Assembly (NCBI GenBank): GCA_905178155.1 | Contig: CAJINV010000005.1 | Location: 8,120,515-8,184,514 of the forward strand | DNA: 64,000 nucleotides | DNA from: Amoebophrya sp. A120 | Lineage: Eukaryota; Protista; Dinoflagellata | Direction: 5' to 3' | Shown here: one piece after another, positions 1 through 64,000 of the stretch | Numbering within the stretch: position 1 is the stretch's first letter | Layout: each line of letters begins with the position of its first letter | Notes under the pieces: generated by a model | The model's database searches: none | What the model was told of the DNA's origin: nothing | What the model saw: only the letters and a program-made list of their open reading frames with translations | Position numbers and translations under genes: made by a program

Positions 1-46
1 AATCCCCGCAGAAAAGGTCCAGCTCATTGGAAGGAGCGGACGCCAT
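1..46 (-). CDS. possible 5' end of a gene running off the window (MASAPSNELDLFCGD...)
   Basis: AAAC-ATG at 46-44, open frame to the window edge, same strand as neighbours; too short to identify. Confidence 0.3.
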   Translation of the reverse strand, partial: MASAPSNELDLFCGD

Positions 47-1447
47 GTTTTCGCTAGTTGTTTTGTTCAAGCAGTATATAAAATTTTTTACTGCAAAATT
101 TATTAAGTGTGTCTCATCAACAGACGAAGCAAAGCCAAAGGTAGTTCCAAAGTCTCAGGGTACCTACTAGTTGTAGGGAGCTAGATGAATATTAAAACGG
201 AAGATCTGGCTCACGTCCTATGGTCAATTTTTCAAAAATTCCTCGGGGTAGAGTACTTCAGTACTTATCGTTTCTAGGAGCGGTTGGTACAAGTGCTATG
301 ATCAGAACAGGAGTACAATACATACAAATTTGGTAGCATCAGGGACCTGTTGATTTTATTTGACGAATCGAACGAAGGAACAAGCGATCGATTGCGATAA
401 ACGAGGCAACCAAGTTGGCGATTATGTTCAATAAAATCCACCGACTGTATCTACAACTCTGAACAATTCCGACAGTGAAAATCAAATCTCTCGCATTCAA
501 AAGACTTCGCTCGCGAAATGGTACAACTTCTTCTAAACCGGTACTAAATTATCGACTAGTAGTGTAAGACCTACTTGCGAAAAGAAAAAACCGAATCAAC
601 TTTCGATTCTCAACATAGTTCCGGGCGAGAACAACAGATAAACTTCTTGTTCACCGTTGACTACGTACTTTCAACAGCACGACCAGTAAAATGCGCTCCC
701 GCATTGCGGAATCTGTGACCACAGACGTGCGATACGATTCTTGAAGACTGAGGTAATACTGTTGATGACTCAGGTGATTGTGCCAGAAGAAATCACTGCG
801 ATCCGAGAATCGGTCGTCCACGACATTGGTTCTGTCGTCCGATCGCGTCTCGTTGGAGACAAAAAAAAGTGTCGCTACTAGATGAAAAGATCACGAGAGG
901 TCCTTCGCTGAACTGCCAGCTAGAATAGAAGATTTTTTCTTTATACCAAAAACAAAAAGTGATTTAAGCACACGACCATTTTTACTCACTGTCACTGCGA
1001 ATAAACCAGTACCAGCCACACAAATCGATGACCCTGAAGAAAGTCGCTGCAGATCACCGTGTCAGTAGTACGCATCAAAAGCAAAAACTCATCGTGCGAA
1101 GATGCTACCAAAATGACTCACAACTCACTTCCCCGGTTTTATTGTTTTTTCCAGAAATAAATGACCGCTCTGACCTGTTGGAATTTCGGTCGCGGAAGCT
1201 GATCGAGCGGTGAATTTCTTCGTGTGCGAGCGAGGAATTTCTTCGACTTCCTCCAATCGGGCGGTTTATAACTTGACGTCGTGTGTAGTTGAAGATGCCG
1301 TTGTGATTAAGAATCTAGGTATAGAAGTTCTTTCGCCCGGGTGGCATTTATTCGCCAAATGCGCCAAGAACACCTGTCTTCCGCTCGATCACGAACGCTA
1401 GTTGACTCCATCGCGTTCTTTTCTTCACAGATCACGCCGCTATTTCT

Positions 1448-2625
1448 TCAGTACTGCTTTGGTACTCTTCTACTTCCCCTGCTGCTTCGCGACCTGCTTC
1501 GGCGAAACTTCTGAACCCCAGAGGAAAGAACCGAAACAACCGGTGGGGGAACAGCCCGTCTTCTCCTATCCGGGAGAAACCGGTCGTTGGGAATATCCGC
1601 GGTTGGGTCGTGCTCCTTCGAGTAGGGCTTGAGACGCCCGAAGACCTTTGTTGTCTTCTGTGCACAACTACGAGTGGGCAGCTTGTAGTTGTTTTTGTCC
1701 TGCTGCTGCTGTCCTGATTCTCCATGTAGTAGTATCAAATGCAAAAATGTCTGGGTCTGGAAACTTGTGATGCTGGTTGGCGAATCCTGAGGACGCCACA
1801 AGTGACGGCTCAGCATGACAAGTTTCTGACTCGCTAGGTGTTGCGCATTTTGCATGAAAAACCGCGTTTCGGCATGACAGAAAAGTGTGGCTTTTGGGTA
1901 ACGAGCATGACAGACTTTGGGGTCATGCTAGCAGAGCATGACAGACCTTCCATTCTTCCAGACCCAGACATTTTTGCAATCCATAAGTAGTCCTCCTGCC
2001 GCTGCTTCGCCGCGACAATTTTCATCCCACGACCGCCCTCGCGGAGATCTATCCGTAGGTCCCCCCAGTACGGCGGCGCGAGTACGGTTCATCCGGCTCT
2101 CCTGATACTCCCGGTCCACGCGCTGCCTGGCCCTCTCCCGGTCGTGCCTCGCCTCCTCCATCGCCTCTAGGTGGCATCTATCAAATGTAAAAATGTCTGG
2201 GTCTGGAAACTTGTGATGCTGGGTGGCGTCTCATGATGAGGCTACGACTACTAGCTCAGCATGACAAGTTTCTGAGCTCCTACGTGTTGCCTATTCCGCA
2301 TGACAAACTGCAGCGCTGCATCACAGAAAAACGGAGCTCTTGGGTTACGTGCATGACAGATTTAAGAGCCATGCCAGACAAGCATGACAAACATGAATTC
2401 TTCCAGACCCAGACATTTTTACAGTTGATAGCATCTGCAGTCGTGGTCCTTCTCCTTACTCCTAGCCCGGGGTCTCGCCCCCGCTATCGCGTTGGGTCGC
2501 CGGGTTGCTGGGGGAGGAACCGCAGGGATAGTACTTCTACCGGGATGACGAGCAGTAGAGCGCTTTTGCCTTGCATCCACATGATCCTCTCCTGGTCGTG
2601 GTGACTTTGTCTTTGTCAACAACAT
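1448..2625 (-). CDS. hypothetical Arg/Ser-rich protein, 3 exons
   Basis: ORF pieces 2419-2625, 1928-2161 and 1448-1855 join in frame (DCRC|HLEAMEE and GGLL|HGESG) after removing elements 2179-2430 and 1733-1985 plus one direct repeat each. Confidence 0.6.
1733..1985. mobile_element. introner-like element, family A
   Basis: TIR tatcaaatgcaaaaatgtctgggtctggaa / ttccagacccagacatttttgcaatccata; DR agtag. Confidence 0.9.
2179..2430. mobile_element. introner-like element, family A
   Basis: family A TIR; DR gcatc. Confidence 0.9.
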
Positions 2626-4217
2626 CTTTGCGGCGCTTTGGTTACCAGAGGACCTGCATCAAATTCTTGTTATGAACATCTTGTTCCTTTTTGATCTTTC
2701 ATGCCCACAGGAGATTCTTCTTCAAAACGCTGCTCTACCACGTCTCGGTCGCAGTCCTCTGCGATATCGAAAACTACGTTTTAACGAAGGTATCAAAGGA
2801 AAAAGGGGAAGAAGCAAACGGAGCATCTGATAGGCAATTCGATTTTTCTTTCGAGTTGATGTGTTGAAAATGCATTTTGATTTCTAGTTATTTTCATTCG
2901 ATACAGCGCACTGTCGTGATCGTTGTTTCTTTAATACTTTTTTCAGCATCGGGATCGGATCTTCTGACATGTTTTTTTGCATAAGTATGTACAACTGTTG
3001 TAAAATGCACATGAATCGAAACGAGCTTGATTGAAATCTTACTCTCCACAGAGTTTTATGGAAGGAAAATGGAAGTTCGACACTGTCACTGTGTCTGTTT
3101 CATTGTTCCAATGGGAAAGTATTATCTTCTGACGCAACGGTTACTATGGAAACTGGGCAAGGAAAGTGGAAAATTGTATGGCAAAACAGAGACCGTGACT
3201 CTTCCAATCTCATCTGAGGTCTCCTCCTGATAATACGCGCATACAAAAGATCCTCTTTTTGCCTTCTGGCTTTCTTGCGAAGCTTTTGAATTCATGCCTA
3301 GACGATTCGTTTGGCGACCACATGACGGTGAGACACCAGTATAATTGCAAGATGAACAATGTTTCCAGATTTAGGTCCCGTCATTAGAAATACTTGTCAA
3401 CATCACCACAGACACGGCTCTCTGCTTGCATTTGAAGATTTTTTGATTTTTTTGCTTTTTTCAGTTTTTTAAAAAGGGTAGTTGGTTAGATAGCAGGAGA
3501 TGCTGGAGCACTTTGGGTAGTTGTAGTGCTGAAACAGTGCTATCGAATTACCTTAAACGAGTAATCCAAGTTTTGATCTGATCGAGATCTCGGTTTGAAG
3601 CAAACGCAAAGCTTCAAAACTGTCTGTCTTCTCGGTGGCTTATTTGACGTTTTTGCATACTTCAAAATCGCTCGAAGTATCGCTTGCAGTCATTCAAAAA
3701 TCCTGAGTTGTGCAAATTTTTTGTATCCGTGGTACATCGTCATATCCAGTCGTGATGAACAATATCGGTGTAGTTCTTGCAAAGTCGTTCTCCAACCTCC
3801 ATTGCATGGTCTGATGCAGCAGCAACTCGATTATAATCCCGTTGTAAATAAATGCCCTTGTTCACCGTATAGCTCGACTCGTGGTTGCTGTACTCCGAAG
3901 TGTTGATTTCCTGTCCGTAAAAAAGATGGTGATGAAGTTTGTCGATAAAAACCGCCTCCTGCTGATAGTGAAAGTCTTCCTCGATGCTGCAAAATACATC
4001 GCCTCCTCGTAGATATGTAGTGGTCGATCGTCGGTAAAAACTCCTGGTTTCGTCTTCGATACAGCATGTAGTAGTTTATTCGCCAATACTGCATTTTTAT
4101 CTCCGAGGTAGTTGTCTGCTCCGTCTTGGTACAACAGATTCTCCGTTTACAAGTGGAAAGTGCGATTCATTCAGCTCGTGTTCGACAAATGCACAATTGA
4201 CCTTCTAGGTAGTATTC

Positions 4218-4377
4218 TATGAACTGCAAAAGTATCGTACTCGTATAAATGCATTACAAATAATTTTAATTTTGTTAGCATGAGAAATAATAATAAAATT
4301 TGTAATGCGGATTTGACTTAGGGAAAAGATTTGTAATGCATGATTGCAATACGAATACGATACTTTTGCACAGGATA
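4218..4377. mobile_element. introner-like element, family E (no host ORF recovered)
   Basis: TIR tatgaactgcaaaagtatcgtactcgta / tacgaatacgatacttttgcacaggata; DR tattc. Confidence 0.88.
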
Positions 4378-4532
4378 TATTCTCGATTGGTACGATTCTC
4401 GATGCCGCGAAGATCTTCCGGTAGAAGTTGTTCTTGCTCCGATAGTGCAAGTAGAGAAATGCATCTTCTTCAAAGAACTCGTTTTATATCCTATCGCTAT
4501 CACACAAAAACTCCGTTCGACTCTTCGCTTTA

Positions 4533-7500
4533 TCAGTCACGCCTGCGTACGCGGTCCTTTGGGCGCGCGACCACCTCGTCATCGTCGTCATCATTATTAT
4601 CCCTTTCGCGGCGGTCCTCCCGCTCCCGGCGGGAAGCCTTCTCCTCGTCGCGGTCCCGGCGGGAAGCTTTCTCCTCATCGCGGTCCCGGCGGTCCTCCCG
4701 GCGATCGCGGCGGTCGTCATCGTCATCACGGTCGCCACGGTCGCGGTCCCGGCCGCGCTCGCGGTCACGGTCACCCCGCTTCTCATCATCCCGGTCGCCA
4801 CGACGCTCCCGGTCACGGTCGTCTATCAGCGGCAAATATGTCTCTGTCTGGGAGATTGCGAGATTTGTCATGCTAGTCTGGCATGACTCTGCACTCTGTA
4901 TTGCGTAGGGCCGTCGGAGGAGCCCCTCTTGCATGTCATGCAAAAACGCAGTTTCTAATGCGGAGTACGCATTACAGATGAAACCACGGAAAAATGACTT
5001 GCCATGTTGGGCAGCACATTATTATTACAGTGTTTTCACTACAATTCCCTTCCTTGCATCACAAGTTCTTTGCAGACTGAGATCGATATTTGCAATGCAT
5101 ATCGTCCCGGCGGTCGCGGTCGCCGCGTTCGCGCTCGCGGTCCCGGTCACCCCCACGGTCACGTTCGCGCTCCCGGTCACGGTCCTCACGGTCACGGCCC
5201 CGTTCCCGGTCGTGGTCCCGGCGCCCACGCTCGCGGTCCCGGGAGTCGCGACGACGGTCCCGTTCGCGACCCAGCACGTGGATGCGGCCATTGCGGTCTT
5301 CCTCGATCTCGTATTTGACCCCAGTGGAGGAGCCTTTCACCTGGGATCCGAACCCGCGATCGTACGGAATCTCCCCGTGTATTCGGCTCATGCTCGGTAT
5401 GCAAGGAAAAACTCGGACCCGGGGAAAAATCGGTCAAGAATGTCTTTTACAAAAACCAAGATAATTCTTTGATAATATGCAGTGAAAAATCAAGTTGATT
5501 GTAAGACACGTCATTGTGACAGGTTGTCATGCACAACTAGCAATGATATTTAAAACATAGACAATTGTTGCATTTGGTCGTTCCTAGCGAGGATCAAGAT
5601 TCGAGTTCGTCTACAAACAAAATTTCACCTGCATGACAAATGCTAGCTGCGCATGACAACTTAAGTGTATCAAAGGGGTATAAAAAGAGATTTTGACCCG
5701 GTGAATTGAGAAACCATCTGCTCATCCTTACCCTTGGTGTGATTCGTGTTGGCCGCAAAATCGAAGTGAATCTGTTTTTTGGATAATAGAATATCGAATG
5801 ATCTTTTGTGCAATAGAAATATCAAAACGAAACAACGTCAATTGGCAGCTCCTCGTTTATCTATACCCGCGGTCCTCATGTTGTTAACACACAGAATCAA
5901 AAATCCGCCAACATCTACTACGTACTAATCCTGCCTGCATCTTCAGAAGTGTAATGTAATTATAGTCAACACCAGTTATAGTTTCCTCAATAATGTAAAA
6001 AACAACTTCTACAAAAATTAAAATCACAAAACGCCTAATAAGAGCTGTACCTTGTTCCCCCCCAGCATGGGCGGCGTGGTGCCAAAGGAATCCAAGTAGC
6101 CGATCGCTTGCGAGGCGTCCTCCGTGGATTTGAACTCCGCGAAACCGTAGGTGGCGTTGTCCAATTTCAGTCGGACCCGGAAAACTTCCACTCCCGAAGG
6201 TTGGAACCACGTTTTAATATCCTCGTCTGTCGTCTGCACGGGCAGGTTCTTGAGAATGATCGTGTTACTCGGCTCAGACCGCGGTTTGTTGTTCGTCACC
6301 ACCTATCCTGCGTAAAAAAGTCTCCACCCCGGAGTTGTCATGCGAATCTGCATGCCTACAAAGTTTGTCATGCGCAGACACGAGATGAGAGGCATTTTCT
6401 AATTTTGTCCGGGAGTTTGTCATGCTAGAATCAGGATAAGAGGGTCGCTATGTTCTCCTGCGGCTGCACTACCTATGCCAGATTATACCGCAGCGAGCCC
6501 ACACTTGTCATGCGCAACAGGCAAACGGTGTTGATTTGTGTTGCAAAATTTCCATCTTGCCTCTGAGGTGGGGACGTTTTTACGTAGAATACCACCGGCT
6601 GGGGTTTCTTCCCCTTCTTTCCCCCTTTGCCGCCGTCCTTGCCCTTCCCCTTGCCCCCTTTGCCGCCCTTCTTTCCACCGCCTTGTCCCCAGTTATTCCA
6701 ATCCTCGCCCCAAGATTCGTTCCCTCCCCAGGTTGCTGGGACAGCCTGCACTATCGTAGAGCAAACTATGCTATCAACCTTTGTCAGGCTGAGGTCATGA
6801 AAACAAGAGCGAAATAAATGGTCTGAGGACATTTTTGCCTATGAAAACTCCACAGAACTACAAAAGTACTAACTACGACTACCCTGTGTAGTTAACAAGA
6901 GATCTTCCGATACTACACTACAGAGCAGCGAGCTGAGAGTTCTTGTACAACAGGATCTCTTGGCATGATCCTGTTGTAATGATCGGATAGTAGTACTAGT
7001 ACTACGTGCAGAGTAATAAGACTGAAAATCTTTAGTTTGCAATTTCAGCATGACACCAAGCAGCGCTAGCATATTTTACATCTGATAGTCGTTCCGGTTC
7101 TCTGCATCTGCGCAGCCATCAGCGCCTTAAACTCATCGGACCCGGGCTTCGGACCCGCCGCACCACCCGTGGCTTCCGCCCCCTGCGCGTCCGCGTCCGC
7201 GGTCTGGGCCGCGAGTCGCGCCTGCTGCGCCGCCTGGGCGGCCTTGGCCTGCTGCATCTCCAGTTCAATCGCCTGCTCCCCCGTCAGCGGCGCCGGGGGC
7301 TCCTGCGTCTGTTGCTGCATCTGCATCAGTTCCGCCTGCATCTGCGCGTTCAGGTCGGCACCGGCGCCGCCCATGGCTCCCATCTGGCCAGCACCCGGAC
7401 CCGCCTCTTCTTCCGGCTCCTCCGTACCGGGCTCATTGTATGACAGTGCACAACTCCCCCTCCCCCTCATTTGTATTGCATGAACAGCAATACAAACACC

Positions 7501-10216
7501 AGCACACGCAGAGCCTGTGCATGGCAAATTCATGCAGTTCTAGTGTAGTACTGTTTGCGCTACTTCGTGAATTTGTCATGCATACTAGTGATACAAGGGA
7601 AGCAGTTGGATTTTGGGTTTTGCATGAGAAATGAGGGGGAAAGGGAGTTGTGCACTCTCATACATTGTAGTAGTTGATCGGAAATTTCCCCACGCCGACC
7701 TTGAACCGGGCTCCGAGCTGCTGGACCTGCCCAGCAAAGTTGGTCTGGAGCTGAATGTTGGCATTATCCTTGCTGGAAATCTCCAAAAAGGCCTTCGCAC
7801 CGTCGATGCCGGTAAATTCCAGGAAACCTGATAGAAGTGGTCGTGTTTTTCTTTCTTGATAATATCCAGTTACATTTGCATGTAGTCCACCTCCGAGGCC
7901 CGACCAGCATAATATTTCTAGCTGGTCAGGAGAGCTCGAAGATGGAGGTACAGTGTAGAATTTCCCGTCTAGGCCCCCGTGCACTTGTTTTTTGTAAATG
8001 TCGGATCAACATCGGACATTTCGAAGATCCTATTCGACCACAGTGCACATTCCAGCTTCCTAGACTGACAGAACTTCTACTGCACCATGATGTGAGATCG
8101 CTTCAATTTTAACCGCCAATACCGAGTTTTCCAGTTTTCGATTCGTTTTGTTGTAACATGCCCTTACCTGCCTTCCCAGTCTTAGAGATCTGTTCATCCG
8201 CCTGTTGAATGTAGATGTTGCAGGGGGGTTCTAACGACTCGGCCGTCACGAACTCATTCACCGCGATGGTTAACTCGCTGTCATCGTACTGCTCCGGGTA
8301 ATTCACGATACACAAAACGTTGGACTCGCGCGGGGGCTTCTTTTGCGGAACGGGGACGGATGCAATCGGGTCATACTGGTTCTTGCCTTTGCCTCCACCA
8401 ACGGGAACATGCATATCCCCCATCCAATTTTTCCCGCCGCCTTTATTTCCTATCCTGTGGAAAAACGTTGTCCTCCCCACCCCATAGTCAAGATCGGATG
8501 AAAACGGCTAAGTACACAAATCCACAAGCTTTGGCTGTTTTGCAGATGACACATTGAGACTCGTAGTGTAGTGCTGTTTGAGCTAGTATCCCAGCAGCAT
8601 CACAGATCTAGAATAATATCATGCTGATATTATTAGCATGACAAATTATCCAAAACACGCCTTCAAAAAAATGCGTCTCATGGACCTGATTCGTCCGCAT
8701 GAGAAACATAATTTGCAGCATGCAGATTATTGCATGACAAAGACAACTATGGGGTGAGGACGTTTTTGCATCTAGGATATTTCCTTTGTTATTGTTCCAC
8801 TTCCCGCCACCTTTGTTATTATTGCCCCAGTTATTGTTGTTATTGCCCCAGTTGTTGTTATTGCCCCAGTTATTATTGCCGCCCCAGCCGTTGTTGTTGT
8901 TGCCCCAGTTGTTGTTGCCCCAGTTGTTGTTGTTATTGCCCCAGTTGTTCTTGTTGTTGTTCATCTTGCCTTTCCCCTTCTTCCCCTTGTTATTCTTCCC
9001 GAAGCCGTTGCCGTTAAAACCGCCCGCGCCGGTGCCTTGGAACATGCCCGGCGGCGCCATGCCCATGCCAGGGGGGTTTTGCTGCATACCTCCCATTATG
9101 CATTGCAAAAGTTTATCGTGATCTGGGTCTGGATTTGTAATGCTAAAGACTTCAAGGACAACAACAAAATCCGTAATGCATGAATGGGCAGTTTTTTTAT
9201 CATGCCGTGAAATAACTCAGCTGGTCATGCGTTTTAATACGAAGGAATCAGCAATCAGCCTCGCGAGATAATTTCTCATGCTGTTATGCCGTTCACGTGC
9301 CTACTCTGCAATGGAAGCTTCAGCAACACAAGTTTCCAGATATGATCCAGACATAGATATAATTTGCATTGGATACCCATCATGCCGCCTCCCATGCCGC
9401 CCATCGGATCATCGCCGCCCTCACTTCCCATCATCTGTTGCAATTGCTGCTGCTGCTGCATGAGCATCTGCTGTTGCTGTTGCAGCATCGCCAGCTGCGC
9501 GCCCGGGTCGTCGCCGCCGGCATCGGCTCCAGCGGCAGTATATCAAAGTGAAAAATCCTCCCTCCCCATATTGTTACGGAAACTTCTGTTGCTGGATTTG
9601 TGTACACAGATCAGCCCTGTCTTGCAGTGAGGCACTACAAGCAAAGCCTCAGCCTGCGTAGGGGTGTTTTGTTGTAGGCACTTCGCATGACAGAGGCCTG
9701 CCATCTACGTGAAACCGCATTACGAATCGCCTCCATAAGGCTGCGACTTCTTTGGACTTGCCTTCTTGCAAGAGAGACAGGATTTGTGGTCACAAATCAG
9801 CATTACAAATTTTTAGGAACATACGTTTTCAATATGGGGAGGGGGGATTTTTCCTCACGGTACAGCACCGTCACCGCCACCCATGGCCGCTCCCATGGCC
9901 ATGTTCTGCTGCATGGCAAGCATCATTGCCTTATCAAATGCAAAAATGTCTGGGTCTGGAAGAGTCATGCTGTTTTTGCATGACGCAGAAGGTCTGGCAT
10001 GGACACTCTAGCATCACAGGTTTCGCGAAGCGTTCGCAATGCCGAATTCGCATGACAAATGCCCCATTTTGGTGACAGAAAGTGGACAGCTTTTGCTACC
10101 TATGCACGAGAGATTTTTCTGTGTTCTGAAATGCGCATCACAAGTTTGTATTCTTCCAGGCCCAGACATTTTTGCCTTTCATATGCCTGCATCTGGGCCG
10201 GGTCTTGACCCTCCAT
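4533..10216 (-). CDS. RNA-binding protein with two RRM domains, Q/M/G- and N/G/W-rich low-complexity N-terminus and RD/RE-rich C-terminus
   Basis: RRM1 VLCIVNYP...KAGFLEF; RRM2 IILKNLP...YGFAEF...GNK|IHFDFA; frame kept across 7 elements and inferred GT-AG introns 7828-8167, 6751-7079, 5772-6050, 5393-5697. Link to the RD-rich tail is the least certain junction. Confidence 0.75.
4824..5101. mobile_element. introner-like element, family A variant
   Basis: degenerate A TIR; DR tcgtc. Confidence 0.85.
6304..6591. mobile_element. introner-like element, family B
   Basis: TIR tatcctgcgtaaaaaagtctccacccc / ggtggggacgtttttacgtagaata; DR ccacc. Confidence 0.88.
7439..7662. mobile_element. introner-like element, family F
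   Basis: TIR tatgacagtgcacaactccccctccccctcat / atgagggggaaagggagttgtgcactctcata; DR cattg. Confidence 0.9.
8451..8779. mobile_element. introner-like element, family B
   Basis: family B TIR; DR tttcc. Confidence 0.88.
9097..9375. mobile_element. introner-like element, family A variant
   Basis: TAT...ATA ends with ctgggtctgga core; DR cccat. Confidence 0.85.
9541..9862. mobile_element. introner-like element, family C
   Basis: TIR aaaaatcctccctccccatat / atatggggaggggggattttt; DR cagta/cagca. Confidence 0.87.
9932..10183. mobile_element. introner-like element, family A
   Basis: family A TIR; DR tgcct. Confidence 0.9.
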
Positions 10217-12587
10217 AGTTTTTTCTTTTTTCAGATGATGGGATCTGGTCTTTTTTTTGTGCAATATCAAAAAAAAACAAATGAACTTTAAAGTTCTGTT
10301 TACGGTGGTTATATCAGTACGTCAAAACTGCTCGACAATAGTATGTCATCGAAACAACTTCAACCGGTTTGTCAGAATACTCAGAAATAACACAACGTAG
10401 CACTGTGAAAACGACTCGCTTCCGCTATTGGTTTTAGATGAAATTATCCCGTGTTGATGGAAAAAGATTTGATGTTAGGATTCGAAAAGCGAGATTGACC
10501 AAAGTATCGAAAGAAGGGTTGCTCTAGTATTTTTTACAACGCTTGAAAAAAAGCAAGACGCTGCTCAAAAGTCCACCTATACTGCTTTTCTGCTTTTTCT
10601 TTGCGTTTTTTTTTTTTCATACATAGGGCTACTTTCAAACATGTCGCTGCGGGTATAGAACAAAATGGACAGGTCTCAGAAGTAGATTCAGGGTCTTGTA
10701 GAAGAGATGGCGGTGGGATGAGTATGAGAAAATCGCAAATAAAGATCTTCGCAGATAGTTTGAGATCTTCCGATTATCGTTTTGTCAAAGGATATAATTT
10801 CTATTTTGGACGAGAGCAAGAACCGCTTTGATGAAAAAATCTTCTAAAAAACTTGTTGCAAATGGACGTCGCGGTGAAAGAACGGTGGTGAAAATTTTTT
10901 CGACGTCGCAGATTTTACACGTCGGGCATGGCCGCTTGTGTATTTTTTGCAAATAAATTTGTGTTGCTCTTCTTCTTGCAAATTTATTCAGTTTCTTTTC
11001 GAATTTCTTCTTGGGGAACGAGTTCGATCTCGGACTTGGATCGTGAGCGCTACTTCACATCCTCCATGGAAAAGTCCGGCCGACTACGCAGACTAACATC
11101 GAACTCACACACAGCGCCTTCTTTGCGAAGATGCGACCAGGCTCGACACTTTGGCGGCAGCCAAGCGTCTGAGCCGGGTTCAGCCTTTTCTTGCCTTTTT
11201 TTCAAAGCCTATCAGCCTAAGCGCCCACATCTGCACTTTGGTGCAGATGTGCCACTTGCTGTCGTTTACTTCAATTTTGTACAGCAAAATCAAAACCGAC
11301 AAAACGCTCTATTTCAAAACCAGAGCGGAAATTCTCACAAGCGACAAATAAGTCACTTCCTCTTGACCGAGAAAACCTCAGTCGCTGTAGTAGCGGCTGC
11401 TACTTGCATCGGCACTGACTGCTCGAGTTGCGCGCAACTACCGATAGGCGCGGCAACATTTACCCACTGCAACACCTTGGACGTCGCTGCTGCGCCGCCA
11501 TGTGGGTGTTGCTACTTTTACTTTTGCTTTCCACACTCGTAGCAACGGATGTCATCGACAGACGCTGCTCGAGTGGGCGTTTGCCCTTTCCAGCGCTGTG
11601 CGCTATGATGGCTCTCCAGGTGCGGCCTAGCCGCACAAGGAGGCGACTACGGCCACGAGCTGGGGAGCTCATTCCCTACTCTTATGCAGGGATAGGTGTG
11701 GGTGGCTAGTAGTTCTTACCCGTTCCGAATAGGGGAACTCCTTGGGCTCATAACTCTGTCGAGGTGTCAACCACCGAGGACTGGCATGCGAACTAGCACG
11801 CTGTCCTGAGATAGAGAACAGAGTTACTATCTAGGCACCTAAGTAAGGCGCTACGGAGTTCAGGGCAATTGTTTCGTCAAGCTACTGGCCCGGAGACCAG
11901 AAGCCATTCTGGCACTGTATTTCATTCCATTGTTACCATTGTCATGGCTATCATGTTCACCATCCTATTGGTGTAGTGCGTGTGATCCTAGTCATCCTAG
12001 TGATCCCCATTGTGTGATCCTACTTGTGCGGCCCCACTACTTGTCTAGATCTTCTACCTGTCGGTATACTAGTGGCCTATCTCTGTGATCTCATTGATCT
12101 GAGGAGCATGCTAGCGCCAGCTCTAGTCCACGACAAGTTGCTGCGCAATATTCTTGCAAATTTATTCAGTTTCTTTCCGAATTTCCTTCTTGGGGAACGA
12201 GTTATTTTTTACGGAATCGGAAGAACAACAGATCATGTTTCCACTTCCTGCATAACTCAAGGGCATGGAAAAGTTCTGCATGCAAAAGTTCTGCAGGATT
12301 TTTATTTGCGCGTCGAACTATATTTTCATCTCGTCTGGTGGTCAGTTACTCTTGCTCTTCTTGCAAGAACGAAAATTATTCCAGATTCGTGCTGTGAGAT
12401 CATGCTGAGTTTGTTGAAACAAGTACTCAATTTCTTGCGGAGACATTTTCAATTCGGGTGGGCGTCGAGAGGACTTATGGATGCATTTTTTTCAAATGAA
12501 CGAATTTTGCTTCTCTGTTAAAACGAGTGATGGATCGATTGATGTATGGTGAAATAAACTATCTCCTTTTATCAACGACCAGCACTT

Positions 12588-13864
12588 CTTATCTGCGCGT
12601 GATGCGACTCCGTGAAATAAATTTTTGTTCGCTAATTTCAAAATGCAAACTATCTTCACTCGTGCTAGCGCTACCACCACCACCACACACGGTAATTAGT
12701 TTGTAATGTTATGTAGCTGATGCTGAAAGAGTTGTCTATGACATACATGCAAGACAAAAAGACACTGTAGTAGAACTGTACCTGTTGTAGCTGTTCTCAA
12801 AATATCAAATGCAAAAATGTCTGGGTCTGGAAACTTGTGACGCTGGGTGGCGTAACATTGTGAGGCCACAAGTGCTGGCTCAGCATGACAACTTCCTGAG
12901 CGTCTAGGTGTTGCCTATTCTGCATCACGAACTGCGTTTCTGCATGACAGAAAAGTGGGGCTCTTGGGTAACTTGCATGACAGATTCAAGAGTCGTGCCA
13001 GACAAGCATGACAAACATGCATTCTTCCAGACCCAGACATTTTTACACATGATACAAAAAACGCGAATTTGTTATCCTTCGGTCCGATTAAGTTCACATT
13101 GGTATGCATTGCAAATACCGATCTGGGTCAGGGAAGAATGCGAGATTTGTCATAGTAGTCTGGCATGACACTGAGCTCTGATGTACTATTGCGTGACCAG
13201 CAATAGCTCCTCTTTGATCTGTCATGCAGGAACGCTGTTTGTCATGCGAAAAACGCAACTACACAAGGCCACGGAAAATCAATCTGTCATGCTTGGTGGT
13301 GCATGACACCAGTGTGCTTTCTATTCTCTGGCATGCATCAGTACAAGTTTTCAGACGTCCAGGGATATTTGCAGTTGATACTTGGCGTTGAGACTCAAAT
13401 TCCCCAACTCAAACTTTGGCGTCGCAGAGGGTGCGGGTGCGGGGGCACTCTCGCTGTAGAAGGCGTAACTTGGCTTCGAGCCGGTAGTAACCGTGTTAAC
13501 CATGGACACCCCGCTCTGGTCTTCCACATCGGTCGTGGGGTCTTTGGTCTGATTTTGTTTTTATGCGTCTCTTGCATCACAAAGAAGACGTGTCATGCTG
13601 CGTCTGCTGTTCGAAGAGAAAACCATTATTTAACTAATCAAAACAGTCTAGATACTAAGACGTTAAATGTAAATCAAAACTATCAATCTATACCGCGTTC
13701 TTCTCGCCACCACCCCCCTGTAAGCTCGCCGTGTTTGCCGGAAAAAAGGAAAACTGCGGTGCGGGTAACGCGTAGGCCGTCGGTCTGGCGAGCTGCAGCA
13801 GAGGTTGTGGCGCCGCAGCGCTCGAGGACGAGCTCTGATTGTTTGGCGACGCCAAATTGAACAT
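12588..13864 (-). CDS. hypothetical low-complexity protein (ends approximate)
   Basis: exons TKDPTTDVED...LNAK|VNLIGPKDNKFAFF|ENSYNR join in frame across elements 13103-13380 and 12803-13054; flanking GT-AG introns inferred. Confidence 0.45.
12803..13054. mobile_element. introner-like element, family A
   Basis: family A TIR; DR caaaa. Confidence 0.9.
13103..13380. mobile_element. introner-like element, family A variant
   Basis: degenerate A TIR; DR attgg/cttgg. Confidence 0.83.
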
Positions 13865-16129
13865 TTTCGGCTTCTTTTTAGGTCCGATCGATGAACTAAG
13901 CAGCTCTACTCCTCGTCGCAAAAACAGCTGATATGGATCTTCATACCCGAAAGACCTCAACTCTAGTTGGAATTTCAATAATTTTCATCGCACTCTGTGT
14001 GAAAGAGCAAGGTGATACTGGAAACGCTCCATAGAGCTGGCTGAAGAAGCAAAGCTTCTGCTTCTTATCCGTCATTGCCAATCAGCGGTTTTAAAATCCG
14101 TGGTGCACGACACAACGCAACCAATGCCGACCACCGCAACTCCAACGGAGCACCTCCGTCGAACACCAGGCAAAAGCCGGAGATATCTTCTGGCAAATTG
14201 GGTTTGGAAACTCTCGCGACCTTGTTGGCTTCAGAGCCCGCGCAGGCGTAATGCTCAACGGCGCTTCTTCACCTTCGTCTTGCCAAAAAGCCACTCGCGT
14301 GGGCGGGGCGTGCCGGGAACCACGCCTGGTCTACGCCGCCTGTGATTGCCCTATGCACAGCTGCGGCCTGACTGGGAGGCGGCGCGATTCGCGAAATCAA
14401 GACTCGGCGCGCGTCGCCGCGCTTGCCCGGGAACGGGCTGCCCCAAAAAAAAGCCAAGGGCGGGAGCGCAGTGGCCTCGCCCGGGGGCGGCAGCAGCCTG
14501 CAGCCTGCCGCCCTGAAAGCGGCGGAGCGCCCCCCCACCCGCCCGGGGCCGGGCCAAGGGAGAGCGGGGGCGCGCGGCTAGCCTAGGGCTGGCCGGCCAT
14601 CTCGTGGCTGATGGTCGTGCTCTGCTCAAACGCGCCGCCCTTTACATGCGCGGGGATGGAATTGGCGGGCCAATCTTCGAACGCGGGGCGCCTGCGTAGC
14701 TGCATCCCCCAGCGCCCGCGGCGTCCTTGCGGTAGGGCCGGCCAAGTCCTGCCCCAAGAGCAGGAGGCGCCGGGCGCCTAGGCAGGGCCGCAGGAGTTCG
14801 CCGAGGCGTTCCCGGGGGGGCCGGGTTACCGGAGTGGCGGCCGCCTCGGCCGCCTGCGCCTTCCGCCGCATGGCGGCAGCGCCCAGTAGGCGGGGGGCGG
14901 GGAAAGGCAGAAAAGGCGGCGGCGCGGCGCTTCGCGAGTGGCGGCCTTTTTGTCATCCCGGCGCGCGGGGCCGCCTGCCTGTCCATGTTCTGGCCCCCGG
15001 ATATCGTGCCGCGAAACCGGGGGCGATGATGACGGCGCTGCCGGTGAAGATGAAGAAGGCGGACGCTGCGCGCCCCTCCGCCGGAGTTGGCGAAAAAGGT
15101 CCTGGATGAGGAGGCACCGAAGGGCGGGGCCTAATTTCCCAACCTGCGGCACGCCGGCGCCGACGTCTCGGCACGCTGCACCCTCGCGCCCCTACTTCTG
15201 CCGCACGTAGGAACATGCCCGGGAATTCACAGGCCATGGCGCAGCATCTCGCTCCGGCGCGTGCTGCGACTGCGAAAGTATTCCCGCGAGGCAACTTTCT
15301 CGGCCCCCCGCATGAAGGGCGGCGCGCCCTTTTTCCGAATGTGCTCGCCGCCGCCAATGCACTGGCGGACTTGTCTGCGCTGCTCCTGGCCGGCCTTCTG
15401 GACGACGGGCGGCAGAAAAGCACCGAAGTCGGGGCGCCCCCCTTTGCTTCTCCCAAGAGTATTCGCATTCGCCCGGATCGATCTTGCATCAATGTGGGCC
15501 CGCCCGGGCAGACGGACAAGCCTGGGAAGACGGAGCCGGGCGACGGCGCGGCCGTCTTGGCGGTCCGGCACTGGGCTAACTATCCAGCTCCGCCGCCCTC
15601 TCCAGCAGCTGCGCCCCTCTGGCCTCCGCGGGTTTCAACTTGCGCAAGACATGGGACCAGAAAAGGGCGGCGGCCTGGCAAGGCTGTTGCGCGAGCGAGC
15701 TGCCGCGCAGCCCGCCGCCTGGTGGGCGTCGGTATCGGCTGGGCCGGCCTGCCTGGGGCAAAACCGCGCCGGAGGTCCACCGGAGAGGTGTGGCCCATAA
15801 ACATGCGCACGCAGGCCGGCGGCCTCGGCCAGCTTGGAAGGGAAGGGCGGCCGCCCGCGCTTGGTTGCCCGGGCCCCGCGCGCAGCGGGCAGCGGCATGA
15901 CTGCAAGGACCAAAAAGCGCGCGGGCGCGCGCGCTTTTGCGCGCGCGGCGGCTCGGTCTCGCGCCTGGTATCATCAGCCAACTATAACAAAAACGCTTCG
16001 CCGCCATGCCGTCGTCACCTCCTTGGAAGGCCTTTGCCACGCACTGACTCCATTTCCGCGAAGAAACTTGAACACAAAATGAGAAGGACACAAAGAAGCG
16101 CAACTCAACTTCTCCTCAGTATCTAGTCC

Positions 16130-17670
16130 TTGAGGAGGCGGATGGTCCTCCTCGACTTGTTTATAATTCGTTTTGACTTTACTAACAGCGGAAAATTATC
16201 AATCAACTATGCGCAACTCCCTCAGGCCACAGTGCTGCGCTTCGCGTTCATCGAAATCAACAGTAACTACACGAAAAACTCTTCAATTAAACATCTTCGA
16301 AAAGCAGGCCGTGAACGCGTTTTTGTTCTTCGGTTTTTTCCTCTTCTGAATCCGCGGGTCTTGTTGCTCCGGCAGACCCCGAACTTTCACGAAGGTAGGA
16401 ACGCCTGGATGAAGATTTTATTCATTTTGTTCATTTTGTCATCATGCTAGAATGAACCCGCAATACAGAAGGACGAGCCCCTTGTCATGCGAAACCAAGC
16501 ATTTCATATAGAACAACAAAACCGATGAAATAACTCTTACGATTGGGATCCTCGTTTTCCTCCTCTTCCTCCGCCTCGTCCGGACTTCCGACAAATCCCA
16601 AAGGCGTCCCTGCGTTCGCGAAGAACTGATCGCGATTGTAGTCCCGCTGGTTGTTAGAAGAGTAGTCGTTAAACTGATTCTCATTTGTTCCACCACAACC
16701 AACATCCGCAGTAGTATCGTTGTTTCCGGTAATTTATCAAATGTAAAAATGTCTGGGTCTGGAAGAATGCAATATTTGTGATGCAGTTTTTCCATGACCC
16801 ATGAGGCCTGGAATGCAGCACCTAGCACGACAAACGCTGTGAGGTGTCTATCATGCCTATTCTGCATGAGAAACTCCCTGTCAAACTGTTCAAAAGTGGA
16901 CATCTTTTGGTCATCACGCAACACAGATTTTTGCATGCTTCAGATTTAATAGCATAACAAGTTGCATTCTTCCAGACCCAGACATTTTCACATTTGATAT
17001 AATTTGGTTGTACATGTGGTGGAATTGCGTCGCCAGCGGATTCGCGAAGAGAAAAGAACCGGATTGATTTTCCACCCCGTCATTTTGGTTCAACACCGGC
17101 GTACTCGGAGCGGTGAGATTATTTCCCCCCTCACCGACCGCCGAATTTTTCGGTTTTGCCTGCACGTAGAAATAATCGGTGATGGAGGTGGCTACCGCGC
17201 CGACCGCCGTGGTAGTCGATTCTGGCGGGTCTTGTTCTGAAACTGGGGGCTTGGTGTTCTGTTTCTCCGTGGGGAAAAACGAGCTAGAAGTTTTTATCGC
17301 AAGAAAAAACTGCTTCACTGTGAACTTGTGGTGCAGAAAATGGAACACAAGACTATTTGTCTTGCTCCAGCTGCAAGACATTGGATTTTCAAGCGTGTTT
17401 TTCCTTGGGAAGCGCGCATGACAAATTTTCAGTGTCATGTGTAACAAACTTGTGATGCAGATCTTGCAAAATCATCACAGAGAAACAGTTTTTTCGTGGG
17501 ATAGTTGTAGACGAGGGTGCAATACTAAACGCGGCTGCTGGAGTGCCTGCCACTGACGTTTGACTTGCTGGCGCAGCCGCGCTGTTGTGAATTTCAAAAG
17601 ATTTTTTTTCTTATTATCTTGCACAAATTAATACTTATTCCGGACGCATACTAAGTAAACCGATTGCATG
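16130..17670 (-). CDS. hypothetical Ser/Thr/Asn-rich protein (ends approximate)
   Basis: in-frame joins PSST|TSSSFF and YNQI|TGNNDT across elements 17295-17503 and 16735-16999; GT donor near 16540. Confidence 0.45.
16735..16999. mobile_element. introner-like element, family A
   Basis: family A TIR; DR taatt. Confidence 0.9.
17295..17503. mobile_element. introner-like element, family D
   Basis: TIR tatcgcaagaaaaaactg / cagttttttcgtgggata; DR gtttt/gttgt. Confidence 0.86.
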
Positions 17671-17869
17671 GTAGAGGTGTTGGTGGTGTTGGTGGTGGTG
17701 GTGGCTGTGCCATATTAAAACTAAAACTAACACTTTTTCCGACCTAAACCAACGAAAGAACTCCGAGTTGTTCGTGTGACCTGGAGAGTTCTTCTTGCAG
17801 CGATGCCTCAAATTCGATTTGTCTTGCAGTTGATCTTGGTTTATCTTCACAATGAAAGGGACGATCATT

Positions 17870-19492
17870 CTAATTCCCCCGCTCCCGTAGCCACGCACCA
17901 TAGCTCTTTGGCCATTCGATTTTTACAAACCCGCCCTGCTCATCACGGTGGACGATGATTTTGTCATCCGGCTTCACTGCCTCTTCCAGAAACTGCAAGA
18001 CCATCTTGCCCACGTGTTTCATGGGAAGCTGCACCTCCTCAAAGTCGTCGGTCGTTACCACGATGCAGCCGTTTTCCCGATCTGTATCACACGAAAAAAG
18101 TGTTAAAAGTTACACATTTGTTGTCAATTGATTCAGCAGCACAAATTTCTCATCTGCATGAGAGGGAAACAAACCTGCATTGCAGAAATCCCACGAAATA
18201 AAAGCACGTATGAAACAAGGCTCGTCCCGTGCATATCCGGCATAATAGAGCTTATCTGTCATGCCACGCCTGCAACGCAATGTGTAGCTGTAACACTTTT
18301 TTCTTGCGATAATCTGCGTAGCTGAAGTAGTAGCCCGTCTTCGACAATTTTTATCCTGTGCAAAAGTATCGTACTCGTAGTAATTGCAGTCATGCATTAC
18401 AAGTCCTCTTCTTTAGGTAAATCCGCATTACAAATTTCATTTCTCATGCTGAGAAAATTTGTAATGCATTTATACGAGTACGATACTTTTGCAATGCATA
18501 ATTTTACCACCCGCACGACGTCCTCGCAAAAGTACTTGCTGTAACCCCCCGCCCATGCATTGCAAAAGTACCGCACTCTGTTACTAATTGCAAATAGGCA
18601 TGACAAATGTTTTTTCTCAAGCTAAAACAGCATTGTAAATTTCATTTGTAATGCTGATCTGATTTGTAATGCAATTTATACTAGTACGATGCTTTTGCAT
18701 TTGATACCGCCCGGTCCGCCCCGGTGATTTTCTTGTAGTCTACCTTGTAGTGAACCTGGTAGCGTTATCCAGTGCAAATACATCTGGGTCTGGAAACTTG
18801 TGATGCTGAACTGTGGATGCCTGAATTACTTCCCAACGCACCCCAAGCATGACAAGTTTGCCGAAACACCTTTCTCATAGGCGGCCCCCATGAGAGACTG
18901 CGCTTTTGTATGACAGAAGGGGGCGTCTTTATCTTGTTAGTCCTGCAATACAGATTTTACAGGAGTGTAGGATTCGCACTACAAGCTCCAAGTTTCCAGA
19001 CCCAGACATATGTACATTTAATAAGCGTCCCTTCTTGTACGGTTCCCACCGGACACACAGCCGCAAATCCGGGTCGTTGCCCTCCTGGTAAATCATTCCC
19101 GCACGGAGATCCACCGCTTTCGTTTTCGTGCCCATCTGCGCTTCGAGCATTCGCGGGCAGGTTCGCGTGAAAAAGGTGCGACGATTTGGGAGGTGGCGCT
19201 GGAGGAAGGTAGTAGATCCAGGTGCGCAGTGGTTTTCGTTGATACGCCGGGGCAGGAAAAAGCTGCTGCTGCTTCCATGGCCTGAAAGCGACGTGCTGAT
19301 CGGACGCGAGCTGTTGCCGTAGTAGGGTGCCACATCCGCGGTGACAAGAACACGCGCGCGTGTAACCACGTATGGCTGCCGGCCTTGCTGCGCGACGAGC
19401 GCCGGCCCTCCGAGGCGTACCGACCCAAAAGCAGCTGCTGCACTCCGGGAAGCAATTGCTTCCGGCCGGAGTGCAAACCGAAGCGACGCCAT
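17870..19492 (-). CDS. elongation factor P-like protein with a long Ala/Arg/Ser-rich organellar (mitochondrial-type) leader
   Basis: spliced product AVDLRAGMIYQEGNDPDLRLCVRWEPYKKGRYQVHYKVDYKKITG...YYFSYADRENGCIVVTTDDFEEVQLP...FLEEAVKPDDKIIVHRDEQGGFVKIEWP resembles EF-P domains I-II by eye; four elements removed in frame. Confidence 0.6.
18085..18311. mobile_element. introner-like element, family D
   Basis: family D TIR; DR atctg. Confidence 0.87.
18352..18500. mobile_element. introner-like element, family E
   Basis: family E TIR; DR atttt. Confidence 0.9.
18554..18706. mobile_element. introner-like element, family E
   Basis: family E TIR (CAT start); DR ccgcc. Confidence 0.86.
18766..19023. 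mobile_element. introner-like element, family A
   Basis: family A TIR; DR agcgt. Confidence 0.88.
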
Positions 19493-21259
19493 TTGGTGTT
19501 ATTGGTGCAAGGTTTCTTCCTACCTGCTGTCTTTTCTTTTTATCGGATCATTCTCGCGCGGCGCCGCTGAAGCACCGGAGTTTTTTGGTCCTCAACCCCT
19601 CGAATTTTCTCTCGTCTGACGGTGCTGATTCTGTGACAGTATAATTGAATGCTGGCGCTATAGTACTACTTGCAAGTACCTAAATAAATGCGACGTTGAA
19701 ATCTCAGCCCTTGTTGGTGAGAAAAGGGGCAGCGTCTCCTCCACGGAAACATATTTATGAACACCCAGCTAAAACCATGCGCCGAAAACGAAGCACTACA
19801 CCCGTGCCGCGGGCTGCAGAGACACAAGGAAAGACAAAAAGCAGAACCACGATGAGGGCGACTTATTGAAAAACCACAGTTCAGGAGTTACGCGCGAAAC
19901 CATGATCATGTGCGGAAGTTTTTTTATGCCTGTTAGTATATGGATCTCGATGGTAAGAGTCTGAACTATCCGTTGATGAGTAAAGTAATATTTCAGGATC
20001 TAGAGGCTGTTGCCCCTTTTCCGTTTGAAAGCAAAAGCGGGTGAAAACAAATAATTCATCATTTGTAAACCACAAAGCACTATGTGGGGCGGGGGGGAAG
20101 AAAGAAAACCAGAACGCTACTATTTCCAGGTGTCTGCTGGGGACAAAAGTTGTAACCACAAGTGGGATGCCTACCTGCGCTTTCATCGATGCAACAAATG
20201 CACTATCACAGGCCGCGGCAGGGGTAGTTGTGCCTTCGATTTTTTAACGCCAATAATATTTTCCTCTTGCTTTGAAAATAATCTTCAGAGCATGACATAT
20301 CCGTGCGAAAAGGTTTTCTACAACAGCAAAACTTCTGAAATGATCCGTGTACTAAATCCTTGTGATGTTGTGACCAAAAAAATCTTGATTTTCATCCGTT
20401 GAGGAGCGGAGCCACTCTTTCGATTCGCAAAAGAGTCCTCAACTACTTCGAGTGTATTTACATACAGTGATATTTTTGATTTTGACCAACATGTTTTCGA
20501 AAATAAATCAGGAGATGAATACCGAGCAGTAAAAGAACCTAGGAATACAGTAAAATTGTATTATTCTACTAAATTCTTCAAATTCGTCTAGATTTACTTC
20601 GAAAACTTGAGATTTGAGATTTTTTAAGTTGCCTAGCGCGCGCGGTTGACCACGATAAAAAACGTGGTCCCAAAGTGAGATTTCTAAGTTAAAAGTTGCC
20701 GTGGCGTAATGACCGACTAACACTTTTGACGTCTGTCCGTCGGCCGAAATAATTTAAAGAGAGATAAGATTAACAGTTGTTTAAACCAGCCTCGCGGATA
20801 TTGGAACGATGCCTTTTGTTGCGAGAAAAAAACAGTTTCCAATATCAGCGGAGACTGTAGTAGCGAGACGATCCTGAAGTACTGTGATTTGCTTATTTCA
20901 AAAAAAAACCGTGCGGCTTGAAGAGGACGAGCGCGAGATTACAAACGGGTAGGACAAAAAACGAAGGAAAAGGTATTGTACGGTGTAGAAATAATAGGTA
21001 AAATTTGGTGGGTGAAACGGTTCTCAAAATTATTGTTCAGAATACTCTATATTACAGGTGTGGTGGCAAGAAGTACTGCGACTGCCGTTTGAAAAAGTCT
21101 TTGTTAATAACTGATGGCACGGCATACGGTAAAAATAGCTGATTCAAAAAATCCTCCAAACTTTGATGCTACATGTGTCAAGAGTTTGTTGTTTCCGTGT
21201 GGAGGTAGTTCTTGTAGCGAGAGAAATACAGAGAGATAAAACTACCTGTTTATACTCAT

Positions 21260-24200
21260 TTAAAACACGCTTCCGTCACTTCTGATCTTGATCGGGGGTC
21301 CACCAGATTCCGGTCGCAATTTCTTCGCGATCACCCGGCCCGCACGCCAGGTACCCCCCTCCAGCGCCTGCGCGACGGTGTCAATGTGTCCCTTTCGCTT
21401 TTCCATCAGCTTCTTCGCGATCATGTCAATCAACACAATCGTCAACGCGCGCCACTCGACGACTAATTCCGACCCGACGGAGTGTATCCCGTGCAAAAGT
21501 TGTATCGCACTCGTAGTAATTATCGCAATTATGCATGCGAAACCTGGTTTCCTTACTGATTCACCATGACAAATTCCATGTGTCATGCTGAGAAAATTTG
21601 TCATGCGATTACCACTAGTACGACTACACTGTTGCAATTCATAGAGTGCTCCGCCTGGTGATTCTCCGGATTCCGCAAGCGGATCAGGCCGGAATCCACT
21701 AACAACCCGCCATTTCGGTACTCCGCCAACCCCGTCATCTTCAGATTTTCCGGATTTTGGATTTTCTCCAACCCAAACCCGGTCTCAATGACCTCGATCA
21801 CGGAGTAGAGCAGCCACTGCGTCAGTTTGTGAAAGGACACGAGGTCGGACCCGGGGAGGCCCGGTTTCATATCAAACAAAAAAAAGTTCGTCACGCTCAC
21901 TCAACATGCGCATTTTTGCAATACAAAACTGTCTGTCATGCGTAAAAATGCATCACAGCCAAACTTCATAAGGGATTTCCCTGGTGTTTTTACAATACAA
22001 GAAAAACCTGTGATGCTGGAAAAATTTCTCATGCAAAACCTGCAAGTTAGTGACTGTGACAAACTTTGTTCTTTCCATATTTCACGAGTTTGCTGTAGTG
22101 CCAGATATCCCCCGTCTGGATCCCGGACGCGTGCTTCGGCCAGATCGGCTCAATCCCGTGGGCGACGCACTGCCACAGGCTGGAGAGGGTGATGTTTTTC
22201 GGATCTTTCTCCTTCGCTTGTTTGAGCACATAGTCGTATCAAATGCAAATATGTCTGGGTCTGGAAGTAGATTGCCAGGTCTGTCATGCATATGTTGCAT
22301 GGCCCGCCATGCCTGTAGTGCATGACTTTGCATCACAGATTTTTGGAAGGCTTCCTGATGCCTATTCCGCATGACAAACGCCCTCCCCGTGTAGCACAAT
22401 CTGGGCTCCTGTTGCTGGTCATGCAATACAGATTTTTTTAGAATCCAAAGATAGCATGACAGGTTTGGATCCTCATCCTTCCAGGCATCCAGGGATATTT
22501 GCAATGCATAAGTCGACGAGATTTCCCGGCCGGGGGAGTTCACTACCGAAAAATTATCAAGAAGGAAAATCCCCCCTCCCCATATCAAAACGGAAATCTG
22601 TGATGCAGATTTGTGGTCACAAATCAGCTTTGTCATGCTAGAAGGAAAGACGTGCGGAGTGTAGTGCCGGCTGGCGTCGGAAAGCCTTGCGCCTTCAGCA
22701 CGACAGAGAGCAACTGGAAGTGGGAAATAGCATGACAGATTGCCTACAAACGAGGCCACAACTGCGGCCCTTGGCTTTCTGGCATTACAAGTCGATTTGT
22801 GTACTCAAATACAGCATGACAAATTTCGTTTTTGATATGGGGAGGGGGGATTTTTCCTCACAATAAAAATTTCGGGTTCTTCTCCAGCGCTTCACCTTTG
22901 ATAGAAGTTTGTTTCAGAAAGATAACTGATAAAGATGGCGCGAACTGATGCCTCTTGTGAACAACAAAAAATCTCAGTATTGGCATAGCAAAATTTGTCA
23001 TGCAAAAACTCAAACAGTAGATCTAGTTCTATTGCTAAACCACTACGCAGCTGTATCAATTCTATACCTAATTTGTTCAGCAACGCCAATCTCCCTTTCA
23101 CCGCCAACAATTTGTTTGACGTGGAAATTTGGAACCCCTTGGTCAAGTCCTTCTCTGTCAACTGCTTCAAGGCAAGCGAATTGACACGGTACGGCAACGC
23201 TTTGTATCCCACGAAAATAAAACTGCTTCACTGTGATGCTCTTTGTTTTTCAAGATCTGCATCACAAGTTTGTTACGCATGGCACTGAAAATTTGTCACG
23301 CGCGCACTTCCCATAGGGAAAAACACACTTGAAACTCCAATGCTCTATGCAGGTGTAGCAAGACAAATAGTTCCATGTTGCATTTTCTGCATCACAAGTT
23401 CAGAGTGAAGCCGTTTTATTCTCTTGCGATACTTTGTCAGAGGAGAACAACCCGTCCGCGAACATGTCCATCGAAGCGACCGCAAGTATTCTGAGCAAAA
23501 GTATCGCACTCGTAGGAATCGCAATCATGCATTACAAATCTCCATCCCAAGGCTAAACAGCATGACAAATTCCATTTCTCATGCTGAGAAAATTTGTAAT
23601 GCAATTACTACTAGTGCGATGCTTTTGCAATTCGTAGCAAGCCCCTCGGAACTAGTGATGATCTTCCCCTCGCTCATGTACTTCCAGTCGGGGCCCGCAC
23701 CGGCATCGACTAACACGGACACGAAGACTATCATTTGTAGAAACGTCCCCACCCCAGAGTTGTAATGCAAATTTGCATGCCGAGAATGTTTCTCATGCAG
23801 AGAACCATGAGAAGCAGTCTCTATTGGTGTTTTGCGATTTGTGATGCTCAAATCCGTATGGTGTGCTAGATCTGTGATGCTGCTGCACTAGCTAAACACG
23901 ACTACACTACGAGCCCAAGTTTGTCATGCGCAACAGCCAAAGCTGGTTGATTTGTGTAGCAGGTTTGCCATCTTGACTCTGAGCTGGGGACGTTTTTGCT
24001 CACCATAAAGACCAAATCGATGATTCTCTTCGTCTTTTCAACCGCGTCTAACTGCTGAAATCCGTCAGACTCGACCCACTCCTGGAACTTCGGCAGGTTC
24101 TCGAGGTGGCGCATCTGAGGTGGATGTGTTTTTAGCTTGTTGTTTTCCTACTTGTGCGGGCCGGGAGGAAGAGGAAGATGTTTGTCACAGTACTATCCTG

Positions 24201-25250
24201 TGCCTGTTCAGTTGGGCGGCGCGGCAAACGCGGTGCAAGAAGTTGCACTTCTGGCTCGCGGATAATTTTCAACATATTTTCGCGGATTATTTTCACTGTA
24301 CCGATCGCGGCGTCAGTGACCGCGGCGTGCGGGGCGCCGGCGCGGGCGGGCTTGTAGAAAAAAAGCGCGATGAGTTCTAGACAAGCGCGTCCTAGTACTC
24401 GGACGGCGCGGGCGCGATGGATACAAAGCCTGTGTAGCAAGACATTCGGTCCAAGAACGACAAATCAAATCAGATGCTCACAAACAACTTCTCGATGTAA
24501 CATTATGGCCGAACCTCTTTCTAAAGTACAGCACGATCATAGAAATAAACCTACCCTGGAGTGCGGCGGAATCTTTTTTCCGTCCGGTATCCAATAAAAA
24601 AAATGTGTGAGTGTAACTTCTTTGCAGGAACAGCATCACAGATTTGTTTTGCATGACAGAAAACTTGTCATGCGTAGCTGGTACGCGTACGCTAGTGCTA
24701 AAACACGTACTAAAATAGCCTATGATGCATATCCGGCATGACAAGTGTAACTGTATTGCAACATCTGCAAGACAAACTTACACTTACACAGTTTTTTTCT
24801 TGCATATTCGGGTAGTGCTCCTCGATCACTTGGTCCACGAAATTGACGCAGTCATCCAGCTATGCATTGCAAATATGTCATGGTCTGGAAGATTGCCAGG
24901 TTTGTCATGCATATTTTGCATGACCCAATATTGTCTGTGATGCATGCCCTAGCATCACAGATTTTTAGAACCCTTCCTGATGCCTATCGCGCATGGCAAA
25001 TGCTCTCCCCGCGACGTAGCACAAACTGGACTTCTATAATTGCTGGTCATGCAAGACAGATTCTTTTAGAATCCAAAGACCGCATCACAAGTTGCAACCT
25101 CCCAGAGGACCCAGACGTATTTGCAGTTGATACCAACTTGTCCAAATGCAGCGTGAAGTGGTCCAGCTTGTCCTTCTTGCCCAGCTCAAACACCTGGCTG
25201 CACTGCTTGGTAATGTGCGGTAAGGTCAAGCACTCGAGAGCGACCTGATC
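21260..25250 (-). CDS. URC4: URC4/Urg3 (DUF1688) domain, C-terminal half of a URC1-URC4 fusion protein
   Basis: motifs IPPHSRMRH, SVLVDAGAGPDWKY, SEGLAVASMDMF, RPGNLVDY, FHKLTQWLLYS, TGLAEYRNGGLLVD, VVEWRALT, LEGGTWRAG, PPIKIRSDGSVF. Confidence 0.9.
21485..21643. mobile_element. introner-like element, family E
   Basis: family E TIR; DR gagtg. Confidence 0.88.
21870..22079. mobile_element. introner-like element, family H
   Basis: TIR tatcaaacaaaaaaaagttcgtcacgctcact / agtgactgtgacaaactttgttctttccata; DR tttca. Confidence 0.85.
22237..22510. mobile_element. introner-like element, family A
   Basis: family A TIR; DR agtcg. Confidence 0.88.
22555..22865. mobile_element. introner-like element, family C
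   Basis: family C TIR; DR aaaat. Confidence 0.9.
23205..23431. mobile_element. introner-like element, family D
   Basis: family D TIR; DR ctttg. Confidence 0.87.
23487..23636. mobile_element. introner-like element, family E
   Basis: family E TIR; DR gcaag. Confidence 0.87.
23729..24007. mobile_element. introner-like element, family B
   Basis: family B TIR; DR aagac. Confidence 0.88.
24588..24806. mobile_element. introner-like element, family D
   Basis: family D TIR; DR tccgg/ttcgg. Confidence 0.86.
24861..25132. mobile_element. introner-like element, family A
   Basis: family A TIR; DR ccagc/ccaac. Confidence 0.87.
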
Positions 25251-28200
25251 CGGATCAAAGGTCTCCTGGTTGTAGCCGGACGCGATTTATGCATTGCAAA
25301 TATGTCTCGGTCCTCTGGAAGGTTGTAATGCTAAATGTCAACTATAGCCGCACTGCAATACGCTGCCACGCATGACAAATTTTTGGGCTGCTAATGTGAA
25401 TGTTGCGTACTCTGCATGGCAGGCGGCGTTTTTGCACGACAGCTAAGGGGACCTTTTCGTGCTCGTGCATCACAGAGTTTCAGTTCATCCCGAACCTGCA
25501 TGAGAAACCCTGATCTTTTCCAGACGCAGACATCATATTTGCACTGCATACGACTTTGGCGTTGATCTCGACCTTCATGTTCTCTTTCACGTAGTCCTCC
25601 GGAAGGGTGACGCGCTGCATCACTTGAATACCCGCACTGAGAGACGAGAGTTTTAAAGGTATTGGGTTTTTCTTTTTTCTTTTTCTTTCGCGGGTTGTAA
25701 ATATAGCGCAAAAGCATATGACTGACGGGAAGACGAGCGCAGAGGAGCAAAAAATTGTTCAGCAATTTCCTCCCAACGACAACATGCTCCCCGAATGATC
25801 TCAACAATCACTATATCTTGACTCATAAACTCAAAAACCCGTATCGGGCATCATGAGGAAGAAAACTAGCTCCACACAACTCGCAATAGTACTTCTTCTA
25901 AATGTTGAAGATGAATTTTTATACCCAACAATCGCCTCGTATTTTTCGTTGCTTAAAAAACTCCTTAAAAAAAGGGGGGGAGCGGAATCGATCATACCAT
26001 GCGGGTTCATTTTTGCGCCGGCAGTATGCTGCGTTTATCGGTGTGCGTTGGCGCAAGGTTTTGGAACCCAGAAAACCGGGCCCATAGCATGGGGATTCGG
26101 GCCGAAATGTTTTAAGGCGATTTCTCTAAGGGGGAATCTTTAAGGGGCATCTTTAAGGGGATTCTTAAGGGAATCTTTAAGGGGATCTTTACGGGGATGC
26201 TTAAGGGGGCCCGTAGAGCGGCCCACGCGATTTCGACAGGAGACAGGGCGCAAAAAGCTAACTATTGCAGGGCCCTGCCGTGAGCAGAGCGGCAACCACG
26301 GACCACAACAAGAGACACACCATGCGCAAGGCAGCCGGCAGGCTAGGTAGCGGCGGCCGGTAGGCTAGCAACGGCCGGAAGGCTAGCAACGCGCACAACA
26401 ACCCCACTGACATCGGGCCCCCTCCCCGTGTCTCCTTGGAGTTTACTCAGCCACCGTCTTACCGGTCGCAACCGACAACCCCAAGACCAGGCGAGCCCAG
26501 CAGGGCTCGCCCCGAGGCTTGTTTATTTTATACCCAACAATCGCCTCGTATTTTTCGTTGCTCATGGAACACTTTCCATTCCATTGGCATCGCGGTGCTG
26601 TGAAGCAGCGTCCATGATCGTCTGCTCATTCCAGCAGAAGCTTTACTTCGATATAAATACACAAGCACGGCATCTATGCAGAAACTACCCCCAGGCAAGC
26701 CCTCTGATATGCTTGGCCGCGCTTTCTGAGTAGCTGCAAGCCTTTTCCCTTCCCCCTGCAGTATGCTTCTACTTTGTGGCTTTTTATTCTTATCAAAAAG
26801 TCTTTTTGGTAGTGTCGGCGTGGGTTTGGAGACAGTGTGGCAGCGTGATTCCTGAGACCTTAGAGGGGTAAGGCAAAAACCCTCCCGCGCAGTCGAGCAT
26901 AGGCGTAAACTTCAACACCGCAGCAACTCAAGGAAGGGAACAGAAGCTGGGTGAAGAGAATTCACCCGAACCTTAGGTCTCCTATTTTGGGTCCTCCCTA
27001 TACGTACCTCTACGCGATATGATAAGTGTGTAGCTGCAGCTAGAGGCGCCAAAGGGCTTCTTTAAATCAAAACCGAAGCAGATGAGGACGCTTTTTCTCG
27101 TCTAGTACTATAGCATCACAAATTTACTTTATACCCAACAATCGCCTCGTATTTCTCGTTGCTCATGGAACAAACATGATGGCCACCAAAAGTGGTGGCC
27201 ACCCAGGGCGCTCTTGGCCATCGCTTTGCTTGCCTAGGCGAAAACTGATGGCCAAGGAGCTCGCGGCTATCATTTTTGCCCGAGCGGGAAGTGTGTGATG
27301 GCCAAGGAGCTCCGGGCCATCGCTTTTGCCCGACCGGAAAGCGATGGCCAAGGGGCTCTCTGCCGTCACTTTTGCCCGGCCGGGATGGAAGTGATGGCAA
27401 AAAGCAAATAAGCGACGGCCAAGAAGCTCTTCTTGGCCGTTGCTTTTGCCCGAGCGAAAAGCGATGGCCATGGAACTCCTGGCCATCACTTTGGCTCGAC
27501 CTGGAAGCCTGCCCGGCCGGAAAGTGATGGTCAAGGAGGATCTTTTGGCCATCACTTTTGGACATCAGAAGCTGCAGAAAGCGATGGCACTCGCCGCTAA
27601 ACTACCCCCGCTGGGGCCACCCTCTATGGTGAGAAAAAAGGAATAAACTCCCCCCGCTGGGGGATGCCCTCACTGGCGTCACCTACTTTGGTGTAGAACA
27701 AAAAACAAAAATACACCTAAACCTACGTCCCCCAGACGCACTTATCGAAGACTCTACTTCGCTCCTCCCCACTCTAGGGGAGGAGATCGCAAACGTGCAA
27801 TAGCTTCTACGGATCTGCCAGCCGATATAGTGCGAACGGGGGACCCCAAATCCCAGTCACTACACGAAAAGGATCTACCGAGATAGATATGTCTTTATTC
27901 TATACCCAACAATCGCTTCGTATTTTTCGTTGCTCATGGAACACAGCCAGTCAATATCAAAGGGAAAAATCCCCCCTCCCCATATCGAAACGAAGTTTCT
28001 GATGCTGGATTTGCGTACACAAATCAGGCCTGTCTTGCTGGAGAGGACTGCAGGCATATGCCAACCCTGGGTCGAGAGGTTTTGACGTAGGGGACTAGCA
28101 TGACAGACGTCGGCCCTGTAAGCCCAACAGCATCACAAACCGCCGCCATAATGCGGCGGACTCTTTGGCTCTGCCTTCTTGCAAGACAGCCAGGATTTGT

Positions 28201-31167
28201 GACCTCAAATCTGCATCACAAATTTTCAGACGAATGCGCTTTCGATATGGGGAGGGGGAATTTTTCCTCACAATAGTCAATCCTCTTGATTCCCAACCAC
28301 TTCAGCGCATCCGGCATCATGGCCTGGAATATAGAATGCAAAAGTATCGCACTCGTTGCGTTCTAATTGCAGATATGCATGACAAATCGCCTTCCTTAGC
28401 TAAAACAGCATTACAAATTTTATTTGTAATGCGAAGCAAATTTGTAATGCAATTTACACTAGTACGATACTTTTGCACAGGATATGGAAGCGGGCATCAC
28501 GAATCCCGGCGATCGCCTCGGTCTGGTGAAAGTACTTATCGGCGGAATGGTATCCTATGTAAAAACGTCCCCAAAATGCAAATCTGCATGGCAAAATCTG
28601 CATGGCAAAAATGTTTCTCATGCGGAGCCCCGATCAGAAGCATTTTCTAGCCCTGTTTTGGAACTTGTAATGCTCTAATCAGCATAATAAGCTAGGTCTG
28701 TGCTGCTGCTGGAGCTGCTAGCTCAACAAGATTACACTACGAGGCCAAGAAACCTGTCATGCGCAACAACCTACGCTGCTAGATTTGTCTAGCAAATTTC
28801 CCACCTTGACTACAGGGTGGAACCGTTTTTGCTCAGGATAAGTCCCCTCCAGTCTGGTTCTCTCGCGCGTTGTAGACGCGGAATTTGATGACCTCCCCGA
28901 GGGACCGTCCCTCCTTGCGGTAATAGATGACGATACCAACCCCACCGCGCTGGGCACACTGGATACACTGCTGCAGGGCGAAGATGAGGTAGGGACGGCA
29001 GGTGCAGATGTCGGAGCCAAACCTGTATTTTGGTACTTTTCAGAGATCGATAATTTCGCATGCTGCCTCCACGCATGAATAATGATGAGCGGAGGTCCTT
29101 GCAACATATCATAATGCTTTTTCTTGATGCTGTTGATTCAAATTTCTATTGCATCAACTACCCGCAACAAAAGCAAAACTTCTCATGCAGAAAACAAGTA
29201 AGAACATCTAGTATAAATACACGTCACTCCCGATGCACTCATCGTGCACTCGCACGCAGATTTCTGTCGTCGGATCCCGGACCTTCCTCACGTCCCCAAA
29301 TGTGTAAATCGTGCACCCACCGACACCGGGGAGAAAGGTCTTCTTCGTTTTGTCCTTGAGATCCGGGTTGTTGGAATACTTGTACAGTGCGTCCCGCAAA
29401 TCGTCCTCGTCCATGTCCAGCCGTTCGCCCAAGCGGGGGACATCACAGGAAAAAAGTGCTTCAGTTACGCATTTGTTGGAGTTTCTGCATCACAAAGTTG
29501 CTCGACATGGCAAAGAAAACCTGTGATGCGCAGGCTATAAGGGAAAACACGAATGAGAGGCTGGCAAGCATTTCCTGCATGACAGGGGTTGCCTGTCTTG
29601 CTTGTCTTCCATCAGAGTGTGTAACTGTATATACTTTTTTCTCAAGATATGGGAGGTTCCACGCGTAGTAGATGGCGCACTTCTGGGTGCGGATTTGTCC
29701 GTCGTCGCGGACAATTTTCCCGTCTTTCTGCAGTTCCGCGGTCAACTCCGGGATGTCGAGATTCGCCTTGCACGCCGCGATGGTCGGGGGGTGTGCGTAC
29801 ATGCCCATAGGGTCAAACATGAAAATGTTTTTCCACTCCTTCTGGGTATCGGGGTGGTCGACGAGATCCTTAAATTCCGGCAAGTAGTACTCGTCATCCG
29901 TGCGGCGCTTGTACCTTTGATTTTGTTGTTTTCAAAAGTGAAGAAAGGAAATCTCTCATCCTGACTCTGCATTTCTTGAAAGTAAACAGTCAATCTGTCA
30001 TGCGAAAAGACGAACGCCAGGTGCAGCTAGACCCTTATACCATTCCCTCAAGTCGACCCCTGCTTTTTTCTCGGCGATGCCCCAATAAGCTGCGTTGTCC
30101 CAGCCATACACACCCGAGTAGTTCCCATTTTCCAAGTCCGCATGCACCTTGGTCCAGTCGTACTGCGACTCGAACGGGGGCCAGAGCAGGGAACTTTGCG
30201 TTACCGCATCCGCCGCGGCGTTTAACTGCTGTTCCATCGGAGTGCTATTCCCCGCGCTGGTGCTCATCACGCTGGTGTTCAGCGGTGAATTCTCGTCGTG
30301 GTTCAGCGTGTTGTCATATGAAATGCAAATGTGTCTGGGTCTGGAAGAATGCAACTTGTGATGCTGCATTTGGATTCCAAAAAAATCTGTATTGCATGAG
30401 TAGCAAAGGGAGTGCTCGTTTTGCTACGCTGAGAAGGCATTTGTCATGCGGAGTAGGCATCAAGAAGCCCTCAAAAAATCTGTATTGCTAGGGTATGCAT
30501 CAGAGACATCATGGCTCATGCAAAACGTGCATGAAAAGTCTCAGAATCTTCCCGACCCAGACACTTTTACAATTGATATGTCATTGTTGGCATTCGGCAC
30601 GTTTCCCGCGGACACCATATCGGACAGTATCCTGAGGAAAAACGTCCCCACTCGTCCACCTTATTCGTCATGCAAATGTACATCTGCAAAATGTTTCTCA
30701 TGCGCAGCTAGCTCCATGAAGAGCGATTTCTCACGCTATCTGGGAATTTGTCATGCTCGTATCAGGATAAGGAACTCGCTTTGTGATGCGACTGCGCCAC
30801 CTAACAACAACGGCACTCGAGACCTAGTAAAGTAGTTGTCAAGCGCAACAGCACAACCTTCTTGCTTTGCGTAGCAAAGCTGCCATCTTGCCGCTGGGGT
30901 GCGGACGTTTTTGCACAGGATAGACAGGGAAGGCAGGTCATTCGCGCTCGGCGGGGCGCCGACCCGCGGGTTCTGGCCCGGGAAGAACATCTTGGTCGAT
31001 TGTGCGCTGTCCTTTTCCCCGCCGACCGTGTAGCACTCCATCATCTTGGACCGCGGCGTGTTGGCCCCGCATTCGTACGAGGGAGCTTTTTTCCCGAATT
31101 TCAGCTGCCCGCCCGCGTTCGGGTTGGCGGTGACGAGCTGGTTGGCGACTTTGTCGAGGCGGTTCAT
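25251..31167 (-). CDS. URC1: URC1/Urg1 GTP cyclohydrolase II-like domain, N-terminal half of a URC1-URC4 fusion protein
   Basis: motifs PTIAACKANLDIPE, FLPGVGGCTIYTFGD, RVHDECIGSDVFGSDICTCRPYL, YYRKEGRSLGEV, DARFQAMMPDALKWLGIKRIDWLCSMSNEKYEAI, VEINAKVASGY; no stop before the URC4 part. Confidence 0.88.
25288..25550. mobile_element. introner-like element, family A variant
   Basis: degenerate A TIR; DR cgatt/cgact. Confidence 0.85.
26112..26210. repeat. degenerate 11-13 bp tandem repeat (cttTAAGGGgat)
   Basis: about 8 copies visible. Confidence 0.75.
27177..27590. repeat. degenerate tandem array of palindromic gatggccaag...tggccatc units
   Basis: about 8 units of 45-65 bp, each a short hairpin followed by gcttttgcccg. 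Confidence 0.75.
27955..28275. mobile_element. introner-like element, family C
   Basis: family C TIR; DR gtcaa. Confidence 0.9.
28330..28484. mobile_element. introner-like element, family E
   Basis: family E TIR; DR tggaa. Confidence 0.88.
28551..28840. mobile_element. introner-like element, family B
   Basis: family B TIR; DR decayed (aatgg/agtcc) but element+5 nt removal restores GGDSADKYF. Confidence 0.83.
29441..29649. mobile_element. introner-like element, family D
   Basis: degenerate D TIR; DR gggga/tggga. Confidence 0.83.
30317..30578. mobile_element. introner-like element, family A
   Basis: family A TIR; DR tgtca. Confidence 0.88.
30628..30922. mobile_element. introner-like element, family B
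   Basis: family B TIR; DR gacag. Confidence 0.88.
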
Positions 31168-32337
31168 TTTTTGGTATCTTTTGGTTTGGTTTGTTTGGAG
31201 TTGGACAAAGAAAACTTTATTCTCAAAATTATTTTGTGTACTTACACTGTACTGTTTTACTTCACTTTTATTCTACAAAACCCCGCCAGAAGAGATATTA
31301 TCCGGTTGTACAGAGAAAATCTAGCCAAAAAAAAACGGTGTTTGATATTCTACAACTGTGCTTGGTCAAAAAAGTCAAAAGTTTGATTTATTCGAACGAT
31401 AGCGAGGCTACTATCGTGAATGTTGTTGAGAGTCAGAGTGAAGTCTACTAGTACTACTTTCAGGAAAATCTTGTGACGGTGAAAATCTCCTACTTTCCGA
31501 TGGATTGAACTAGTACAACTACCGGATTGATTGATAATTATCAGCTGTTGTTTGGGTCATAGGGAGGAAACGAAATTTACTTTTGGGTGGGAGTACGTAT
31601 GAAAATCTGTAACGTGTCACTGAATTCACGTTTTATTTTCAACAACGAAGTGCCACGCGATGTGGATCTGGTTCCTGCGTGCAAAAAACGAAATGTCATG
31701 AAAACGCTGCTGCCTACGATGCTGCTTCTTTTTTGTCTGCGCTACTACTTCTTTCATCACGGAAAAGAACAAAAATGGCAATACGAGAACTACGTACTAC
31801 CAAAATCGGTCGGACTTCTTTTGCGTTCGGTTTATTTGGTCTAGCTGTGGCGATGTTGGATGACGCTTCGCTATCGCTGCTGCTAATAGGAACCGCTGCT
31901 GTGTCAGTCTTTTCAACGAGTTTTCTACTTTGCGAATTTCTTTTACAAACGAAGCGCACAGGGTACTGCTTTGATGAAAAAAGCAAAAGGAAACGAGGCA
32001 AGAAAAAACGAACAGATGGATCTGTACGTAGGCATCAATTTGGACCGCAGGCAAAAAATCAAATTCAGATCTTCAGCCTTTCACGTCGTGGGCCTTCATA
32101 GTGAAAATACGGACATCGTGATCGTTTTGACGAACAGCCTTTCACTGTCTGTATTCCAACACGAAAAAAATTCGCGCCGCTTTGACCTACTTCCACATCA
32201 TGCTTTGTAATTTACAAACAAGTCCGCGCGAGGACATCAATGGGGATGGTGCAGCTGACGTGCAAAAAAAGTTTGGCTGATGCACAAGTGAATTTATTCT
32301 TTTTTGTTTTTCATCATATCTGAATTCATCTGGTTCA

Positions 32338-35321
32338 TCACAACCCCACCAAGCGCCGCCTTCTTTCCTCGATCTCCTCGTTATTTTTTCGCAAGAACAA
32401 AGTATTGTCATCTTCTTTTTGATACAGTGGCACAGCGACCGCATGATAGTTCGCCACGCCACTGCTGCTGGAAAGCACCGCCTCACCGTCCTCATACGTG
32501 TAGGTTTTCGGCCAGATAGTTCCCGTCGGATGACTACCCGCGTGGTCCTGGGTTCCCGCGATTTCTCGCAGCACGTACTGGTCACTGGTAGACGTCGTAT
32601 TCCCTCCTGTCGTGACTACTTTATGCACCGAATCTCCGCTGTGATAACTGCGAAGCGACGCCGCGATCTTCCCGGGTGTAGGAAGCATACTTCTTATGCA
32701 TGGCAAGTATGTCATCTGGGTCTGGAAGATTGCCATGCATATTTTGCCTGACCCATGATCCCTGTAATGCATCACATAGCATCTTCACAGAATTTTAAAG
32801 AACATCCTGATGCCTATTCCGCATGAGAAACGCCCTCTCCGCGTCGCGCAAACTGGACGCCTCTTGCTGGTGCTCATGCAATACAGTTTTTTTTAGAATC
32901 GAAAGACAGCATCACAAGTTGCAACCTTCCGGACGTCCAGGGATATTTGCAATGCATACTTCTGCTCGTCCCGCTATAATTCCCTTGCAGCAGCGGAACC
33001 ACCCCGGAGTGCTGTTGCGGTGTTGTCGCCACGCTGCTATTTTTACCACTACTAGTACTCCCGGGCGCGCCCGCGGTGGTTGCAACCGCGGCCCTTTGCG
33101 CGTAGAATCGATTGGAGGATCCCGTGCTACTCCGGTCCGGGGTGACGAGTGGGTTATTTCTGGATTTCAAACCACGATCCGACGGTGCTGTATTTCCAGC
33201 TGCTATTTTATTCTCTTCTTCCGCCGCGGCGACAGTATCGAACATCGCGTCCATCTTCGCTTTCTCCTTTTCGTGTTTCAATTTCACTTGCTCCAACTCG
33301 TCTTCCATTCTCGCGAGTTTCAACGACTCCTATCAATTGCAAAAATGTCAGTCTGGGTCTGGAAGAATGCGCGACTTGTCATGCAGCTTTTCCATGACCC
33401 AGGAGGTCTGGAATGCAGGACCTAGCATGACAGAGTCTGTGCGATCTCTCTCATGCCTATCCTGCATGAGAAACTCCCTCCAGACTTGGTCAAAACTGGA
33501 CGACTTATGGTAATCATGCAACACAGATATTTGCATGCTTCAGATTTGGCATGACAAGTTGCATTCTTCCAGACCCAGACATTTTTACATTTGATAATTC
33601 CTTCCCCCGCTGTATCTCCCACAATACCCGATCCTTCTTCTCTTGGGCGAGCTTCTTTTCCAAAAACTGAATCTTCTCGACGAAAACGGCCTCCAGCATG
33701 GTTTCGTAGGTGGAGGGCTGCTGCGGTTGCTGGGCCGCCGTCGGGGAAGCGGGGAGTACCTGTTATTTGCAGTTTCGTTAGTAGGCTTTTATTTTTTCTT
33801 CGTTGGCATGCAAAAATCGTTCAAAGCTCATCTTCACATGAGGAACATGAGTCATCGGCGTACTGAACATGTTTCACATGACGCTCATCTTTCCTTCTAC
33901 ATGAGTAAGTTAACTTTCTTACGCTTACCTTCTCCGTTTTATGATTTCCCTCGTTCTTCGTCCCGGCCGTCGCCCCTGCTCCAGATGAGAAAGAGCTACT
34001 ACTCCCACCACCAGCGCTGCTAAATCCCTGTATCGGGAAATTCACGATGCAATCCCGCAGCTCCTGCAGGCTCTTCCCGTGTTGCAAACACCGGCTACGT
34101 ATCAAATGCAAAAGTGTCTGGGTCTGGAAGAGTGCAGACATTTGTGATGCAGTTTTTGCCTCGCCCAGATCGTCTGGCATGCAAGCCCTAGCATCACAGA
34201 TTCCGAGCAGGTATCCCAATGCCTAATCCGCATGACAAATGCCCACTTTCTGTGACAGGAAATAGGGCTTTTTGCTGACCGTGCATGAGAGATTTTGTCA
34301 TGATCTAGAATTCGCATCACAAATTCGAATCCACCCAGACCCAGACACATTTGCATTTGATACTGCGCCAAAAATCCACCCGGTTTTGCAGCGTTTGGTT
34401 TTCCGAGCGGAGGTTTTCGATGATTATTTCCCGGCTCGACTTGCTCTGCGCAGACAGATTATGATGTGCAGCAGCTGAATTGGCGTTTTCGACCAAACCG
34501 CCTCCGCCCGCGATGATCGCGTTCCCGCTGCCTTTATGGAATGCAAATATGTCTGGGTCTGAATGAGTCCGGATGTTTGGCATGCACACTTTGCATAGCC
34601 CATGGCGTTTGTGATGCACACCCTGGCATCACAGATTCTTTGCGGGCTTTCTGATGCCCATACATGAGAAATGCCCTCTCCGCATAGCAAAACCTTGGCC
34701 TCTTTTGCTGTTCATGCAATACAAATTCTGTGTAGAGTCCAAAGGCAGCATCACAAGCTGGCATCCTTCCAGACGCAGCCATATTTGCAATGCATAGCAT
34801 AACAGCTCCTCGATCGCCCGACCGAGGATTTCGTTATCAACTGCAAAAATGTCTGGGTCTGGAAACTTGTAGTGCTGCGTTGGGAGTAGATAATGCTCTG
34901 TAATGCACAGGCAAGCATGAGAAATATCTGCGCTTCTTTGTGTTGCGTTTTTCGCATGACAAACTGCGTTCTTGCATGACAGGAAACAGGGTCTCTTCTT
35001 GGACACGCATCACAAACTTTTTGGTCATGCCAGGCAAGCATGACAAGTCTCAAAAGCTTCCAGCCCCCGACACTTTTGCATTTGATATTCGTTCTCCTTG
35101 CGCAATTGCGCCACCTCCGTCGTCAGCTGGTCATTCGTGGTTCTGAGCAGTTGTTGGTCCTGTTGTAACCCGCGCGAGTGATGCGATTGGGGAGACCCTC
35201 CGGGCGTTTGCTTACGCTGTAAGTTGTGATGCTGTTTCAACTGGATTTGTCTACTGGCACCAGTCGCAACCGCCCCGCCGGAAGCGGGTCGCCGCCGGGT
35301 TTCGGTCATGTCTTTGCGCAA
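32338..35321 (-). CDS. hypothetical coiled-coil protein
   Basis: continuous frame across 5 elements and one GT-AG intron (about 33761-33928); heptad-like segments LTTEVAQLRKENE and MEDELEQVKLKHEKEKAK. Confidence 0.65.
32695..32958. mobile_element. introner-like element, family A
   Basis: family A TIR; DR cttct. Confidence 0.87.
33331..33596. mobile_element. introner-like element, family A
   Basis: family A TIR, close relative of 16735-16999; DR actcc/attcc. Confidence 0.88.
34100..34362. mobile_element. introner-like element, family A
   Basis: family A TIR; DR ctacg/ctgcg. Confidence 0.88.
34535..34796. mobile_element. introner-like element, family A
   Basis: family A TIR; DR gcctt/gcata. 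Confidence 0.85.
34835..35087. mobile_element. introner-like element, family A
   Basis: family A TIR; DR ttcgt. Confidence 0.88.
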
Positions 35322-36259
35322 TCGTGAAGACCGGTAAAGAAATACTCATGTGAAGCCTTTTCAAAAACTTCTAGGCTCAAAATTGTCTGCGAAATCGCGC
35401 ACCCCTGCACCGTGCGTGCGGCTCCACGGCAGTGGTCCGTCTGTCCGCTAGATGGTAGTCGTCGTCAATAGACAGTAAAAGAAGCCTCCTGCTTTGCAAG
35501 CATTTACATTTGCGCGCTCTCTCGGATCGACAGGCGGAAATAAGCAAAAGCCGAGACAATTACAATCGAACACATTACCCACCGCACCGAAAGCGAATCG
35601 TCCGGGGATTTTACAATTTTTGCTCGCCAGTATCTATCGCGTTGCTACAGTCTACTATTTTCAGTCGCAGTTAGTTCGAAAAGCGGAGGCGACTGCACGC
35701 AGCCGCGAGAAACGGCGGGCAAAACCTTGCTCCGGGCCGCAGAGGCTGGCATCACTCGTTCCGGCAATTTGTTACCGCGCACAGGAAAAGCCCGGCGGCA
35801 TTTTCCGCACGGGGCCATGTATCGACCCCGCCGCAAGTGGGGCCCCCGGGCGCTTCGAAGAGCGCGCCTCGGTGTTTGCTTGCACAAGCGCTTGCGGCCC
35901 GGGCAAGGAAACGGACTCTCGCCCTCGCAAAAGCAGCGCGCCTTCGCACGGCGGAACCGGTTTGGAGCGCGGCCCGACTCTCCTCCACTAGCAACCCGAG
36001 GCGGCAGTATCTGCGCCATAGAAGCGCGGGCCCGCAGGCGCCCGCCCAAGCAGGCGCGAGGGCCTACCCGCCCCCCGCAGCGGAGCCGCGGCCGACCGGC
36101 GGCGGCGGACTGCTGCGCCCGCGGTCCGCGCCACGAGGGGGCTGCAGCCTGTGCCTCCCGCCGATGGGAAGGCGGTGTAGAACAATACAAGGAGCCCAGC
36201 GCACTGACATAACTGCGCGGGGTCCGAGGCCTGCCCATCCAGGCCCATGTGTTCAGTTG

Positions 36260-37230
36260 TTGCCAATTTTTAAAAATTTTTGCACATTAGAAATCAGCCA
36301 GCACGAGCCTAATCGGCTTCCGCCGGTGAAAAAAGGTAAAGAAGCAGCGCAATTAGCGTCCTATGAAGGTCGATTAGACCAGATCTCTACACTCATAGGC
36401 CATGTTCCTCATTTTGATAAATTTTTTGAATTTTGCAAAAATTTAAAAAAAGCAGAAAAATGTAGACACTGGGCTTTTCGGAAGCAAATAATGCAGCAAA
36501 TCAATATATTCAACTTCTTGAGTCTGACACTTTTGCTACATTGAGGAAGTTAATCACTTCCGTGCAATTTTGTGGAATTTTTAAAATTTTAGTCGGGTCA
36601 GAAAACCGTCAACATTACAAAAACAAGCGCTCTAATTTGTAAAGTTTACTTCAAAAATATAAAATGAACTACCATCCGTCAGACTTTGAGTGATATTATA
36701 AACGTTTCTCACATCTCAGCCAATTTTTCAAAATTTTGATTTTTTTTATTCTAGGAAGTTCCTGCAAAACAGACTGAATGGATAATATATAAGTTTGGAA
36801 ATCCAAAGTACATAAATCCCTATGCGCAGTCTCTCACTCTTGCAGACTATTCACATAAGTCGTAGAGGTTGGCTGGAAGTGTGCAACTTTTTCAATTTTT
36901 TCGATTTTTTGAAAAATCAAGAAAAAATACAAACAAGGAACTAACTGCCCTTCTTCGGTTAGCCTATTCCATCAGATCACGCACGCGGCCTATTTATATT
37001 ATCTCTCTATGAGTAAGATTGTTAAGTTGTGTCATTTTTAAAATTTTGCCGATTTTGGCACTTTTCAAAAAGTGCAAAAATATATGTAATTCTGAAGCAG
37101 CTTCCAAATGAAAAATAATCGTAACACCAATTGAGCGCCCTGATGGCCATTCTCAAGATTTGTGGCTGCGTTTCTGTTGCGTTTTTACATTGCGCAAATT
37201 TTCTTAAATTTTTTTAATTTTGGAAATTGA
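36260..37230. other. AT-rich core with a T-tract motif every ~155 bp, between GC-rich arms, at a divergent strand switch
   Basis: (g)caatttt..aatttt..atttt blocks start near 36262, 36409, 36562, 36719, 36881, 37031, 37192. Confidence 0.6.
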
Positions 37231-38281
37231 TCAAGAAACCACCATGGTGGTCCAGGTCAGGTCTGGGCGATGAGAAGACGGCACAGATATACACTGACGG
37301 CGGCCGCTGCCAGTACTTTTCACCGAATTACGGAACCCGCTCTCCATTCCTGCACTTCCGTTAATTTTCCGGATCTCGCGGAATTGTATGCCCCCCCTCG
37401 CCGCCCGCCGGCCGGCGGATCGGATCGGCCCGCCTTACCGCGCTTACAAGAGGATGCAAAACCGCGCGCGGGGTGCCTGGTGGTAGTATCTCCGAGCCGG
37501 GCGCCCGAGCCTAGTGCCGCTATAGGCTGCCGCATCGCTCCGCCGAACACCTTCCCCCGCCCGCCGCCACCGTGGCCCCGTCGATATCGCGGAAGCGGGC
37601 CCCCATATTCCCAGCCGCCCAATAGGTGGCGCGGGGCCGGGTCGCCCCGCAACCGCCCGCGCCGCGGCACGGGCCCGGGAATGGGGGTAAGGCGTTTAGC
37701 CTTGGCCATCTTTTCTCTTCCGGCAAACTGGGGCGCTACCGCATAGACGCGAGAACTGGCGCACCGGCAAGGGCGCCACGCCGGCCCCCGCGGTTTTCGG
37801 TCTTCTTTGCCTGTAGATCCCGCGCGCGCCGCACACTCGGCCCGGGCGCCCGCGTGATGCCAGCGGGCGATCTCGGGCACGAACGAAGCCGCACGCCGAT
37901 TTTTTCGGTCCCGGTATTTAAGCTCTCCGCGCTCCTTTGCGCCCGGGCTTTTTCATGGTTTTTGGCGTCGCGGCAGCTTTCCGTGTCGCCGTTCGCGTTT
38001 CTTTGGTCGATCCACTCTTTTGACCTCGTCGCAGACTGATCCTCTTTGCTTTTTTCCGCACAGATTGTTTTTGGATCAATAAATTTTTTCGGGATGATGA
38101 AGTGCGGAGCGTAATTTCCGCTGGTAAAACACCGCGTTTTTTTTTCTTTACAAAAGTGACCCCCTGCCATTGCTAATGCAAGGACTTAGCCGGGATGTTG
38201 ATCATCTTTTTGAACCGCTACCGCAAGTAGCAGCACTTCTTCAGAACGCAGCAGATCTTCGAGAAAACAGCACGTAACAAA

Positions 38282-41200
38282 TTGATAAAGCCGATTCGTT
38301 TTGTTCAAGCACCATTGTCCACCATGGTGCTCTCGTCAACGGCCGTTTCTTGGTTTCCCCGATCTCATGACGCAATGCCAACAGCCCGTCCGCCGCTACT
38401 GGACGATGAACCAATTGCGAACAGTCGGACGACTCGGAGGAAAAGCGGCGCGGACAATGGTGAAAACAACTGCAAGAAGACCACAGGAGAAATAAGCAGC
38501 GGCTACAACCGACCAGGAACTATGAGACACAACAACGTGTGGTGCAGGGAAAAAACTTCTGCCTCTTCTGAAAAAAAAAGAAGCGGTGCAACATTCTCTC
38601 CTTTCCGCGCGGCACATAAAGGACGAGTAAACACTATGCGCCATACGGCACTTGCACTCGGGTCAATCTTTCTGTCCTTGCCGATCGCGGTCCAAGTAGC
38701 AGCCTCCACTACCTCTCCACCCGGCACAGCAACTACCTCCGCTACCGCCTGCAAAGTTTCGGAGTTCAGCATCCCGCCCGCGACCAACCAGATTCAGCCG
38801 GGGGTGTTGCAGTACAAATACCTCCGGTTTTTCGAGTCCGACGCCCGGCAGCCGCCGCTGGAGGAGGTGTTTTTCGTTCTAGAAGCGGCGAAGTACAACG
38901 CGACAGTAGTCGACCTGTGCCCCCTATGCATCGCAAAGATGTCTGGGTCGGGAAGGATGATACTTATCATGCTAGGTCTGGATCCTGCAGAAATCTGTAT
39001 TGCATGATTACCAAATAAAGCTGTTCACTTTAATAGGGGACCAAGTTAAGAGGGAGTTTCTCATGCAGGATAGGCATCCTGATAGAGATCTCACCGAGTC
39101 TGTCGTGCTAGGTCCTGCATTCCAAACCTTGCGGGTCATGGAATAAAATCTGCATAACAAGTCTTTCACTCCGCTCGACCCGACACATTTACACTTGATA
39201 GCCCGCCGCGTTTGCGATCACCCACGTGTTCGCTGCCGCGGTGTACTTGTACGCATCGCAAAAGTATCGTACTAGAGCGAACTGCATGACAAATTTTTTC
39301 GTAGAAAAATCGAATTTGACATGCTGAATTGCCTAAAAGATAAAGACTTGTCATGCAAAAATATTGTGAGAGCGATGCTTTTACAATGCACACCCTATTC
39401 CGCGGAACAACAGCGGCGAGCGGAGATGGGAGTGCACAGGATGCAGAACTGCGCCTCGCGACCGGAGAGGATCCATATCAAAACGAAAACAAGTTCAACA
39501 GCAACACCGACCGACATTTGCTAGCCGCCAAGCAGCTCGAGACGAAGTACGGCAAGCAACTGCTCCGCAAGGGCTGGCCGCTGGACGAAGCGTACGAAAT
39601 GTTCTGGAAGGAGAAGGAGAAACTCTTCGGGCCGCAGAAAATTCTCTTCAGCGCGAAATCAACCGAGTACAGCGCCACGCACGATATCAACTGAAAATAT
39701 GTCTGGGTCTGGGAGATTTGTCATGCATATTTTGCATGACCCAGGTGTCTGTAATGCATGACCTAGCATCACAGATTTTTAGGGGCCTTCCTGATGCCTA
39801 TTTCGCATGACAAATGCCCTCCCCGCGTAGCACAAACCGGACGCCTCTTGCTGGTCATGCAATACAGATTTTTTTAGAGTCCAAAGTTAGCATCACATTC
39901 CAGACACAGACATTTTTGCATTTGATACACGAGAAAGTGTTGCAGCACGCGGAACTGTTGGGGGGCGGAGCAACTCCATCTGGAGCGAAAACCACCGTTG
40001 TTGCTCCAGCTTCAACATCAACCGCCGCAGGTACTAAAAAGCAGACGATGCACATTTTGATCTGCCACTGCCGCGAGAATTTGGATTGGGTGATCGGCCC
40101 GGATTTTGTGATTCCTGGGCCAGTATCCGTTGCAAATATGTCTGCTGGGTCTGGAAACATGTGATGCAAGGAAGGGAATCCTGAGCACACTGTAACGCGC
40201 TGCCACGCATGACAATTTTTTCGGTGCTTCTGAGTTGCGTACTCCGCATGAGAAACTGCGTTTTTGCATGACAGCCAAAAGGAGCTCTTCGCGGCCACGC
40301 AATACAGAGTTCGGAGTCGTGCCAGACTAGCATGACAAATCTCGCAATCTCCCAGACCCAGACATATTTGCATTTGATAACCGGAGAAAAGGACGAACGA
40401 GGTAGAAATCACCTTGCTCATCTACGACAAGTGTCAAACGCCGATCGGCGAGGAAAAAACGGAATTGTATATGAGTTCCAAGCTGTTCCACGATATCCTG
40501 TGTGAAAGCGTCCCCACCCCATAGTCAAGATGGGGATTTTGCAACACAGACCTAGGAGTTTTGGGAGTCACGCATGACAAGTTGCATTCCGTAGTGTAGT
40601 GCGGGTTAGCAAGTGCAGCCGCATCACAGATCCATCTGTTTATCCTGTTCACAGCATCACAAATTCCAAAAGACGATTGGAAATGTCTACCATGGGTATG
40701 CGCATAACAAATGTCCTTGTCATTGCAAATCTGCGTGACAACTCTGGGGTGGGGACGTTTTTCAGCGTGATGCACGAGGTGAAATCCGTCCCGTGCGACG
40801 ACCCCGTCGGGTTTCGGAGGGATGAGTGCGTCGCGTACTTGCAGTACTTGGTGGAGTATTATGATAAATTTCCGGACTACTTGATGCTTTTGCAGTCGGA
40901 CGTGGAAGAGCACGCCTACTGGGGGTATATCAATCTGTGTCCAAGAAAAAAACTGTGTTAGTGTAAGTCTTTTGGGAAAACAGCATCACAAGTTTGTCTG
41001 CCATGACGGGACACTTGTTATGCGCAGATACAAAGGGAAAACACATGGGAAGCGAGCCGGTCATGCATGTCGAGCATGACAAGTGTAACTGTTTGGCATT
41101 TTCTGCATCACAGATAATTTACACTTACACAGTTTTTTTCTTGCATAATCTGGTCATGGAATCGATCGTGATGGGCACCGCGAAAAACATCCCCTTCATT

Positions 41201-43362
41201 CCGTTGAACAATGGTATGCATTGCAAATATCGATCTGGGTCTGGAGACTTGTGATGCTAGTTTGTGAATGGGGGGCGCACTCCTGCAATACGCAGCCATG
41301 CATAACAAGTTTCTGTGCTTCTTGTGTTTCGCTTTCCGCATGGCAGACTGCACTTTTGCATGACAGGCAAAAGGCTTATTATTTCCTGCTCACGCATTAC
41401 AGATTCTTTCCACTGTCATGTGAGACAAGCATGACATCAAACCTGCATTCTTTCAGACCCAGACATTTTTGCAACGCATAAACGGTCGAATCGTGCAAAA
41501 TCTCACGCCCTGTAAGAAAAAGATCTTCGAGGAGACCTTCGGACGGGTGCCGAAAGCGCTGGGAACGTATGGAATTTTTTGTTCTGATTCATGTGTATTC
41601 CGAGGTAGAATAAATCCACCAGCATCCGATGTCTACATGTAACTAGCGTGGTGAAAAAATAGAGGAAGATCGCGCGCACGGTGATCGTGAAAAAATTTTA
41701 GTTTGCCATTTGAAACTAACCTATCAGGTACTGTTGCGCCCAGTTTGTCGTCTCTCGTATCAAATGTAAAAATGTCTGGGTCTGGAAGAATGCATGTTTG
41801 TCATGCTTGTCTGGCATGACTCTTAAATCTGTCTTGCACGTTACCCAAGAGCTCCATTGTTCTGTGATGCAGGAACGCATCTTGTCATGCAGAATAGGCA
41901 ACACCTAGAAGCTCAGAAACTTGTCATGCTGAGCCAGCATTTGTGGCCTCATCATGAGACGCCACCCAGCATCACAAGTTTCCAGACCCGAACATTTTTA
42001 CATTTGATATCCCGGCAGCGGCTGCAATTACCACCCATCACGCGGTACCACAAGCTCCTGACCATGTTGGACGACCTATGGATGTGTCAGGATCGAAATC
42101 GACAAAGTTGAAATGATTTGCCATGCATAAAATGCAGCCCACAAAGTGCCTGTCCTGCAGAGTAGGCAAGTGAGGGAGATTGGAAGCCTGTTGAGGGGTA
42201 GACCTGAGCTGCTGAAGTAGCATGACAAAAGGCGTCTTCCTTCCCCAAACAGCATGACAAACTGGATTTCGGTACTACCCAAATTTGTCATGCGCCACTT
42301 GGAAACTGGGTTACAGCTGGCATCCATTTTATGCATGGCAAATCATTTCAACTTTGTCGATTTCGATCCTGACAGATCCATACGACCAGGAAGCCCCGAA
42401 GCCGGAGTGCAACGACATCAAGGGGCACAGCACCCATTGCTTGATGTACGAAACCATCTGGCACGTTTTGTGGGGTATCCTGAGTAAAAACGTCCCCACC
42501 CCAGAGTTGTCATTAACTTCTCTGTGCTTTAATTTGGTCTTTTCCAGTACATAAACACCCCAGAGTTGTCATGCAAATGTGCAATGACAGGAACATTTGT
42601 AATGCGCAGCTCCATCAGAGGCATTTCCAGCCGTGTTTTGGAATTTGTAATGCTGCAAACAGGATGAGAAAATGGCCTTCTCATGCGGGTTCCCTTGCCA
42701 ACCAGGACTACACTGCAGCGGGAAGCTTGTCATGCAGAGTTCCCAAAGCTTGGAGATTTGTGTTGCTAGATTCCCATTTTGACTACGAGCTGGGGACATT
42801 TTTGCTTAGGATATGGGGCGAGCCGGATTTACTCCCCTTACGGGGGGAAAACGTGGAACTGCCACTCTTTCTCCGCGCGCGGGACGTGGATAACGAGTCC
42901 TATTTACCGATTGGGAGCCAGTACATGACCACGATTATGTCTTTAACGACTGAATATTGTGAGGAAAAATCCCCCCTCCCCATATCGAGAAGGAGATTTG
43001 TGATGCTGATTTGTGGCTTCAAATCACCTTTGTCTTGCCTATAGGGTAATGGGAGCCTCGTGGCGCGTTCTACAGCCAATCTGTCATGCGCTTCCGACTA
43101 CTGCAAGCCTGTTTGCCATGCCTAATTGGTAGCCTTCTGCCTACCCGGACAGGCTGAGACAATACCGGCAAGCACTTTCTGCAAGACAGAGCTGACTTGT
43201 GGCCACAAATCAGCATCACAAATCTCGTCCATGCTGATATGGGGAGGGGGGATTTTTCGTCACAATACTGAAGACCCGAACGCCCCGCCCGCGGGGGAAG
43301 CGGTGAGTGATGGGCAGGAAGGGGCGATGGAGAAGGGAAAGGTGAACTCGGCGGAGATGTAG
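38282..43362 (+). CDS. secreted/membrane DUF3431-domain protein (start may be the Met at about 38637 before a signal-like segment)
   Basis: motifs ICHCRENLDWV, LLIYDKC, DECVAYLQYLVEYYDKFPDYLMLLQ, YCCAQFVVSRQRL, MYETIWHVLWGEP; 11 elements and one GT-AG intron. Confidence 0.75.
38925..39200. mobile_element. introner-like element, family A
   Basis: degenerate A TIR; DR ccccc/gcccg. Confidence 0.83.
39250..39392. mobile_element. introner-like element, family E (degenerate)
   Basis: gcaaaagtatcgtact / agcgatgcttttac ends; DR decayed; element+5 nt removal gives AAVYL|FRGTT. Confidence 0.75.
39685..39927. mobile_element. introner-like element, family A
   Basis: family A TIR; DR cacga. Confidence 0.88.
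40124..40379. mobile_element. introner-like element, family A
   Basis: family A TIR; DR gccag/accgg. Confidence 0.85.
40494..40772. mobile_element. introner-like element, family B
   Basis: family B TIR; DR cacga. Confidence 0.87.
40938..41147. mobile_element. introner-like element, family D
   Basis: family D TIR; DR atctg. Confidence 0.86.
41215..41480. mobile_element. introner-like element, family A
   Basis: family A TIR; DR aatgg/aacgg. Confidence 0.87.
41758..42009. mobile_element. introner-like element, family A
   Basis: family A TIR, near reverse complement of 2179-2430; DR tctcg/tcccg. Confidence 0.9.
42077..42382. mobile_element. introner-like element, family G
   Basis: long near-perfect TIR tatggatgtgtcaggatcgaaatcgacaaagttgaaatgatttgccatgcataaaa; DR cgacc. 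Confidence 0.92.
42476..42813. mobile_element. introner-like element, family B (internal duplication of ccccagagttgtcat)
   Basis: family B TIR; DR tgggg. Confidence 0.88.
42955..43267. mobile_element. introner-like element, family C
   Basis: family C TIR; DR ctgaa. Confidence 0.9.
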
Positions 43363-46300
43363 GGAAAAAATTGTTACTTTTGACCGTGTTCCCAGAAAAA
43401 GATTATGTTCACATTGTATCCAAAAAACGATAAATATGTCAGAATCAACACAAAAGCTGGATCATGAACGTGATACACAAGACAAAAGTTGTCGCTCAAC
43501 AGCAAGCTGGTGGTTTCTTCCCATCACGGTCATTTATTCGAGGCGAATAGAAGCTCCTCTGAATATAGGAAATAAATGCTACCTCCCGCTGTCCACGCAG
43601 CGGAGTTCTTGGTTTTGGTCCCGGAGAATTTTTGGATCGGATCTTGTTCAGCGAGAGGAAACCTTGCGCTTAGCTTTTCGTGCAGTATCTCATCTTGCAA
43701 AAAAAGGCTGTCCGCTTTCGTATCGTCCTGGTAAAAGATCATCGCCGTCCTCGTCGTGTAAATAAGTACACCCAAGTTCTTCTACTTCCCAGTTCTGGTT
43801 TAATACCGAGATGCTGTTGTAATTCACCCTCGTCTTTCAGGACAGACCGCGTTCCGACCTGTAATTCTTCTTCGTCCTGTAACCTCGTAGCTTCTTCGTC
43901 TTCTCAGGACCTCGTACAACTACTGTGTGCCAGAATTCTCGTGCAAAATCCTATCTTTCGTTCAAAGACGCTGACCAAGCGTAAGAAGTGCTCGTCAGAC
44001 AACGTTTATTTACAGACTTTAGACAACATAATTTTTGTTTTTCCCGTGTTGCTTCAGCATAATTCCTGCGAGGGCGGCTTATGCGCGACATTTTTCGAAT
44101 TATCTCTTCAGTGAAATAACCCCGCTCCCCCAATTCTGTCGGGTGCAGAAACGCGAGCAGAAGAACTTAGATCGTTTGGAGGAGTACTACTCCGAGTGTT
44201 TGTTTATCTCTTGGAAAAAGAGTGAAGAACTTCAACTGTAGCTGTACAAGAGAAGGATAAAATGGCCAAAGCCACTGCCATGATGCACCTTCTCGCGGCC
44301 CAAATGGCCGCGGCTATCGAGTCGTCGAAAACTACCCATTTCTGGGTGGGAAACGAGAACACTGGAGCAGCTCTACTGCAAGTGGACACAAGCAAAGACA
44401 AGAAGGTCGGCTGGGCCATCGGGTATAAACGCAGATTCGACGAGACGCATGTCGCAAAAAAGGTACATATCCTTACCTAAGTGGCTATATGATGTATAAC
44501 ATTTTTGAGATTGAGAATAAAGAGTGAGATAACACGGACTAACGTAAAGACTCAGCCAGAAATCAAACTGCTTCTAATATTGAGACTCAAGCCATCATTT
44601 TCACGATCTCGTGATTGTTGACAGCTAGTGCATCCGTTTTCTTGCCCCTTCGGGCGGACCTTGGACTTCAGGCCAAGCCAACAGCTTTGGGCGTGGATTG
44701 GTTCGCTTGTCGCAATGTTGTGTGACCTGCTGCAGCAAACACTTTTCTCAATACATTGCTGTTTCTTTCATCGATTCATTTGATTTTGTGAGAAAATGCG
44801 AAAAGGCGGGGCAGCTAAGTAGAGTAAAGTAAAGTCAAGCAGCCGGCCTCGTTCCAATTTCGCGCGCAGCTGCTGCGTTGTGCTACTTCGCCGGGCGAGT
44901 CGCACGTGTGTACTCTGCCGGGCCCGTAGGTGCTGTGTGTTAAGACCATCTACTGCAGCAAGGGAATGAAAAGCTTTAAGCGATGCAATGATGACGAATG
45001 GAGAAATACACCCTCATTCATGAATAATCAACACGACGAACTGAAATAAACTCAGGCAAGAGCGATAGAGGAGAAACCGTGCAAAAAAGCGTGCGGATAC
45101 AATGTCAATGGCACGCCTTCGGCATGGACGACGTGTTACAACCGAGGAATGGTTTGTCCGGAATTTTGCAATCTTTCACAGTCAGCTCTTGCTGATTGTC
45201 GTCCCGAGGCCCCATCTGCAAGGCGGGTCATTGACTTCCAAGTGTAGAGCTGACGCGAGCAGGTTCTGCGCCTTTAGCCATAGCGCAGCGCTTCGCAAGC
45301 TGTTCCGGAAGAGGGAACTTCAAACTCAAAAAGAGACTGTGGCTAAAGTGAAGCGCTAGAAAATTTTATGCAGAAGAGCCGAAGGCAAGATCGAGAACCT
45401 ATATTTTATCGAAAGAGGAGAGCGAAGTTTTTGTTTTTTTTTCATCAAAAAGTTTTTGAGCAGTCGCGGAGAAACAAAGACGATTTGAATTTATATTAGT
45501 CACCTGGCAGTCGAGAACCATTTTGAAAAGCAGTTAGAGCGGGCCACTTAAAAATAGTGCGGACCCGCTGCGAAAATGTTACAAACTGAAACGCTACTTT
45601 TTGACTTGATCAAAGTTTTTTCCTAATCCCAAGACCCCCTTGCCACCTTCCGCGCTTTTTTTCCCCTCCCCCTTTTGGTTTCTTAACTTCAGCCTTGAAT
45701 CGACGTGCACAAGATTCGGGCGTAGAAAATTCCGCCGAAGGTCGTCCCCAGTGGTTGGCATAGAACTGTAAAAGACAACGCGTATTAAACTTGCGCGTTG
45801 GATCGAAGCCCTATAGCTCCGGTGTCACTCACAGTGGTCGAGACAGAACACTACCAATTTTTCCCAAGCTTCACGTCGTTGTTTATTCGTTCTCGCTGAT
45901 GAAGCGGGCCGGCAGAGGTGCGCTCCCCTTTATTTTTTTGGACAACTTCTACACCCTACGCCTATCCCCATGTTTGTATGCTTGCGCATTTTCTACAACT
46001 TCAGAGCAGATCCTGCGCGTCCCGTCATCGCATCTATCCATGGCAGTGCAAACTGAAGTACCCATTTATGGAGAAGAGCGCGGTGAACTTGGCAAATCGG
46101 ATCGCATACCTACTGCAAAAATCAGGAGTAAGCAGCAATATGCGCCGCGAATGGTGTTCTTTTCATAGCAGATCGGAAAAATCATGTTGCAAGACTTGAG
46201 AAGAACATTCACAAAAGGTATTCTAAGAGCCCCAGCACAAGAATACTTTTATACTCTTTTATCAAGCTCTTCTAAGAGCAGCGGGCAGATTCTTGCCATC

Positions 46301-46482
46301 GGAGTCGAGATGCTAACGGCTTCCCCGTAGCAGCAGTTTTTTCTACGAAGTCGGTTGTTTCTGTTCGCGGATGATTTGTGGATTGGATCTTGTTCAAAAA
46401 GACGAGTTGTCTTACTTCTGTAGTCATGCTGAAGTGATGCACTTGAGCGAAAGCGCTGCACTTGATGTGCGAAGGACTCAAG

Positions 46483-46633
46483 CAGCGAACGACTTAACCG
46501 GGTGCACGACTTAAGGGGGTGCACGACTTAAGGGAGCGAACTACTTAAGGTTGCGAACGACTTAAGGGAGCGAACGACTTAAGGGCGCCACGCACCCAAA
46601 GAGCGAAGCACTTAAGCGAAGCACTACTTAGCG
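46483..46633. repeat. ~17 bp tandem repeat (gcgaacgacttaaggga)
   Basis: about 8 degenerate copies upstream of L2HGDH. Confidence 0.8.
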
Positions 46634-46735
46634 TTCCAAATCGCAACTGATTTCGCGCGTTTTATATTTATTGCCGCCAGGTAAGTAGATGTAGAAGTAG
46701 AACCATTTCCAGTGGTAGAGCACGCTTGTTCGTAC

Positions 46736-49448
46736 ATGACAGCCACGCGCGTGGTCATTCTCGGCGGCGGTGTTATCGGTTTTGCTTCGGCACGGCAAAT
46801 CGCACGGAGATTCGCCTTGCGCAGCAAAACCAAGTTGGACTTGTTCCTGCTCGAGAAAAACCCGTCTTTCGGCCAGGATATCGAACGCAAATATGTCTGG
46901 GTCTGCATGAGTGCAACTTGTGATGCCGCCTTTGGATTCTACACAAACTCTGCATTGCATGACCAGGAAGATGCCTCCCAGTTTTTGCTACGCTGGGAGG
47001 GCGCATTTCTCATGCGGTAGACGTATCATAGCGCCCTCACAAAATCTGTGATGCTGGGGTGTGCATCACAGACATCATGGGCCACGCAAAATGTGCATGA
47101 CAAACGTTGCATGTTTCCAGAGCCAGACACAGTTGCAATGGATACAGGAAACGACCTCCCGGAATTCCGGGGTGTTGCACGCGGGGATCTATTACCAACA
47201 AGATTTACGCATGTGTCAGAGTTGAAATCGACAAAGTTGAATATAATTTGTCATGCATAAAATGGATGCCAGTTTCCAAGTGGCGCATGACAAATTTCGC
47301 TGGTCCCTACATCCAGTTTGTCATGCTGTTAAGCAAAGAGGAGTGATTTTCTCATGCTACTTCAGCAGCTCGGACTGTAACCCCAAACAGGCTTACAATC
47401 GGCCTCACTTGCCTGCTCTGCAACACACGTACCTCGGGCCATGCATTTTATGCATTACAAATTATTTCAACTTTGACGATTTCAAACCTGACGCTTCCAT
47501 AAGATTCCTTCAAACACAAACTCTGCGTTGCTGGGCATAGCCAACTTTTGAAGTTCTGCGACCAGTACCAAGTCGACTACGATCTCTGCGTATCAAATGC
47601 AAAAATGTCTGGGTCTGGAAGAGTGCAAGATTTGTCATGCAGATTTCTCGCGATCCATGATGCCTGTAATGCATGGCCAAGCATCACAGACTTTTAAAGG
47701 GCTTACCGATGCACCTTCCGCATGAGAAATGCCCTGTCCATGTAGGACAAACCGGACCCGTCTTGCTGGTCGTGCAATACAAATTTTTTTAGAGTCCAAA
47801 AACAGCATGACAAGTTGCATTCATCCAGACCCAGACATTTTTACAATTCATACTGCGGAAAATTGATCGTGCAAGACCGATGTGGTTCATCACCAGAAGA
47901 AAACAAAACCGCGAAAGAAGAATTGTTGAAGTTGTATCACCAAGGGAAAGAATTGAATAACGTCCCGAAACTAGAATTGATCACAGACGATTCCGCAAGA
48001 TTGCAGCGCATGACGAACCAATTATTGAACCCGGAGATCAAAAATGCGATCTACAGCCCGGCGACCGGAATATTGGATGTGCACGGGTATTTGCTAGCCT
48101 TGCAAGCGGCATTGGAGGAAGAGGAAAGTGATTTTGTGAACGCGAGTGTCGTGTACAATTGCGGACTGGAGCAGCTGGAGGTGAAAAGTGAAAATAAAGC
48201 TGGCAATAGCAATACAAGCACTAAAATGCAGATCGAAACCACCCAAGGTGTCATCGAGGACGTGGACGTTTTTGTCAACTGCAGCGGGCTATGCATTGCA
48301 AATAAGTCTGGCTCTGGACACTTGTGTCCCTGTTTGGCGAATCATGTGGACGCCTTCATTGACAGCCAAGCTTGACAAGTTTTGGAGTTGCTAGAGTGTT
48401 GCCTATCTGCATGACAAACTGCGTTTCTGCATGACAGACAAGTGCGCCTTTTGTGTGGCGCGCATGACAAACTTGAGAGCCATGCTAGCTGTGCATGACA
48501 AACCCTGCATTCTTCCAGACCCAGACACTTTTGCAATCGATACAGCTTGTTTTCGGTGGAAATCGCGAAACACTGCTTGAGAGGAGTTCCTTCTCCGGTA
48601 GAAGAACTACTCCCGGACGCGGTGTACGCGAAGGGCAATATGACAGTGCACAACTCCCCTTCCCCCTCATGTGTCCTGCAAAATCCCAAATCCACCGGAC
48701 CCTTTTCTCTTTGGCACTTTTTGCATGACAGGTTCCGGAAGCCGAAACAGCACTAGAATCGGTTTCCAATTTGTCATGCAAAAGCTGCATTCATGCCAGC
48801 ACTTGTGTTGCTGCTTATGCCCTTCAAATGAGGGGGAGCGAGGAGGAGCTGTGCAGTTTTATAGGCAACTACTGGAAGTTGGAAAATAGCGCAAGCAGCA
48901 GCACTACTTCTACCAGTAGTACGGCAAAAGCAAAGAAGCCTGGTGACGTAAACCACTTGATCTACCCGTTGCCAGAAGTGGGCGGTCTCGGGACGCACCT
49001 GACGTTGGATTTGGACAAAAACGTCAAGTTCGGCCCGAACGTCGAGTGGATAGAAATTGAAGAGATAGAGACCGACGCCGGTGGTAAGAGTTCCTCCAGT
49101 CATCTATCAAGGAAATTGTCCAACCTCGAGAAGCAGTTCGAAACGCACTACAAACAAGTCCAGCCCGCGTCGGATATCGTGTACGAAAACATCCGGCGAT
49201 ACTACCCGGATTTACCCGACCATTCGCTGACGCCGGACTACGTGGGGATACGACCGAAGATAAAGTTGAAGAGCGATCCTGCCAGTGGCGGTGAGACAAG
49301 CAAGATACACAACGATTTTCACTTTCTGACGGATGGGACCAAAAATTCACAGATACACTGTCTTGGGATAGAATCCCCGGGTTTGACAAGTTCGTTAGCG
49401 ATCGGAGCGCATGTCGCGGATCTGGTTGTGGGGAAAGCTTTTTCCTGA
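46736..49448 (+). CDS. L2HGDH: L-2-hydroxyglutarate dehydrogenase (FAD-dependent oxidoreductase)
   Basis: VVILGGGVIG FAD motif, ETTSRNSGVLHAGIYY, CGKLIV, SPATGILD, KGNYW, LIYPLP..GLGTHLTLD, YVGIRPK, GIESPGLTSSLAIG; 5 elements removed. Confidence 0.92.
46879..47144. mobile_element. introner-like element, family A
   Basis: family A TIR; DR cagga. Confidence 0.87.
47206..47501. mobile_element. introner-like element, family G
   Basis: family G TIR, reverse orientation of 42077-42382; DR agatt. Confidence 0.88.
47591..47852. mobile_element. introner-like element, family A
   Basis: family A TIR; DR ctgcg. Confidence 0.9.
48290..48542. mobile_element. introner-like element, family A
   Basis: family A TIR; DR decayed cgggc/cagct. 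Confidence 0.84.
48639..48863. mobile_element. introner-like element, family F
   Basis: family F TIR; DR ggcaa. Confidence 0.88.
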
Positions 49449-50015
49449 TTTGAAGAATTGCGTCCGTCGTGCGGCAGAAAGACGGAAAATTCACATTGCA
49501 ACGGGCAAAGGGAGCTACCAAAGCTCTGTATCTGCTGTTCGCTTCTGTATGCAGCTGTAGCTTCTTGAGGTCTGAAAAAATGCGAGTTTTTATAACAACG
49601 AGAGGATCTACTGTTTGATCTCTTTTTCGTTCTTGTGTGATCTCGTTCTTCCAGTTGTCTTTCGAGGCTGTCACGAAAGGAGTGGTTCAAGATCTTTGTC
49701 TGGAAAATCATGCAGATTCGGATCGTCATCGTGCTTGTGCATTTGGATTTTTACCATTGTTTGAAGATCTCCTTGTTCACAAGTAGATTCGGTCTTTCAG
49801 ATTGTTTTTTGGTTTTCTCATTTTTGTCAGAGCTGCACGTCTGCATTTGCTCTGCATTCCGTGATCCTCCTCTCACGACCGTCTCGGAAGCTGTGGCTTT
49901 TCGGATCTTTTTTCAGTTGAAATAAATCGCAAGCTAACCAGAAGGTCGTGCGACGTCATCATGGCCGGCTTACGCCAGAACTGATTCGTAGTAGAAAAAG
50001 ACAAAAATTTTGACA

Positions 50016-53000
50016 ATGCGACCGACCAGCCAGAGTCTTGTCTCCGGGCGGACGATCGCGGGAGACGGCGGCGGGGGTCCGCTACTTAATGCGGCAGAAA
50101 GCAGACCAAGGTCACGGCTCAGGTCGAATCGCAGAAGCGTGATGTTTTGTTCTCGAACAGGTGTAGTGGCGCTCATGGCCACAACTGGGGCAATATCACT
50201 ACCAGCAGCAACATTCGTTGCCGCCCAGGAGATGTTCCCCAAGCAAAACGGGAATGGTGCTGCAGCGGCACCACAAATGCAAATGATGCACCAGCAGCAA
50301 CAGGTAGAACAACAGCAACAGCAGCAACAGATCCAGGCCCAGGCCCAGCAAGCATCCGCCCAAACCACAAACTTCGACCACGTGACGAATCTGCTTTTAA
50401 CCGCCCGGCAAAGATCCACGAGCCAAAATCTCTCCTGCGCGCCGAGGGAAAGTGATAATCCCGGCAGTAATGTTGATCCGGTTCTGAATGTTTTCATGAT
50501 GTGGCCGGGGTCGCCGGAGACATTTTTGACCGAGTCCTACGCGTATCAACTGTAAAAATGTCTGGGTCTGGAAGAATCCAGCTTGTCATGCAGATTTTGG
50601 ATTCTAAAAAAATCTGTATTGCATGAGCAGCATAGAGAGTCCAAGTTTTGCTACACGGAAAGAGCATTTGTCATGCGGTATAGGCATCAGGAAGCCCTCA
50701 CAAAATCTGTGATGCTAGGGCATGCATCACAGACATCAGGAGTCATGCTTAATGTGCATGGCAAACCTGGCAATCTTCCAGACCCAGACATTTTTACATT
50801 TGATAGCGCGACGTTAGAATCCGTTCTCTTCCACCACCCAAATGCAAACATCTACGTGCTGAATTTACCAGATGGTTTTTTCGCTGAGAGGTACAACACG
50901 GAAGCGGGGTACTGTGTCTTCTCCGTCCCGTATGACGCTGCACAGCTTTTCCTCTCCCTTGTTTGTCATGCAAAATACCGAGTCCACCTCATGACTTTAA
51001 GCATTGCGCGCATGACAAGGTTTGGACGCCGGAAGAGGACTGCATTGCCTGTGTTGCTGCTCATGCTATACAAATGAGGGGGAGGTGGAGTTGTGCACTC
51101 TCATATGCCGCTAGATTGGAACGTCATTCGGGATATCATTTTCGTGGCCCTCGGGAAGTTGCACAGCGGGTTCAGCCTGGACATGATTTATCCTGAGTAA
51201 AAACGTCCCCACCCCATAGTCAAGATGGGAAACAGCTAGACAAATCCGTCAGCTTTGGTTGCTTCGCATGACAAGCTTGCCCTCGTAGTGTAATCCTGTT
51301 GAGGTAGTTATTAAGCAGCGTCACAGATCTAGAGTACCATGCTGATTCTAGCATCACAAGTTCCACAACACGAATAGAAACTGCTTCTCATGGGTCTCCG
51401 CATGAGAAACACCTTGAGCATGCAGATTCGCATGACAACTCTGGGGTGGGGACGTTTTCACTCAGCATATGATCTCCGAATTTCTCTACACCATGCAGAA
51501 CACCCCGGACCCGCCACTGACCATGGGGGTAGTTTGGAACGCTTTGATCTTTTCTATCGCAATAAAAAACTGGTTCACTGTAAACTTGTGATGCCTAGAA
51601 CGGAGCGCAAATGTGTTTGTCTTGCTACACATGCAACACAAACACATTGGATTTCTAGCTGTGTTTTCCCTTAGGAAGCACGCATGGACGCCAAGTCTTC
51701 TTTGTCATGTGTAGCAAACTTGTGATGCAGATCTTGCAAAATCACCACAGTGATACAGTTTTTTCGTGGGATATTTTCTCTTCAGCATTTGTTCGGTGGA
51801 TTGTTCATCCCGTTGGATGGATTACTTGTCGGTGCCATTGACCAATTTCTGGATTCGAAGATAGAGAAAACACTGGTTTTCACGGAACGAATCCTTCCGG
51901 AGAAGCTCCCCTGGGGCTTAAAGTTCGAAGAAGTGAAGCAACCACGATCCCTATCCTGAGAAAAAACGCCTCCACGACCCCATAGTCAAGTTGCTCGGAT
52001 GAATCTAGCAACACAGATCTCCAAGTTTTGGGAGCTGTGCATGACAAAATTCCCTTGGCAGTGTAGTGCTGGTTGGCAAGGTGGGAAGCCGCATGAGGAA
52101 GCTATTTTCTCATCCTGTTTACAGCATGACAAATTCCAAAACACAACTGGAAATCATGCCTCTCATGAAGCTGCGCATTACAAATCGATTCCTGTCATTG
52201 CGCATATGCAGGACAACTCTGGGGAGGTGGGGACGTTTTTTCTCAGGATAATCCCCTACCGACTTGGCGGACCTGGAAACGGGGATTTGCGGCGACGTGC
52301 AGATGTGCTTACGGCACATCCCATTGGGACACACAGTTGGGAGAGAGTACGTGCATTTCATCGTGGACCAAGTCCGAAATTGGAAAAACGGGTCGCCGGA
52401 TTTGGAAAAATTCGGCACGGAGAAGATGAGGTCGTGGATGACAACCCCAGTACAAGAACTTGAGAACCCTAATTCATTGTCAACAGACGGAACGCAGCAA
52501 ACGGCGAAGCTCACTCTCCTCCCCCATTGGGTGATTCAGGAACCTACTTTCGCCGACGGGTATAACGCACATATCTTAGTCGGCCCGGAAAAGCAAACCG
52601 AACTGTATATGACCTGCTCAAACGTTACAATCTCAAAGGTTACAATACAAGCTGGGATTTGTCTTGCATGATGAGCATGACAGACTCGTCGCAGAGCATT
52701 CCACTTTCTGCAGTACAAGTTTCGCCAGATTATAGTGCGGTTTGGAGCTGCTCGGAAACTTGTCATGCGTAATCCTGTGGAAAGAGGCTAGATCTTATCA
52801 TGCACTCTTGCATCACAGATTTCCATATTCTATTGTAACGCTTGCGATTGTAAGACCTGCGCGGGTTATACTGTACACACCGAGATTCCAACGCTCGAGT
52901 TCCGACTGGACGTTGGTGTCTACCGCGAAGTTGTGGCTGCCGTTACGGTATGGGCAGATATCCAGCCGAAACGCGCTTCGCTGGTCGGTCATGGACAGCG

Positions 53001-56000
53001 CATTGCTCTTGCAGTCGTTGCACTTGTCCCCCTACCCGTACCGGACCGCGTTTTACAATCACGACTGGGAGAAACATTATTTCAAAGATAACAGTTACCA
53101 CTTACTCATCGGCATTTCGGACCAGTACCGGAATTTCGCGCAATCCGGTCTCAACGAGACCATCCAGGCGGGGATTTCCGAGGGCGCCTACCCCGGAATA
53201 GTCGGCGGCTTCCGCACGTTCGGGCGGATCCGGGTGGTTGGCAGAAGCTGGAAAGGCGTTTGGAAAGAGTCGAGGGCATTGATTGCGGGGGATAGTCAAC
53301 AACAAACAACTCAACCGGCGAACAACAACCAGGTTGCTGTTACCCCACCAAAACCTGAAGACGCATTTCCCTACTCCGGCACGATCGCGGAGACGCAGAC
53401 TCCGAACCAGCTGCGGCTGCGGATTATGCATTACAGAAGTGTCGTGCCACTGCAAATCGCATGAGAAATTTTCTTAAGAGAAAGAGTTGAGCTTTGATGT
53501 CATGCTGAGTTGGGTAAGAAAACAGCAGGTCTGTCATGCATTCTTTCGATTAGTACCACGAGCGCGATGCTTTTGCATGGGATACGGATCACGGTGAACA
53601 AAAACGTGGAGTTTTTTTGCCGCAACGCCGCGATTTCTTCACAGTATGAGTGGAAGGATGAAAAATTGTTTGAGAAATGCGAAAACGCGCTGACATCTTC
53701 TTCTGCGGGAGCAGCTGGTATTTCTTACTTCTCAAGTAGTCGTGCAGCGCCGAAGAACGTTTTCAATTTTTGCGGCACCAGCCAGGAAATTAATTCCATC
53801 GTTATCATTCGTAAAAACGTCCCCACCCCAGAGTCAAGACGGGGATTTTGCAACACAAACCTGAAAGTTTTGGGAGCCACGCATGACAAGTTGCAGGCTG
53901 TAGTGTAATGCAGTTTAGCAAGGGAAGCCGCATAACAAATCCATCTCCTTATTCTGTTGACAGCATTACAACTTCCAAAACGCGATGGGAAATGCCTCTC
54001 ATGGGGATGCGCATTACAAATGCTCTTGTGCTTGCAGATCTGCATGACAACTCTGGGATGGGGATGTTTTTGCACAGGATAATCGTCCGGATGTTGAGCT
54101 ACCGGGGAAATTTCGACCACCAGAAGGAGTTACTCGAGGAGGAGGAAGTTGCGCGGGCGGCTGCAACCGCTTTACAGCACGGAATGATCGATCAGCCAGA
54201 GGACGCGCAGAACAACAAAATCAGGGAGAAAATCAACCAGCACTACGGCACGGCTAGTTTCACGCTATTTCAGAACTGTAAAGTCGAGGACGAGAGCTAC
54301 GAAAACCTCACCCTCGACCAGTACAAGGGGATTCAGATTGGGGAGAAGTTGTTCAAACAGCAGCAAATGTCAACCACAACGACCACCACGACCACAGTCG
54401 AAACGACGGAAACCGAGGAGATGACGCCATTACCGGGGATCCTCACCGGGCCGGTGAACCTGCCCCAACCGGGCGGCGCTTTGTCCGCGAAGGAGATCGA
54501 GGAGAAGTTTGGGCATTTGGAACGGAAAAACGTGTTGGATTTCCGAACGGTGCAGATTCTACTCGACAATCCAGAAGAAGTGATCACGATCGCGGCGCAC
54601 AGCGCGAGCCGGTGTTGGATGCTGGACCGGATGGAAGTGAGTTTGAAAACCAGTTACCCGAACATGAAAATCATCGGGACGTGCGAATGTGCGGAGGAAG
54701 GTAGAGTTGGATGTTTTTTTTTTGTGTTGCAGGATGTCATGTCTAGAAAAAAAAAATCCAATAGAAATTCTCCAACGCCCCAATAGAAATTCTCCGTATA
54801 GAGAATCTCCCGCGTCGAATCTATCTGCTCCCGCTTTGTCTTCGGTTGCGTCAGTCTGCTCTTCGCCTTCGCCTGGCGCAAAGAAAAGCTGTTGACCTTC
54901 CTCTGGCACAAAAGCCCACTCCCGCTTGACTTTTTCAAAGTGCTCTTTTTGTTCCGTGCCCATGGACGGGGAAAAAAGTTCCTGTGCATGTTTCGGCCTC
55001 TGGGGGTTCAGCTTTTTCTTCTTTTTTTGCCCGCCGTCAGTTGCGGGGAAAGAAAGAATAACTCCGCACCGACCTGGCGGCCGGCGTAGGGGAAATAGAG
55101 AATATTGCGCACACTCTGCGCGCGCGGGCTTTTTTTTGAGCGGCCAGACGCTCTTGCTCGCCGATGCGCGGCATCTGGCGGCGTGGCGGAAATGAAAAAA
55201 ATTTCTGCGCGCTGCGTCGCGGGGGCTTTTTCTTGTGAGCAGCCGGGCGCCCCTTTTCGCCGGCCCGCGCACCACATCAATCTTGCGGCGTGCTGGTATC
55301 GAAAAATAAATATGCGCGCCGTCGCCAGCGCCCCGCGCTTTGTAGCGATGCGGGATCGAATTCAAAAAATTTTCGTGCGCTGCGTGCGCGCGAGCTTGTT
55401 TCTCTGAGCGGCCGCGCGCTCCCGTTGCATGCCCGCGCGCCGCGCTTGGTGGCCATGCGGAATCGAATTCAAAAAATTTTTGCGCGCTGCGCGCGCGCGA
55501 TTTTGTTTCTCTGAGCGGCCGCGCATTCCCGTTGCCCGCGCGTCGCGCTTGGTGGCCATGCGGAATCGAATTCAAAAAATTTTCGCGCGCTGCGCGCGCG
55601 CGAGGTTTTTTCTCTGAGCGGCCGCGCACCCCCGTGGCCCCCCCGTGCGCCGCGCTTTGCTGCGATGCGTGTGGAAGTGAATTCAAAAAATTTTCGCGCA
55701 CTGCGCGCGCGCGAGTTTTTTTCTTTGAGCGGCCGGGCACTTCCACCGCCCGCGCGTCGCGTTTGGTGGTGGTGTGGGATCGAATTCCAAAAAATTTCGT
55801 GCGCTGCGCGCGCGCAAGTCCTTTTCTTTGAGCGGCCGCGCGCTTCCGTTGCCCGTGCGCCGCGCTTGGTTGCCATGCGGAATCGAATTCCAAAAATTTC
55901 CGCGCGCTGCGCGCGCGCGAGTTTTTTTCTTTGAGCGGCCGCGCACCCCCGTCGCCCTCCCCGGGCGCCGCGCTTGGTGGCGCGTGATGCGCGTGGAAGT

Positions 56001-59000
56001 GAATCGAGAAAATTTTCGCGCGCTGCGCGCGCGCGAGTTTTTTCCTCTGGGCGGCCGGGCACTCCCATCGCCCGCGCGCCGCGTGTTGTGGCGGTGTGGG
56101 ATCGACTTCCAAAAAATTTCGCGCGCTGTGCGCGCGCGAATTTGTTTCGCAGAGCGGCCGCGCACCCCGGCCGCCCGAGCGCCGCGCGTCCCTGGTGGCG
56201 ATGGGTATGGGGCCGAATTCAAAAAAATTTCGCGCGCTGCGCGCGCGCGAGTTTTTCTCTCTGAGCGGCCGCGCACCCCCGTCGCCCGCGCGGCGCGCCT
56301 GGTGGCGATGGATGCGGAATCGAATGCAAAAAGTTTTTGCGCGTCTTTTTCCTTGGCCGGTCGCGTATTTTCGTCGCCCGCGCTTCGCGCTTGGTGGCGA
56401 TGTGGGGTCGAGCTACAAACTTTTTGCGCGCTGCGCGCGCGCTTTTTCTTCTACTGGGCGGCCGCGCACTCCTTTGCGCGCGCCACACATGGTGGCGCGT
56501 TTGCTGGGATTGAAAAAAAGCTCTCGCGCATTTTGGTCGCGCGCGCGGAGTGCGGAGGGGATGGGTTAAATTCTCTCGCGCGGGCTGCAGCCATGCGTCG
56601 CGGTTGGATCGATGGAATGGGATAAATTCTTCTGCGTTGCGCGCCTGGTGTCCGTTTTTTCGAGCAGGCGGCGCGCGCTCCTTTTCGTGCGCCGCGACCC
56701 CCCGGCGTTGTTTGCGGGAGTGGAAAAAAAAACTCCTCGCGCTCCGCCCGCCTGGGCTTTTTCTTTCGTGCTGGCTCCCTTTTTCTGCGCGCCGCACCTA
56801 GGTGGCGGCGGACCGACGGTGTGGGGGCCAAAAAAAAATTCGCCCGCTGCGCGCGCAGGCCACCTCTCGGGCAGGCGCGTGGGTGTTCTCGCATGCCGTG
56901 TCTGGCGCCGTGGGTGGGAGGCCGCTAAGTGGGTCCATCAAAGATTTTCGAGGAGCGCCGCGCGCTCCTACGTTATCACGCGCCACACCTAGCTGGTGTG
57001 GGCCTGCGTCGCGAAGATAATCGCGCGGGCTGCCGCTAGACGGCCGGGCTGCGCCCAGGCTTTGCAGGCTAGCGAAGCCTTGGCTGAGAGGCTGGCAGAC
57101 TAGCACCCAGGCTTTGCAGGCTAGCAAAGCCTGGGTGCCAGGCTGGCAGGCTAGCAAAGCCTGGGCGCCAGGCTGGCAGGCTAGCAAAGCTGGGGCGCCA
57201 GGCTGGCAGGCTAGCAAAGCTTGGGTGCCAGGCTGGCAGGCTAGCAAAGCCTGGGTGCCAGCAGGCTGGCAGGCTAGCAAAGCCGGGGTTGCCAGCAGGC
57301 TGGCAGGCTAGCAAAGCCTGGGTTGCCAGCAGGCTGGCAGGCTAGCAAAGCCTGGGTTGCCAGGCTGGTAGCCAGGCTTCCTGGGTTGCTGGCTGGCAAC
57401 CTAGCATCTCAGATAGAGAAAAATCTCTATCCCAGATAGAGACTCTCTATCCCAGATGGAGAATCTCTATTTGGGATGGAGAGTCTCTATTTCGGCTTCG
57501 CCACTGGTGGAGGAGCTGCTGAAATATAGTAAAAAACATGTGGGAAAACAGTAAGAAACAGAAAAAGAAGAAAAAAGAAAGAAAAAGAAAGAAAGAAGAA
57601 GAAAAAAATGATACTCTTTATCCAGAATTTCTATTTTCCTCAGAGAGTCTCTATTTCAAATAGAGATTCTCTTAGATTTTCTATTTCGAGAGCCTGATGT
57701 GTCGTGGAAAAAAAAATGGTTTTTACCATGCTGATCAACTACATGACAAATTTCATCTTTTATGTCAAAAATTGCCGAAAAACTTCTACACCAGACCCCG
57801 TCTGCGACCCGACGCCGATCAAGAAGTCGGACATTCTCACCATCTATCCCGTCCCCTACGATTTTGGGTTATCCCAGGGCAAATATGCATTGCAAAAGTG
57901 TCTGGGTCTGGAAGAGTCATGCTGTTTTTGCATGACACAGAAGGTCTGCCATGGAAGCTGTAGCATCACAGGTTTCGAGAGGCTTCCGCAATGCCGAATC
58001 CGCATGACAAGTCCCTCACTTCGGTGAAAGAAAGTGTGCAGCTTTTGCTACCTATGCATGAGAGATTTTTCTGTGTTCTGAAATGCGCATCGCAAGTTTT
58101 TATTCTTCCAGACCCAGACATATTTGCAATCCATAGCGAAACGCGGCTGACAAATTTGGTCACGACGAAGTACTTGCTAATCCTGGACGACGATTTCGTG
58201 CGCACCCATCACACCTGCATTGAGTGTATGCTGGCGAAGATGTACAGCTATTGGCACACCAGTTTCCTCCCCCTGGACCTGGTCGGCTTCCCCGTTTTGG
58301 AAGACGAGAGGAACTTCGGCGCGTACCGGGGGAAGTTCCGGTTGCAGAACACGGCGCTGTTTTTAGAACCCTTTTACCACCAAAACGCCCCGGATGGGTG
58401 TATCCGGGTGGACTTCTGTCCCATGGTGTACTTGGCCCGGAAAGCCAGAATGGCGACGTTTGAGTGGAAGAAGGAATTGAAGGTGGGAGAGCACGAGTAT
58501 TTTTTATCAACTGCAAATATGTCTGGGTCTGGAAGGATGCAAACTTGTGATGCTGTCTTTGGATTCTTAAAAAATTTGTATTGCATGACCAGCAAGAGGA
58601 GTCCAGTTTGTACTACGTGGGGAAGGCATTTCTCATGCGTCACAGGCATCAGGAAATCCTCTAAAAATCTGTGATGCTGGACCATGCATTACAGGCATCG
58701 GGGGTCATGCAAAATATGCATTGCAAACCTCTCACTCTTCGAGACCCAGACATTTTTGCACTCGATATTTCTTCTACACGAACAAGTTAAAGGGGATCCA
58801 AACCGGGGTTTGCTTCGACAGTAGCTTCGCCCACGCTCGGCACAAGCCCAGCACCGCGGTGGCGAATTACCAGGGCAGGAGAGACAGGTTTTTGGACCTT
58901 ATTATCCTGTGTAAAAACGTCCTCGCCCCAGAGTTGTCATGCAAATCTGCATGCCAAAAAAGCCTCTCATGCGGAGCCCCATGAGAAGCGTTTTCCAGTT

Positions 59001-62000
59001 GTGCTTTGGAATTTCTGATGCTACATTCAGCATGATATGCTAGATCTGTGATGCTTCTGAACGACCCCAACAGGATTACACTACGAGGACAAACTTGTCA
59101 TGCGAAACAACCAAAGCTGCCTAATTTGTCTAGCAGATTTTCCATCTTGACTCTGGTAGGGGGACGTTTTTTACTCAGGATACTTATGATGGGCGCTTTT
59201 GGGGTTGGTGGAATCACAAGGGTCATGTATCTGTTTCGGACTTATCAGGTATAGTGCTTTATTGACATTATTTGTGATGCATAATCGCACTTGTGTTTTA
59301 TCGCTGGTTTTGTGGATGCGGCATTACAAACTCGGTTTCTAATACGCAAAAAACCACAACTTTCAGATGACCGAAACCAAGGATTTCGACGAGCTAGCGG
59401 ACCGCGAAGTCGTATGAAATGCCAAAGCATCGTAGTCGTATGAATTTGCATTACAAATTACCAGCCATGCTCCGGCTGCCGCCGGAGCGCAAGGCTGTCG
59501 GGCCGAGGCAAGACTGTTTGCCGATTGGACCGCAACACCACGGGCCTGCGCATAGCGAAACGTACTGGAATCCTGCCGCCTGTTTGCGTTGCGCCAACCC
59601 GCAGGACCGCTTGCGCGCTTCCCGCGCCTGTGGGCGCTCTGCGCAGGGAGCAGCTGCAAAGAACACCGGGGGCGAACAGAAGCCGCCCGGCGCGAGAGGG
59701 TAGGGCGAGAGGGTGGCGCGAGAGGGTTGCGCGAGAGGGCGGCGCAAGAGGGTGGCGCGAGAGGGTGCGCGAGAGGGTGGCACGGAAAGACGCCGAGCAA
59801 AACAAGTCCGCGAATGGTCTGCAGTGCGAAACATGGGCAGCACCATGCGGATTTGCGCCCATTTCTTTCTGTTTTTACCCTCTCGCAGACCTCTCGCAGA
59901 CCCTCTTTTTGACCTCTTTTGGGGGTCCCCGCTAATAATCCGGCTATACTCGCCAGTAGAGGTCTACAAAGGTGGCCGAGAGGTGGCCCAGAGGGTGCGC
60001 GAGAGGTCTCCCCTTATTCGCGCAACCTCTCGGCACCTCTGTCCACCTCTCGCTTGCCCTCTTTTTTACCTCTCGGCACCCTCCGAGGCGCTTACCGGCC
60101 CTAAAGGGCGAGCGGTTCGGCGGGCTATACTCGCGCCCCCTCTCGGCCACCCTCTCGAATGACCTCCCGCGCCACCTCTCCACCTCTGTCGACCTCTTTT
60201 TTACCTCTTTTGACCTCTTTTTGACCTCCCTGCCACCTCTCGTTTACCCTCTCTAGACCAGTATTTTCGCATGAATATAATAGATAGTAATCCCAGCATT
60301 ACAAATTTAGTTTGTAATGCTGATTCAGCTTGAAAAAGAGATTTGTAATGCATAAATGCAATTACTACGAGTGCGATACTTTTGCACAGGATAAGTCGCG
60401 CCCTGGGACATCTCGGACGACACTTGCGGCCCGAGTCAAGAGCCGGTCGCCTATCCTATGTAAAAACGTCCCCACGACCCCATAGTCAAGATGGGAAATC
60501 TGCTAGACAAATCATCCAGCTTTGGTTGCTGCGCATGACAAGTTTGGCCTCGTAGCGTAAGCGTGTTTACGTAGTTCAGCAGCATCACAGATCTAGCATA
60601 TCGCGCTGATTGTAGCAGCACAAAGGCGAAAACACGACGCGAGCATGCTTCTCATGGGGCTCCGCATGAGAAACATTTTGAGCATGCAGATTTGCATGAC
60701 AACTCCGGGGAGTAGGGACTGACGTTTGCACACGTGATATCGCCCCCTTCGTGGTTCTCTTTGTCGCCTTGCTGTCCGCCCCGGAGAATTCGAAGCAACG
60801 CATCTATCTGAGAACGAAGCAAAACTCCTGGCTGCAGAAGCTGAAGCAGATGGGGCAGTTGTCCTACTCCTTCATTGTTCCGGGTGACCCGAGCCAAACG
60901 CCCGGGGTGTTGCAGGAACAGGCGACGTATAATGACATGATTTTCGCCCCTCATGTCGAGTGGATTCCGAAGGTGGAAAGGGACAGCTACCAGCGGAAAT
61001 ACAACATCCGAGATAGCGGGATGAGCCCGGTGTTGGGGCAGCCGTTGAACCAAGAGTTCGGGGGCGGGTTACTGAGGTACGATGGATGGTGTGGTGGCTT
61101 TTTTTGATCGTCGTTTTTTATTTGTGGAGTTGTAGTTGCAAGAACACTTATTTCCAAAGTGTCCAGAACGACTATGCAGCATGAGCCCCTCGCGCATGAC
61201 AATGGTCGAAATAATGATCGTGCCATTTTTAAAATCATTTATCAGGTTCCTCTTTGAGTTCCTTCGAAAACGGTTCCAATTCCGCTGGGTGCTCATCCAA
61301 AACGACGATGTCTACCTCCACCTAGGCACCTTTCTGGACGTATCCCACAGAAAAAAGCAGGCAGTTCAGATTTGCAATGCAAAAATAAATACGCACAGAA
61401 TGGGTGGCCCCATAGCGTGCTGTTTATGATATGCAATACAGATTTTTTTGCGTATTTATTTTTGCATTAGAAACTGCCATGCTTTTTGTTTTTTCTGTGT
61501 GATAGGACGCTTTGTCCGATGCGGGCGAGCCGGAGAACAAAATCATAGGCAACCTCTATGCTGAGCAAAAACGTCCCCACCCCATAGTCAAGTTGGTAAA
61601 TCTGCAACACAAATCTCCAAGTTTTGGGAGTTGTGCATGACAAGTTATCATCTGCAGTCTTGTGCTGTTTAGCAAGGGAAGCCGCATGAGAAAACCATTT
61701 CCTCACGCTGTTTACAGCATTACAAATGCCAAGACACGAATGGAAATGCCTCTCATGGGGATGCGCATTACAGATGCTCCTGTCATTGCGCATTTGCATG
61801 ACAGCTCTGGGGTGGGGACGTTTTTACACAGGATAACCTCTTCACCGAGCCCGCGCTCGCGCCCGAGCAGTCGGTGGATGGCGTTTCTTTCGTGTTATCT
61901 CGGGATTTGTTCCAGGTGATGACGTATCAAATGCAAAAATGTCTGGGTCTGGAAGATTGCAAATATTTGTGGTGCAGAGTCTGCGTCACACAGAAGGTCT

Positions 62001-62481
62001 GGCATGCAAGCCCCAGCGACACAGATTTTGAGCAGGTTTCTCAATGCCTAATCCGCATGACAAATCCCTTCTTTCGGAGACCAGAAAAAGGACTGCTTTT
62101 GCTCCCCGTGCATGACAGATTTTTTCATGATCTAAAAGGCGCATAACGAGCTGCATCTTTCCAGACCCAGACACTGCTGCAATCCATATGACGCAGGCGA
62201 CGTTTTTGTCGCGCGCAATCGTGGCGACGACGATAACCGGAACGATAAACAAGTGGCTGATGCCGTTTGAAGTGCAGAAAATTCAAATCCCCTACGCGAA
62301 ATTCCGGCTGAAGGGGAATGAGTGCCCCATGGACGCGGCGTTTTTACATCCGGTGCACAGCGAGGCGATGGAGGTGATGGACTACTACAACCAGCCAAAC
62401 GAGCCGCCCTGCTCGGTGTTTTACCGGGACCAGGGGGATCTACCGGGAGCACCACAGGGTGGCGGTCGGGCGGAGCTCTGA
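50016..62481 (+). CDS. giant multi-domain glycosyltransferase: GT32-like + GT2 (B4GALNT-like) + GT31 (galactosyltransferase-like)
   Basis: signal-like N-terminus; TLESVLFHHPNANIYVL...FGGLFIPLD; VITIAAHSASR...FGLSQGK..LVTTKYLLILDDDFV...LKVGEHEYFF; LFVALLSAPENSKQR...WVLIQNDDVYL...FMDGVS-like/VSFVLSRDL; phase-compatible GT-AG introns 54701-57794 and about 59249-59367 link the domains. Confidence 0.7.
50544..50805. mobile_element. introner-like element, family A
   Basis: family A TIR; DR acgcg/gcgcg. Confidence 0.88.
50931..51105. mobile_element. introner-like element, family F
   Basis: family F TIR; DR tcccg/tgccg. Confidence 0.84.
51189..51469. mobile_element. introner-like element, family B
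   Basis: family B TIR; DR tgatt/tgatc. Confidence 0.88.
51555..51773. mobile_element. introner-like element, family D
   Basis: family D TIR, close relative of 17295-17503; DR ttttc. Confidence 0.88.
51952..52250. mobile_element. introner-like element, family B
   Basis: family B TIR; DR atccc. Confidence 0.88.
52608..52870. mobile_element. introner-like element, family I
   Basis: TIR tatgacctgctcaaacgttacaatctcaaaggttacaata / tattgtaacgcttgcgattgtaagacctgcgcgggttata; DR ctgta. Confidence 0.85.
53425..53584. mobile_element. introner-like element, family E
   Basis: degenerate E TIR; DR cggat. Confidence 0.84.
53803..54081. mobile_element. introner-like element, family B
   Basis: family B TIR; DR atcgt. 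Confidence 0.88.
55090..56470. repeat. GC-rich minisatellite, 103-116 bp unit
   Basis: unit atcgaattcaaaaaattttcgcgcgctgcgcgcgcgcgagttttttctctgagcggccgcgc...; gagcggccg recurs at about 55406, 55513, 55616, 55727, 55830, 55933, 56049, 56152, 56263. Confidence 0.92.
57050..57400. repeat. 30-35 bp tandem repeat (caggctggcaggctagcaaagcctgggtgc)
   Basis: about 10 copies visible. Confidence 0.92.
57410..57492. repeat. ~20 bp palindromic tandem repeat (agatagagaatctctatccc)
   Basis: 4 copies, same motif as the inverted ends at 54760 and 57690. Confidence 0.7.
57884..58135. mobile_element. introner-like element, family A
   Basis: family A TIR, close relative of 9932-10183; DR gcaaa/gcgaa. Confidence 0.88.
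58505..58767. mobile_element. introner-like element, family A
   Basis: family A TIR; DR ttttt/tttct. Confidence 0.87.
58903..59182. mobile_element. introner-like element, family B
   Basis: family B TIR; DR cttat. Confidence 0.88.
59413..60393. mobile_element. introner-like element, family E, expanded by a nested insertion
   Basis: E-type TIRs at both ends; DR agtcg; frame DREV|APWD restored. Confidence 0.83.
59465..60256. mobile_element. GC-rich nested insertion with gcgagagggtg / cctctcg repeats
   Basis: flanked by accag direct repeats (59460-59464, 60257-60261) inside a family E element; no TIR or ORF recognised. Confidence 0.6.
60452..60739. mobile_element. introner-like element, family B
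   Basis: family B TIR; DR tcgcc. Confidence 0.88.
61341..61504. mobile_element. introner-like element, family J (D-related)
   Basis: TIR tatcccacagaaaaaa / ttttttctgtgtgata; DR ggacg. Confidence 0.85.
61557..61835. mobile_element. introner-like element, family B
   Basis: family B TIR; DR acctc. Confidence 0.88.
61925..62188. mobile_element. introner-like element, family A
   Basis: family A TIR; DR tgacg. Confidence 0.88.
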
Positions 62482-63333
62482 TTGATTCCCTCCTCGCATC
62501 TGGTGCAGCCGTGTGGTGTCGCTGCTGCTACAATGAGTTTCAATAGTTCTTTGTGCGTCGAGTTATATTCTTCATTCTAGCATCAAAGCCAAAAGCAACG
62601 ACAGGTGAACAGTTTCAAAGGATCCAATCAAGCGACCAAGGATGATTTTCCAATGAGAATACAGAACACGTGGTGATGATGTGTAAACAAGGAAGTACTA
62701 GCCGGGAGCAGGCCAGTGAAAAAGGAAAGCGCACGACACATGGCGCACTTTGATTTTCCGGTGTAGCTTGTGGTACTATGAGGTTTTTGTTTTCGAGGCT
62801 GAAACTAATGCGCTGGATCCAGATCTGATTGAACTTAGATCCGGGATTGTGGAAGAGGACGGTATGATCAGCGAACTAGTCCTGTCCATGCCGGCGACGC
62901 AGGAGCAGCGCGAGGCTTATTTTCACTTGCGGTATGATTCTGTCGTTTTTTGTACATGTTGGTTCATAATAGCAATATGTGGTGCGTAGGCGCTCGTTTT
63001 TGTGGCAGGTCATCTAGGTTATACCCCTTTGGCGTGTCGCGGGTAGAGAGATGATCCGGCAGTCGTGGGTCATAAGTAGTGAGATCACGAACGAGTTCCG
63101 CAATCTGCACTGTAATACATGATTATCCCCAGGATCTTCCACTAGATTCCCACGTAGAAGAGGCCATCAGTGAGGTAGGTGCTTAGGCTACTCTGCGCTT
63201 AGTGAAAACTGACAAATGCATGTGCGCGAATTTTTCTGAGCTGTGAAAACAGCTGCATATGTTGTTTTTCCCTGGCGTCCAACCTTCTTAAAAGCCTTTA
63301 GTAGTTTCTCGAAGAACCGCCTCTGTACAAAAG

Positions 63334-64000
63334 ATGGCTGCTTTTAGAAAGTCGAAAGCTCCTTCCCGGGGCTTCATGCCAGGATCTTCCTCATCATTCC
63401 TGCGCCGGCTGAGCACGAGCATTTTGCTGTTATTTTTCTCATTCAGCAGTTCACTTCTTTCAACCACATCAACCACCGTCCACGCCTTCTTCCTGACCAA
63501 AACCATCGACACCGCCGTTGACGACGCCTTGCAACTTTTCGAGTACTGTGCGAAGTGGGATGACCGGGAATACGTGAAACTTTTGATTTTCGACCGAATG
63601 CAGAAGCAAAGGAAGGTCATGCGAAGCTGTCTATTCCACTTACTGGAGCGGGTGAAGCGAACCGCCAGGATTGTCTACGCCGCGTACCACCACCCGATTC
63701 TGAAGCCGAAACTCGACCCCTATTTCGTCGACCTAGCGGAGGACTTTTGGCTCCAGGTGGTCGAATTAAGTAAAACCCCCCGCATGCACAAGGAGTGGTA
63801 CTACTGGCACGGACCGAAGGTGCAAATGCCGCTGATATTACAATGAAAAATCTCCCTCCCCCTACTCAAATGGAGATTTGTGTAGCGTGATTTGTGATCA
63901 TAAATCTTGCTGTCATGCTACAAGGGAAGAGATGCAGACCATAGTGCTGGCTGGCGTGGGTAAGCCTTGCGTCTTCAGCATGACAGGAAGCAACTGGAAG
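63334..64000 (+). CDS. hypothetical protein with N-terminal hydrophobic segment, partial
   Basis: 167-codon first exon ending at a family C element (63836) that runs off the window. Confidence 0.6.
63836..64000. mobile_element. introner-like element, family C, truncated by window end
   Basis: left TIR tattacaatgaaaaatctccctcccc; interior similar to 22555-22865. Confidence 0.8.

Follow-up and report, generated by a model that had tools for sequence, protein, structure and literature searches.

A single cut register fits the removal of inverted-repeat introner elements from transcripts of Amoebophrya sp. A120

The genome of Amoebophrya sp. A120 has been described as containing introner elements (Farhat et al. 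2021; PMC7789003) of about 240 nt that carry a signature of TAT, seven variable bases and at least three A residues, are flanked by direct repeats of 3–5 nt, have no internal transposase, and are mixed with GT-AG introns. The splice site was described as variable and its border as unknown, and T occupies position +2 in all nine of the commonest non-canonical end pairs of A120 and in all nine of strain A25 (Table S4, PMC7789003). A120 keeps U2, U4, U5 and U6 together with nearly all spliceosomal proteins, and U1 was not detected. With the cut site left open in the publication, tests of mechanism have been blocked; a fixed register of one base before and four after the element now gives exact coordinates for lariats, circles and linear products.

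The window analysed here is a 64-kb (64,000 nt) stretch of A120 DNA; its exon 48864-49445 matches P0001, a database entry named Amoebophrya sp. A120, at 100% identity. It contains 71 complete inverted-repeat elements spanning 1733-62188, plus one severed at the window end (63836) and two decayed candidates (Table 1). The list comprises 64 of 66 profile-scan matches (those at 5398 and 10265 were left out) and seven additions by eye. Median element length is 263 nt, density is 1.1 per kb, and the summed length of 18,525 nt accounts for 29% of the window. At one threshold there are eight multi-copy families and six singletons, and three thresholds give 13–17 clusters. The original prediction of about 72 elements, at about one per kb, agrees closely with these counts, and its figure of about ten families was a fair one. 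An ungapped 32-nt end-to-end scan found 47 pairs with at least 22 of 32 matches and none in each of five block shuffles. The predicted TAT...ATA bounds are present in 63 of the 71 elements, with one base off in seven and two in one, and the predicted 5-bp target duplication has identical flanks in 49 and at least four matches in 65; displacing the comparison by 1–3 bases gives 0/71, and the duplication length is strictly 5 nt here. Among 108 repeat ends, picked by a TAT/ATA-anchored scan, positions 1–3 are T, A and T in 107, 107 and 106, and positions 11–13 are A in 96, 99 and 103.

A second assembly provided 285 distinct element copies across 170 loci, none of which overlaps the window exons. 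The elements have the traits of MITEs or non-autonomous TIR DNA transposons, namely terminal inverted repeats, a fixed-length duplication and no coding capacity. Across the window and loci totalling 425 kb, the longest elements with the same ends measure 457–981 nt, and no transposase-like frame was found by eye in these or in the window ORFs. The inner-repeat motif had no matches in viral contigs, and an Rfam scan of the window returned no families. Both orientations relative to transcription occur, in every family tested. Coming from the same genome with the same signature, the elements are, as predicted, the introners that Farhat et al. 2021 described, and differ from them in no respect of kind; the observation is confirmed and was largely already known. 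New here are the one register that fits all junctions, the strict 5-nt duplication, the +2 T held in the sense strand, and the use of both orientations.

Table 1. Elements, GT-AG introns and host genes, in window positions
Feature	Position	Strand	Remarks
Elements	1733-1985, 2179-2430 (family A), 4218-4377 (family C)		host strand uncertain; omitted from sense-strand counts
RRM-protein gene	4824..10183	-	no RNA coverage used
Elements, RRM-protein gene	4824-5101, 6304-6591, 7439-7662, 8451-8779, 9097-9375, 9541-9862, 9932-10183	-	
Decayed element candidates, RRM-protein gene	6752-7087, ~5398-5731	-	
Elements	12803-13054, 13103-13380, 16735-16999, 17295-17503, 18085-18311, 18352-18500, 18554-18706, 18766-19023	-	three frames in 12803..19023; no RNA coverage used
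URC1-like + URC4-like fused gene	21260..31167	-	908 codons, 16 elements, 5 GT-AG introns
Elements 1-8, URC gene	21485-21643, 21870-22079, 22237-22510, 22555-22865, 23205-23431, 23487-23636, 23729-24007, 24588-24806	-	
Elements 9-16, URC gene	24861-25132, 25288-25550, 27955-28275, 28330-28484, 28551-28840, 29441-29649, 30317-30578, 30628-30922	-	
GT-AG introns, URC gene	22896-23067, 24115-24554, 25637-27905, 29023-29220, 29915-30040	-	
Register-informative element	24588..24806	-	skip 224 = length+5; sense register 4 or 5
Register-informative element	28551..28840	-	duplication 2/5 matches; skip 295; register 4 or 5
Register-informative element	29441..29649	-	sense end ATG; skip 214; register 0-4
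Elements	32695-32958, 33331-33596, 34100-34362, 34535-34796, 34835-35087	-	
Element	33331-33596	-	register 4 or 5
GT-AG intron, locus 32695..35087	33760-33928	-	
Gene with 11 elements	38925..43267	+	
Elements, 11-element gene, first six	38925-39200, 39250-39392, 39685-39927, 40124-40379, 40494-40772, 40938-41147	+	
Elements, 11-element gene, last five	41215-41480, 41758-42009, 42077-42382, 42476-42813, 42955-43267	+	
Element	38925-39200	+	register 1-4
Element	39250-39392	+	register 3-4; ends TAC...ACA; duplication 2/5 matches
GT-AG intron, 11-element gene	41567-41727	+	
L2HGDH/LhgO-like gene	46736..49448	+	461 aa
Elements, L2HGDH gene	46879-47144, 47206-47501, 47591-47852, 48290-48542, 48639-48863	+	
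Sole exactly pinned intron	48289..48546	+	1 base before TAT (48290) to 4 after ATA (48542); ends CT...GC
Elements	50544-50805, 50931-51105, 51189-51469, 51555-51773, 51952-52250, 52608-52870, 53425-53584, 53803-54081	+	one long frame
Elements	57884-58135, 58505-58767, 58903-59182, 59413-60393, 60452-60739, 61341-61504, 61557-61835, 61925-62188	+	
Element	59413-60393	+	981 nt; family C ends, long interior
Element cut by window end	63836..64000	+	family D-like end

Pfam matches in the host genes are to DAO/LhgO-like (L2HGDH), to GTP_CH_N and GTP_cyclohydro2 (a gene we take to be URC1-like) and to DUF1688 (presumably URC4-like), in accord with the predicted placement in L2HGDH and URC1/4 genes. 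Removal of element plus 5 nt at all five L2HGDH sites yields a protein identical to P0001, and truncation results if any one element is kept, if one, two or five fewer bases are removed, or if one or two more are; shifts of three bases alter the protein length by one residue only. The URC gene less its 16 elements and five GT-AG introns has a single open frame of 908 codons. Read-through in any frame is possible for only 2 of 68 elements.

Transcript contigs skip exactly the element plus 5 nt at all 15 resolved junctions, and 12 further elements are consistent with such removal by summed length (529 nt predicted and 529 seen for locus 32695..35087, and 918 predicted and 918 seen for the 11-element gene); RNA contigs thus bear on 27 of the 71. 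None of the 15 junctions is readable as GT-AG in any fitting cut, one being readable as AT-AC and one as GC-AG. For the URC gene, a single contig in each of four runs carries, among the joints listed, those of nine elements together with those of three GT-AG introns, and non-GT-AG removal alongside GT-AG introns, as predicted, is thus seen in the same contigs. Neither element-retaining transcripts nor junctions at cryptic GT-AG pairs, the outcomes that the original prediction had set against itself, appeared. The RNA evidence consists of contigs from one study (two samples), for which the RNA label is presumed and in which minor cuts are hidden; two raw RNA runs yielded only 94 and 10 reads, each lying only partly on the stretch, and were uninformative. 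No excised intron, lariat or branch was seen in these data. A joint between 28484 and 34835 (running between two repeat ends, one side having 24 letters) and 15 listed joints of a DNA-like run were attributed to other repeat copies and set aside.

Where the two duplication copies differ, their mismatches narrow the possible cuts to a single one with which every junction agrees. This is register 4, in which the intron reads, in the direction of transcription, N-TAT...ATA-NNNN, with one base before the element and four after, and it is the sole cut common to all resolved junctions on each strand. Nine junctions on the two strands are informative and have only register 4 in common; the chance of this is about 5e-4 if nine junctions draw from 0–5 at random, and at most about 3e-3 if any shared register is allowed. 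One of the 15 junctions is exactly pinned, by arithmetic on the piece coordinates of one run (a piece ending at 48288, 87 letters, and the next listed piece at 48864), and the others bound the cut. The mRNA retains four upstream and one downstream duplication bases in transcript sense on both strands, and the cut position flips with the direction of transcription. A requirement for identical duplications was rejected, as three elements with two of five matches are spliced, each skipped by exactly its length plus 5 (3/3 tested), and mismatches are spread evenly over the five positions (16, 13, 12, 13, 14).

Intron ends were compared in 304 elements, 68 strand-called from the window and 236 from the second assembly, the latter restricted by design to at least four duplication matches. 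For the second assembly, strands were assigned by a model without RNA (49 of the 285 copies are uncalled), and leave-one-gene-out application of the model to the 68 window elements gave 63 right, one wrong and four uncalled. Position +2 is T in 303 of the 304 introns compared with 293 at the mirror end (exceptions 1 vs 11, p = 0.006), the figures being 68/68 and 65/68 in the window, and 235/236 and 228/236 in the second assembly, where the test was fixed beforehand (sign test p = 0.039). The skew disappears in contig orientation (5 vs 4), and the end-base constraint tracks transcription direction. Position +3 is A in 302 of 304, such that the elements have the U and A of U2-type introns at +2 and +3 and lack GT...AG ends (0/68 in the window and 9/304 pooled at register 4). 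Of the six registers, 4 alone places the repeat TA at +2/+3, like the GT-AG donors listed in the window, 7/7 of which begin GTA. At repeat positions 2 and 3, transitions that make mismatches exceed those that make wobbles (4 vs 2 and 9 vs 3), and therefore neither pairing nor one strand-biased mutation explains the +2 T skew. The same skew would be produced by a non-spliceosomal enzyme with a protein that reads the +2 U.

G occupies +1 in 36.5% of introns, against 30.1% of flanking bases (p = 0.017, with five positions tested in all), AG at the intron 3' end shows no preference (23/304, against a 6.9% background), and the first base of the following exon is A in 17, G in 23, T in 15 and C in 13 (n = 68). 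Targeting to proto-splice sites (AG/G) was rejected, as there is no AG excess. Position -7 is A in 300 of 304 versus 292 at the mirror end (p = 0.08), but the invariant branch A suggested by the window (68/68) failed in the second set (232/236; 8 exceptions at the mirror end vs 4, p = 0.39). No branch consensus skewed to the 3' arm was seen. Element 3' arms are T-rich before ATA, whereas A-rich ends predominate among the five GT-AG introns linked to RNA.

Removal is likely to occur at the RNA level and to be measured from the inverted repeat. We assign a probability of roughly 0.5 to a relaxed major spliceosome that cuts the elements at the fixed register, measuring from the repeat rather than from G+1 and AG, and regard it as likelier than a second machinery. 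Insertion would be by a putative integrase or transposase with a 5-base stagger, and the repeat at whichever end leads would provide the U+2 and A+3 of a donor-like site. The 3' cut may be fixed by distance, four bases beyond the repeat, with the well-paired inner arms (repeat positions 9–25) probably keeping the two ends close to each other and positions 4–8, which pair poorly, staying open; more speculatively, the A at -7 could be the branch nucleotide. The second, structure-guided splicing system of the original prediction would be the less likely reading, with TA at +2/+3 as in GT-AG donors, a sense-bound +2 T and no favouring of G-U pairs.

A possible but less probable explanation retains the same RNA-level register and has the elements cut by a separate nuclease and ligase that recognise the paired termini, a route put forward for the non-conventional introns of euglenids and diplonemids. 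In its favour, neither G+1 nor AG is required, both orientations occur and U1 was not detected; the element ends are predicted to pair (mean probability 0.69–0.75 at positions 1–3 and 0.74–0.86 at 9–16), and Euglena provides a precedent in its fixed-offset code N3CDG...CH'G N5-6/R and circular excised introns. However, the register rebuilds a donor-like xUA with the +2 U kept only in sense, and its 1/4 overhang corresponds to a 3-base stagger, unlike the 2-base stagger that RNase III leaves. Enzymes of the RNase III class have been suggested (PMC12621601). Selection on the stem at the RNA level was not seen as a G-U bias, since G-U pairs are not favoured over A-C (362 vs 341). This also counts against the relaxed-spliceosome reading, as do the folds: sense and antisense fold alike (lower in sense for 32/68), and two whole-element folds gave z = -1.75 and -1.14.

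It is improbable that the cut slides within the duplication and differs between elements or between molecules, the 'variable' site of the drawing by Farhat et al. With one junction pinned and contigs displaying only the majority form, some sliding could be accommodated, and published automated calls do differ among A120 families (first 21 of 58 rows), but perfect duplications lead to arbitrary aligner placement, which would explain that scatter; the informative junctions share only register 4, and the +2 T skew requires a fixed register. Programmed excision from DNA before transcription in some life stage, like that of ciliate IESs and raised in the original prediction, is very unlikely: TA-rich inverted ends with a duplication would suit it and contigs drop rare forms (1389 joints lie beyond those listed), but the DNA-like run holds 3/3 fully spanned elements intact with no difference, and both the retained bases and the end-base constraint follow the transcript. 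Reverse-transcriptase jumps over hairpins flanked by short direct repeats, although such sequences are the usual substrate for these artefacts and the data are of cDNA type only, are hardly credible given the exact skipping of poorly duplicated elements, the single contigs joining nine elements with GT-AG introns, and the truncation that any retained L2HGDH element causes.

Returning to the relaxed spliceosome, a broader proposal, to which we give slightly less weight, is that tens of thousands of A120 introns are spliced according to a ruler code, N-UAU...AUA-NNNN. The inverted repeat of the transposon would take the place of U1, G+1 and the terminal AG, and might also provide a branch A at -7. 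Wherever and in whichever orientation it landed, an insertion would then be a scarless intron removed by a spliceosome or a new enzyme without 3' splice-site sequence, and strain A25 would use the same logic with different repeats. This would explain how transposons fill essential genes at one per kb, a fixed register would permit re-annotation of about 30,000 introns, and the question posed is how a spliceosome or other enzyme chooses a 3' site without a sequence signal.

Several systems resemble this one, as described in the available portions of the sources, and those of Giardia and Fritillaria are precedents for the relaxed spliceosome. Euglenid non-conventional introns (PMC12501133, PMC11282704) are likewise transposon-like, with inverted ends, direct repeats that blur the junctions and fixed offsets. 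Their offsets are 3 and 5–6 around CDG/CHG with a purine at the next exon, whereas here they are 1 and 4 around TAT/ATA with any base following, so that the elements (N1-TAT...ATA-N4) depart from the pattern N3CDG...CH'G N5-6 plus purine; those portions report circles and no +2 T. The non-GT/AG introns of Fritillaria borealis (PMC11282704, PMC13326754) also derive from MITEs, bear inverted repeats and duplications, and lie in a host that keeps its U2-type spliceosome, but prefer AG-AC or AG-AT ends and U1 is kept, whereas in A120 the +1 base and the final two are almost unconstrained and no U1 was detected. Introners of Micromonas and Aureococcus (Huff et al. 2016, via PMC11282704 and PMC7789003) are likewise non-autonomous DNA transposons, and their splice sites divide the duplication in such a way that no bases are added; they have canonical sites, one derived from the duplication, in contrast to the random-looking targets and unselected AG of the A120 elements. 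Giardia introns (PMC6679479) are few and non-transposon, possess a conserved branch motif and end in AG, but are similar in having a donor, VTATGTT, with a free +1, an invariant branch-to-3' distance, and base pairing within the intron.

The window contains 71 complete TAT...ATA elements (29% of its length, median 263 nt) and one cut by its end (see table), in line with the ~72 inverted-repeat elements with a 5-bp duplication of the original prediction. The list comprises 66 profile-scan calls, minus those at 5398 and 10265 and plus seven from another scan or sequence inspection; when TAT...ATA pairs are scanned without gaps for 32-nt ends complementary at 22 or more positions, 47 are found in the window vs none in each of five shuffles. 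At the flanks, all five bases agree in 49/71 elements and four or more in 65/71, and other offsets give 0/71. The ten or so families expected correspond to eight multi-copy families and six singletons at one threshold, and to 13–17 clusters across three. An internal motif of ~9 bases occurs 189 times within elements (present in 69/71) vs 12 times in the remaining 45 kb. Copies outside called elements lie at 13574, 16482, 22995, 27113, 29994, 35224, 59272, 59321 and 61194, several of them in GT-AG-type introns, and some canonical introns in the window may be decayed elements.

Pfam matches over 20 exons are to DAO, GTP_CH_N, GTP_cyclohydro2, DUF1688, RRM and, weakly, DUF3431 (10 of the 20 have none at E 0.05), which bears out the predicted location of elements inside L2HGDH and URC1/4 genes. 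The final exon of L2HGDH matches a protein labelled Amoebophrya sp. A120 at 100% identity, and the gene spliced by removing elements plus 5 bases gives the same database entry. Given this identity and the A120 introner repeat described in the accessible part of Farhat et al. (PMC7789003; 29,850 copies, an initial TAT followed by seven bases and then As, 3–5-nt direct repeats), the elements are the already known introners, and the system is published for A120.

Coordinates of features in the window
Feature	Coordinates	Strand	Remarks
Decayed element-like intron	~5394-5731	-	canonical GTAAGG donor
53-nt near-identical direct repeat	10973-11024 and 12151-12203		borders 1.2 kb of non-coding sequence, which may be an old insertion
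URC1-like (GTP_CH_N + GTP_cyclohydro2) + URC4-like (DUF1688) gene	21260-31167	-	one 908-codon frame after splicing; a 4.5-kb contig spans the URC1 part and continues beyond 24555
GT-AG intron, 2,269 nt	25637-27905	-	three 37-51-nt copies of adjacent exon end + donor (near 25917, 26522, 27123); GC-rich degenerate repeats
Intergenic GC-rich tandem arrays	55300-56500 and 57050-57400		unit ~105 nt; short repeat
Family C element, 981 nt	59413-60393		GC-rich interior recurs in metagenome locus L027:1-656 (81% over 696 nt); L129:1-78 also noted; no transposase-like frame by eye
Element cut by window end	63836		additional to the 71 complete

RNA contigs are available from four runs of one study and two samples, their RNA nature being an automated guess; they skip GT-AG introns, indicating that they are spliced transcripts. 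Between 24300 and 35300, the 15 listed of 21 joints comprise ten that skip an element plus 5 nt, four that skip GT-AG introns and one joining two repeat ends, and element 32695 is an eleventh case, bridged by adjacent contig pieces. Piece coordinates of run X4 resolve four further junctions in 38600-54700. The skip equals element length plus five at all 15 resolved junctions, as predicted, and the cryptic GT-AG junctions that would have refuted the prediction are possible at none (0/15). Another 12 elements are consistent by summed length (529/529 and 918/918 bases), such that 44 of the 71 lie outside the RNA support. About 90 raw reads of run X7, labelled as the same species, join a family A repeat end (50772-50805) to other sequence and represent the same family at another locus.

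When the duplication's two copies are not identical, the one kept can be read from the transcript, which informs the register, the number of upstream duplication bases retained in transcript sense. Minus-strand junctions allow registers 4–5 (three), 2–5 (two) and 0–4 (one), and plus-strand junctions 1–4, 3–4 and 4; six of the 15 are uninformative. Register 4 is the only value common to the informative junctions, on each strand separately (chance ~5e-4 under random registers), with one junction, from one run, pinned exactly, contigs reporting majority forms and the published annotation possibly derived from the same RNA. The intron therefore extends from the base preceding TAT to the fourth base past ATA, a cut rule that flips with transcription direction. 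At 6752-7087 (-), an old element without remaining duplication, the frame is restored by the same cut and not by one displaced at one end by 1 or 2 bases. In the decayed element-like intron, a cut four bases past ATA and one at an upstream AG (18 bases away) each restore the frame, and use of the AG located five bases past ATA runs into a stop. Judged by reading frame, the cut four bases after ATA would make this a candidate hybrid intron; hybrid introns, if true, would favour one machinery for elements and GT-AG introns. The accessible text of Farhat et al. (PMC7789003) and of a review (PMC11282704) does not give a fixed register, nor do 21 of the 58 A120 rows of a 2025 dataset, in which automated splice calls disagree among families; legend S23 of Farhat et al. 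places repeats 1–5 bases from splice sites. A concrete cut rule makes the mechanism of a known oddity testable.

In register 4 the repeat supplies +2 and +3 (T, A), as in 7/7 GT-AG donors listed, and the target supplies +1 and the final four bases. Of the window elements, the 68 assigned to a host strand (three were left out) have NT...NN ends, none GT-AG and one ending in AG; +2 is T in 68/68 vs 65 at the mirror end (the equivalent repeat base at the opposite intron end), and -7 is A in 68/68 vs 64. For replication, 170 loci (425 kb; 80 listed, all JACKZZ01) were fetched from metagenome JACKZZ01 by a motif excluding the end bases. They contain 285 distinct elements, none more than 96% identical to a window copy, and a codon model called the strand in 236 (leave-one-gene-out: 63 right, 1 wrong, 4 uncalled). 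The +2 T skew is replicated (1 deviation vs 8 at the mirror, p=0.039; 0 vs 5 at the strictest strand calls) and is gone in contig orientation (5 vs 4), and the -7 A skew is not significant (mirror vs -7 deviations 8 vs 4; pooled 12 vs 4, p=0.08). In the pooled elements G stands at +1 in 36.5% vs 30.1% in flanks. In Table S4 (PMC7789003), T occupies the second position in each of the nine commonest non-canonical pairs for A120, and the nine for strain A25, whose repeat starts TTA, all begin TT, a pattern not remarked on in the accessible text.

Removal is independent of element orientation, with both orientations in seven of seven reference groups. Removal lengths are evenly spread modulo 3 (both results pooled). 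Arm complementarity is 96% at repeat positions 1–3, 59% at 4–8, 88% at 9–15 and 82% at 16–25, and the arms are predicted to pair. The structure-guided removal originally proposed is nonetheless unproven, as G-U shows no excess over A-C among pooled appositions (362 vs 341) and sense folds are no better than antisense; in two folds of whole elements the gain over shuffles is only mild, and symmetric sequence recognition would account equally well for orientation independence.

Insertion would involve an enzyme with a 5-base stagger; none was found by eye among the window's ORFs or among long same-ended elements of the window and the 425 kb, and the accessible part of PMC12130899 describes integrase-like frames enclosed by inverted repeats in an A120 family. 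Removal from pre-mRNA would be set by distance from the repeat. We favour removal by a relaxed major spliceosome (probability about 0.5), because the register rebuilds xUA and A120 reportedly keeps U2, U4, U5, U6 and most spliceosomal proteins, U1 not being detected. A nuclease-ligase distinct from the spliceosome, of the kind considered for euglenids and diplonemids (parts of PMC12501133 and PMC12621601), is less probable but is retained because AG is not preferred at the 3′ end (23/304 pooled vs 6.9% background) and no branch motif is seen in elements. A cut sliding within the duplication, rather than fixed at register 4, is improbable. Excision from DNA before transcription, which the original prediction allowed, is very unlikely, as the DNA-like run X5 (~45–50-fold, unbroken across 43239-47240) carries all three fully spanned elements intact with no difference, and the cut flips with transcription direction. 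A cDNA artefact is the least credible, the same contigs splicing GT-AG introns.

A preprint, as far as accessible, reports mostly GT/AG introns in Amoebophrya ex Karlodinium. The relaxed major spliceosome is favoured also because of Giardia, in which the accessible part of PMC6679479 describes a VTATGTT donor and fixed 3′ spacing.

Follow-up and report, generated by a model that had tools for sequence, protein, structure and literature searches.

The 64-kb window, by which we mean the whole stretch of A120 DNA analysed, holds 70 curated TAT...ATA elements between 1728 and 62193. Their lengths range from 143 to 338 nt, with one further element of 981 nt. Long open reading frames appeared once every element was taken out together with 5 nt (host genes in Table 1). 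The element-free frame of the FAD-dependent oxidoreductase gene matched P0001, and its exon 48864-49448 was 100% identical to a protein labelled Amoebophrya sp. A120 by its source; a euglenid or diplonemid origin of the DNA, the first to be weighed, was rejected. All-against-all BLAST grouped the window elements into several sequence families; identity to other loci reached 95.8%. The motif TAT-N5-G-N-AAA is present on both arms in all families, while positions 4-8 vary; conservation of the TIR is equally expected from transposase binding.

The elements are flanked by direct repeats of 5 bp, with a mean identity of 0.91 at 5 bp, far above chance, versus 0.23-0.33 at 2-4 and 6-8 bp. Because detection demanded ungapped repeats, the constant length may partly reflect the procedure. 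Perfect 5-bp repeats were seen at 45 of 67 elements of the first curated set and at 3 further ones, i.e. at 48/70, and 22/70 window elements have mismatched copies. One other assembly with the same families, met in a scan of metagenome contigs, contributed 154 loci and 361 elements, 252 of them with perfect 5-bp repeats. IS3EU/GingerRoot transposons share the TA..TA termini, yet their TSD is usually 6 bp (PMC10045372), and perfect 6-bp repeats were found at 0/67 window elements and 0/361 elements of the second assembly; we rejected this identity. No transposase was seen, and a Pfam search with an ORF from the 981-nt element gave no hit. Empty sites were not found, the second assembly having no orthologous flanks.

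The elements are the introner elements published for Amoebophrya A120. These were described with inverted repeats of TAT, 7 variable nt and at least three A, and with direct repeats of 3-5 nt; 5-bp repeats (Fig. S19), a length of about 240 nt, many families and RNA-supported removal are also reported (PMC7789003). Likewise, the elements of the window lie in A120 genes, carry TAT, 7 variable nt and at least three A, have direct repeats, form repeated families and are removed from transcripts with non-canonical ends (11/11 element joints among those listed, and 10 more by length arithmetic). They are probably non-autonomous DNA transposons whose transposition would have generated the 5-bp duplication. 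More than 60% of A120 introns are non-canonical, and in the passages of the paper available their exact borders and the removal mechanism are left open (PMC7789003).

Table 1. Host genes, introns with borders under the 1+4 rule, and the transcript-contig junctions read at each. Repeat positions are numbered 1-5; upstream and downstream refer to the repeat copy found in the contigs. Remarks "earlier site" mark elements of the preliminary description.
Feature	Position	Strand	Element	Repeat copies	Junction	Reading or remark
Host gene, GTP cyclohydrolase N-terminal domain (PF12471)	27878..31272	-				direction from two GT-AG introns
Host gene, FAD-dependent oxidoreductase (PF01266, L-2-hydroxyglutarate oxidase-like)	46739..49448	+				five elements
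Intron	28547..28841	-	28551-28840	GGACT/CCATT	28545/28841, 1 letter ambiguous, 4/4 runs	1, 2, 4 upstream; in GTP_CH_N-domain gene; earlier site
Intron	29437..29650	-	29441-29649	TCCCA/TCCCC	29436/29651, 4/4 runs	5 downstream, rules out 0/5; 3' end ATG, not ATA
Intron	33327..33597	-	33331-33596	GGAAT/GGAGT	33325/33597, 4/4 runs	4 upstream
Intron	34096..34363	-	34100-34362	CGCAG/CGTAG	34094/34363, 3/4 runs	3 upstream
Intron	34531..34797	-	34535-34796	TATGC/AAGGC	34529/34797, 4/4 runs	1, 3 upstream; earlier site
Intron	38924..39204	+	38925-39200	CCCCC/GCCCG	38920/39202, 3/4 runs	1 upstream, 5 downstream, rules out 0/5
Intron	39249..39396	+	39250-39392	ACTTG/CCCTA	39247/39396, 3/4 runs	1, 3 upstream, 5 downstream, rules out 0/5; variant ends TAC...ACA
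Intron	48289..48546	+	48290-48542	CGGGC/CAGCT	piece end 48288, 87 letters to next piece = 48547-48633, one run	4 upstream, 5 downstream, alone fixes 1+4; in FAD oxidoreductase gene; earlier site
Intron	50543..50809	+	50544-50805	ACGCG/GCGCG	piece end 50539	1 upstream
Intron	57883..58139	+	57884-58135	GCAAA/GCGAA	piece start 58139	3 upstream; earlier site
Intron	58504..58771	+	58505-58767	TTTTT/TTTCT	piece end 58503	4 upstream
Four elements with perfect repeats	within 30312..35092	-	30317-30578, 30628-30922, 32695-32958, 34835-35087	perfect	element + 5 nt removed	cut position uninformative

The borders were read in four contig sets (2 samples of 1 study), which are RNA by guess only, show the major form while dropping minor isoforms, and may depend on the assembly. 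All four covered 28400-42100, and one of these runs covered 44001-64000. In the former stretch 15 of 23 joints were listed: 11 skipped an element plus exactly 5 nt, three were GT-AG introns, all on the minus strand, which confirmed the gene direction, and one ran from element to element. Thus all 11 element joints among the 15 of 23 listed bear out the removal of the element plus exactly one repeat length that a preliminary description had proposed. The joint 28484/34835 (side 24), which links two element ends, was set aside as repeat-derived. In 44001-64000 length arithmetic was exact for 10 elements, and one more fits with a 3,094-nt GT-AG intron; for six other elements, 456 nt skipped between 58503 and 62188 were not split into introns. 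Joints of element length plus 5 nt were absent among the best 15 of 690 rows of a table that included DNA run X5, all of which were element-to-element. Two raw RNA runs of 2026, X8 and X9, gave 90 reads, all partial and on an element, and 0 reads, respectively.

Mismatched repeats allow the position of the cut to be read, and this was done at 11 of the 22 mismatched sites; the others are 40124, 41215, 41758, 50931 and 51189, plus six outside the covered stretches. Four of the 11 junctions, in 44001-64000, are contig piece ends of one run, and three of the 11 come from one sample only. The informative junctions cover both strands. At repeat positions 1-3 the contigs carried the transcript-upstream copy in every informative junction, and at position 4 they did so in 4/4 (28551, 33331, 48290, 58505). 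At position 5 the downstream copy was present in 4/4 (29441, 38925, 39250, 48290). Only a cut after position 4 sits in all 11 allowed sets. If cuts were random, the product of the allowed fractions would be 1.2e-4, or up to 7e-4 when the post hoc choice of the cut is considered. Of the upstream repeat the mRNA thus retains 4 nt, and of the downstream repeat only the final one. We therefore conclude with high confidence that the intron is N-TAT...ATA-NNNN, i.e. that one nucleotide of it precedes the 5' TAT and four follow the 3' ATA. That the cut keeps a constant distance to the ends of the element is supported.

The preliminary description had placed the borders at TAT...ATA+NNNNN (0/5) on the basis of the proteins encoded at four elements with mismatched repeats (28551, 34535, 48290 and 57884). 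We found all four where it had located them, and its translations were reproduced: GGDSADKY versus GGH, EELLCS versus EEL followed by a stop, NCSGL versus NCSSL, and LSQGK versus LSQGE. At these sites the protein supported by the contigs is indeed that of the upstream copy. As a general rule this does not hold: the entire upstream copy at 38925 would encode CPP where the contigs encode CPA, and the fifth base in the contigs at 29441, 39250 and 48290 is that of the downstream copy, a silent change. The approach was sound, but cuts 0, 1 or 2 nt into the repeat cannot be told apart by protein alone, and since they yield the same protein at the four cited sites, those sites could not fix the geometry. 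At 48290, for instance, CTG and TTG both encode Leu, so that a cut shifted by one is hidden; the piece ends at 48288, not 48289. The 0/5 borders had to be replaced by 1/4: cDNA with the downstream copy had been named as what would refute the description, and the contigs have that copy at position 5 in all four informative junctions, 48290 included. On the other hand, the proposed polarity was supported: it follows the transcript, with the upstream copy kept at positions 1-4 on both strands. The direction of GC-to-AT mutation in the repeat copies gave no usable signal; avoidance of stop codons in the second assembly amounted to one case in 31 elements (the upstream base at position 5 would create a stop), which agrees with the rule but is too little for power; and 14/42 repeat mismatches of that assembly were synonymous.

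The letters around the cut were examined in 352 oriented elements. Orientation was assigned with a codon model, which was right for 67/68 window elements in leave-one-gene-out tests; of the second assembly 282/361 elements were retained and 79 dropped (repeat match below 3/5, weak orientation or short flank). Intron positions +1 and -4 to -1 and exon positions -4 to -1 carried at most 0.011 bits (p>0.14), in keeping with the earlier claim that the acceptor letters are free. Under the 1+4 rule 9/352 elements have GT-AG. GT at +1,+2 was found in 21/68 window elements and 89/282 of the second assembly, with T nearly fixed at +2 and +1 free, and AG at -2,-1 in 1/68 and 25/282; neither of these U2-type dinucleotides characterises the elements. 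In the register of the intron T occupies +2, A +3 and T +4. All four canonical introns examined start with GTA, two of them with GTAT. Families lie either way round with respect to the transcript (32/21, 14/11 and 10/7). Thus the signal must sit in the symmetric ends.

Comparison with known systems sets the rule apart. Farhat et al. dealt with the same organism, ends and repeats, but passages of their paper report no splicing signature (PMC7789003), whereas one fixed 1+4 cut fits our junctions. Passages of two later papers discuss the A120 elements without a cut rule (PMC12130899, PMC11282704), and we did not find a fixed rule for them stated in the text passages of the literature searched. 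Nonconventional introns of euglenids resemble the A120 elements in TIR and TSD, in a paired triplet at fixed spacers and in repeats along which the junction can slide (PMC12501133, PMC11282704). Their code, 5'-N3CDG...CHGN5-6/R, was derived from non-slidable introns (Nomura et al. 2025, PMC12501133). It places CAG at +4 to +6 and CTG at -8 to -6, whereas the A120 elements, of an unrelated lineage, have TAT at +2 to +4 and ATA at -7 to -5, with spacers of 1 and 4 instead of 3 and 5-6 nt (PMC12501133), and a flat exon position +1 without purine preference at the start of the downstream exon. MITE-type introners of algae and dinoflagellates share TIR, TSD, exact restoration and a partly intronic TSD (Gozashti et al. 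2022, PMC9860276; 2025, PMC12130899). Yet they carry or co-opt GT/GC and AG (PMC9860276), neither of which the A120 elements need. In Fritillaria borealis, too, most introns escape GT-AG and the spliceosome is kept, but preferred terminal dinucleotides are retained and U2AF paralogs are divergent (PMC13326754). Diplonemid introns were also compared and did not fit (PMC12621601).

The elements are known already; what the present analysis adds is one fixed 1+4 cut rule for their borders, a geometry that we hold with high confidence. The rule provides exact borders for the re-annotation of A120 introns. The two offsets, 1 and 4, add up to the 5-bp duplication, so that an insertion is restored exactly; this explains how elements can land anywhere in coding sequence at no cost. 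The preliminary description had seen in the cut a mirror of the 5-nt stagger of insertion; the comparison is valid for the sum alone (1+4=5), a requirement of every neutral insertion that duplicates 5 bp. The rule also makes the mechanism testable, namely by the branch at A -7, the letters +2 U and +3 A, and the role of pairing. A comparable spacer code was demonstrated in 2025 for Euglena, which belongs to an unrelated lineage (PMC12501133).

As to the machinery, we lean towards a relaxed spliceosome of U2 type, which would recognise the end motifs and count from them. N-UAU would take the register of a canonical GUA donor while leaving +1 free, the 3' site would lie a constant number of nucleotides from the AUA motif and do without AG, and the first A of AUA (-7) would be the candidate branch nucleotide. 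With the duplication equal to 1+4, an insertion anywhere and in either orientation would be restored to the base. The U at +2 and the A at +3 are those of canonical donors, and hence we favour a relaxed spliceosome over a hairpin nuclease. To dispense with both G+1 and AG is extreme for a spliceosome; if true, splicing of this kind would widen what a spliceosome is thought to need. A120 keeps U2, U4, U5, U6 and nearly all spliceosomal proteins, while U1 was not found according to passages of the genome paper (PMC7789003). In Table S4 of that paper all 9 predominant A120 sites are NT- and all 9 A25 sites TT-, and A25 repeats start with TTA (PMC7789003). For either strain these data agree with U at +2 and A at +3; a preference of the aligner may contribute. 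Fixed distances from branch to acceptor are known from Giardia, Trichomonas and Yarrowia (PMC2483917), and in tunicates a modified spliceosome removes introns most of which are non-GT/AG (PMC13326754). More tentatively, at a little short of an even chance, A120 may possess two splicing codes, the second being N-UAU...AUA-NNNN, with neither terminal dinucleotide recognised. Introns in the tens of thousands would then be cut out by measuring 1 and 4 nt from the symmetric end of a transposon. The agent would be either a spliceosome that lacks U1 and branches at A-7 or a new enzyme, and the match to the 5-bp duplication would make any insertion silent in either orientation.

Several other explanations have to be weighed, two of which concern the joints themselves. 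The 11 sites might be unrepresentative and most elements follow a 0/5 geometry or a cut sliding within the repeat, as might be suggested by the statement of Farhat et al. that the sites vary in their position to the hairpin and lie 1-5 nt away from the inverted repeats (PMC7789003), and by contigs hiding minor forms. We consider this very improbable: all four position-5 sites exclude 0/5, all four position-4 sites exclude cuts further left, and since 48/70 repeats are perfect, apparent variability is expected from alignment ambiguity. Still more far-fetched is the notion that the joins are jumps of reverse transcriptase across the hairpin between direct repeats, or excision at the DNA level. 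A hairpin with short repeats is a known setting for such artefacts, and the runs are RNA by guess only; but removal was precise where the repeats match at 2/5 letters (28551, 39250, 48290), and at 48290 the junction shares no letter. After a jump the downstream copy should remain, whereas 4/5 letters are upstream. The same contigs also lack the GT-AG introns, long ORFs require removal of the elements, and DNA contigs run from exons into elements. Exact removal at repeats matching in 2 of 5 letters, together with the transcript polarity, thus fits poorly with sliding, 0/5 or artefact.

The remaining two explanations accept the 1+4 geometry and replace the machinery. A non-spliceosomal endonuclease and ligase could act at the base of the hairpin with a 3-nt stagger, as suspected for the nonconventional introns of euglenids, whose Euglena representatives rely on the lengths of spacers around a paired motif (PMC12501133). 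This reading, the hairpin measurement of the preliminary description with its geometry corrected, we regard as unlikely, though it is the main competitor. The ends of two elements come together in predicted folds (z -2.0 and -1.9), but such folds are unspecific because any TIR folds back. Free splice-site letters, irrelevance of orientation and the missing U1 (PMC7789003) would also suit a nuclease. A closed stem would hide both motifs, which, like the missing U1, speaks against a spliceosome. Single-base end variants at +2 T numbered 0 in 5' arms versus 9 at the mirror position, and 8/9 of the latter keep a G-U wobble, so that pairing also explains the asymmetry at +2. On the other hand, arm positions 1-16 showed no excess of G-U over A-C in transcript orientation (199 vs 210), positions 17-26 gave 139 vs 115 (p=0.15), and positions 4-8 were paired in only 1059/1715 cells. 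TAC/TAG in the 5' arm, which create a mismatch, outnumbered GTA in the 3' arm, which preserves a wobble (11 vs 2), and the element at 39250 fits the same cut in spite of two terminal mismatches. Alternatively, a dedicated protein, e.g. a domesticated transposase or a new RNA-binding factor, might read TAT-N7-AAA at both ends and either cut or replace U1/U2AF. The motif common to both arms of all families, amid variable positions 4-8, would be in line with this, and Farhat et al. propose a protein in place of U1 (PMC7789003). Yet the factor is purely hypothetical and the motif is equally explained by transposase binding at the DNA level, and we deem this explanation improbable.

Returning to the relaxed spliceosome, the claim of the preliminary description that the acceptor is measured from the hairpin stands for the fixed distance from the ends; selection for RNA pairing in the arms was not seen, and counting from an end motif that is read fits as well as the putative hairpin ruler. 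The 3' arms had no enrichment of a YTRAY-like branch context (about equal at arm positions 4-5; C 187 vs 164). At the -7 A single-base end variants numbered 2, while its mirror, base three of the 5' arms, had 11. The signal was first noticed in the window, and the independent set alone gave 7 vs 2 (p=0.18). This asymmetry at -7 runs opposite to what pairing alone would produce, and we take it as a lead.

The genes of the window lie in two long co-oriented blocks, the first on the minus strand (window 1-36000) and the second on the plus strand (38000-64000), which diverge around a region rich in GC between roughly 35.5 and 38 kb. Within the minus block a DUF1688 gene adjoins a gene for a GTP cyclohydrolase N-terminal domain (21263-31272), a pairing that we take to be reminiscent of the fungal uracil-regulated URG genes. 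One additional T at window 31086 was seen in two of the four transcript contig sets.

Introns and one introner element discussed in this part, with window coordinates
Feature	Window	Strand	Flank
Canonical intron	29023-29220	-	
Canonical intron	29915-30040	-	
Canonical intron	33760-33928	-	
GT-AG intron, 3,094 nt	54701-57794	+	
Introner element, 981 nt	59413-60393		perfect 5-bp repeat

All four canonical introns examined began with GTA, and their 3' ends were A-rich tracts without a pyrimidine run. In the canonical intron at 33760-33928, a branch-like motif that matches CTACTAAC almost perfectly terminates 18 nt upstream of the acceptor end.

The 3,094-nt intron of the plus strand carried a GC-rich 103-bp tandem array at 55319-56343 together with 30-bp and 52-bp arrays. 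A Pfam search with its 617-aa ORF returned no match. Because further DNA contigs aligned to this intron, the data suggest that related copies exist elsewhere.

The 981-nt introner element had the same ends as the family of 150-160 nt and about 830 nt of additional internal sequence with 13-bp repeats. Its removal as a single intron is compatible with the length arithmetic, i.e. the comparison of the ends of transcript contig pieces with window coordinates. The element families of the window recurred at 154 loci of a second assembly, found among metagenome contigs, with at most 95.8% identity to the window copies; there the elements were present at a density similar to that of the window and were likewise flanked by 5-bp repeats. 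Another element begins at window 63836 and is interrupted by the end of the window at 64000.
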